A stretch of DNA of 64,000 nt from Chlorokybus atmophyticus. Its lineage: Eukaryota; Plantae; Mesostigma and Chlorokybus algae. This document shows, piece by piece, positions 1-64,000 of the stretch; position 1 is the stretch's first letter, and each line of letters begins with the position of its first letter. Location of the stretch: NCBI GenBank assembly GCA_009103225.1, contig RHPI01002090.1:1287932-1351931 (forward strand), given 5' to 3'. Below the pieces are notes generated by a model. The model was not told the DNA's origin and searched no databases. It was given only the letters and a program-made list of their open reading frames with translations. Position numbers and translations under genes: made by a program.

Positions 1-60
1 ACAGCGCACCTGCTGGCGGCCGCCTGGCCTGGTGGCCGCCGTGCAACACGAAGGGTGGAA

Positions 61-75
61 CACCGGTAGAATTGG
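61..75 (+). repeat. Left terminal inverted repeat, preceded by TSD GAA (58-60)
   Basis: CACCGGTAGAATTGG, reverse complement of 23264-23278 with one mismatch. Confidence 0.9.
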
Positions 76-215
76 CCCCCTAACAGTTTGGCTTGGACCA
101 CAACTTGGTTTAAGATCCAGCTGTAACTTATTTGGATATCTAGTAGCAACCGAGTACTGATTTCTACCTCTTTTCTTGCCTTAGTCACAACTTAATTTTG
201 TATCCAGCTGCCATT
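76..215. repeat. Left subterminal region sharing CACAACTT and ATCCAG motifs with the right end
   Basis: ccacaacttgg (~98), tcacaacttaa (~185) and gatccagctg/tatccagctg; the same motifs recur in 22500-23260. Confidence 0.6.
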
Positions 216-603
216 TAGATGAAACAGAATGCGTACATTAAAGTCGGTATCCGTCTTTTCTTGAACTTAATAATGGCCAAATCCTGCACTAATTGCTGGA
301 TAGATCATGCATTAAGAACATTGATCTTAATGCTATGCAGTGGTTGTTTTCCTCTGCATCCTCAATAATGTTGTAACCTTGGTGGGCACTTTGCAGTGGA
401 TCAGGTGTCATTATTTGTTTAAATCAGTTGTTTCGTCCACATCCGTATCTTTGTGATTGATCTGGTTAGCATTAAGTTTGTGATCAGCTTACACTTTCAC
501 ATTATGTGCTGTCTGAATCCGTAAAACTTTTAGCGCATAAAGCTTTTAGCCGTAGTTTATACGAAGAGTTTCATTTGCTCAGATCACAGTCTTTAACATT
601 CAT

Positions 604-785
604 GCCAGATCCTGAACAAAGTTTCGGTTGCGGTGTGCACGAAGTGTGGCAGTTGCACACAAACTGAGTCCCAAAGTTTCATGCAAGATCATGAACAAAG
701 TGTGGGTTGCGGTATGCACGAAGTGTCGCAGTTGCACACAATCCGAGTCCCATAGTTTCAAGCCAGATCTTGAACAAAGTGTTGT
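604..785 (+). repeat. ~78-bp tandem repeat, ~2.3 copies
   Basis: GC(C/A)AGATC(C/A/T)TGAACAAAGT starts at ~604, ~682 and ~761. Confidence 0.8.
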
Positions 786-1149
786 ATGCATCTGTTGATA
801 ATGCATGGTTGCGTGCGTACACAATGCATGTGGTGACAATGGTAGATGATGTGCAATGCTGAAATTCAAATGCAGAATCAACCAGTTCTAGGCTAGCATC
901 TAGCTAACTCAGCATTGCAATCAGCAACAATGCTGCTACTGAAGAGACTCCTGTGGCTAACAATGTGCTAGCCCAACAACCTCCGGACCATGCTCCCTTT
1001 TACCCCTCCGCAACGCCACCTCCTCGCTCACCTACCTCTTCCGATTCTGGCTGCTGCTCTTTTGCTTGCCACCTCCCGCCTTCTTTGCAGCAGCCTTCTT
1101 GCTCTCATCTCCAACCAGGTTGGCAGGCCAGCGCAACTCATCTCCTGCC

Positions 1150-3370
1150 TCAACTTTTGCACGTCCACAAGATCACGTCATCACTCCATGCGTGGCCCAC
1201 ATTTGCACCAGCAGTTAGCTTCAGCAAGCTCTTACCTTGCACCATTGTCACCAGCTCATCACCACCGCGCTTGAATGATATTGGCAGACTCGCTGCTGGA
1301 GGTGTGTTAACCTTTCCATCTACCACGCGCGGCGCTTGGGTGATGATGTGGTGCACCTGCACCACAACATTGCCCTTCCCAATGTTGGTGTCCTGGAACT
1401 CTGCGTCGGGGTCTACCAGGTTCACGGTTGCGTGGGCTACCGGATAGATGATGTCCTCCACGAACAACCTCACCGACTTCCTGCTGTCAAGTAGCTTCCC
1501 GTGCATGTCGACTACCTGCAAATGAAGACTAGCTCGAGTCAGTTTACGCCTTTGCACACACCAGCTTGCCAGCGCCCTTACCTCTTCGCAGTCCTCATTC
1601 TCCGCGTCATTGTTGTCGTCTTCGCTGCTGGCCTCCTTGTCGCTCTCGCTGCTTTCTTTGTCGTCGCTGCGGTCTCTCTCTTGTTCATCGCAGGAGCTGC
1701 CGCTGGCTGCTGAAAACTCAGACTGGATCACACAAGTTGTGTATGTAAGTGCGTGCGCCCGCGCGCGTGTGGGAGTCAGCAGCTGTGCGGCATCAGTGCG
1801 AGCTCACATCACTGCGCTGACTCTTCTTGCGTTTCTTGCTTTTCTTTGGAGCCTTGCCCTTCATACGCCTCTCCTCACTCCTTTTCTTCATCTTCTTCCT
1901 CCTCTCCTCCTCCTCCTGCTGCTGTTTGTTCTTCTTCTCCCTTGCAGCCTGCTCTGAGATGTAAGTGATTTTTTTTAGCAGACTATTCAGTTTCAGTTTC
2001 CGTTGACTTATGTTACCTGAGCAGCTTGTGTTCTTGCTGGCGTAGTCGTAGGGCTCGCCTTGAATGCAGCTGCTGCTCCACCCTGCAGCAACATGTCATC
2101 TACTCATCTGTTACGAGCTTGCACAGCCTCAAAGCTTCCCCTAGTTCAACCTGCGCGCCAATAGCCGCTTGCGTCTGGTTGCCTGAGCCTTCACTGGAGT
2201 TCCTGCCAGAAGAGGAAGGTGCCGACTTGTTGCTGCCTTTCCCAGAGTCTCTCTTGCGTTTCTTGCGGGCCTCTTCCTCTGCCTCTTGTTCTGTGCGCGT
2301 CAACTACTAGTTGAGGTATATGTACCACAAGGAGACACACACATACACGCGTGCACTGGGTTGTTTACCGGCTAAGGTCTTCAAGAGTTGTTCCGCCGCA
2401 AATAACTGCAGGGTTGACCGTGCAACATTGTCATGAGGAGATCACCGTGACAAGCAGAGCTGCAAAAGAGCTACAACCTTGTGCGGATGTCTCTTCAGCT
2501 CATTGAGGGTCGCCAATATGTTCTTCTTTTTTTCCTTGTATTGCCGATTTTGCTCCTTCTTCTTTTCGCGATACTCAGGTTCACCCCAATCCTTTGTGGT
2601 TTGGTAGAAAGTCCTGAACCTACCTCGGACCTGCACCATGACCAGTTACAGGATGACCAGCTACGTTAACCAGTTTCATTTTCCAGCCATGCAGTAGTCT
2701 GTCAATACCATCTTGCTAGCTGAATTTCACAAAGGTCACTGCGTTGCTGCTTGATGTAGTCACTCACTGACTTAAGGCAACAGAGATGTTACCTTTTCGG
2801 TAGGTTCGTCCGGGAGATAGAGCATGAGGATAGCCACTGCAAGTTGGTAGTTGAGTGGCGGCTGTTCCCGTTGATTCTTCCTAAAACGCAGCCCAACATC
2901 TCTTGCAATCCGCCTCTTCTCCTGCAAAATGTCTGCTGTCCTTTCTGCAATGGTCATATGCCGACCTCGCCATGAGTACTCCATCATCATCTGCAATCAA
3001 CAACGAAGTCGTGCTGGTGTGCTTCTGTGCTGAGCATGCAGTGCTTCAATGCTTCAGTACATTGCTGTAGTGCTTTGCATGCTTCGATTACAGTTCTTTG
3101 CATGCTTTAGTGCTTTGCATGCTTCTACAAGTGCATGCAAGGCTGCCACCAAAGAAACACATGCTAAAACATTGCCTTTGTTGGCTGGAAAGCCAAGCTC
3201 ATGGTCCTGATTGCAGCAGCTACGTGGTTGTCTGCAGCATGCCAGTCGTCATGCAGCTGCTGCTAAAAGGGTTCGCCTTCTTGGCCAAAGTGGGGTTCCA
3301 TAATGTGGATCGGGCTCCAAGGGTTCTCCGGTGGTTCATTGTCCGTGGATCTGCTGGCTTCTCCTGACAT
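1150..3370 (-). pseudogene. Multi-exon TnpA-like (Tnp1/En/Spm C-terminal-like) CACTA accessory gene, disabled
   Basis: ATG at 3370 (MSGEASRSTDNEPP...), in-frame TAGs at 3265 and 3166, coding-like segments at 2772-2996, 2442-2639 and 2100-2303. The C-terminal segment VAHATV...VVVQVHHII...LPISF...DELVTMVQG...ILW resembles the C-terminal domain of plant CACTA ORF2 proteins. Confidence 0.5.
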
Positions 3371-3893
3371 TCTTGCTACCCTTCACTAGTGCTCTTCTCA
3401 AAACCCCAAAACCCGCTGCCAACAACCTAACCGCCCGCAACCACACCGCCAACAACCTAACCGCCCCTGCCATTGACCACAACTACCGCAGCTGAAAGCT
3501 GAAAGCTTTACTCGCAGCTCCCGCAGCTCCCGCAGACAAACCGTGTGTTGCACCGTTAGATTGGACGATCAGCGGCGAGAACTCCAAGTGGTGACCATCC
3601 GATTGCTCACGCAAAAAACGCACAACTTCACTGTACTCTACTCTACTCTACTCTCAAGTGCGGTTGACACAACTTGTGCGGCAGCTAGCACTTGCCGCGT
3701 GTCACATATGGCTAAAAGGTGACAGCTGTTGTTTCGTTTTGAATTTTCAATGTCCAATGCTGCAAATGTGTTTTGGCATACCCTATGCCCAATGCTGCAT
3801 GGCCAATTAGGTTAAGTTACTGTATAAGCACACCCAAGCATCCGCCTACTTTAACACGGCGGTGGCGGCGGTGGTGGTAGTTTTGCTGAAAAG

Positions 3894-4667
3894 ATGGACC
3901 CCCCTGTACCCATGCGCACCATGAATGAGGCTCTAACGCACGCGCTCCTCACAGTCGGGTGGCGATTAGTGGGACTAGGTCAGGTCTTGACACAACCGTG
4001 GAACGGCTATGTGGACTCTGGCGATGCTCGCTATCATCAGGTTTCTTTCTCGCTATACATGGTGTGAGTTGCGTGCGCTATGTCACTCTGCATGCTGCTG
4101 ACTATGCATGCCACTATGCATGTGCCATACTGTTGCGCATTGTTTGTACATGCGTATGCCTTGTGTGCGATTTGGGTTGAGTTTGCCTGTGTAGTGTGCA
4201 TAGTTTGTCCTGCTATAATAGGAACGCCTATATATATGCACAGCTCTGATTGCTACCATGCAACACACTTGCGCGTTACATGCCGTGCATGTCATGCCAT
4301 GCTACTGCCTGAATGCGTGTCCAGTTCATGTCCATAACAATAGAGGCGCTGCCTATGCATTTGCATCAACTTCTGACGCACGTTCATGAATGAATGCGAT
4401 GCAACATGCGAGTTAACCTGTAAACTTGTTTGGCAGGTCCAATTATGCAATTGGGAGCTTTCAACTCGTGGAATTGTTTATCAGGCACCAATTGCGATTG
4501 CAGCTACTGTACAAGCTGGTGTGTATGTGACAGCCTCCGTGCATGAGAACACTCCCTCGCCTCCGAATGCGCCTCTTCCTACTCGCACTATCATTGACTC
4601 GGGCACCTATGGCGCTGCTAGCCTGCGCGTTGTGATCGAGTGCGACAACAATATTGCTGCACGCTAG
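3894..4667 (+). CDS. Two-exon orphan protein, 125 aa (exons 3894-4040, 4437-4667)
   Basis: ATG at 3894, GT-AG intron in phase 0, open frame to TAG at 4667; divergent from the TnpA-like gene; no recognisable domain. Confidence 0.5.
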
Positions 4668-5020
4668 AGTGTGTTGACTGGCTCCCAAGTCCCTGCACCT
4701 GGTGCAACGCCCGGTACCAGTCTCACACCAACTTGTAATAGAGTTTTCCCTACTCGCGACCCTCCTAGTGAACCTAGTGACACGAGTGACTCGTCGCAAT
4801 GACTATTGGTCTACACACACTTTGTTTGCCCTTTACACTTTGGTTACCGCTGAGCTGCTCTGCTGGTAAGTCTCGAAGTGTGGCTGTTGCTTGTGCAGTT
4901 ACTGATAACAGTGGAGTGTGTGCCTTTGTACAACTTGGAGATCTAGCAGCAGATCAGCTCAGGCACGACCGCCACAATTGTGTTTGCAACAACATAGTGA
5001 CTAGCAGATTAGTTACATTA

Positions 5021-5172
5021 CAACTATACTAACTATACTACACAACAACTACCAAACTACCACCAAACTATACAACTACACAACAACTACCAAACTACCA
5101 CCAAACTATACAACTACACAACAACAACAACTACACAACAACTATACAACTACCAAACTACCACCAAACTAT
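5021..5172. repeat. CAA/CTA-rich low-complexity microsatellite
   Basis: Repeated caactac/caccaaactatacaactac units. Confidence 0.9.
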
Positions 5173-5840
5173 AGGCCTTGTGCAAGGATGACGCAACGAT
5201 CTGACCTTGTACTTTGTATTACCTCATGGCCGTAGCACAGCCTGCAAGGCACAGAGGGTTGCGCTCAGAACTGTTGGACACAAATCAGGCATGCAAGCGC
5301 CTAACACTGACAGTAGAATTGCCCAAACATGCTGTTGGAAAGACCCCTCACAACTGCACTCACATATGCACAAACACAAGGTATGTTTGCGCAGCAGAAG
5401 AAGTGAACACGGACTTTTGCGACACACGCGCGCATACACACACATGAGGGCTTACAGTCAACTGCCCCAGCTGACTGGACACCATACACACACATGCACA
5501 TTCATGTGATACGCATGCAAGGATGCATGTATCTGTCCCTGTCGTCGCTGGAGCTCTTGCCAACTTCTTGGGCACTGTGACTAGCGGTGTCCTACAAACA
5601 CGCTGCAGGCAATGCTCAACCTGATGATAGCAGCTATAAGAATGCCAAGACACCCAAAACACAGAGCCAGATACTCTGATCTGAGTCTCATCCACAAATA
5701 CACCATGCCTGGCATGCGAGCTCTGGTTTACCTGCTGTCTTGGAAGCAACCGGCTGGATCATCATACCCTTTGTTGAATGCATGCAAGCATCTAAGTTAA
5801 GACCAAATACCTACCTCATGTTCGACGAGATCAACTACAC

Positions 5841-6303
5841 TGGACCTAAAGGGACCGGCCATCGCTGAATGGTAGCTGTTTACCTGTGGATCACACACCG
5901 TAGTTAACCAACAATAGAGTCAGAAATAGAGCCAGGAAATAACTTTTGAGAGACACAATGCTAGCGCAAGCACACACAGAAAGAACACCTTTTTGCCGCA
6001 AGGCCATTGAGGGGTTATGCCCAAGGCTGCCCCAGCGGCTTGCAGCAAACACCTTTTTGCCGCAGCACAGGCAAGGCCACTGAGGGGTTATGCCCAAGGC
6101 TGCCCCAGCGGCTTGCAGCAAACACCTTTTTGCCGCAGCACAGGCAAGGCCACTGAGGGGTTATGCCCAAGGCTGCCCCAGCGGCTTGCAGCAAACACCT
6201 TTTGTGCCGCAGCACAGGTAAGGCCACTGAGGGGTTATGCCCAAGGCTGCCCCAGCGGCTTGCAGCAAACACAGCACGCACAGCACGCGCACACACACAC
6301 ACA

Positions 6304-6343
<40 letters not shown>

Positions 6344-7047
6344 CATGGCATGCGCAAGGAAGCACAGCATGCACGTATCTGCTGTGTAGCCGCTAGCGCT
6401 CCAGCATCGCCACTGCCGCCGTCGACGACGACGACCTTGCCTGCGCCGGCGCCGCCGCCGCCGCCGCCGACCTTGCCTAAAATCTGCATGCGAAATAGCT
6501 GCTGTAACTCCAAAACCCTAAGTCCATGACCTAAGTCCATGGACTTAAAGCGACCGGCCATCGCTGAATGGTAGCTGTTTACCTGTAGATCACACACCGT
6601 AGTTAACCAACAGTAAAGTCAGAAATGGAGCAGGGAAATTACTCTTGAGAGACACAATGCTAGCGCAAGCACACACAGAAAGAACACCTTTTTGCCGCAG
6701 CACAGGCAAGGCCACTGAGGGATTATGCCCAAGGCTGCCCCAGCGGCTTGCAGCAAACAACTTTTGTGCCGCAGCACAGGCAAGGCCACTGAGGGGTTAT
6801 GCGCAAGGCTGCCCCAGCGGCTTGCAGCAAACACAGCATGCACAGCACGCACACACACACACACATGCATGGCATGCGCAAGGAAGCACGGCATGCACGT
6901 ATCTGCTGTGTAGCCGCTAGCGCTCCAGCATCGCCGACGCCGACACCGACGCCGCCGCCGACGACCTTGCCTGCGCCGCCGCCGCCGACCTTACCTAATT
7001 TTTGCATGCGAAATGGTTGCTGTAACTCCAAAACCCTAAGTCCATGA
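5841..7047 (+). repeat. Tandemly duplicated block (~700 + ~500 bp) with internal 73-74-bp subrepeats and (CA)n
   Basis: Both units start ggac(c/t)taaag(g/c)gaccggccatcgctgaatgg (~5841, ~6540) and end tgtaactccaaaaccctaagtccatgac (~6529, ~7047). The subrepeat marker tatgcccaagg occurs at 6016, 6089, 6162 and 6236. Confidence 0.9.
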
Positions 7048-7071
7048 CTTTGCTTAGGGTTTTGGAGTTAC
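7022..7071. repeat. Perfect 19-bp inverted repeat with 12-nt spacer
   Basis: GTAACTCCAAAACCCTAAG (7022-7040) / CTTAGGGTTTTGGAGTTAC (7053-7071). Confidence 0.9.
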
Positions 7072-7269
7072 GTACGGTGGTGAGCGACGTGGGCGGCGAA
7101 GTTGGGTTGGTGTCGTGGGCTGGCGCTGTGCTTGCTTAAGTGCTTGCATCTTTGTTATTGGGTGCGCAATTCGCGGCGTGGAGCAGTCTTGCAGTGCGGC
7201 GGCTTGCTCCAGGGTTTTGACAAATGTGCAACAAGGTGCAGAAAACTCCGTGCTTGTCTCTGTTTGCAT

Positions 7270-8060
7270 GAATGCTTGTTTGTGCACAGGGGCGGCCTCG
7301 TGCTTAAGGCCTCGTGTTTGTGGTTGCAAGAATAGTTGTTTGTGCACAAGGGCAGCCTCGTGCTTAAGGCCTCTTGTTTGTGGTTGCAAGAATGCTTGTG
7401 CTGGTTGGTGCACAGAGGCGGCCTCGTGCTTAAGGCCTCTTGTTTGTGGTTGCAAGAATGCTTGTGCTTGTTTGTGCACAAGGGCGGCCTCGTGCTTAAG
7501 GCCTCGTGTTTGTGGTTGCAAGAATGCTGGTTGGTGCACAGGGGCGGCCTCGTGCTTAAGGCCTCTTGTTTGTGGTTGCAAGAATGCTTGTGTTTGTTTG
7601 TGCAAAGGGGCAGCCTCGTGCTTAAGGCCTCTTGTTTGTGGTTGCATAAATGCTTGTGCTGGTTGGTGCACAGGGGCGGCCTCATGCTTAAGGCCTCTTG
7701 TTTGTGGTTGCATGAATGCTTGTGCTGGTTGGTGCACAGGGGCGGCCTCATGCTTAAGGCCTCGTGTTTGTGGTTTCAAGAATGCTTGTGCTTGCTTGTG
7801 CACAGGGGCAGCCTCGTGCTTAAGGCCTCTTGTTTTTGTGGTTGCATGAATGCTTGTGCTGGTTGGTGCACAGGGGCGGTCTCGTGCTTAAGGCCTCGTG
7901 CGTCAAGGCCTCTTGTCTGTGTTCCTCTTTGTGCTTGTTGTTTTGCTGAAAACACCAGAGCAGCCTGAGAAGCTTGAGGCAACCCAGTCCGACGAATGAA
8001 TGCTTGTGCTGGTTGGTGCATAGGGGCGGCCTCGTGCTTAAGGCCTCGTGCGTTAAGGCC
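7270..8060. repeat. Minisatellite of 60/66-bp units (>=11 copies), open in several frames; the minus frame encodes 20-22-aa repeats (QAFLQPQTRGLKHEAAPVHQPA)
   Basis: gcttaaggcct at 7302, 7362, 7428, 7494, 7554, 7620, 7686, 7752, 7818, 7886 and 8036; ORF 7054-7803(-). Confidence 0.9.
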
Positions 8061-8217
8061 TCTTGCCTGTGTTCGTCTCTGTGCTCGTTGTTTTGCTTAG
8101 TGGCTTACCAGGTTGTTCATCATGCCTGCCAAGCGCAAACTGGTTCGCATTGGAGACCAGCTGCCTGCAGGTAACTTTGTGATGTTTTAGCTTCTCGGCT
8201 CCAATCTCACACTTCTC

Positions 8218-10398
8218 ATGAATCACATGCTTGCTCATACTGGTGCTCAACATGTATGCCCATTCTCAACAGAGAAGAAGATGAAAACACCAGAGCAGCC
8301 TGAGAAGCTTGAGGCAACCCCGTCCGACGAAGACGTTGTGGCTAAAGCAACAGCTTATTACAAAGCGTTATTTAGACAGTGGAAAAGTGCCAGACGGACC
8401 AAGAAGCGCGACGTAATCTCATGGGACAACATGGTGCTCGACATCAAGGTAGCTCTGCAGAACAGCATGGACTACTGCGCGCTCTCTGATGATTCAAAGA
8501 TGGAGTTATACAAATTCCTGATGAAGGAGCTCACTCAATGTGATAAGAAGGCAGCAGCTGGCGGCATAGACCTGGGGGACTTTGTCGACAAACCTGAAGC
8601 TGGCTCTTCAACCTCGCGCACTCACATTTGGGAGTCTAATCTGCCTGCTGAACAAACGGGTGCTGAGAGAAGGCTGAGTGGGTTGTTGAAGGAGAAAGGC
8701 CTGCGTGTGTGTGATGCCTATGGTAATGGGAATTGCTTTTACTACTGCATTGCCCAGTCGCGCCCCACCGTGAATGCTGGATGCCTGCAGCGCGACAAAG
8801 CACTTGACAAAGAGGATTTCTGGCGCAGCATTGTGCTGGACAAAGGACGAGAGCTGCCAATCGCAGTGCAAGCAGTCAAGCTGCGCAAGTTGTGTGCCAA
8901 GCAGGTCAACCTTGCTTGGTTGAAGGAGCTTCGCAACTACCTGGCTTCAGACATGGGCAAGGACTACGAGCAGTGTGCTGCAAGATTGCATTTAGAGGAG
9001 CATATAAAGAACGATGATGACAAAGGCGTTATTGCTCATTCCAAAATGATTGCTCACGAGTCTGTTTATGCGGATGAACTGCACTTGGCTTTGATGGCGT
9101 AAACGCTTGGCATTTGCATCGGCACATCGCAGATTATTGCAGATGCAGCTGGCAGGTACTGCTTGGAAGTGGAAAAATCGGGTGCACTCTTCGAGGGTGC
9201 AGATGGGAGCTACTTTCAAACAACCACCAACACAGAAAGTAAACAAGAACAGAAGTACGTGAAACCGGTCATGCTGCTTGGCGAGGATGTTGATGACCCG
9301 GCCAGTCATGTGATCATTGGCAATACGAGTCCAGGCTCGAACGAGGCGCATTACTTGTCCATTGGTGATCCCAGTGGCAACCTCTCCTGGGCGTTTAGTG
9401 ACATGCCATCAGAAATCAGCCATTTCCTTTACCCCAATGGGTTGCCGACATCAGCGCCCAGTGCAGACTCTGCGCCTCTCCATACGCCCTCGTCTTGCAG
9501 TAGACCCCCTGTGCAGGAAGCTGAGGGCCAGGCCAAGCCAAAAGCCGAGGCGGAGGCCAAGCAAAAAGCTGATGCTGAGGACCTTGCAGCCAAGGCAAAG
9601 TAGGAGGCCGAGCACAGGGCCAAGCAGGAAGCTGATGCCAAAGCAAAAGCCAAGCAGGAAGCTGCTGAAGCCAGGGCCAGGCAGGAGGCAGAGACCAAGG
9701 CAGCTGATGATAAAACCAGGCAGAACGCTGCTGAAGCCAAGGCCAGGCAAGATGCTACTGCCAGGGGCAAGCAGGTACTGGTACTTCGGAGGTACGGATG
9801 AAAATGGTCCACATGTCTGCGCATAGTCCACGTGGAACTAAGCGTGATGCTTTGCAGGTTGATGAGGAGGCTGAGGCTGCTGGGGATGTTCCTCCCATTG
9901 GTTCCGACAGTTCCGACAGCAGCGCTCCAGCACCCGCCACCAAGAAACAAAAGTCGACGCCAACAAGCGGCCAAGAGCAGACATGCAGCCACTTTGCGGG
10001 GCAAGTGCTGGTTCGGCAATCGCTGCAAATTTTCACACGCTGTTGAGAAAGAGCAGACATGCAGTTACTTTGCGCACGGCAAGTGCTTGTTTGGCGATCG
10101 CTGTAAATTTTCGCACGCTCCAGAAATGGCCACCACGCCTGCCAGCGCTGTTGAGAAACTGCATCAGCTGCAGCAGGGCACTCGCACAGTGCAAGAGTTT
10201 CACAAGGAGTTTGTACCGTTGTGCAGTGTTGCAAAGGTGCATAAGGCTCTCAAAGTAGAGTTGTTTCTCAAGGGACTTCGAAAGGAGGTGTTTATTGGGA
10301 TTCAAAAGGGTCCTTGCAACCGAGATTGGTGGGGTGATCAGTTCACCCACCTCGTGCTTGAAGCCCAACAGTTCAAAAATTCCTTGCGTGATATCTAG
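8218..10398 (+). pseudogene. OTU-like cysteine protease + K/A/E-rich linker + 2x CCCH zinc finger + Ty3/Gypsy gag-like domain, disabled
   Basis: OTU Cys box VCDAYGNGNCFYYCIAQ (~8707-8757) and His box HYLSI (9349). CCCH fingers C..F..GKC.FG.RCKFSH x2 (~9985-10117). Gag-like AVEKLHQLQQGTRTVQEFHKEF...ELFLKGLRKEV. In-frame TAA at 9100 and TAG at 9601, intron 9775-9857, 1-nt frameshift in the first finger. A Q/E/R-rich frame continues to 10669. Confidence 0.75.
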
Positions 10399-10847
10399 GA
10401 TACAGGCAAGCTCAATCACAATACCTTTTCGCCAGGCAAAATATCTCGTCATAACATGCAAAAACTGGATCGGCTGGAGCGCACCGCAGGCCGAACGCAG
10501 AGCAGGAAGCTGGCTAAAACTTCACCATGAGCGCGAGCGGGAATTGATCGCTGAGCAGCCGACACCTGAGCAGCAAAAGAAGCTGAAGCAGCAGCTATTA
10601 GAGCAGCGGGAGGAGGAGCGGCGGAAGCAGCGGCAAGAGCAGAAGCAGAAGAGGCAGCAGCAGCAGTGAAGCACTACACGCCTTGCAGGTTTGAATATAC
10701 ACTTTGCATCAGGCACATAATTGTTGGAATTTTTGTTATTGACATATACTGTTGCAGTGCCTGTGCATCTTGGCATTGACAAACAACACTTCGTCTGCTC
10801 GTCATAACAAGTGTGCTGCAAGTCATCATTACTACACTATGACCATC

Positions 10848-11804
10848 TCAGTAGAATGGTGCATAGTCCACTACAAAGCCCATGGCCTCTAGCAGCAGTC
10901 GACCTACATGCTCAGAGTCAGCAGGTGGAATTGCATTTCTTATTTCATGTTCTTCTTCCATCCATTCAACCTGCATTGCTGACTGCCATCGTGCAACCGT
11001 GCCACGACATGATGCCTAGCCATACACCGGGTGGATCTGCCTCTCTCCAGGTTGCAATTGCTTGCGCTGTTCCGGGTGGGTGGACAGCTCTCCAAGGGCA
11101 GAGTCAGCGTGGTTGCATCTCAAGTCTGAGCGCAGCGGGGGGTTCGTCTCAAAAATGCGATGCCGATACACGTCAAGGTTGAACATGCTGCCGCATAGCT
11201 TAAGGTGAGCAGTCATGTGCGTAGATGCCCCTGCTATGTTCTCTATGACCCATGGCTTGCCGCTCAACTGCACCCTTGTTCTCATGGGTGCAATTAGGTT
11301 GACGTGATCCCAGCAATCTCCGAAAGTGGCTCGTTGACAAGAAGAAATGGCACCACTGAGCGCTTGACATGGAGGACTCGCCCATAATGCATGGTATGGG
11401 GACAGGTCGGCGTCTAGTGCATCCAGCTGATTGAACTTGAATGGGTATAATGGTTGAGGCTTGTTGTCTATGCCCTCAACATCAAAACCTGCCCTGTACA
11501 GGCCCATGGCTACTCCACCCGCGCCGCAAAAAAGGTCCAGTGCACGAGGCCTGTAACGTCTGCCGCTTGGGTCGCATGGAGTTCGCGTTAAAAGAAGTGG
11601 CGATGGCTTGGGCCAAGGATTGAGCTCTCTCCCAGGCAAGTCCTGAAGTTTCAGGCAGGATTGACCCCCAACGCGAACCATCACTACCTGTATGTCCGGA
11701 ACAAGGCTTTGCATTGGGATCGCCGCAATGTTCCACTTTTTGATCAAGATGTGGTGCAGCCGTGGATCCTCATTGTAATCGTCGTACTGGACGGTATGTT
11801 TTCC
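10848..11804 (-). pseudogene. C5 cytosine DNA methyltransferase of prokaryote/phage type, one internal TAG
   Basis: Motif I DLFCGAGG, IV WASPPCQ (11364-11375), VI VIENI, VIII RHRIFETN. After TAG at 11016-11018 the frame continues ASCRGTVARWQSAMQVEWMEEEHEIRNAIPPADSEHVGRLL (motif X-like) to TGA at 10848. No intron in the catalytic part. Confidence 0.85.
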
Positions 11805-13152
11805 TATGCCACGGCAAGTGCTTAAATAAGTACACATATGTACATTATTGAAAAGATAATATTGTAAAGATATATTACATGTAATCACAATATATGTATA
11901 TAGCACATTTTATGGTCACGTCAGTAATTGATGACGTGGCATGAGGTTGTAGGTGCAAACCCTTATTCATAGCAAAATAATTCCCGTGAATGTAGACTTT
12001 ACTCCCTTCTTGGCATCCCGAGAATACCCCGGTCAGTGGAATGACAAGCTTCAAGATAAACGATGATTCGTATTACGGTAGAGGACTGTACTTCTCACCA
12101 ACACTACAACTGAGATAACACTGCCCGCAATTACGACGACTACCATCCTACTTTGATAAAAGATGATTTGGAGTCCGATACCCAATGCACCGTACTGTCA
12201 GTTGATGGCACGGTCCCCCCCGTGTATTACCAAGCCAGCGGACAAGCATGTGGTGCGTGCGTAGCAGGTAGCTAGCACGTAGCACGACTGCGACTTCAAG
12301 TAGGTAACAGCAGCGTGGTTACCTAACACGTACACCAATACAGCCACGGCTCCGCGGCTCGTCCATGCATGGGCCGCGGGTGGTGTGTCCCCGCAAAGCA
12401 GACGTGAACTGTCAACAGGTTGCAATACCGTTAGCGAGAGACGGGCTTGCTCCTGTGACATGACCCCATGTCTCGAAAACGACGCATTGCACAGTGGCAC
12501 CGTCACGTTACTGACGTCACGACAACAACCGGTGTAGGGTGTTCATCCTAGGTGGTTCTGGTGGTTCTTTGCTTGTCATGCTAGCATTCCTCGCACACTC
12601 CGTTCTTGAACGGACACAACCTCGGCTTGCCAAGCAGCCCGGCGGCAATACAGCACATATGCCTATGGTGGTAGCCTACCCTTAGGCGGCATGTTTGCTG
12701 TCACGTAGGTAGGCACGTAGCCCTGTCCCCCGCCTGCCAGCCTAGGCAGTGCTCCTCTAGGTGTATGCACGGAACATTGCACGTTGCTGACACGCGCGCA
12801 AAAATGGCAGAGGAGATGTTTTATTTTAATACATATGTTCGCAACATCCGTCTAGCATCCTCTCAAGCTCCGTCGCTATCCTCTTGGTGTAGTCTTCGGG
12901 CCGCGGAAGTGCGTATGTAAGCAAGCATAAGTGAGAGCTTCACCGTAACATCTTGTGTGTGAGTGAGACGCCTTGCAGCTGCGTGTGGAGAGCACAGGTG
13001 AGTTGTCGGGAAGAAGTTGTGACGTGCAGATTGCTGTTGGCACTGTTGGCACTGTGAGTCATGGCTGTGTACTCGTCTCATGCTGACAATGACTGTATTG
13101 TGTAGGACCAACTGGCAGCAAGCCCATGCACACAACGCCTTCTTCCTCAACC

Positions 13153-15956
<2,804 letters not shown>

Positions 15957-16439
15957 GTTTGTGTGTGTGGAGAAAGAGGAGAGCGACAATGGCCAAAGGA
16001 CAGCATGCAGTTGTGATTGTCATCACTACAATCCATGGGAAGACACGCGCTGTGGATTTGTTGTGTCCACGAGTTGTGGTAGTTGGTAGGCAAGCAAGGC
16101 TTTATATAGGCAGGCGCGTTTTGTTGTGCAGGAGTGGGGTGACTTGAGTATGGACCCTGTACATTGTAAGCGTCATGAATAAAGAATAAGTAACTTGCTG
16201 TTTAAATTGAATTTATTGGGCTGACAGCAACGACAACTCGAGCGTACACATGCACATGCACGCACAATTGCTCTCTCACGCCCATGTAGCCAGCTGTGAG
16301 AAAGTGAGCGCACGCGCGTGCGTGCATGTGTGTGGCCATGGAAACGGGGGGTGGGTACAAGTGGCTGTCGCACTTGCAATGCTGTTAATACTGTTAGCTG
16401 TTGTGCGGGGCCAAACACGTAGGAAGGAAAGGGGGGAGG

Positions 16440-17062
16440 NNNNNNNNNNNNNNNNNNNNNNNNNNNNNNNNNNNNNNNNNNNNNNNNNNNNNNNNNNNNN
16501 NNNNNNNNNNNNNNNNNNNNNNNNNNNNNNNNNNNNNNNNNNNNNNNNNNNNNNNNNNNNNNNNNNNNNNNNNNNNNNNNNNNNNNNNNNNNNNNNNNNN
16601 NNNNNNNNNNNNNNNNNNNNNNNNNNNNNNNNNNNNNNNNNNNNNNNNNNNNNNNNNNNNNNNNNNNNNNNNNNNNNNNNNNNNNNNNNNNNNNNNNNNN
16701 NNNNNNNNNNNNNNNNNNNNNNNNNNNNNNNNNNNNNNNNNNNNNNNNNNNNNNNNNNNNNNNNNNNNNNNNNNNNNNNNNNNNNNNNNNNNNNNNNNNN
16801 NNNNNNNNNNNNNNNNNNNNNNNNNNNNNNNNNNNNNNNNNNNNNNNNNNNNNNNNNNNNNNNNNNNNNNNNNNNNNNNNNNNNNNNNNNNNNNNNNNNN
16901 NNNNNNNNNNNNNNNNNNNNNNNNNNNNNNNNNNNNNNNNNNNNNNNNNNNNNNNNNNNNNNNNNNNNNNNNNNNNNNNNNNNNNNNNNNNNNNNNNNNN
17001 NNNNNNNNNNNNNNNNNNNNNNNNNNNNNNNNNNNNNNNNNNNNNNNNNNNNNNNNNNNNNN
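16440..17062. other. Assembly gap (623 N) flanked by G-runs
   Basis: N run with gggggagg before and ggggcggggg after. Confidence 1.
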
Positions 17063-18903
17063 GGGGGCGGGGGCGTGCAATACATCCGCCTTGATGCTTA
17101 CTCACTCGCCTCCTCCTCCTGACAAGAAAGTCACTTCATATTAAGTGAATGCACCGCATGATATTGCTGCACGCGGGGGCATTGCTTTTCGAGCACTTCC
17201 ATATAGGGAAAACTTTCCCTACATGACTTGCGAACTCTTAGTATGTATAACATGACGGAACACAAGCAAATGTGTCCGTTAACATGCATGTAATATCATA
17301 TGTTAATGCACATACGTATACATGTATAACAGCACCGTGTGCACAACCACCTCATAGCAACGACTACCACAAGCAGGGGCTGGCCCAGGCCCTTAAGTTC
17401 CAAAAACCTTGGACAAAGGGTCTCGGCCAGCCCGAAATTATTGCACTTTGTGTGACACGGGCAAGGTGTACAATTGTTGCAAATTGCCCAGAACTCTGCC
17501 TTTGTGTAATACAGCGTTGCCAAGTGATGACGCAAAGTGCAGTACCACAATCAGCATATGTTGGCGAGCTGCTGCAGCTCTCCGCACCCACACCCACATA
17601 AGCACGCAAAGCCTTGATATATTTGCTCAACAAACAGGGTGCCGCTACCATATGAGGAGCCTCATGTCCCATGCCATACGGGACAGTGTTTCATAACCAC
17701 ATATGTGACATTCCTCGACTCATTTACTTATGCCGCTTTGCTATTAATAAGACTATCACGTGTGTTACATGTTTTAATCGCCGCAAATGCATGCTGCATG
17801 CAACGGGTCACATAGTAATCTCATGCAGCAGGTTCCCAATGAATTAGTTATCGGCACAAGCCGGCGATTGTGCCAATGGTTAAAACAATCTCACCAAGCT
17901 GTGGACCCGAACGGTGCTTTGAATGCATATGATTGTATGCATATGCGTTGGATCAAACATGTGGCTGTCAACACTGCTCTTTCTTATAAGTTACAAAACA
18001 AAGCTGCTTATAGTTTTATACAACCGTAACATACAACCTTAACCAGTTGGCTACGGTCGCGAATATGAGATCGTAGGAGGAGCCATATATCTCGTAATCT
18101 TATATGTCGCAATTGTTTGTAATGCCACGCTTTTTAGTATGACACCATCATACTGGCTTTTATTATAACGCTCTTGCTGCATAGTCACTATGTATACGTA
18201 ATGGCTAATACATTGGTATGCGGAGCATGCAATGCATTCAACCATACTGCATGCATTTGAGTGGGTTGTGTCGTAAATGCAACATAAGAGATTTTCGCAA
18301 TTTGCATGTTTTTTTAATTCATATAGATGCAAATAATGCTTTGTGCTTTTGTAGTACGCGCACGTGTGAAATCCGCGCACATGATCAATGGCACGTCATG
18401 AGCCACTTGCATGTTGTGATTAATGGCGGATGGCGGGTTGCCGACACGCCTAGCACACACCACCATTGGCTTCAACACTTTGATAACTGCTACTTATAAC
18501 ATTGAAAACGTGCCATAATATGCACATATTCAGTTCATGCACATTTATTAAGTGCATATAAATACATTTTTACAAAATGCATACATCATGCACTTACGCT
18601 TGATCTACATGCATGGGTATGATGTGGCTATGTAAACTCAACTTTGACCGTGGTCTATTTCTAAATAATGAATTGTACTTATCTAAGAAGTGCATGGACA
18701 CATAAAAATTAGGCATCTTGTACCATGCACTTCATCCATGTGAATGCCGTTAAGCGCAGAGGTGTTAGCCTTGAGTTTCACACGTCCATAGGACGTCAGC
18801 GGCGGCCAGATTGTATGCACTTGTACGCTCTCATCGAGGTAGGACTGCAGGTCCGATAACGTTATGTCAAGAGTTAGTTCCCGCATGTAATAACCATATG
18901 CAG

Positions 18904-20412
18904 GGTCTATGAAGTCCCACGACAAGCACAACCTATGGTCTGTTGTCTTTCAGTACGTCTTGCATTGTGCACGAGGGATAGGAGCTGAGCAAAAGGCCAC
19001 CATAAACAAGCTTTGTGAAGTCTATCAACGACTCACGGCTTTTGAAGTTGAACAATCCCAACTGGAAGAATTGCGTGTGAGTATGTCAGCAACCATGCCT
19101 TCTGGGTCTGTGTGTTGCATCTTGGCGCATGCATAGTTGACATCGTTTGTCAAAGCAGTTGATGGTGTGGGAGGTGCAGTGCGAGGTGGAGCTTTACTTC
19201 CCACACACGTGTCTCACCAGCATGCTACATTTATTGGGTCACTTGGCGGACCAATGCATGTGGTTGGAACCTGTTCGAGACCACTGGGAGTGGGCTTATG
19301 AGAGGCTTATCAACTTTGTGAAAAAGAAGGGTTTGGCGCGCCAAGCCATTGAAGCCAGCACTTGCAGGAGGTGAGTCACTGACTGAGTGAGGTGAGTCAC
19401 TGACTGATACCTACATGAATGACAAAGTGCATGCTAACGTCTGCTTGTGAACAGGTATGCCATCCACACAATGGTTAACACGCAGATGAATCACCTGCAG
19501 ACAGTGTTCCCAACTATCACCTTGAGGTCAGAAAAGCAGCGGCAAGATGACGATTTCAGATTGCTTGGTGCAAAGCGTATCGTGTGGTTCGGGGCCAAGA
19601 GCAAGTTGCGCCAGCAGCTGGAGCACTGGCTGGCGGAGAATGACGAACAGTTCAACAGGCTGAAAAGGTGAGCTTGTGAGTCTGCTTGCCAAAAGGAGTG
19701 TCGAGTGAGTTTAATATGCTGTGGATTTTCAGCTCACATATGAATGTTGCAAAGAATTTGAAGCTTGCAAGGCGAAGCAGCGACAGCAAAACAGCAGAGC
19801 CAAGAGGGCAGGCCAAGAAGCCAACGAGGAAAACCTCAACAATGACATTTGTAAATGGTGGCCAAGTTGACCTCTGACCGATCATGAAGAGAGTCTTTTA
19901 AAACTGCCCAGCCAGCTGTTGCGTTACAAGCGTGCCGTATACAAGAACATTGGCCAGTTCAGAGCAGAGAGTATGGAATCATGCATGGAGACCATGGATT
20001 GTGGAGTCTTTACCATTGGCTATGCTGAGTGTGCAAGCCCAGCAGAAGCAATGACCTGGTACGGGCGCGTGCAGTCGTTTGATGTGGTATGCATCGCCGG
20101 TAATGAGCATCATTTGGTGAGAGCCAAGTGGTACAACCCTTCGGCTGTCAAGTTTCGTGACGGCTTCCCTTTGGTGGATTGGCGGAAGCCGTTTTACACA
20201 AAGTCAACTTACATCTCGTGTGATCAGGTGGGATGTGTGTGAAGCAGATTGCACAGTGCCTTCTTAATCTCAATCACTTAAATATGCAACACATGACCAG
20301 GTTCGTGGGCAGTGGTTTGAAGGCGTAGATGTAAAAAACAAACACGTCATTGTTGTGTTGACCAAAGACCGCCGAAGTCATCATGCGCAGGGGGGTCAAG
20401 CGCCCTCGTTCG
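18904..20412 (+). pseudogene. CACTA/EnSpm TnpD-like transposase, C-terminal half (DUF4218 + DUF4216-like), spliced and disabled
   Basis: MKSHDKH...VELYFPHTCLTSMLHLLGHLADQCMWLEPVRDHWEWAYER matches the KSHD..H / EMYFP..FF..M.HL..HL....GPV..RWM...ER pattern. TWYGRVQSFDVV...LVRAKWY...YISCDQVRGQWF is DUF4216-like. TGA at ~19868 and a frameshift at ~19918. Confidence 0.85.
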
Positions 20413-20622
20413 GTAAGCACATGCTGCACACGCACTGCGGTTTTATTGACACAGGATAACACAATCTTGTCGATCTGGTAGGGACCTGGAGAGTCCAACG
20501 GGCAAAGCGATCGGTCGTGGTCCACGCTCCGCGCATGGCATTGGGAGTACAAAAGGTGTCCTCCTTGTTGTGCTGTGCTGTGCAACAACTTCCACCACAC
20601 ACACACTTTACGTGTTTTGGTA

Positions 20623-22140
20623 GGGTGCAAGCTAACTTTGAAGCTGAAGCTGTTTACAAGGATGAAGCTGAAGACTGCTGCTTTGTTTGCAAAGATGGTG
20701 GTCATGTTGTCTGCTGTGACAAGCAAGGTTGCCTCAAGAGCTACCACCCCCGCTGCTTGGAGAAACCACTGCCAAAAGACGAGGCCGAATGGGAATGCCC
20801 AAGGCACAGGTAGGCCAATTTTGACAATTAAACTCACATTGTGTGAACCTCATGACGTTGTGGATTTTACCGTGCATTTTCCAATGCAGCTGCTACAACT
20901 GTGAGCTCCCGGCGGTGCAGCGCTGCGCAACTTGCCCAGTCAGCTCCTGCAAGAAGCATTCAACTGGTCGCACGAAACTCGTTACATGTATGCGCTGTGC
21001 TGCGTTGGAGGAGGGTGGTGCACCTGTTAAGATGCCAAGGCGTCTGCGGAGGAATGAAGGGAAGGAGGGTGTTGCAGATGATGTTCCCAAAGTCAGTCAA
21101 TTGCAAGCGGATGAGAGTGATGCCCGCACGCAGGCACCTGCCCACAGTGGACAAGGTGTGTATGTGTTATATTTGCTTGCTGTTTGTGTACTTATGCATA
21201 GTCACATAGTGCTAACCAACAATGCGTGTGCGCAGAGGTTGACGCAAAGGTGATTGATATGGTTACGGATGAAGACATGGATGAGGCTGCGCTTAGCGAA
21301 GACAACAACTTGGGTGATGGCGGTGCTGAGGATATGGTGACAGGCCCTTTGGTGCTCGACACCTTTTACTATCCTGCAGCAGGTGATTCTCGGGTGCCAA
21401 TTACTGAACACGACATCGCAACGCTGCAGCCCGGTGAATGGCTCAACGATACCATCATCAATTTTTACTGCAGGTAACTTAATTGCTTGCACTTTCCAAG
21501 CTTACATCTGATTTGGAGAATAATCAACTAACACAGAATCACTACTTCATGCAATGGTAGGTACTTGCAAGAAGAATGTTTGGATAGGCGACGAGATCAA
21601 GTGGTCATGCTATCGCCCTTCTTTTACAGCTTAGCAGCTGAGAGCATCCAGCATGTTGCGGGCTGGTCATGGTTGCAGGACCCCTTCAGCTTCAACTACC
21701 TTGTGGCACCCGTCAACCAAAGGCAATCATCGCGTGCTCGTAAAATCACAGTTTGCATGCCTTGCAGTGCATTTGGAACATCTATTCATGACAGCAATTG
21801 TTGGCAGTGTGCATTGGTCGATGGTGATTGTGTGCAACCCTGGTGGTGAGCCCGGCAGCGACACGCCTCCTTTCCTTCTGCATCTTGACTCAAAGCCCGG
21901 ATTCAATGTAAACGTGGATGGGCCGTTCAGGGCATGGCTGGAGTTCATGTGGCAGCGCGTGCGGCGTACAAGCCCTGGTGATCGCTTCTCACTGGTCAAC
22001 ATGCTATTGATAACACCCAAAGTGAGTGTCTGCACACTGTGCTGTGTTGCTACAAGAAGGATTGCACTGACTAATGCCTGCAACCATTAGCGCAGGTGCC
22101 ACAGCAGCGGAATGAATCAGAAATGTGGTGTTTTTTGCCT
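20623..22140 (+). pseudogene. PHD finger (NSD-type PHD plus C5HCH-like) fused to Ulp1/peptidase C48 SUMO protease, frameshifted at the catalytic Cys
   Basis: [26 protein letters not shown]...WECPRHSCYNC...CATCPVSSCKKH; DIATLQPGEWLNDTIINFY, PVNQSVHWSMV, LHLDS, VPQQRNESE+1nt+CGVFL (TGT at 22124). Exon phases are consistent across introns. Confidence 0.85.
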
Positions 22141-22499
22141 TGCACAACGTATAGTTAGTTGCGCAAGCTGTTAGGGATGGTCCTGTCTCACCCACGTCAC
22201 CTATTGTGCAACAGGTGAGGATACACTGACTTTCTTTAATAGCAGCCATTCTCACTAACACGTGGTTGTTTTCGCAAATGCATCGCAAGTGGTTTCCAGT
22301 GAGGGATGCCATTGAGAGGAGCGATTGTGCAATTGCTGGAGAGGCTTAGAGCTGGAGGGTAGTTGAGTGCCTTGTCTCTAATTGGCTTGTTTTGTATGTT
22401 GTCACAGCCTGCATTGCTGGCTTGAACTAGAGGAACTTTGTGCAACCTAAATACAGAGTTTATGTACTTCATTGCATGTGGGTGTAGCAGCAATCAACT

Positions 22500-23278
22500 T
22501 GGTACTGCAGCCATAACATTTGGGACTTAGACCAATTCACATAACAGCACTGGGTGACAATTTACAAGTTGTGAAAGTAGCCACAACATTTGGGACTTAG
22601 CAAAAAACACACAACGACACTAGGTGTAAGGTTGGACACAGTTGTGGATGTGGTCATAAGAGTTGGAAATCAGCAAGAAACACACAAAGACACTAGGTGT
22701 AAGGCTGAACGAAGTTATGGATGCGGTCATAACATTTAGAGCTAGGGCAAGTGATAAAGAAGCAGGTAACTGTTTATGCCTTGAGTGTGAATTTTGTTCC
22801 GCATAGGGCCACAACTTGATTGGACCCTTTGCCAGCTCGTCAAATTAAACTGGAGCTGGTCCCAACTTGCTTAGGGATTAGAAAAAATTGTGTTGTAAGA
22901 TCACTGTTGCGGAGTTAACCAAGAGAGTATTGTGACTGCAACTCAAAAGTATTATCAAGTTCAAGTCACAATCTTGTTAGGGCCTTTCATCATAGGTCAC
23001 AAAAGCTGGAGGAGGTCACAACTTTATTAGGGATCTATATAGTACAGAGCATCAACAGAGGTTAATGGCAGTTTGTTCAAGACATAGCCACAACTTAATT
23101 GTGGATCTATTCGCAAGGAAGTGTCAACGAAAAAGCGCTTTTGTGACAGGCACGAACCGGATTAAGGATGTAGCCACACGTTATTTAGAGATCTTGCCGA
23201 TCCCCAACAAACTTTGCACAAAATCACAAACAAAGTTGTGGATCCAGCCTGACATGCCGTAACCCATTTCTACCGGTG
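22500..23278. repeat. Right subterminal repeat array and right TIR (23264-23278), followed by TSD GAA (23279-23281)
   Basis: Multiple CACAAC(A/T)TT and AGTTGTG motifs in both orientations, duplicated gcca(c/t)aacatttgggacttag, TIR CCATTTCTACCGGTG. Confidence 0.8.
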
Positions 23279-24153
23279 GAAGGGCAATCAGGTGCGCTGC
23301 TGCGCACTACACGACAAGACATGCACAAGCACACAAGCACATACCTGACGCCGCCGCTGCCGCCGCCACTGCCACCGCCACCGTCACCGCCACCGCCGCC
23401 GCCGCCGCAGCAACACAATGTTGTGTGCATTAACGCTCAACTGCGCAAGTCAACTTGCACAGTTGAGCGTTGTGTTGCGGCTTAGCGCTTGAATTCACAA
23501 GGGGCCGTTGAGTTTGAAAACTCAACGGCTTCCCTTATGACACCATCGTACCAATACGATGGTACTCATGTACCATCGTAATGGTAAAAAAGTACTAAAA
23601 CAATGGTACCATTGTTTTAGTACTTTGTAATGATACTGCTATACCATATCGATGGTACGATCAGACCATTGTCTTCAGATGAAACTTCCATCGTATCATA
23701 TATCGGTACTTGTCCCAAATCACCGCCACCGTTTGTCCCTAAGTTGGGACTGATAAGTCACTTGCTTGCCATTTTTGATACATCACCGTCGCAAAATGCT
23801 ATACGACCGGCGGTCGGTCGTATTAACTACGTAAATATTCCGTATCATTTGCCGAAATTAGGGGACTGAGAGGTGATTTTATTGCCATAACAGGTAGGTC
23901 GCCGCCGCGGGTGCTGTACGACCGGCGGTCGGCCATCGACCGAAAAAAAATTACAAGCAGATCATGACAGGCAGGCAGCAGTTCATTATATTGTACGATA
24001 GGCCATCGGCCGTTGATTGTTGTCCACAGTATACACCGGCAATCCAGTCAGTCCCTTTATGGCCCAAGTCGTCAGGGTTAGGTACGGTTAGGTAGGGTCA
24101 GACACTCGTCAGTCCCTCAGTCCCTGGTCAGTCACCGTGTAAAATTTGCAACG
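23279..24153 (+). repeat. Copy A of a ~1-kb hairpin-rich repeat (continues from 1-60; interrupted by the giant CACTA element)
   Basis: Collinear, diverged match to 30622-31485; hairpins at 23432-23471 and 23504-23529; 38-bp perfect palindrome at 23589-23626. Confidence 0.9.
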
Positions 24154-24989
24154 CAAGTAAGTCACTTTTATTGCACAATCTTTTACTTAGATATCACAAT
24201 CTTTTACTTAAATATCACACCACTTACATGCATACAACGTCTATATCTCTATAAAAACAACGCACTTTTAAAACATCCGCACCCGCACCCGCACTGCTTT
24301 ACAGAGAGAATCCCCCATCCGTCCCTTCAGCTCATTTGCTGTCTCCCTGCCGCCCGGCTTGATGCGTCTGCGCATGTACCTGCACTATCCAATGTGCAGG
24401 TGCTGTGCGATCCCTTGCAGTCTTAATGTGTGTGGTTTTGACGCTCGTTGGACTTTGGCAGGCCCGCCTTCATGTTTCTTCCGCGGTAGAGACAATTCCA
24501 ATAGAAAGTCCGCTGGTATGAAGGCTGCCTCCGAGTCTCCTCCGATGTCAATAATGCCGCCGACACAATAGGGATGTTATCATTCATGGTGTTTCTCAAC
24601 TTGCTGATCTCTGCAATAATTTGCTTTGGACTAAACTCTCACGCAAGACAAGCCAGCACTCCGCTACCACACCTCCGCCAGCACCGCCAAAGTTACCTTA
24701 GGCACACCAAACATCAAGCTGGCGGCGTCACAGGCGACCACATAGGCCGCTCTATCAAATCCTCGGTCACACAGACACTAAAAGTTCATTGACTTGGACG
24801 TTTTTGCTGTCAGATTTCGGCAGTGTTTGGTTCGTTCGCGTGTGCGTCGTACACAGTTTAACTTCGGCACTGGTTATTGCTTAGCATTAAATTGCGTGCT
24901 GTAGACTCTCGTGCTAGACTACTGTGTGAGCCTTTTGCCACCTAGATGCTCAGGTGCTTTGTGCATAGTGTAACAATGGTAACCGCGTG

Positions 24990-27900
24990 CCATCTGCAAG
25001 CCAAGTGTTCAACCCTGGCAACCATAGCCACAAAACTGGGGACATGTTCCTGAGGGACGAATTTCCCTCTGTGCACCCCACTTATGTGCAAAATGTGACC
25101 AAGTTCACCAACTAGCTCAAGCAATGGGAGCGGATCCCTGGTCCAAGTTTGAAGGAGGTGAATTTCGATAAGCGGAGTTCGGATCCTGCAGCGCAGGCCA
25201 GCATTGCCAAACTGGAGAGAATCTGTGAGGAGTTGGAGTCAGAGCTGAAGTCTCTAGTGTTTAGGGAAGGCATGGAGCTCCGCATGTTCAGAGGTCAGTT
25301 GTTTTCTGCAAGGTTTGCTTTGAATGCCTTGTGTATAGCTCGGTGTCTGTTCACCTCAAACCAGCTAGTTTTCATGCATATAGCAAGCTTTGGTAGCCGT
25401 CAAGCCGTTTTTGCTGCTGGTCAGTGTTGCCACTTTTGCAAATATATTGCCATCACATAGTTTGCAAAGTTGTCACGTCATTTGATATAGATGGCTTGCT
25501 GTTCAGCTAGTCTTCATGCATATCCAATTGTTTTTACTATTGGTGCCACCGTTGCTATCACGTTGTTTGCCAAGTTGTCACGTGCTTGTTTGTCAAGCTA
25601 GAACACTGGACAGTGCCTATGAGACTTTAGGTCATAGCAATGAAATGCATCACTCATATTAGTTTGGTCAGCTTGAAATGGCTAAGTCCTTAGTGTACTA
25701 GTGGTTATGGTATAAGGCCTGATATCGAGCAGTTGTGAGTCCAGTGGCCGATATCTGGACAGTGTGCAACGCGGAGTGTGAGCAAGCCCGAAGACTCAGG
25801 ACTTGGCCGAGTCTGGCGCAGGCTGGCGCAGCCCAAAGCTCCAGAAGGATGGCAAGAACTCCGTGTGTAGTTGGTCTTATGGCGCGTGGCATGGCTTATC
25901 AGAAAGCGTGTGAAGCTAGCTATACGGCAAGACTTACAGCGCCGCGTTTAGCTAAGTATAGCTTACGTGGTGCTTGCTAGAGTAATCGTGTGTAGAGACC
26001 GGCGGGGTACAAAAGCCCTTGAACTCATGGTAAGTTTGTTCTCCGTGCTTATGCTCATGATTTAGCATGCGTGTGTGTATCAGTGCTTGCACCAGCTCCA
26101 TGCATGTGTAGTAAATTGTCCGAATCTCAACAACTCATAGGCACTGTCCAGTGCATATGAGTCTTTAGGTCACAGCAATGGATTGCATAAACAGCACACA
26201 CTGGGCAGTGCCTATGAGACTTTAAGTCACAGCAATGGCTTGCATAACTCGTAGGCACTGGACATTGCCTGTGAGTTTTCAAGTCTTCAAGTCGCATCTA
26301 TGGAATGCATAACACCATGCAATGCAGACACCGGACAATGCCTATGATATACAATAAAGCAGCTTTATGAACATGTCGCTCATAGCTTTTGCTTGGCAAA
26401 GCACATCTGAGCATTATTCATACAACGTCAATGGACTTATTGGAGGGGCGTTAAAGAAAAATGAGATGAACGCCAAGAACAGTTCAGGGAGCAGCGAGTC
26501 CAGCTCCGTGCGAATGTCACGAATTGGAATAAATTGTAGCAGACCTCACTCATAGCAGTGTCTTTTACTACCATAGCCTAGTGGTCGGGCACCAATTGTT
26601 ACATCGCGCATGCTTGAGCAACAGAGCAAACTGGCAAACACAGCACAGCTGCTCGTCGCCGTCTGCAGGGTGGGGCAGAGTTTTCGGCCTTGACGATTAC
26701 AGCCGTTCGCAGACAGTCATTCTGTGGTGCCCCTTGAGCGACGGCCCCCATTCAGATGATGTGCTGCGGCTACTTGGCTCTCATTTAGTTAAAGATTGTG
26801 TGCAATGTGTGAATGCAATCCTGAACTATGACAACTCTATTGGAAGCAAGCTGAATGTACAGCTGAATTTTTTGTGTTATAACACCATGCCTGTCCATGA
26901 GGTACAGACATGCAGACGATGACGACGAAGACAAAGTTTTTGACATCGACATAAAATCCTGAAGTCGTGAAGACTTTCATGTGCACCCGTGGCCATTGCC
27001 ATCATCCGAGGTGGATGAGCCCTGCCGCACATACAGCGTGCAGATTATCAATTGGCTGCCAGTGTTTTGCTTGGAGGACGACAGCGTGCGGCCGTTCATA
27101 CCTATCAGGTCGCAAAGGCTCATGCAATGCAAGACACCAAATTGTTACACACGCGCCGAGCTGGAGGTAAGTTGTGATTGCCAGACAGTGCACGGTATAT
27201 GCTTTTGTCACTGCATGCCAACAAGTGCGGGACGTGCTTCGCGTGTAGTTGGCTAAAGTGTGCACAAGTGAACCGCCTATGATACTAACAATTGATGGAG
27301 TGCATGTGCAGAGTGTGACAGCTGAGTGGCCACTTATGTTCATGAGTCAGGCGGGCACCTGCGGCAGTGCAAACTGAGAATGCAGATTTTAGTAGGCAAA
27401 TACGGATAGAGGAACTTCCCCATTAGCTGCCAGGCGAGAGTATCTAAAGAACTAGATGCACAGCGTCAACAAGGCAATCAGGTTGGTTAATTATGTTTTG
27501 TAAGTGTCTTGTTTAATTGATTGCTAGTTGTGCTCATGCCGTGCTCATGCAGGGCACCGCCCGCGAGGTTTCAGTGGATGATGAGAAGCTGCAGGTTCTG
27601 GCGGCTGTATGCTGTGGCACTGAGCAAACACCTATTAAGGCGCAGGTTGGCCAGCAATGGGAATTCCTGCAGAAGAAGGAGGTGGCGCTAATGGAGATCG
27701 CGGCACCTTTTCCCTTCCGCGACCAAGCTCAGATGGACAGCATTCCAACAAAGCGTATTATGTAAGCGGTTGTGCAGTTTGCAATTATGAAGAAATGGCT
27801 GGGCAAAGACCTAAAGTAGGGTGGTCAGCTGAGCTGGATGAACATGAGGAAACGGCCGGGTATGTTTTGAGCTCATGGACCGCTCAAATGAGCACCCGTA

Positions 27901-28150
27901 GGCATGACAGCTGTGACCAATGCACAGTGTCACGCTGCAAGTTATGGGATATGCTCGTTGGCTGGTAAGCTGTAAGCTGATAGTGCCATGTATGAGCAGT
28001 TGCTCTGTGTATGTGCTTGTACGCACTCACTACTCTACATGAATGCAGGCATGCCGGATGAAAGTGAAACACCTGTGACCAAGAGGTGCCGCTTCATGGG
28101 CGATGAGAGCCAAGCAGGACATCCTCGCAAGTCTGATAGTATTCAGGAAT
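24990..28150 (+). pseudogene. Decayed multi-exon gene of unknown family between repeat copies A and B
   Basis: Protein-like frames bounded by GT/AG and interrupted by in-frame TAG at 25113, TGA at 26960, TAA at 27763 and TAG at 27817; no domain recognised. Confidence 0.4.
25603..26350. repeat. Dispersed/tandem ~55-60-bp repeat (cactggacagtgcctatgagactttaggtcacagcaatg), ~5 copies
   Basis: Copies near 25603, 26135, 26198, 26254 and 26327. Confidence 0.7.
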
Positions 28151-28639
28151 TTGTGCCAAGTTGCTACTGTTGAGGAATGTATAATGTATTGTACAGTTTA
28201 CTGTGTGGCTTTTACAAAGAGTGCACCGCAATGTCTACGACAACAGATGTTGGCGCACGTGGTGTGCACTTGTTCATCTCCCAAGCCCTCTAAAACTGCA
28301 AGTACTATGCAAACAAAAGGAAGGCGTGCGTGCCTAGACCATGTGGTGTGATCAGCGTGCGCCTCGGTCTCATCATAGGCAATCCATGAGCACTGGAGAG
28401 CAATAGTTACGAGAGCGCTGCTATAGTGAGCATAGCTTTAACATGTTACTGGTCGCGCTGATTGCTAAACACGCACCATATAATACAATTCGCTTCTGTG
28501 AATAACTGGTGCATAGGTTACAGACCAGCATTGGGGCAGGATGTCAGCAAGTGTCGTGCACCAGTGCTGGTCTCTAGATGCAAACGTGGGCCAATGCAGT
28601 GAGTTTTGGTTGGTACGCAGCAATTGCTATGTGTGGAAC

Positions 28640-29030
28640 AGGCATGGTCCCACCGGCAAAGCCATGATTGGTCCCGCTGATCGGAACTATCTGTGCAGAT
28701 TGTTTGAGCTGACATTCACATTACAAAAGGACCATGCATGGTTCCACGGTGCGATCCAAGGATGGTCGTACTACTCGGGACCAATACTAGTGATGTTCTC
28801 AACAGAGCTATGTCCAGAGCGGACCATCCTTGGTCCATGCAGCAACACACATGGCAGATCAGCATTGATCCCATTGCGCTCGCCATGTTAAAAGCAACTA
28901 GGGCTGGCCCGGTTTTTGGGGGACCATGGGACAATTACGTACTGTTTAGACCAGCCCTGGTCCCCGCGCGTAGACCAAGGCTGGCGACCCTGGTCCGTGC
29001 GTGCGGACCAGAGCTGATCCGCGTAAACAA
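28640..29030. repeat. Cluster of GGACCA/TGGTCC motifs in alternating orientation
   Basis: Roughly a dozen ggacc(a)/(t)ggtcc occurrences in ~400 bp. Confidence 0.55.
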
Positions 29031-30558
29031 TACCATGTGACATCGACAACATCGTCACCGCGCGCACCATCAGCAGCCGACAATCACATCCACAAGAAGG
29101 ACAAGCCCTTGTGGACGCCCGGCCCGACACTGTGTTGTTGTCGATTGTTTGTGTACAAAAGTTGCTGCTGTGATGCACTACAGCTGAGGTTGCATGTCTG
29201 CATTGCAAACCATATTGCCGTCGTATGTTGCTAGTTGCTATTGGCCATGGCTACACATGTGCAAGGCATGGCTTCAGATGTGCAAGCCCTTTCACGTGAG
29301 ACACATGCCACAGGTGCACAGCGGATCTTGCCAAGTGCACTGCGTCCTAAACTGCAAAATGGTGTACCTCTTACACTGAATGCAACTTGCAGGGGCCCTT
29401 GGGAGGAAGAATGACGCAAATTATCTACCTCAGGCTGAAGGACCAGCCTGAGGTGCCATCTTGGCACGCAATCTACTCGTGCAAGCCACATGGTTCTGGC
29501 GGCTTGTTGGGAGGTTGGAGAGGTGTCGCAATTGATTGATTGAAAACTGCGCTCAGGGGATGTGGTCTTGTTTGAAACGACAGTTTAAAAGGAATGGATG
29601 TATGATATCTTGGTGGTGAGAGCAGGCAACACTGAGGTGGACTACATTAATATAATGTCAGAGTGCTCATGGTAAGTTTCACATGTAAGAATCAGCAGCC
29701 ACGGAGTTTACATCGCTGTTGTGTGTACGGTCGCACTTATGCGACAATATGTTATAGAAACAGCTAAGTGACGTGAGAACTTGCGAAGGTCAAGAGGACA
29801 AGCAGACTCAGCTACTTGATTTCACTCAAAGAAGGAAGCTGCAAAAGATAACAAATCGGCGTTAAATGTTTCCCTTGCCGGCCGATTAAATACTGGTAGC
29901 GGCCGTGCACCAGAGAACACTCATTTGGACTGTCATGGCTTAGTCCACCTGTAATCTCAATACAGAGACCTGAGTATAACGGCCGTCCCGGCCGTTTACA
30001 CAAAGGGACTGACCTAGACGGACAGGTACTTGTCAGGCACTTTCAGTCAAGCAAAAGGGACTTGATCTAACTAACCGGTACCTACAAGATACCTATCAGT
30101 CAAGCAAAGGTAACTTAGTCTAACTAACAGGTATCTGACCGGTCCTTATCAAATAGGTACCGGCAACTTTGTAGTAACTGTCCCTCACTGCTAGGTACCT
30201 AGTTATGACTAACGGTACCTTAGAGTACCGTAAGTGATGAGTAGGTACCGGGTTATCGTTTATGTGACATCGACTATGCAAGACGGCAATCATATATTAC
30301 AACTTGATTACATCACAGTCATATACAGTGTCACCTACACAGTACAAGCCCAACTACTAACATACTACGGTATACTACTACACTACTACGGTAGTAGTAC
30401 TACCTGCTACACTACAGTCTGCCGCCGCTAAGTCTTGTGCTGCCGCTTGCCTGCTGCTTCCGCCCTCCTAGTCTAGCCGTTCTGAGGAAAGATGGGCGTT
30501 CAGCTAGGGCGGCGCAACACATTATATACACACCACCACCACCACCACCACAACCACA

Positions 30559-31485
30559 ACAGCGCACCTGCTGGCGGCTGCCGCCGCCTAGCCTGGTGGC
30601 CGCCCTGCAACACGAAGGGTGGAAAGGCGGTCAGGCTGCGCTGCTGTGCACTACACGACAAGACATGCACAATCACACAAGCACATCACATCACAATCAC
30701 ACAAGCACACCTGCCGCCACCGCGGCCGCGGCCGCCACCGCCATTGCCGCCGCCGTCACCGCTGTCGCAGCAGCATAACGCTCAACTGCGCAAGTCAACT
30801 TGCACAGTTGAGCGTTGTGTTGCGGCTTTGCGTTTGATTTCACAAGGGGGCCGTTGAGTTTAAAAACTCAACGGCTTCCCTTATGACACCATCGTACCAT
30901 TACGATGGTACTTTTGTACCATAGTAATGGTACAAAAGTACTAATACAATGGTACCGTTGTAATGGTATTGCTGTACCATATCGATGGTACGATCGTGCC
31001 ATTGTCTTGAGACGAAACTTCCATCGTATCATATATCGATACTTGTCCCAACTCGACGCCACCGCTTGTCCCTAAGTTGGGACTGAAAAGTCACTTGCTT
31101 GCCATGTTTGATACATCACCGTCGCAAAATGCTATACGACCGGCGGTCGGTCATATTAATTACGTAAATATTCCGAATCATTTGTCGAAATTAGGGGACC
31201 AAGAGGTGACTTCATTGCCATAACAGGTTCGTCGCCGCCGCCGCGGGTGCTGTACCACCGGCGGTCGGCCGTCGACCGATAATTACAAGCAGGTCATAAC
31301 AGGCAGGCAGCAGTCCATTATGTTGTACGATAGGCCATCGGCCATTAATTGTTATCCACAATATACACCGGCAGTCAAATCAGTCCCTTTATGGCCCAAG
31401 TCGTCAGGGTTAGGTACGGTCAGGTAGAGTCAAGCACTCGTCGGTCCCTCAGTCCTTCGTCAGTCACCGTGTAAAATTTGCGACG
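30559..31485 (+). repeat. Copy B of the ~1-kb hairpin-rich repeat; contains the empty CACTA target site (single GAA at 30622-30624)
   Basis: 30559-30624 matches 1-60 and 30622-31485 matches 23279-24153; hairpins at 30777-30816 and 30850-30875. The left boundary cannot be fixed because copy A runs off the window. Confidence 0.9.
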
Positions 31486-32448
31486 GTGCTGAGAAGATGA
31501 CGTGCCAACTATTCACACGCCTCAAGCCGCTGAGCAGTTCATAGCTGAAGAACTTGAAGATGAATTTCCTACGACGCTTACGGAGCACTCCAAAGAAGAG
31601 ACGCACAGGAGTGTTGACACGCAGCCATATGCTGGGCGGCGTGCGGCAAAGCGCACGTTGCCATTCATCATTGATGTGGACGACAAGGACGCGCCAGATT
31701 TAGCGATTTATGTGTCGTTCCATATGGCCAGTAGTCAACCATCCTGCATGCAATGACTTGGAAATTTCATGTACTCCACACACCAGGAAATTAGCAAGCG
31801 CATCGCACACCTTGCTAGTACTTGTTCAATCGGTGCTCCGGTTGCTGTTGTGCAGCATGCAGTGAGCATGTTGCAGGGAATGTCGCCCCCTCTTGTTTCC
31901 TACTCGTACCTCACTGTAATACTGCTGATTAAGGCCTGGCTGCAGCTGAAGTCAAGGCAGCCTTCAAGTTTGTGCTGGATGCGGAAGGCGCTTGTTTACA
32001 AGGTTAGTGTGACAATGCGAGTGGCGGTTGGAGTGTGGCTTATGCTACAATGGTGTGTAGCGTTATGACTTTGCATTGCTTACATTTTAGTGTGCTTAAA
32101 GTGATGTTTGCTTTGTAGTAACTTCTCTAGCAAACTACCATCATGTTAACTTTTTTTCTTGCTTGTACCTGCAAACAGTAAGCAACATAGCACCAGTATA
32201 AAGCAAGGCACAAGTGTGTCTGGTTGTCATTTGTAGTGTACATGTTCTGTTTGCAGAAGTGGCTACATGGAAGCTATCAGCATACCTAAACCTCTTAACT
32301 TGCGCGAAGTTATCAGCTTACCAGAAGCGCTCGTGAAGACACTCAGCTGCCACCGTTTAATGACACCAACAACAGCCACTTTGTCTTCAACCTAGCAGGT
32401 ACGGTACATTAAACCTTTCTTGAGTGGTATAAAGTGCTCGGCACTGTG

Positions 32449-32960
32449 TGTAACGGTAAGGTACATTAATCAACCATAAAAGATCCAAGTCTTTTGTGGT
32501 CGAGTGGGCTGTGACATTGGTATCGTGGCTTGAGACTCGGGTTCGATTCCTTGCACATGAATTCCGTGGTCGTTGTTTTTCGATCCAGTAACATCGTAAA
32601 TGGTCCCTTCATAAGTGCCATCATCGATGGGTCGCGACTTGCCTAATGGCAGTTGCGCCGACGCTCAGTCGGCGCGGCAGGACGCGACCTATCTGTCGCA
32701 ATGCGACCTGTGGGGCCGGCAACGGTGCGCTATGCACGCGTTAACCGGTATGGACCTATATTGGCCGGTCCTTGGGTAGTGGGCCAGTGACCGACCCTAA
32801 TTAGACCCCTGGGATGATTCCTCAACTGAACAGGGCAGCTGCCGAGGACGTCAGCGTTCTGAAGTGGGGGGGAATGTAACGGGAAGGTACATTAAGTAAC
32901 CACAAATTGACCATAAAAGCACCAAGTCTTTTGTGGTCGAGTGGGTTGTGACACTGTGGG
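32449..32960 (+). mobile_element. Short element with a tRNA-like A/B-box head and ~70-80-bp direct repeats (SINE- or LTR-fragment-like)
   Basis: A box TGGTCGAGTGG (32497-32507) and B box GGTTCGATTCC (32540-32550) at tRNA-like spacing, but no acceptor stem. tgtaacgg.aaggtacattaa...ccaagtcttttgtggtcgagtggg occurs at ~32449 and ~32876. Confidence 0.4.
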
Positions 32961-34356
32961 GACATGCGTCGTGAAGAGCATTTTTGTTGTTGCCGCTCAT
33001 GTGCGCATGCAGATGAAGAGCAACGTGCACTACTGAAAACAGGTGAAGAGGCGCTTCTGGAACAGCACGTGGCTCAACGCAACAACAGGGATGCCAAGTT
33101 GGTAAAGAGTGGCGCTCGTTTTCAGGGCATTATCCTGCGAGTGTATGCACCTGAACTAAACTGCTGGCAGCAAAGGGGTCATTATCAGGTTTCACGCCTC
33201 CAACATCTCACATGAACTTCACTTCAACAACAGTATGATCTTCAGGCACCAACTTTGGCAATTATTGTATAGCGAATTGGAGGTCATATTGATTGCAGAT
33301 TTCCTGCTTGCCTTTACTTCAATAGCACCGCTTGCGACCAATGCATGACTTCAAGCTCAATAAAATGTCGTCATGGAGCAGTTGATTGGGCCAGCTTCTT
33401 GCAGCCCAGTGCACCACCGTGCCTTGGTAAACAGGTATGACCATACAATTACAGGTCATATCATGGCCATAGCAAGCCAGTATCTGGTATGAGGGCACAT
33501 CCCACTCTAGCGTGTGCACATAGGTCTAGAGTATGTGCCGAGTACATACATGTACCTCTTGGTTGTGACAGAAGGGTGGCGGGGGTAAAAAGAGGCACAC
33601 TTGGTTTCGGCACACACTGCACATAGCATAACACGACGTTGCACTGCCCGTGCTACAGACTACTGCCGACTAGACCGGCTAGACTGACTTGCCCCTCCGT
33701 CAGCAGGCTGTTCCCTTTTCATTCTCCCGCAGCTGCACTCTGCTTGCCTACCATTGCAATGCACGTGCACTTGCCCATAGGTGAAAGGGAGGTAGTGTAG
33801 GCTTGCTGAGCTGCGCTTCGCAGCCAAGTTGCTTATATGTTGGGCCCGTTATGCTCTGCCAATGCTTACAAATGCTAAGACAGCACACGCGTGCAGGTAA
33901 TTGCCACGTGTAGCTATGCATACATGTCAAGCGAAGAGCTAGTAGCTATAGGCTGGTGCAGTAGATGTTAGCCCGGAGCTGGTAACTACTTGATGAGGTG
34001 TGTAATGGTGTGCATGCAATGCTTGAATGGTGTGCATACGGGGTGCTGCATCACATATGCTAACATATCTGCGCACTCTGTTGCTGCACACGATCTAGTC
34101 ACACGCATAAAGCATTCCCCATTATTAAAATATTCAATAAAGTTTACACCACCACCGGCAGGCTGTGTGCTCTACCCACTCAGTCTAGCTACCCTCTGCA
34201 TGCATAGCCCCAAACAAGCACAGAGTCCTTGGCACCTGCCCACATGGGCCGGGGTTATTTGTTGTTGGCGATAGCAAGCACGGCAACAAGGACGACCACT
34301 TTCTCCCTCCTGCTTTCCCTCTTCCCCGCCACCCTCTCTGTATGTGGCATGATCTT

Positions 34357-34690
34357 GTGCGTGTGCACAACAGCACGTCCTATACCTTGTACGCTTGCTT
34401 CTCTTTTACACTGTATGCATGTATGACATAAAGCGCACGTGCACAGTGCGTGTTGTGCGTGTGCACAACAGCACGTCTTATATCTTGTACACTTGCTTCT
34501 CTTTTATACTGTATGCATGTATGATACAAAGCGCACGTGCACAGTGCGTGTTGTGCTTGTGCACAACAGCACGTCATGGGATGACGTGCTGTTGTGCACA
34601 CGCACTGATGATCATGATCATGATGAGCATATTCACTTGCCTTTGTATTGTATGCATGTATGACATAGAGCGCACGTGCACATTATACAC
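34357..34690 (+). repeat. 98-bp tandem repeat, ~3 copies
   Basis: gtgc(g/t)tgtgcacaacagcacgtc at 34357, 34455 and 34553. Confidence 0.85.
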
Positions 34691-36762
34691 GTACGTATGA
34701 TGGAATAAAGGAAATGTTATCAATAATATTTTTCATTATGCTATAAATGTGGTCGGGAGTTGAGAGCTTAACTTATGATTGGGGCTGAAAGGTTTGATAA
34801 TAGTCCAAAGTCCAATTTGCATTAACTTGGATCCAAATGTATCAACTGGTACTAGTTGAATGTAATGTATGTTACATCAAGTGATAACATACAATAGTTT
34901 CGTAATGCAAACTCAAAGGTAGGTGTGTATGCGAGGCAAGTAATAAGCGACATCTTGAAATCATCACACTGACTTCAATGTTATGCAAGGTGTTGTAGTC
35001 AATGAACTAGGTGGATGCATTGTTATACCGCGTACATGTTGTTACAACATGTATACGGTATGACGTACTGTTGTGCACACGCATGCAACATGAGCATCAC
35101 TCAAGCATTGCAAGCACACTGGTATACATCTCACCGTTGTTACCACGGGCTATTTCAACGCGATAAGCTACACCTACTAGCCCTCCCCGTTAGACATGCA
35201 TTTACATGCACACGCACGTTGCTCATTACCCGATACCCGTTTGGGCAGGCTGCCCAAATGGGCTGTGCGTGAGGGACTATTAAGGGGAGATACCTTTGAG
35301 CGCCTAATGCACGCAAAGCACGTCCAAATAGTTAAACCATACAGCTGTACATGCAGGCTACCACATCGAAAAAAGGTTGCTGTATAACATGTAGTATGTA
35401 TTTGGTAATGATTGTGGCCGATTAATACCATTATTGCAGCATTACAGAAAAAGAGCATCACATATAAACACATTTAAAGCTTTGCGGCACATTTATTACA
35501 TCAATCAATGCTTGCTTTATAAGCAAGCCTTTGATATTATGTACATACTATACAGTTTTCAATCATTTAATACTTGTGTTTAATATTAACTTTCACAAAT
35601 TTGGGCTGCGTCAGCCTGTGCCTTAGCGTGACCGTGTTTATGGCCGTCAAGATACTATACGTGCATGTGTACATGCACATATGTGCATTGCATAACTAAC
35701 AAGCTTTTACGCCATTATTTACAACTATACGACAATCATATTTTATAAACTTTTATTTAAAGTGTTTGCGAAAGCTTTCTACCCAATAGCCATGTGTAAA
35801 TATTATTATAATGATGAATACTTAACCATAACGTTTCACATTTCCTCGTGCGCTTACACGTGCTATGCGTAACAAAACATCGATAAATATTGGATGTTTT
35901 TATATACAGGGTATGGAATATTGTGATGATAAATAGTACTGGTAAAATCATGTGTTATCTTTATGACCTAATGATGTTTATATATGCGATGTATGTAATC
36001 ACTCATCTTTATACCTGCGCATCATCATACCTTTACCTTCATACAGACTGATATTGCGTAAATGTTAATTACAACAATGACAAAGTTCATGAACTTTAAT
36101 TCACAAAAACTTAGCGCATCCAAAGTATGCTTGCACATGTGTACTATGTTACATACAAGTTATCGAGTTTACGGAGTTTTTCACTTGATACGTATATACT
36201 TTTATATGTAATATGTAAAGCCATTTATTACAAATGTGTGTTGAATGTCGCATATAATAGCAATACCTCATTTTTTAATGACATTTTGAAGCAAGCAATT
36301 GCTTCGAGCTGTCCCCCCTTTACTATTGATAAAATGAATAATCAAGCAAAGCGACTTGAAGGCACGAAGTTCATGCCGATCGCTCATCAATTTGATGACA
36401 TGAAAGCCAAAGGCTCCCTGGCAGGGAGTCCCTGCTGATTATTAGGGTTTGACCGAGAGGGGCGGCGCAGACCGCGCACTCACCCAGCGCGGGAATGCTC
36501 GGTTCAAATATACGAATGTGTTGCCACATACACCAGGCCAGGGCGTGCTCGGTTGCTGCGGCCAGCTGGCGGCGGCGGCGGCGGCGGCGGCAGGCGTCAA
36601 GCGAGGGGTGGCGGTCGCTACCGGTGGCGGTAAAGCTGGTGAAGTAATCTGTGTCGTACGTGGGGTCTGGGTGTTTTGTTGTCGTCTAAATTAGCTGAAA
36701 GTACGGGGGTTGAGCTGGAGTAGTAGGTGGCGCTCCGGCTAGCTCTCCTTCAGATCAGGCAT

Positions 36763-39700
36763 ATGGCCAGCGCGCGCCGCCCGCGCACTGCGTCTGCTGC
36801 AAACGCTGCGGCGGCGGCGGCCGCAGCGCCCAGAGCTGACGCTCAGGACACCCCGGCACGAGGGAGAGTGAGCGCAATCGTCAATTGCAACCGGTTTTGG
36901 CCTTACCTAGCTTGCTGCCGCTTATGCTTGGCCACAACTTTCTCTATTATTGCACTGGTTAGCATGCCGTGTTGTACCAGGCGCGAACAATCAGCGGCTA
37001 TTGGTTGCCTCAAAAAGCACGCTGAGAAGTTGACCGAGAGAACCAACACTCAATTCCCCTATAAAACGTTTCATTATTCATGATAGTACGGTGCTGTGAA
37101 CATGCCACACATAAAATGAGCAAGGTCTTGAACGTTTTGGTGTAACCTGTTGGCATGTGTCGCTGTACAAGTAGGTTGTGTTCGTTTTTGAGCTTGACAC
37201 CAAGCTGGGGTTCTGGCAATGACTGAGGTTGAGAGTCACTTTCTTGTTGTTGCTAATGGTGGCCCTTCCTCGTCAGTTACTAGCATACTCCCTCAGGCTG
37301 CTTTTCCTTGCAGTTGGCGTGGATTAGCAGCACGTTATCGTTGATCAGAATTTTCTTGACGTAGTCGGTTAGCCAACTTGGCACATTTTGGAATCTGAAA
37401 CGACACGACGTTCAGCATGGGTTCTGTAAAGGCATCCCACTCATGCTTGCGCCCAGCATTGTTGCTCTGGCAAGCTGCTTTCAGGATGGTTGGTCATTTG
37501 TGGCATACATGTTGCAGTGCTGACGTGGGTGGTTGATGCACAGGCTGTAGAGCTTCTTATTCGCAGGCAGGTATCACTTGGACCAAGATGGTCGCAGCTG
37601 GACCTCGAGCAGTTCATGCAAGTAAGTGGTGTGAAGCATGCTTATCACACCGTAGCAATGTTTCTTATCTCAGCGTGTCATTGTGGTTGTTCTTCCTTGA
37701 GACAGAGTGCCTACCTGCTGTTGTAGCTGGACGTTTCCTGCTTAGGCTTGCGCAATGGTAGTCACCAGAGTACTGTCAGCTTGTTGCAACTGTTGGTATT
37801 TGTACAGGCATACAAGAAACATGGGAGGGACTGGGTAAAGGTACAGAAACGTCTCTAGTGCACTGCTATACACCATTGTGGTCGCTCACCATGCAGCTGT
37901 TAAATGTTCAGAGTGTCTGCTGTGAGCAGGTGGCAGCACAAGTACCCAGAAGGACTCCAGAGATGTGCGAGGTTCTGTTCAACACGAACAAGGCGGGTTG
38001 CTTACGGTCAACATGTTCCTGGAGCTGCGTTGCTATGCGCACTCGCATACATACTGACGTTGCTGTTGATGTGACAGACGTACCTGTCCTTGCCGGACGC
38101 AGCTGTCAACGCTCAAGTCTTGCTGGCAATGATGAACGATTATTACAACAATATGGTACGTGCATCCAGTATTGGTAGTTATCATCTGTTGGCATTGCTT
38201 TGAGCTGTACAGATCTCAGCGTCTCCACCTGCTTACACCTGGTGTCTTGTCTGGCTGCCAGGGGTTGCAATCGCACGGAGCTGCAGAACCCATTGAAGAA
38301 AGCAGTGACGGCTTTCACAGCGGGACCCCAGGGTCTCCAAAACCAGTCAGTAGTGGCAGTACCAAGGCTCCGTATAGAAGGCCGCGCAGTGGTAAAGTGC
38401 ATTGTTACACTTGGCATTGGTGGCGTTGCCAAGTTGGTCCGACAACTCACCTGCTTTATGTTGTAGTCTTGCGAAGAACGCCACCACCCGGACAGTCGAC
38501 TGAGGTCTCGTTACATAGGACTGCTTCTGGTGGTGAGTCGCAGAGCCCAGCAGTCACACCCAAGCAGGTCGCCTCTGCACGCAAGAGTCGTTCTGCTGGG
38601 TTGACAGCAGGTTCGGCATCTATCGGTAGTCCTTTGAGCCCCAGAAGACGAAAGCGAAGCCGTCAGCTCTTTGCTGGTGAGTGGAAGTTGTGCGCATGTA
38701 CGGCAATGTTTGGGGCCGTCAAAGCGTAAACAAGGTCAACATTGTTTCCTTGCAGCAGAAGGTGGCGGGTTGGATAGCCTCGCAGCTCTAGCGGAGGCTT
38801 CGTTGCAGAAGTTGAATGGTGGTGAGCTGTCGTTGGTTCCCACGAGCTTTCAGAAATTGAGTTGTAGCCTCTGCAATCATGAATTCACCATGGCAGGACT
38901 TTTCATCATTCTTTCTTGTGACAGGCTCTCCTGCGTCTCCCCCATCAAGTTTGCGCAAGCACAGAAGAAAATCATCGCCTGAGAAGGTGCATTGCGTTAG
39001 CAGCATCAGACACTGCCTCATTGAAGCGTCAGGCTGTGCATGTAGTGTGCCTGCTGAAATCACACTGGAATCCCCGTCCATGGCTCTGTTTCAGTACTTG
39101 CATGCTATTTACAACGTTTTACTAATGTATGCCAGAATGTACACATATCACAGACCAAAGCCAGTCCCGCTAAGAGCATACCTTCTACCGCCTTGCCGCT
39201 GAAGTTGCGGAGCAAAAGAAGGTCAGGTGACTCTCAAGACACAGGTGATGCCAGCACAGACGGCAGGTGCGTGGAGATTACGTAAATATTTTGTCTTATT
39301 GCTACATGCGGAGTTAAAGTCTCATAGCTGTATTCTGCATGCAGGGCTGCTGCCAACAAACCTTCTCTCAAGCGGCCAAGCTCCCAATGCGTGCATATCT
39401 TGCCTGGGGTCAGTGCAGAAAGTGCACAGGTGAGGTGGTATTTTCGACCATACTTGCAGCCCACAACACGTGTAAGCCTCTGGGTGAATCATTGAGAGGC
39501 ATACATTTCCGCAAACGTGGATGCTGTCATTGCACTCTGGGGTACACGATTGGTTTCACAGTGCTTACCACGTGTCCAAAAGCTGACTGTCACACGAAAC
39601 ATATGTACATAATAGGTACGCCTTCAACATGTTCTGTCGACCCGTGCGGCCAAGTGGTGCATGTACGAGTGGTTTTACTCCACGATCGACTGGCCTTGGT

Positions 39701-42064
39701 GAGCTTCGTAACATCAACTTGTAGATCGTGGCCCAGAAGGCTTCTTGCACCATGCGCATTGCTGTGCATGCAGTATTGAACTTTTTCAGACCTGACCATC
39801 AGATTGTGCCGATGGTCAGGTTTGAGAAGAGCGAGTTCCTAGAGTATCTGGAACATACAGGCTTGGGGCACATCACGCGGCTAACGCGCAAAGAGTGGGG
39901 CCTCGTTCGAGGCGCGCTAGGGCGGCCGAGGAGGCTATCCCAGGCTTTCCTATCTGAAGAGCGTGCAAAGCTCGAAAGCTACCGTGAAGCAGTTCGGGAT
40001 CGACATCAGGTATGTGCTTGTTTTGTCTGATGCTCGCGACACCCTGGCGGACAGCTCTGCATAGCGGCTTACTTTGCAAATTACAGGAATTTAGGATGAA
40101 TGGATCCACAGATGCGACACTTCACTCTCCACTCACTGTTGGTCAGAAAGTCACGGCTCGACACCCCAAAACTCGGCAACTTCATGAGGGGAGCATACTT
40201 ACTGCTGAAAGGTCTCGCTGTCGCGTGCAGTTTGCCAGGCACGACCTTGGGGTTGCCTTAGTGCCGGTGAGCTGCCTGCTCGTCACCATACAGTGCAGCA
40301 CATCTCTTATCATGTCTTGATACATTGCCTTACAGTGATATGCACATACCCAGGACACTGATCTCAGGAGGATTGATGCTGTCGATAGTTTTGCACCAAC
40401 ACCAACCCAACCTGTGCGGCAATCAGCTTTTACGAGCGCAGATGGGACGGGCCTTGCTGGTGAGCTTTCTGGCTGCAAATACTTGGCTGCGGGGTTTGTA
40501 AACTGAGGCATTCGGCCCTTACAATAACAGGTCCAAGTGGTGAGCACATGAGAGCCGCACAGCACGCTGGAGTTGCAAGTGATGCACATGCTGTGCCATC
40601 AGCAGGAGTTTCCCCGGTGAGCTAGACCTGCAGATATTATGCAGCTCACTTCACATGTGGTTCAGGCATATGCTGCTTCAGTTATCAGGTTGCAATGCCC
40701 TTCAATGGTTGTCATGCACGCCATTCATATGGTTTCTGTTCTGCCCTGTGTTCTATGCTGGTACTGTGTTATTCCATATGGTGGCTTGGGTCTGTGGTAC
40801 TATGCGCATCAGACAACATTTTGATGTACATGTGTCAAGATGTGCTGCAGACAAGTTGCTACTGTCTGTTCGGTTAGCTCATGTACGTACGCTGGTCAGG
40901 AGGGTCGTGCTGCGGATGTGCGAGCCTTGGTCGAGCTGAACAGGGCACTGTGTAAAAAGGTACAGGACAGCTCTGCGGATTCTGGGCTATTTGGAACTAG
41001 CTGTTGTGTTTGCAATGCTTGTGGCTTTGCGTGCTGGTAGATTTCGAAACTGCTTGGTTAGTTCAGGAGGTGCAGAGCATGGGAATGAGCACTTTGACAT
41101 ACTGTGCAATGCGTTTATTAAACAGGAGGCATTACTGGGCGAGTTACAGATCATGAATGATGAAGCTCAAGCTGGAGTGCATCATGGAGATGGCGGTGGC
41201 ATTATGCAACCTTTCCAGCGTCAATACGCGACCGTGCTCACAGAGCTGCATCAAGCCAATAAGCAGGTATGGGCTCAGTAGCGTGAAGTTGTCCATTGTG
41301 GGTAGTCATGGCAAGGATGCTCCACGTTTTGCTAGATCAGGACTGAATACACTGTTTGCAGCTGGAAGATGCTTTGATTCAGTTGAGAAAGCGCAACAAG
41401 TTTGATACCAAACGCGTACGTGGCGTGGACTCTACAACGGGGCGGAGCCCAGCAGCTGTTCAACAGGATGAGCCGGCTTGGACGGCTGTGGTGATGGGTG
41501 CGCAAAGGCAGGCTCAGATGATGGTCTCGTTGATGCAAGACAAAGCTTTGCAGCAGGGCGCGGCTTCTCAGCTGCCGCCAGCTGCTGAGGAAACACCTGA
41601 GCGTGTTGCTGGCACATCATCACCCTCAGCATCAGCCCAGAAGGCTGAACAGCAAGAAAACGGAATTCACCAACTTCAGGATGAGCCTCCAAGCAGTAGT
41701 GGGCGCGAGTTGCTCGACAACGGCCAACCACACGATGGCTCCCCTCTCATATACAGCATTACCGATCTAGTCGCCTCGTGTGTGGCAACCTTGACAACAA
41801 TACAGGTTGCCAACTCTTTGCAGCTGTGCTCGTTGTGTCACATGTTTGGCGCATGAAGTGCTTCTGATTACAACTGACATGCTGATACCTATCATTGAGC
41901 AGAGGTGCAGCGACCAGCCCATGGAGCCGCCCGACGTGCATGCCGCACTGGATGCAGTGGTGGCACTTTTACGCCCGCGATCCGATGCTAACCTTCACGT
42001 ATTCGAGGACATAGCACGGTCAATTTTAGCATTGAAAAACCAGTTGCTGACAGGCCACAGTTAG
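36763..42064 (+). CDS. LIN9: LIN-9/ALWAYS EARLY (ALY) DREAM-complex subunit, multi-exon
   Basis: N-terminal SANT-like SLGPRWSQLDLEQFMQAYKKHGRDWVKVAAQV...YLSLP; DIRP WCMYEWFYSTIDWPWF...GLGHITRLTRKEWGLVRGALGRPRRLSQAFLSEERAKLESYRE; Tudor-like LTVGQKVTARHPKTRQLHEGSIL; C-terminal LVASCVATL. Confidence 0.92.
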
Positions 42065-43098
42065 TGCAGCAGTAGATGCAGCAGCTGTAGACCTTGTGCA
42101 TTTGTTTGGTGAGGGGGTGGGCGTGGGGGTAGGGGAGTGGGATGGGTCGAAGGGAGAGTCAGTCTAGTCTACTATAGACTCTCGAGCTATTGCCTCACAG
42201 GCTACAATAGCTAGTCAGATTGTAATGCAGCATCTGTTACCGACTGCAAGCGTGTGCCCACGGCATGCACAATACGTTCAGCCATGCATGCAGAGAATCA
42301 TGTCCCTTCCCAGCATATCTTGTTGGTCACACATGGCTTGGCGCTCTACATTGGTCGCAGGATGAGAGAAGGATTGATCAGTGATGAATGTAACAATCAC
42401 TGATATAGGGTGCCTCTTCACGCAAACAATGTTCTAGTGTTGACAATGTGCACGTACACGTTTACATACAGCGGTACAGTGGTTTCCCCCTACTGTTGAC
42501 ATTGTATACATATGACATTGTATTCATATGAACATTGTACTCCATTGAGTTGTACTCCATTTGGGTAGCTCATGTTACGTGATTAAGGAACAGTATCAGG
42601 ACTGGGTCAGCACGCACGTACCGAACAACTCAATGGAGTTCACACGCATCTGATGCCTACACTAACTGCAGTGTCAACACCTCTTCAAGACATCACTCTC
42701 ATTCCTTATCCTCAATGATGGACAGACAGCAATCCGGCAAAATCTTTTATATATTGCTCTCTATATGAAAATCTCAGGTCTGATAGTCTGTTGCAGATAC
42801 ATGCACGCCAGCAGCCGACAAAGCGAGCAACAGCATTCCTTGCAGAAACCTCAAGAGTCATGAACAAGTGGCGACATCCTTGTGTTGGGTAGCTAAACAG
42901 GGCAATATATATATAGTAATCACAAATAATCCGGAATCCAACATTGCGCTGAGAGTGTCTGCTGTATTCAACTGCGCAGGTAAGTTGCTGGTTACAGAAC
43001 TCGCTACTGTATTCAACTGTGCCAGACCTATGCACAATGTGCTCACACAGGATGTCATCTCATTGTGCGGTACTTGATCAAAACCTTGTCTCAAAGCC

Positions 43099-46000
43099 TC
43101 AACGACGGTGGGTGAGGACAACGATGGAATCACCTGGGATGAACGTGAACACATCCGTCTTCCTGGGTGCCAGCTCAACTCGCAGCTCGCCGTCCGACAG
43201 GCGGCGATAGCCCAACGCAATGTCCCCGGCGGCGCGCGCGCGTCCCGAGACAGCGCTGAAGGTGACGGTCTCACCCTCCTCGGCGTACTTGCGGTAGTCC
43301 ACCAGCGCCATGCGCGCGCCGCCCCCGTCATCGGCGGCGTCAAACAGGTTGGAGAACACGCGCTCCAGGCGCGGCTCGGAGGCAATCTGCGTGATAGCGC
43401 CGGCCACGAGCGTGGCGGAAGCCACCATGTCCGCGGCGAGCGAGGCGGGAACAAGTCTGATGATGGAGGGGTCGGCGGTCTCGGCAACAACACGCATCTC
43501 ACCCCGACCCGCCTCGCGCCGCAAGTCCTCCATGAGGATGAGCGTGCTGAGCAGGCGGGCGTCCAACACCGCCGCGTCTGTGCAGCCGTCCTCGGACTGA
43601 AACAGCACTAGTGCGCGCGTGGCGGATGCGACGCCAGCGGAGCGCAAGTCCCGCGCCTTCATGGGCGAGCCAACCACCTGGCGCACGTGGGCGATCTTGC
43701 GCAAATTGGCCACATCCTTCGCATTAAGATGCTCCGCGCGCTCCTCCAAAGACAACGGCGTCAACAGGGTCACAGTGGAGCCCGGGCTCAGCTCCTCATC
43801 CAACAACTGCAAGATGCCAGCGATCCCCGGCCTCCATCCACACACTAACATTTCCTGCGGGGAAGGGGCGGCCTCGGCATAGCCAGCACTAATGCTGCTG
43901 TTGCTGCTCAAAAAGGGGTCAACGTTGGCTTTTGGGAGAGAGGGGAGTGGCACAGCCGCGTCCGCCTCCTCGCTAACATAAACCAGGTTGTCTCCATTCT
44001 GCAGCACGTAGTCCTCGGGTGGGTTGAGCAGCACGCCTCCCTCGGTGTGGCAGACCCCGCAAATGCACGCGGCAACGAAGCGCGGCCACACCTCGCCAAA
44101 GCGCTGGCCGGTGAGTGTGGGGAAGTTGCGTACGTGGAACTCCTCCCACTCGAACGACAGCAGCAGCGCGTATACCAACGAAAGCCCCGACTGCTGCGTG
44201 CACGCCACAAGCAGTCTGTCGATGAAGGACGAGGACTCGAGCGCGGCGAGGTGCGGGCCGCCGAGGCAAGACAACATGCGTCGTTGGCTGGAAGAGAGCG
44301 AGTCGTTGGCGAGGATGACACTGCCGGGGCGTGCCAACTCGCAGTGCGGGTGGGCTTGGATGGCTTGGCGCAAAGCCAACAGCGAGGGCACCGCGGCCGC
44401 AAAGTTGTCCTCGGCGGACATCTCTGTGGCGGGCAGGATGAGGACTCGCTTGGCGGCGACGGCGTTGGCCTGGGCGAGCGCGTGGACGGTGGAGCCATCG
44501 TACTCGCGCGTGATCACGTTGGGCGGGTTGCGGCCCTTCCACTCCTCAAGCGCGTCGGCCACAACGCGATCCATGTCCTCCTTGGGGTGGCGGCCGAGGA
44601 TGACCACGGGACCGAAGGTGGCGGGCCCCTCCGTGGCGTGAGCAATGGCGATCTGGCGAAGCAACGAGGGTAGCGAGGCTGTGAAACCAACGATGAGCGT
44701 GTGGCCCTGCTCCAACACGCGCGTGCGACCGGCCTTGAACGCGTCCATGTGCTCCGTGATCGTGTCCGAGATCACTCCCACTAGCAGCGCGAAGGAAAAG
44801 AAGCCGCCCAATGTCAATGCTGCGCTGATCAACCGCTCATACAGACTCTCCAGCTCGCGGTTGTCAGGCGCCGCCACGAATGAGAACGCTGCCCACGCTG
44901 CGTCCCCAAGCGAATCACCCGTCACCATTGTCCATGCAATCTGTCGGGGAGCAGCGGATGGGTGAGATGACTATAAGGGGACCCACAGGACACGTGTGCC
45001 TTACTCCCTGACTACAATGTGGCCACACCAGCACACACAACGAGATTCATGCGCAATCACATGACACGCATCAGCTGCAGTAATCTTAGCCACTCAGCAC
45101 TTTGCGCCTTGTGCTCTGTGCCTAATGCTGCGTTCAGCATACTCAGTGCGCAGACATTTTAGTTGCAAACATGGCCTGGATAGCGTCTATGCAGTTCTTG
45201 TGACCAAGCACACCCATCTTGCAGATGAATGTGCCATCAATACCGCATGGAATTTCTGCGGTCGCTATGGCAATCTCAACAAGAAATGTTGCTGCAAGCA
45301 ACATTTCTCATTCCATGCAGCAGCTTTCTATTCCTTTTGCTATTCGCGCGTGTGTGTGGGGGTGGGTGGTGGGAGGGGGAGGAGGGGGAGGCGGGGGCGC
45401 AGCGACCGGACCTCATTGCATGCAAACTCACTAGGGTAGAGCGTCATGTGCCATGTTTCTTGACAACAACGGATGCACAGCAATGTGCGCGAGTGTGCAA
45501 GCTTGCACGAATGTCTCTGCAGCAAGAAACAATGTTGCTTAGAGCACGGGAAGAAGGGTGCATAGTAAGCTTGCATGCAAGAATGTACAACAGAGGCGCA
45601 TGGGACACATGCATGCATGCGTGCATGTATGCATGCATGTGTGCATGTATGCATGCATGTGTGCATGCGGTTGACACTGACCGCTCCCGACGAGATGATG
45701 AGTGTGGAGATCATAAGTAACATGGCAGCTTTCTTTGGGCCAGATGAAGCAATGCCCTCAAAGAAATAATTCCAGCGCTCCTGCAGAGTGATGGGACCCG
45801 GCGCCAGAACAACGCTCTGCTGGTCGCTGCCGGCAGCAGCGGCGGCCACCTTCTGCTGCTGCTGCTGGCCCTGCAACCCCCATCCCCCAGCTCCGCTCCT
45901 CTTCGCCCTCGCCCATATCCACCAGGCCGTCGCCGCCGCCGCTGCCAGGGGCGCGTAGGGGAAGAGCGGCGAGGCTGGGGTGAACCCCACCTTGACGGCC

Positions 46001-46440
46001 GCCGCCCCGACCAGGCGGGTGGCGGGCTCCGCCTGCAACACGGCCGACAGCACGGCGGCGGCGGCGGCCGCAGCAGCAAGCTTTGGCACCAGGCCGACCC
46101 CGCCTCCTGCCCATGGCGGCGCGTCCCGCCTCTCCTCCTCTTCCCTGCCTCCCCTGCTGGGCGACCAGGTGCTGCTGCTGGCGGAGGCGATGACGATGGA
46201 CGGCGCCGGGTGAGGGTGTTGGTAGCTGCTGTGGTCGTTGTGGTCGTCGTAGTCCCTGGGGTGGGCGGTGGCAGGCGTGCGCAGCTTAGAGCGCCGCCAG
46301 TGGTGGTCAGGCAGGTGCCTCCAGGGCACTCGGCGGGAGGTGTATGGCAGCGTCCGGGGGAGACGTGGCACTGGCGAGCTCACCACCGATGTACGCCGCC
46401 CCAGCGCCGCCGCCGCCACAACTATCATGCGCGACGCCAT
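43099..46440 (-). CDS. CASTOR/POLLUX/DMI1-family cation channel, 2 exons (46440-45682, 44940-43099), ~866 aa
   Basis: TM and pore region followed by two RCK-like domains (GHTLIVG, QQSGLSLVYALLLSFEWEEF, LLNPPEDYVL, MLVCGWR, DARLLSTL, DIALGYR) collinear with DMI1; GT-AG intron in phase 0; R/S/P-rich N-terminus. Confidence 0.88.
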
Positions 46441-46967
46441 AATACCAGCCCCCCACAACCTCTGCTTCCTCCTCCGCCTCCGCCTCCGCCGCCGGCGGGG
46501 CGGACAGTGACAATGCCGACAATGCCGTGGGCAATGCCGCATGGATTTCGCCTATTCCTACATCCGGGCAGGTCGTTGGACGACGACAAGCAGTGAGTGA
46601 GCGACGTCACTTACTGTGATGCTTGTGCGGTGCGCACAAGCAGTGCGATAGGGGGATCACGTGACGCGACCCTGCCCCAATAATAGCGCACAGCTCTGCT
46701 GGCGGTCGTCCTGCAGGAGGCAACGGCGGCGGCGGCGGCGAGAGCCTTGTCGTCAGCAGGATCAAGTTAAGCCACCTGGAGATAACAAAACCGGGGTGGT
46801 GGTGGCCCGGGGACAATCAACCTGAACTGGATCAGGAGCGGCGGGAGGTGCTCTGCGCGGCTAAGTGCATAGCCAGTGTGAAGGTAGTGGAGTGCGAGCG
46901 TACTCCCCTGTGTGGGATGCTATCCCTATTGATGTGATCGAGGTGGTTCTGGGCGTGACTGTCGGAG

Positions 46968-49074
46968 ATGGCGGCGGCGGTGGCCAACGTCTTCAGGCTC
47001 ACCAAGCCCGCCTCGCAGCCATCATTATCCGGAAAGGGGAGGCCCCGGGCGAACGAGGAGAAGGAGGTGGAGGAAGACACCTTTCAAAGAGAGGATGAAT
47101 TGGAGGAGGGATATCCGGGCTCATCGATTGTCACCAGTTCTGCAGCGCAATTACGCGGCACACCTGCATTCTCCAGGTACGCCGCAATTGAACAAGTCTT
47201 GTTTAGTGTCTGCACTGCTGTAGGGCAGCAAGAAGAGCAGGTCGCACATGCATCGGCTGGTATAGGCAAACGCATATAATTGCTACTGTAGCTCTGAGGC
47301 GAGACGTACATTACCTAACTCTGCAGCATGCAGATCAAAACCACTATGAATAGTAACGTCTGCGGTTGCCTAATTAGCATTGAACCAATGCCAGTAAAAT
47401 GCACAGCTCATAGGAAATCAGATGCGCAGCAGCGTTCACTGCCCATGTAGCGACATCTCTACCTTAATTCTCCGGAAATATTACGTCAACGGGTAGTCCA
47501 ACATGTGGCACCTCTTGGATCAATCATGTTGTTGTACATTAGAACAGGGTCATCACAGTCGCCAACCGGCATAGTGGTAACAGAACACACGCGTGCGCAG
47601 GCCCGAGACAGGAGTTACTGCCACCACTGCAGCTGCCTCGGAAGGGCTTGATGGTGACGCCAATGAGCAAACCGATGGAGTTGATGACAACAATGTTGAG
47701 AACGACGAATATGACGACGACGCACAGTGGTCGGAGTCCGCTGACGCAGATGAGGATGACCCTTATAACGACGTGGACACGCTGTCATCCTCCCCAAGCA
47801 CCTCCTCCATGAACACGTCACGCTCTACGGCGGCCGTGGGGACGGGCCGCGGCATCATGGCTTTGGTAGCATCAGCGTCGGCGTCCACGTCGTCGTTGAG
47901 CACGCGGGCATCGGCGGCATCAACAAGCGCACTGGCGTTGGCATCAGCACAGCGTGCGAGGCGTGCAGCAGAGGAGGACGCTGCGCGTTTAGCCAACCGC
48001 GTGGTTCAACTCAAGAAGGAGGAGGACAAGGCTCAGAGACGCATCGCTGAGACAAAGAGCCGGGCGGCAGAGGTGTTGTCTCTGAGGCACCGCAACGAGG
48101 TGTCGAGGCGTGAGAGGGCCGCGTTGGTCGCCGAGCGCGAGGCCGAGGGGAGGGCTCAAGTGGAGGCGATGGCGAGGTTGCGTGACGAGCACGAGGCGAG
48201 GCGTCGTGAGGCCGTCTCGCGTGTGGAGGTCGCGAGGCGTGCCAACCTCGGGGATTCAAGGGGTCGAAGGGCTGAGCTTGAAAGGCGTCTTGAGGAGGGC
48301 CGCGAGGAGGAGAGGCGTCGCGCGCGCGCGCACCGCGAGGAGGTGAGAAGGTCCCACGTTGTCGCAGGGGAGAAGGTGCGTGAGGCCGCCGCGCGCAACG
48401 CCGAACGCGTGCGCAAGGACGCTCGCAATCGCGTGCGGGAGGAGCGATCCGCCCAACGCGCCGCCGAGCGCGGACTTAAGCGCATGGCTGCGGAGGAGGC
48501 CGCACTCATTGAACGACTGCAGCGCAAGCAACGCGAGCAACGCGAAGCCTACGCCGAGCTTGAAGCTGCTCTCGGCATCGCCGCCTCCGCTCCCGCCTCG
48601 CGCGCAGCTCCCGCTTCGTCCACCACTCACCATCACCGCATCAAGTCATCAAGCCTGTCCAGCGCGAGCAGCAGCAGCAGCATTCATCATGGAGGTGGTG
48701 GAGGAGCAGCAAGCAACCAGAACACCTCACGCAGCAGGCGGCAATCAGCTTCCGAGCGTGATGCCGAGGAGGAGGCGGACGCCCTCATTGACTCGTACCT
48801 GGACGGCCTCTCGGAGGCGCCTTCGGTGGCGGGGACAAGCTCTATTGCGGTGGTTGTCGAGGACGAGGAGGAGGTGGCGGAGCGGTTCAAAGCGCGTGCG
48901 CAGCGTGGCGGGCCTCACGCGGGCACCGTGGCCACCGCCCAGCTGTCGGGTCTCTTCTGGGAGCTCGGGGAACGCATGAGCGCAGAGCAGGTAGCGCGTG
49001 CCACGCTGCAGCTGGACCCCGCAGCTGCCGGACGCATTGCACTCCAAGATTTTCTTGCTTGGTGGAAGGGTTGA
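46968..49074 (+). CDS. Acidic N-terminus + long R/E/A coiled coil + C-terminal EF-hand-like pair, 2 exons (46968-47176, 47601-49074), ~560 aa
   Basis: 493-aa ORF joined in phase 2 to an upstream ATG exon; AEEDAARLANRVVQLKKEEDKA coiled coil; ELGERMSAEQVARATLQLDPAAAGRIALQDFLAWW EF-hand-like end. Confidence 0.75.
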
Positions 49075-49576
49075 CAGCGGCTGCTTAGCTTAGATCATGA
49101 CGCTAAGGCCCTTAGCCTAAGGGGCGGTCTCTGTTGCATCAACAATGCACTTGAGTGCAGTTGGACATGTCTATACAATTGGTATGTATGTTTGCGTGCT
49201 ACATACAACGTGCACCATTCTCAAGTACAAACCACACATATTTGTTGTTTGGATGCTTTGAATGGCTTTGCTTGGGAGAAGGCGAGCTGCTACAAGCTGC
49301 AGCAAAGTGCATGGCTACAAAGTTACCGACATGAAGGCCGCACAACAACAGAAGGCACCTTCCATCTCACCCAGTGACAGCAGGACAAGATGACCAGGGT
49401 ACGTGCATGCTGCAACATACAAACATCCAGCTACGATAACCACATATCTCATGAAGAGAAGTCTATTAGCAATACGCGCATGTACCTACTTCGACTGCGC
49501 AAAACCTAATGTACACACCAGTAACCTACAGCTCTATGCAAAGCGAACCAACAGGAATGGGCACCCAAATAAGGCT

Positions 49577-50758
<1,182 letters not shown>

Positions 50759-52436
50759 TCACGGAGGAGTAAACAGTTCCGAGTTGCTGTCAGCAACAAG
50801 CACATATGTCAGGATGCTGGGCATGAGCAGCAACCCGTCAATAACATTTAAGAACAATCCAAGAGGCAATAACATGTACGTCTTTTTCAACACGACAGCC
50901 TAAATGCCATGAAGCGTCAGTAACCATGAAAAACTCAACGTTACAACACGTAGCGACGGAGTGCTTCCTTCGCACAGCTTACTTGGTACGCTAACTGTGA
51001 ACAATCTGTTTATCCAGGGACAACAGGTTGCTTACTAGCATGCTGCCAAATACGTCAACCATGCAAACACCCGATCCCACAGCAGCCAAGCTCGCAGCTA
51101 CTACTTGGATGGCGACGGAGGTTACTAAACGTAGCAACAGCGTTTGAACAGACATACTAGACCACGTAGATACGCACAACCATATCCAGCTGACCAAGCG
51201 CATGAGGCCGGCGTTGATGCCCTAGCACACAGCTCACAGAGGAGGACTCACCTGCAAGAATCTTTCCCGCCCGCCAGCGACCGTTTGTCTAAGACCAGCT
51301 AAAAACAAAATCTCATTCCCAGCAAAGCTCTCTGATTACACACCTAACTACCCTGCTGTCCCTTCCCCGCCGCCACCACCTCCTCCGCCTCGTCCTTGCC
51401 GTCCTCCTCGTGCTCCTCTGTCGTTACAGCACCAACGCCCGCTTGCTGGCAGACCAAAACCGCTGTTCCGGTTGATTCCGCGCATTTCCGCTGCTGGAAT
51501 TGGAATCTCCAGGGGTTAACGGATCCCGGTTATCAAGCGGCGCAGCTAACCGGAGAACCAGCGGAAAGCGGCTAGCATAAACCGGCCCGGTCAACGCGCG
51601 CGGCGGTCACGAACCGCCGATGCTTGCCAGCTGCCCCGAGGCTCCAGCCGAGCCGTGCGATGGCCTGTCGACGAGATGGTTGTGGAACCGTTTTTCCTGC
51701 GGGCCCACGTCAAGCATGTCAGGGAAATCTGCCCTTGATGTAAGCCGTGTGTCAGGTTCTATCCGCCCCTGTTACAACTGGTAACTTACAAGGCCTCCTA
51801 CGTGACCGCCATTGTCATCGCGGACCAACACGGGAGCTTTGAATTGCTGTGGGATTGAAACTTGACACTCCCACATTCATTCTTGATGATTGCTCTAAAT
51901 TTACGTACCCTGGAAAAGGCACCCAAGAAAGGCATTGCATTCCATGATATAACTTGCATTGCTTGTTGCTCATAAGGTATGCATTGCAATAGTGGCTCAT
52001 GATGCTATAATTGTATTTATGCGTTGATTGAAATAAATTTTTCCTAAATTAGGCATAAGTACGTAGCAAGATATGACGATCAAACCGGATTAAATGAAAA
52101 AAGAAAAATCAATGTATGTAGGTCTTTTATCGTATGGTGAATGATGATGCAAAATGCTATGCTTTATGTAGCCATCTAACGCATCAATGCTTAAATGTGT
52201 CATGACTTCATATTTCGTACTTTTGGCGCAACGACAGTATCCAAAATGTACACAATATACACACGTACAGTATAGTCACATGCGAGGGTTGAAATATTCG
52301 AAATTTGTAGCGAGCGATTGTGTACTATTGTTTGGATTTTATGCAATACTCTTATGTAGTATACTTTAAAAAAAAGGCGAAGCAAATAAGTTTTGTGTAA
52401 CGTTATTGCAAAAAAATGCGATATCGAATGAATGTT

Positions 52437-52745
52437 GTGTTGTCAGTCTGACAACAACACATGGGGCCCACAGCCCGTGCCAGTACTGGCACCAACGGTT
52501 TGTGCCTATACTGGCACCTGCCTTTCGCGGCTATACCCGAAGCCCCCCGAAACTGGCACAAAATCGTTTGTGCTAGTGTTGATCCCTAATTTACCAACTA
52601 AGTATCAGCATTTATTCTTAAACAAATTAGTACCATGCTTGGTACATGACTTTTATGCCAGAACTGGCACAACAAGGGTTATGTGACAGTACTGGATTTT
52701 CATGAGCAATAAGGCTGCAACGGTTATGTGCCACTGCTGGCACAA
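52437..52745. repeat. Cluster of short palindromes (GTGCCAGTACTGGCAC family)
   Basis: Perfect 16-bp palindrome at 52477-52492, degenerate copies at ~52502, ~52551, ~52657 and ~52729; TGTTGTCAG-T-CTGACAACA hairpin at ~52437. Confidence 0.65.
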
Positions 52746-52937
52746 TTTAGTTCAAACATGCTCATGTCAATTCTGATTACAATGTCACAGGCTGAGCAAT
52801 GCAGAAAATCATCCTTTTAAAGAAAAACAAGATTTTGCATACTTAATCACACACCACCATTTATATTATACCATGATGTCTAGTCATTTACAACTATCAT
52901 AGTTGCTAGGCTACTTTGATGTGAGTAATTCATAAGT

Positions 52938-52998
52938 GAACAACAACAACTACAACTACAACTACAACTACAACTACAACAACTACTACTACTACTAT
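52938..52998. repeat. (ACAACT)n/(ACT)n microsatellite
   Basis: Direct reading. Confidence 0.9.
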
Positions 52999-54339
52999 CA
53001 AAACCCAAGCTCCAGCTCCAGCGGAGGCTCAGCTCGGTGTCGCGATGGACACCTAGCAGCACCCCATGGTCTGCTGGGTCTGCATTAAGTTTGAGACTAT
53101 GTCTAAGTTCGGGTCTTGTTTGATGGTTCTGCTTGGAAGCTCCGACTACACATGTTGGCCTTGGGGATACAAGGGCAATTGAGCTAAACACGAACAACAC
53201 ATCACAATAAGTTGCAAACACACAAAATACAAGCTATTAACTCGCGCGAACAGGTGCGGCCTCTTGCTTGCATGCAAGTGGCCGATGTCTACATGAGTTG
53301 TAGTACAAGCGCGGAAACAGAGCAAAAGAGATCTTTTTTAGAATGCATGCACAACAACTTAAGACAATTCCCCACCTGCATTCCGCTGCCTTGGCGGTTG
53401 TTGTTTTGATGGCAGCAAGTCTGGATGTGCAGCGCTCAATGCAGTTGGGTAAAGGCTTGCTGACAGTGCCGACTTTGCATCCATCAACATGCTCACTCAA
53501 AACCCCTGAATAAGACAAGAAGTAAAGAATGAAAAAAGAACATACGCACAAATGCGCGCGAACACGCGAACACGCATAGTCACATGTGCACACACATAAA
53601 AGCAAGCCTGCAAGGCATGTAGGCTTCACCTTGCAAGAAGTGAAAGTTGACCGCATTTGATGCTTTTACGAATATCGGTTGTCACCTACACCACTCCTAC
53701 CATGCCACCCGCATTTTCTCTGTAATTAAAATTTCATAAGCAATCGTCTTTTTGCAATTGTTTTCCATCAAGTAAAGTCTGCTTTGATATATGACAAAAA
53801 TATCGCTATTTGGGGTACCACTGTCATGTGCAATAGTTTTTTTTTGCCTGCCTTGCTGGCCTCGTCAAGAAAGATTTTCATGTATTTTATGTCATCAGTT
53901 GACAATTTGTAGGGTTGCAGAGTAGATACGTATAAAAAGGAAGCCATTAGCGCGTATGTGTGCATGCACTACTTGGAGTTGCCATGGTATTTGCCTGTAC
54001 GTAGCCCGATGGTTTGAAACCACTAACTGTTGTATGCATGTGTTGGCCATTGGTATCTAAGCAATGACCCCAAACCCTGGAATTAGTAAATAATAAATTG
54101 TATACAACAAGTTTGCAAATAAATATTTTGTATGTTTAAAGCTATGCAATTAACCTTCAAATTTTATACAGGAATTGATTATCCTTTTGCCTCTGCATAA
54201 TTATATTTCTCGCTTATAAGTTACACAATCTGATCAATCCTATGTATGACATTTCAACACAAATACAATTACAATTGCATTGTACGTAATGAGAGCAAGA
54301 GTTGCATACCACCACATTTGGGGGGGGGGGGGGGGGGGG

Positions 54340-54367
54340 NNNNNNNNNNNNNNNNNNNNNNNNNNNN
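54340..54367. other. Assembly gap (28 N) inside a poly-G run
   Basis: Direct reading. Confidence 1.
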
Positions 54368-55184
54368 GGGGGGGGGGGGGGAGAGGGTAGGGGTAATGGT
54401 GTTCATGGCACAGCACCTCCGGGAGTGTTGCGCTATGAACCCACCATTACTACAGTCGACATCGTAAAGCGCACGGGAGAACGCACCGAGGGCAGGCGCT
54501 CACAGCAGGCGGACGGCTGGGGCGTGCATTGCATGCTGCGTCGGGGCGGCCTGCAGGCGAGGTTGTGCTTGGGCATGAGGACGCCGCTTCTTATGCACGT
54601 CCACCATCTGATACGAAGTAAGCTTTCTCTACACCTTGGCTGGGCCTGGGCTGGCGTGGCCTAACCTGGCCAGGCCACGCCAGGCTTTGTCTTGAAGCAG
54701 CCTGTCGTGCACGGTCTGCGGGGGTACCTCTAAGGCTGCTTGCACATTGGCTGCTGACAACGCATGCATGGTCACCATGTACTTGCAATGCGGCTGTTTG
54801 GCAACCTGCAGGCTTGCCGCATGTGCTCTTGCGGCGTAGGTGCTAGATGCATGCGTGCAGACAGCATAGCTAGGCACGGTGCAGAAATTAAGCCAGCTGC
54901 AGCGACCAAGTGTGCCGATATTTTGTGTTGGCATTTTCTCAACGACTGGTATACAAGACACTATGCTGATAAGTATGGTGGTTGCCAGCTACACTGAGCC
55001 GCTACTACTGGCGATTACGCTTGGTTACAGCGGAAAGAGGATGGGCAACTGGTTGCAAGGCCTGAGGTGAGCACACTCTGCCAGCAGCATTTGTGGCAAT
55101 ATTGGCTTCAACAAGCGACAACTGCACATTGCATGAGGCATAGCTTGTCTTAACAGGGATTGCTCCTTTCCTTTTGCTTTGCAG

Positions 55185-57516
55185 CTGGCAAGCATGCGCA
55201 AACTTGCTGGAAAACAGCTTGTGGCCCGACTCGGTAAAGACGCACGGTGATGATCCCTCTTGCTGGCCGCAAGACGTCCAGCAGATGAAGCAGGATTTCT
55301 TGACTAAGCTGAGCTCCGCTGGTGCAAGTAGTGACAACATCTTCAGCCTTAAACTAAGGTCAGCTCATGCCACTTGGGTGGAACTTGCCACGCAAGCCTC
55401 CACCTGCTTATCGCTTATGCATGCAAAGCGGTTATGCAACTGTCATTGCGAAATAGCATGCGGGCTCAATCCTTGGATGCTGTTCGCAGGTTTGACAAGC
55501 TGGAAGGGCTAAGACTCAAAGGCATGCTGACAGATGCGGAGGTGACGCATGCAAAATATCTGCTGATTCCCAGCACAACAAGCAACGCGAATGGCGTGCC
55601 TCCAGCCAACCGAACAGGACGGATTGCCTCTGCTGAGCTTCCTGTTGTACGAAGTCAGCCGTCTGCTCCCGTCACGCCTGCTGCTGCAGCTGCTATCACT
55701 GTTGCACGAGCACCTCCTGCACGCTCTGCTCCCCCTGCTGCAACGCCACAGACACCACCCATGACCATGCCAAGTAATCGGCGTGCTGCACCGCCATCAG
55801 AGCCACCAGCAAAAAGACCACGAGGACGCCCGCGAAAGCAAAAGCCAGCAGCACCTGCATGCCTCAGGCAAGTTGTCACATGCGTGCAGTGGTTGAGTTC
55901 AGTCAGCTGCTGCACACTCCCAGAAGCAAGCGTGTCATTTTGGCTGCCAACAGCTGTCTGCTGCAGAAGCTTGGACAGCAGCCTGCCAGCACACAGCCAG
56001 GTTGCCGAATGTCAAACAACCCGCACTGTCGCCAGTCAGCCAAGCCATGCTGCAGCCGAACCCCAAGCTGCGCGAACTTCTAACCAGCTGCCGCATTCGC
56101 AAGGCAACGTGCCAGCTTCGCGCCAGCTGCTGGTTACACACATACCTCTCAGGGAGCCGCACTACAGAACCATAAAAGCTGCGCTCAAAGAAGCTCGCGA
56201 CGGCGATACCATTAACGTCGCACCGGGCACATATTGTGAAACCATGCTTGTTGTTCAAGATGCAATCACGTTGCAGTGCCTGCCAGGTGGTAGGGCTATC
56301 GTGAGCTCAATCAAGGCTACAAGTTTGATAATCGCGTCTCCTGATGTCACAATCAAAGGCATGACATTCAAACCAACGCAGCTGAAGGTGAGTTGTGTGA
56401 TGTGTGACTCGAGACGGGTTTCTGCTATGCGGTCCTGAGTGTCGTGCGACTGCAGGGAGATGATGTTGCCGCTGTGATTATCAGAGCAGACCGCACGAAG
56501 CTTGACAATTGCACTGTGTATGCTGCTGCCCGGCATGCATACACAACTGCCAAGGAGCTACCTCCGATTTGCTGCTTGTGCCTTGATGACAACCCCTGCA
56601 AAGATGTGTCCATCCTCAACTGCAAGATTGAGGCAGGACAAGCGTGTATTGGCGTATTATTCAACGCGTTCAGTTCTGGAATCATAAGCAATTCTCAGAT
56701 ACACGGCCAGGACGGCATCATTGGAGTGCAGGTGATTTGACTCTTCATCCATGGCATGATTGTGCGAGCATGCATGCCGTCAACCCATTTGCAAGAGCAA
56801 TCGCCGCTGTTCTTGGAGTTGACATTACAGCTGCCTTCCTGCGCAGTTGTTTGCCAAGACTGAGATCAAGTTGTGCAACAACACGATTTCAAATTTTCAT
56901 GATGATGGCATAACCGCGGTGACAACTGCAAAAGACCTGGTCATTACTTCAAACACAATAAAGCGCTGCAAGTGGGGTATATGTGCTACAGCGGAGCAAC
57001 TTGTAGTCACTCGCAACACAATTACCGCTTGCAACGAAGGTGAGTCGTGTTCATAAAAGTTGGGCCACTGCTAGCACAGTACACAAATTGCAGGATAGCA
57101 ACTGAACTTCACATTGCTGCCCAGGTCTTGTACTGCACAGCCCGAGGCGTAAAAGTCATAGAGTGCTCACTTCTGTTGAGCTGCATGAGCATAGAATTGA
57201 CCGCAACTTGGTGCAACACAGCCGTATGTGCGGCATCAGGGTAACAAGTCCCCTGATACGTGGACAGTTCCTGAACAACACCATTACTGGAAGTGCACAA
57301 GCCGGCCTTTGGTTTACTTTGAATGAAGAGGAAGCCGCCGGGGTCGTCCACGTTCCAGCGACAGTTTGCCTGAGCATCATCGGCAATGCGTTCAACAACA
57401 ATGGCGATGTGGGACTGGTAGTGGACGAACCGTTTCGCGTTGACGCACAGCAATGCCGCCAAGCAAACACGTTCAGCGGAAACAAGCTGGGTAACATATC
57501 CATTGCTGACCAGTAG
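55185..57516 (+). CDS. Multi-exon protein: SHOCT-like motif, P/A-rich linker, AT-hook, right-handed parallel beta-helix (pectin-lyase-like); 5' end unresolved
   Basis: FDKLEGLRLKGMLTDAEVTHAKYLL (SHOCT-like); KRPRGRPRK (AT-hook); YRTIKAALKEARDGDTINVAPGTY followed by repeated I..N.I/C..G strands; TAG at 57516. A further exon is likely at ~54891-55066. Confidence 0.7.
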
Positions 57517-58684
57517 GTTTCTGGCTCGCCAGAGCTCCACGGCCTGCACTTCAGGTATGTGCATCGTACCTACAGCTACATGTGATACATATAAATTATA
57601 GCAATGCTGGGGTCTGGACATACCACATGCTGCGACGCACCTTGTGCAATAAACGGTGCACGAGATGGCACCCTCACAACGTGCCATATCAGGACAAGCA
57701 TACTGCAAGAGGCTTGTGTTGACCCATCCGCAAGACACTAAGCCAAAGATTGTCATCGCACTCCCTGGCAGCATCTCTTACTGCTGCCAGCTGTACAATA
57801 GAAAGATACAGCGCCATGTACATAGGCAAGACTGAGAGTACAGGTGGACACAGTAGTGGTTTGACTGAGACACGTACTGTTGTGAATAACATATGCGACG
57901 CATGAAGTTGTGACATGCATCAGAGTGTGAAACATGCAACAGAAGCAATACACCGTGAGTTACTCACCTGTGTACACATGACTTATTGACTGCATCTATG
58001 CACGGTTTCGAGCACTAGTGAGCTTATGTGAGTAGTGACAGTGTATAAAAGATGGAATGGGGATTGCGTGCATGCAAGGTCAAACATGCCGTGTTTACAT
58101 GCCAACCCAACAGCACCACAGTGTCTACACTCATCAATGATACCACCAAACACAACCATGTATTCTTAGCCCGGTGGCGAATACACGCTACTCTTTGCTG
58201 CTGTGTGACTGTATGCCATGCATGTCTCGTGCTTGTAGCATGCACCTCATTGCATACTTTGTACACAGCTTGCCTCAATTCAAATGCTGTACAGCGCCAT
58301 TGAAGTTGAGAAACCTCATGTAAGCTCTGCAACTGGGCGCTGCAGGTTTGGGCATGTACAGCAGCGCAATGGTGAGTCACATTCACAGCATATCATGTAT
58401 TCTGCACGTCAGTTCAAAGCAGACTGCAAACATACACTCAGTGTCAGAGCAATGCTGATGATTGTGCACCATGAGTGACAGTGAAGGCAGCATTGCCAAC
58501 ATCAAGAATCAGAGCCACCCCTTACATCCAATAGCCCAGCTAGCCAAAATTATTGCATGACTGCACTGCAGCCACGCGTCTTGTGCAAATACACCTACAC
58601 CAAACATTGTGACCCACTTGGACCAATACCATGGCGGAAGCCAGTCCGACCCAACTGCAGACAAACAAGGCATATACCCTTCAC

Positions 58685-61586
<2,902 letters not shown>

Positions 61587-61903
61587 AGCGACGAGCAGCC
61601 CAGACAAACAAGCAGCTGGCTCCCACTCACCGCCTTCTACTCGCCTCCAACACCACCACCGCCGCCGCCTCCACGTGGTCGTCCGGGCCGCGGCTGCGTC
61701 TGGCTTACCGCCTCTAACCCTAAATCCTACCACTAATGAATAACATTGCGCGCTAACGTTACTCGGCGAGCACTCAAATGCCGCCGAGTGCAGAGTCAGC
61801 ATTGCAGCTCACGTTGGTAGGCTGAACTAACATAACGTGCCATGCCAAGCATGTGCTTCCATCAAGTTGCATGCGATGCGCTCAATGCAGTAGTTTAGAG
61901 CCT
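61587..61903. promoter_or_regulatory. Short bidirectional promoter between threonine synthase and adrenodoxin reductase, with a telo-box-like motif
   Basis: Head-to-head ATGs ~317 bp apart, CpG-rich, ctaaccctaa at ~61714. Confidence 0.5.
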
Positions 61904-64000
61904 ATGGCATGGCATGGGCGGGCGGCGGCGCTCGGGGCGTCATGGGGCCCGTTGCTTGGCGGGTGTGCACGAGGAGCAGGCACGAAAGGGTTGCGTCCAT
62001 TGTCGTATCAGCCTGGTTACGGTAGTCTCTTCGCCAGGCACCTGGCAAACGTGCCCGCCTCTGACCAGCCACCGCCCCTGCAGTTTTGCATTGTAGGCAG
62101 TGGCCCAGCAGGCTTCTACACAGCCGAGAGGGTATGCATGCGCGCTTTGTTTATGGTTATTCAATATTTCAGCGCATGTCAGTTTGGTTATCGCAGTGAC
62201 ATGCATTGAAGTTGCATGAAGCTGTTACAGAGAATGATGCATGTAGCCTGCGCTATGCTGTGCATACAATTCGCGTCGATTGTCGCTGTTCTATGACGAT
62301 CTTAGTTGCTACTTGCGGAAACACACAACCTTTGCATGTGCATGGGCACGTCAACTCAACAGCTCCTGTGCCTGATCATCTGCCTTTGCGCCTAGGCAGT
62401 TGTTCAAAGCGTTTGAAGGATGCCGAGTGGACATGATAGAAAGGCTGCCTGCGCCATTTGGGCTGGTTCGGTCCGGCGTTGCGCCAGATCATCCCGAAAC
62501 CAAGGTGCAGGTCGTGCACCGACCATGGCTGCAAGTTTGTACCTTGTTTCATGTTGCCAGCGAGCATGTCGCTTGACTCAAGTAGGGCAGTAGCTGTGCC
62601 AGTGCTTGACTCAAGTCATCAAAAATGATTGTGCTGTTACCTATGAGGCTGAAGTTAGAAAGGTGCAGGCATGCATCAACCAGTTTACGCGTATCGCTCA
62701 ACGGGACAATTTCAGCTATTTTGGTAATGTGGAGGTTGGACGAGATATCACCATCCAGGAGTTGCAGAATATATATCACACGGTGGGTCATGGTGTATGC
62801 TAAGCACATAACAATATGTTTTTGCAATGCCATGCAAGTAGACTCTACCAACGCGCACATCTGTATGAGCTACTTTCACACCGTTTGCAGCCCCGCTCAC
62901 AGTTTGGAGCTGCAGGTGGTTCTTGCTGCTGGCGCTGGTGCCGATCGCCAGCTTGGGGTACCAAATGAGGTAACAGCACCATGTGCACACAGGTCTTCTG
63001 GGTGCGACACATGCAAAGCAGCCAGTACTGACCTGCCTACCTTTGGATGCAGAGTGCTGTGGGTGTGTTCTCAGCTCGGGAGTTTGTTTGGTGGTACAAT
63101 ACGCATCCCGGGCACACTTCTCTGCCTGTCAGTCTGGCTGATGTTGAGGAAGTCGCCATCCTTGGACAGGTACAGTGGTGTTTGGTACTGGACCTGGCCA
63201 GGTACAGTGGTGTTGGTTGTGCTGGATGTTGGTAATTGTGACACTGGCCAAGCTTGCACCACTGGACAGCTAACTCGTTCTTAGGGCAATGTTGCAGTGG
63301 ACTGCGCGCGCATCCTGCTTCGGAACCCCGATGAGCTTCGCAACACAGACATAGCGGATTACGCACTGGAAGAGCTGCGTCGAAGTTCTGTCAAGTAAGC
63401 ATGCACGAGTCATGATCCCGCTAGAGGAGCAACAAGGATAATCAATTTGCCCAAGGTCTCTTCAGGCGTGTGCACTTAATTGGGCGCCGTGGTCCGGTGC
63501 AAGCAGCATTTACAACTGCGGAGTTACGCGAGCTTCTAGGTATCAAAGTCTCACGGGTCCACAAATAGTATTGCAACAACGCAGTCAGTGCTGTTGATGG
63601 CAAATTACAACACTTCATGTGTACTCTTGACACTCACGTAGTTGCTTGATTGGTTGTGGTAATGACAGGTATACAAGGTATTCAAGTGGTTCTGCAAGAA
63701 AGTGACATGGCCATCAGCCCTGCTGACCAGGTATGCAATGTCATCTGCAAATGGCCGCGAGCATTTACCAGCTTAGATCAAGCCGCCTGAGCCATCTACC
63801 ATTCCCTCAACTTGTGGCTGCTGTTGCATGCTTCACCATTGCACTCCAGCTGGCTTGCACACCACTTGACTTTCAGTTGTTGCATGCGACAGGCAGAAAT
63901 GAAGGCTAGCCGATTACATCGACGACGGTTTGAGCTGCTCAGTAAAACTGCAAAGACGCAGCCTGCTTTGGAGGCAGAGCGAGACTTGTTCATCAGGTTT
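61904..64000 (+). CDS. FDXR: Mitochondrial NADPH:adrenodoxin (ferredoxin) oxidoreductase, 5' part; runs off the window
   Basis: CIVGSGPAGFYTA, ERLPAPFGLVRSGVAPDHPETK, YFGNVEVGRD, VFSAREFVWWYN, VAILGQGNVAVDCARIL, VHLIGRRGPVQAAFTTAELRE; GT-AG introns in phase. Confidence 0.95.

Follow-up and report, generated by a model that had tools for sequence, protein, structure and literature searches.

A probable 23-kb EnSpm/CACTA-superfamily insertion in Chlorokybus atmophyticus, with a phage-type cytosine methyltransferase among its passenger genes

We analysed a stretch of 64,000 nucleotides of the genome of Chlorokybus atmophyticus, an early-diverging streptophyte alga (the whole stretch is called the window below); in keeping with this source, a host gene matches the EukProt model jgi/Chlat1 with 100% identity. 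We conclude with good confidence that bases 61-23278 represent a single insertion, into a copy of a local repeat, of a large DNA transposon of the EnSpm/CACTA superfamily, and that what is left of it is an old, non-autonomous relic. The features on which this reading is built, together with the uninterrupted copy of the target repeat, are the following:

58-60, no strand: left target site duplication (TSD), GAA, lying in a 7-bp direct repeat
61-75, plus strand: left terminal inverted repeat (TIR), CACCGGTAGAA(TTGG)
76-900, plus strand: left subterminal region, with CCACAACTT-type motifs at 98 and 185 and an array of tandem units
1153-1803, minus strand: acidic Ser/Glu/Lys-rich ORF of 217 aa, a putative gene with no recognisable domain (no Pfam match)
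5841-8097, no strand: internal tandem arrays of 73-nt and 66-nt units
8218-10395, plus strand: OTU-like/coiled-coil/2xCCCH/gag-like frame, one long reading frame with three in-frame stops
10872-11909, minus strand: short phage/prokaryote-type C5 cytosine DNA methyltransferase (1016 homologues, best E 3e-40)
13462-14031, plus strand: NIDO-domain exon, putatively of a larger gene (Pfam, NIDO E 2.6e-16)
16440-17062, no strand: assembly gap of 623 N (estimated length), with G-rich runs on both sides
17063-18890, plus strand: AT-rich stretch (GC 0.42-0.44), the expected site of the transposase N-terminus and DDE core, with nothing recognisable
18894-20239, plus strand: transposase remnant, made of an MKSHD exon, a DUF4218 exon and a C-terminal, putatively DUF4216/DUF6830-like ORF
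20460-22150, plus strand: gene of PHD(NSD-type)-C5HCH-Ulp1-like (SUMO protease) make-up, spread over several putative exons, from Pfam and motifs
22400-23267, minus strand: right subterminal region, with a unit of ~72 bp in three copies at 22497-22712 and CACAACTT/AAGTTGTG motifs
23264-23278, minus strand: right TIR, (CCAT)TTCTACCGGTG, placed by the alignment of the ends and by the stop of a public-run contig (record 7 of run X1)
23279-23281, no strand: right TSD, GAA, from the flank sequence and the comparison with the paralogue
30559-31485, plus strand: paralogue of the target repeat that carries no insertion (the "empty site"); GAA stands here once, at 30622-30624

The exact 11-mer CACCGGTAGAA, searched in the whole window, occurs only at 61-71 on the plus strand and, inverted, at 23268-23278 on the minus strand. 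When the two ends are aligned, the match grows to 14 of 15 bases, and a block CCACAACTT is common to both ends, 38-46 bases from each terminus. The termini CACCGGTAGAA and TTCTACCGGTG have the 5'-CAC...GTG-3' form of EnSpm/CACTA elements. Their first five bases are CACCG and not the canonical CACTA or CACTG, as the first-pass annotation had seen; this is a minor deviation, given that the accepted criteria for EnSpm ask for CAC..GTG termini and a 3-bp TSD (PMC12730594). The subterminal motifs which that annotation had described as shared are real: of the occurrences of CACAACTT/AAGTTGTG, 7 fall in the terminal 1.7 kb and 10 in the remaining 62 kb, an enrichment of about 24-fold, and at the right end the motif stands at 22566, 22810, 23017, 23089 and 23233. 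On the left, a 79-bp tandem unit, in three copies at 588-790, bears GAACAAAG motifs, so that three-copy tandem units are found at both ends and subterminal motifs are repeated in both orientations, as in EnSpm/CACTA elements. A third CACCGGTA, at 36619-36626, was considered as a terminus; it is without subterminal motifs and was judged to be there by chance. The element has no similarity to the rest of the window at E < 1e-3.

In a self-BLAST of the window, bases 1-60 match 30559-30624 (88%, E 2e-16) and bases 23275-24153 match 30618-31485 (85.7% over 893 bp, E 0). The flanks therefore do rejoin, as had been proposed, into the repeat that stands intact at 30559-31485; GAA is present on both flanks of the insertion and once in this uninterrupted copy, which fits a 3-bp TSD. 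The "empty target site" seen in the window must be understood with a correction: the uninterrupted copy of the repeat exists, but it is a paralogue, about 86% alike, and not an allele. The duplication itself can be refined, since the direct repeat is in fact GGTGGAA, 7 bp long, at 54-60 and 23275-23281, and the final 4 bases of the TIR fall within it. Hence, the 3-bp reading rests on the symmetry of the TIRs and on a diverged contig stopping at 23278: record 7 of X1, which belongs to another copy (93.6% alike), matches 23028-23278 and then continues for 20 letters that are unmatched. This microhomology formally permits other placements of the boundaries, or a deletion in the paralogue. The TIRs, the TSD, the paralogue and the stop of the contig at 23278 uphold the earlier description of a single CACTA/EnSpm-like insertion with defined ends.

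The first-pass annotation had also placed a CACTA transposase inside the element, and this is borne out by the DUF4218 exon at 19141-19371, which is above the Pfam cutoff (PF13960, E 1.2e-7, 32.1 bits for a cutoff of 27). It follows an exon with an MKSHD motif, running from 18894 to about 19080 and closed by a putative GTGAGT intron as judged from the splice-site sequence. The relatives of the DUF4218 exon are Transposase_21 + DUF4218 (+DUF4216) proteins; a phmmer search of the whole library with this exon gave 13 weak matches and no close relative. The C-terminal ORF (19871-20239) has no Pfam match and no significant BLASTP match; it reaches an atlas feature score of 0.96 and lies there beside Plavaka/Transposase_21 C-terminal domains, in the neighbourhood of clusters tied by structure to Transposase_21, DUF4218, Plavaka and DUF6830 proteins. 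It is DUF4218, the termini and the TSD that place the element in the superfamily. The Plavaka transposase domain PF18759 has no Pfam match, and the CACCG termini are neither TGT..ACA nor CATCA..TGATG. The DDE core (Transposase_21) was not found by Pfam at relaxed thresholds in the plus-strand ORFs of at least 45 aa of 17063-19140, and tblastn with the Transposase_21-bearing proteins P0009 and P0011 gave only noise. As no DDE core is detectable, the present copy is not autonomous; this concerns the present copy and not the family, and the core of this copy could sit in the gap or in very short exons.

Inside the element, four passenger units are supported by domains: the OTU-like frame, the methyltransferase, the NIDO exon and the PHD-C5HCH-Ulp1-like gene. 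The count of "at least five" non-transposase genes given earlier must be lowered accordingly. The methyltransferase belongs, on the evidence of sequence comparison, firmly to the C5 family. Its motifs I (FCGAGG), IV (PPCQ) and VI (ENI) precede an in-frame stop at 11016-11018, its NAIPP motif lies in the same frame after this stop, and the tblastn match runs through it. This means that the motif set is not in one intact frame and that the gene is broken in the present copy. It is 53% identical to the protein P0021; the relatives of the ORF are all 45-55% identical and those examined are on phage-like contigs, the nearest homologues sitting on contigs like those of tailed phages.

The frame at 8218-10395 combines a Cys motif (GNGNCFYY), a KAKQEAE coiled coil, two CCCH zinc fingers (zf-CCCH, Pfam E 8e-11) and a Retrotrans_gag-like domain (E 8e-7). 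It has in-frame stops at 9100, 9601 and 9799 and is therefore a pseudogene in the present copy; with the methyltransferase, this makes at least two passenger units that are pseudogenes. Its OTU identity is tentative: the atlas score is 0.87, Pfam gives no OTU match in this frame, a PDB sequence search reached at best E 0.4 with viral OTU chains, and a homologue search with the ORF found nothing. The gene at 20460-22150 has Pfam matches to PHD_NSD (E 1.2e-6), C5HCH (E 0.002) and Peptidase_C48 (E 0.059); the Ulp1-like motifs WLND, FFY, HW, LDS and QQ.N..C were read by eye, and a PDB sequence search with the Ulp1 ORF gave no match. No Pfam match was found in 14539-15255 and 15314-15808, and no ORF scanned has a PF01555, SET, ParB-like, 2OG oxygenase or Plavaka domain. 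A "TnpA-like" gene in 1-2000 was considered and rejected, as neither Transposase_24 nor another domain was found there. The internal arrays consist of 73-nt units at 5998-6290 and 6706-6852, inside a duplicated block of about 700 bp, and of a 66-nt unit in about 11 copies at 7253-7943.

We compared 18000-23900 with the contigs of the public runs X1 and X2, which come from two organisms. Bases 19052-23278 are tiled by 27 contigs of X1 and 38 of X2, 90-100% alike, and record 10 of X2 spans 20115-20476, from the last part of the transposase ORF into the PHD ORF. As the contigs of two organisms tile the whole way from the transposase C-terminus to the terminus of the element, this module is multi-copy and linked. 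The first-pass annotation was right to be cautious about whether the cargo moved together; these contig sequences partly answer the question, and they suggest co-mobilisation for the transposase/PHD/Ulp1/terminus block only. Another copy contains a related CACCGGTA... terminus nested at 20785, which also reads as a CACCG-type start. Two further candidates were discarded: a copy-specific block at 18000-18787, proposed from low contig depth, because equally empty bins occur within clearly shared regions, and a breakpoint at 18958, which is instead a local divergence of homologous coding sequence.

Could bases 61-23278 have been brought together in another way? The ancestral repeat might have held the 23 kb, with the paralogue at 30559-31485 having lost them by deletion between the GGTGGAA repeats or by clean excision. 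The 7-bp direct repeat at both junctions is what this requires; however, the segment is bounded by matched inverted termini, with subterminal repeats beside them, and encodes a CACTA transposase domain, the similarity of another copy ends exactly at 23278, and a segment that had been excised would be a transposon all the same. We give this reading almost no credence. Highly improbable too is a misjoin of the scaffold at the N gap, by which 61-16439 and 17063-23278 would come from two loci or two elements. The gap is unspanned and its length only estimated, and the family is multi-copy, the kind of repeat that confuses scaffolding. What speaks for continuity across the 623 N is that the two flanks come together as a single repeat; they do so base for base, with a single shared GAA, and the ends are a matched pair of TIRs and subterminal regions, so that to mimic them two independent insertions would be needed at the same position in two repeat copies.

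An explanation with more weight, which we nevertheless hold to be rather unlikely, is that the element is composite: a smaller CACTA backbone would have received later nested insertions or rearrangements (the NIDO gene, 17063-18890, the arrays, possibly the methyltransferase or the OTU-like frame), and much of the cargo would never have moved with it. Unrecognisable AT-rich DNA does stand where the DDE region is expected, and nested insertion does occur in the family, as the related terminus inside another copy illustrates. Against this, other copies show the PHD-Ulp1 block in linkage with both transposase and terminus, and internal TIR/TSD pairs were looked for and none was found.

If a single large element is accepted, its history may be pictured as follows. 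By analogy with the superfamily, a DDE transposase would recognise the inverted termini (CAC...GTG) together with the CACAACTT-type repeats of the subterminal regions, excise the element and paste it elsewhere, duplicating 3 bp (here GAA). The family would bear passenger genes beside its own transposase: the PHD-C5HCH-Ulp1-like gene, for which other copies show linkage with the C-terminus of the transposase and with the right terminus, and presumably also the phage-type C5 DNA methyltransferase and the OTU-like/CCCH/gag-like gene. Speculatively, these genes might read or modify chromatin at the copies of the element or at its targets. The present copy has nonsense mutations in its passenger genes, and its catalytic core is missing, undetectable or hidden by the gap. 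Some of its content, namely the NIDO gene, the arrays and the AT-rich block, may have been added later. That a giant CACTA family co-mobilises a phage-derived C5 DNA methyltransferase, a PHD reader-SUMO protease fusion and an OTU-like/CCCH protein, as a module which marks, targets or de-silences its own copies, is a possibility we put forward with considerable doubt.

With its sharply defined ends, its target duplication and a paralogous target left uninterrupted, the insertion shows that the chromatin-related genes lie inside one mobile unit. The present copy is a relic and adds evidence on boundaries, not on function. Should intact copies confirm the gene set, transposon-borne DNA-modification enzymes, known so far from fungi (TET/JBP), red algae (N6-methylase/SET) and retrotransposons (DNMTs), would extend to a phage-type cytosine methyltransferase, and such a family would be placed in a lineage near the root of the plant line. 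Should the chromatin module be true as well, no earlier DNA transposon family would have been shown to carry a 5mC writer of its own.

Among EnSpm/CACTA elements, such as maize En/Spm, Arabidopsis CAC1, Volvox Jordan and Chlamydomonas Tcr3, the typical size is 8-15 kb. The present element resembles them in its CAC...GTG termini, its 3-bp TSD, its subterminal motifs in two orientations and its DUF4218 domain, after which comes a C-terminal domain that may be DUF4216-like; it differs by CACCG, by its 23 kb, by at least four passenger units, by having no TnpA-like (Transposase_24) ORF and by its undetectable DDE core. It was described earlier as larger and more gene-rich than is typical, and so it is, but neither size nor gene number is unprecedented, since the literature describes EnSpm/Plavaka elements from red algae and fungi that are enlarged and have several ORFs. 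In Chondrus crispus, EnSpm elements with 4-5 ORFs and a length of 16-20 kb are reported (Kojima 2013, as cited in PMC6431247). The Plavaka elements of Bostrychia are of 17-19 kb with three accessory genes, and giant Plavaka of this and other red algae have a PAG1-3 accessory cassette, in which PAG2 is an N6-adenine methylase (PF01555) + SET and PAG3 is ParB-like + 2OG oxygenase, most copies being degenerate (bioRxiv 10.1101/2025.02.11.637652). With these red-algal elements the present one shares the superfamily, a comparable size (17-20 kb there), DNA- or chromatin-modifying accessory genes, tandem arrays and degeneracy. In contrast, its host is a streptophyte alga, its transposase is of the DUF4218 type (EnSpm proper) and not Plavaka, and its cargo is a C5 methyltransferase, PHD-C5HCH-Ulp1 and OTU-like/CCCH/gag-like instead of N6-methylase+SET and ParB+2OG-oxygenase.

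Fungal EnSpm, Plavaka and KDZ transposons carry TET/JBP dioxygenases as co-mobilised accessory genes (PMC12730594). They and the present element are cut-and-paste transposons of the same broad clade with an accessory enzyme acting on cytosine methylation, whereas the enzyme here would write 5mC and not oxidise it, and has phage methyltransferases as its nearest relatives. Capture by mobile elements is also documented for cytosine methyltransferases, by retrotransposons (de Mendoza et al. 2018, cited in bioRxiv 10.1101/2021.11.30.470311), and for PHD/Chromo readers, by transposons (bioRxiv 10.1101/2021.11.30.470311). The combination of a C5 DNA methyltransferase and a histone-reader domain on a mobile element is common to the retrotransposon captures (Copia, LINE-like) and to the element described here, which differs from them in being a DNA transposon and in the short, phage-type form of its methyltransferase.

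The ends of the element were defined in the following way. The 64-kb window contains two exact occurrences of the 11-mer CACCGGTAGAA and no others, one on the forward strand (61-71) and one on the reverse strand (23268-23278). Once the right end is reverse-complemented and aligned with the left, 11/11 and then 14/15 bases are identical, and a CCACAACTT block is conserved at both termini, 38-46 bases in from each. Immediately outside each end stands GAA, just as the first-pass annotation had described it. When the window is compared with itself by BLAST, bases 1-60 align to 30559-30624 (88%, E 2e-16) and bases 23275-24153 to 30618-31485 (85.7% over 893 bp), and a three-way alignment brings both flanks to abut on this uninterrupted repeat, which has a single GAA (30622-30624). 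Hence, we concluded that 61-23278 is an insertion relative to that repeat. The earlier statement that the rejoined flanks rebuild an intact repeat is right as to the single GAA and the abutting flanks, but what was called the "empty site" is not an allele; it is a paralogous copy with a likeness of about 86%.

In fact 7 bp are duplicated (GGTGGAA, 54-60 and again 23275-23281), and this string overlaps the final four bases of the terminal inverted repeat (TIR). The reading of a 3-bp target-site duplication (TSD) therefore hinges on the symmetry of the TIRs and on independent evidence, namely record 7 of the public run X1, described below. As for the GGTG which precedes GAA, either the target carried it by chance or the target was chosen for it. 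The subterminal motifs claimed from the sequence were found again: there are 7 occurrences of CACAACTT/AAGTTGTG in the terminal 1.7 kb, compared with 10 in the other 62 kb, and tandem units accompany them on both sides:

588-790, left subterminal region, tandem units in three copies
22497-22712, right subterminal region, tandem units in three copies

On the matched TIRs, the GAA flanks and the rejoined repeat, both the initial observation and its main interpretation, one CACTA-like insertion, stand.

Inside the element lie 623 N (16440-17062) with G-rich runs on either side, and one could suppose that the scaffold was misjoined there. Such a misjoin would require that two repeat copies had each, independently, received an insertion at exactly the same base. 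Because the sequences outside the left and right halves join up again as one repeat copy with a single GAA, and because the ends form a matched terminal pair, the sequence argues indirectly but strongly for continuity of the left and right halves across the gap. Further unread bases are one N at 14486, within a (CT)n microsatellite, and a gap of 28 N at 54340-54367, outside the element.

The transposase is represented by one domain above the Pfam cutoff:

19141-19371, DUF4218 open reading frame (E 1.2e-7)

The exon before it contains a MKSHD motif and ends on a GTGAGT donor. Searched by phmmer against the whole library, the DUF4218 exon has distant relatives only (best E 2e-6); among these relatives, the library proteins P0009, P0011 and P0012 contain DUF4218, the first two of them also Transposase_21, and P0011 also DUF4216. 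The reading frame 19871-20239 has no Pfam match; it has an atlas score of 0.96 to fungal clusters with structural links to Transposase_21, DUF4218, Plavaka and DUF6830 proteins. A DDE core was sought with Pfam and by tblastn with Transposase_21 proteins, and neither search recovered one in any part of the element.

Four passenger units in total have domain support, and at least two of them are pseudogenes in this copy:

8218-10395, frame 1, OTU-like reading frame with an OTU-like Cys motif (a tentative assignment), a coiled coil, two CCCH fingers and a gag-like domain
11019-11909, minus strand, C5 DNA methyltransferase open reading frame (1016 homologues, best E 3e-40)
13462-14031, NIDO exon (E 3e-16)
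20460-22150, PHD_NSD (E 1e-6), C5HCH (weak) and Ulp1-like pieces

The first frame is broken by in-frame stops at 9100, 9601 and 9799. The methyltransferase shares 53% identity with short enzymes, about 210-270 aa in length, and its frame continues past an in-frame stop (11016-11018), beyond which a NAIPP motif is read; in the three homologues examined, the neighbours are the phage genes ERF, Sipho_Gp157, integrase, Dam and primase. The left 8 kb of the element contains no recognisable domain, its content being an acidic reading frame and tandem arrays that add up to about 2.3 kb. Perfect inverted repeats of 19 nt, GTAACTCCAAAACCCTAAG / CTTAGGGTTTTGGAGTTAC, border the internal tandem arrays at 6504-6522, 7022-7040 and 7053-7071, and include a telomere-like AACCCTAA core.

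We compared the Logan contigs (low coverage) of four public runs with the stretch 18000-23900, at a likeness of at least 80%. X1 (organism A) contributes 27 matching contigs and X2 (organism B) 38, with none at this threshold from X3 and X4. The contigs of X1 and X2 are mostly 90-99% alike to the element and tile 19052-23278. Record 7 of X1 (271 nt, 93.6% alike) covers 23028-23278, ends exactly at the final TIR base and is followed by 20 unmatched letters. It represents another, independent copy whose flank differs, and it confirms the right boundary as first placed. Record 10 of X2 (20115-20476) spans the end of the transposase C-terminal frame and the start of the PHD frame, and additional contigs of similar divergence (91-96%) cover PHD, C5HCH, Ulp1 and the subterminal region. 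These contigs show a family which is multi-copy in the data of two organisms, with its right boundary at 23278, and whose PHD-Ulp1 module, judging from the contigs across the right third of the element, moves together with the transposase. One X1 contig departs from the element after 20785, inside the PHD exon, and goes on as ACCGGTAATTATGAGACCCCC; together with the C just before it, we read this as a related CACCGGTA terminus nested within another copy, which suggests that family members nest in one another.

In another X1 contig, a stretch identical to 26371-26400 is fused to the element at 20131. Similarity does not explain this join, none having been found between the 26371-26400 region and the element; a chimeric assembly or a rearranged copy may account for it. 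Record 15 of X2 contains a 184-nt piece identical to 21012-21195, while most other organism B contigs are just 90-95% alike.

The copy in the window is a decayed relic. Its differences from the X1 and X2 contigs (18000-23900) are about 65% transitions in both (A>G, C>T, G>A, T>C), and the nonsense codon at 9601 is TAG where the neighbouring repeat units read CAG. This transition excess and the TAG for CAG would fit decay through 5mC deamination.

A host gene is found nearby:

43099-44928, minus strand, single-exon Castor/Pollux-like ion-channel gene (Castor_Poll_mid, RCK)

Its product and the EukProt model jgi/Chlat1/4032/Chrsp26S04093 show 100% identity across 609 aa. This match identifies the genome as Chlorokybus, jgi/Chlat1 being the JGI portal name of Chlorokybus atmophyticus (strain CCAC 0220).

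In the literature searched, no DNA transposon carrying a C5 methyltransferase is described, and these elements are not reported from Chlorokybus, an absence which is not proof. Retrotransposons with C5 methyltransferases are known, according to a passage of 10.1101/2021.11.30.470311 citing de Mendoza 2018. Fungal elements have been filed as EnSpm by their CAC..GTG termini and 3-bp TSD, and fungal EnSpm and Plavaka elements carry TET/JBP genes (PMC12730594). Enlarged EnSpm elements of 16-20 kb with 4-5 ORFs are mentioned for Chondrus crispus in a passage of PMC6431247 citing Kojima 2013, and the genome of Bostrychia is dominated by giant Plavaka elements, which carry three accessory genes for chromatin/DNA modification and have tandem arrays next to them (10.1101/2025.02.11.637652). 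The principle of a large cargo-carrying CACTA element is already known; the novelty lies in the cargo set and in the host lineage, and the specific contribution of this copy is its clean boundaries, which place the gene cluster within one mobile unit.
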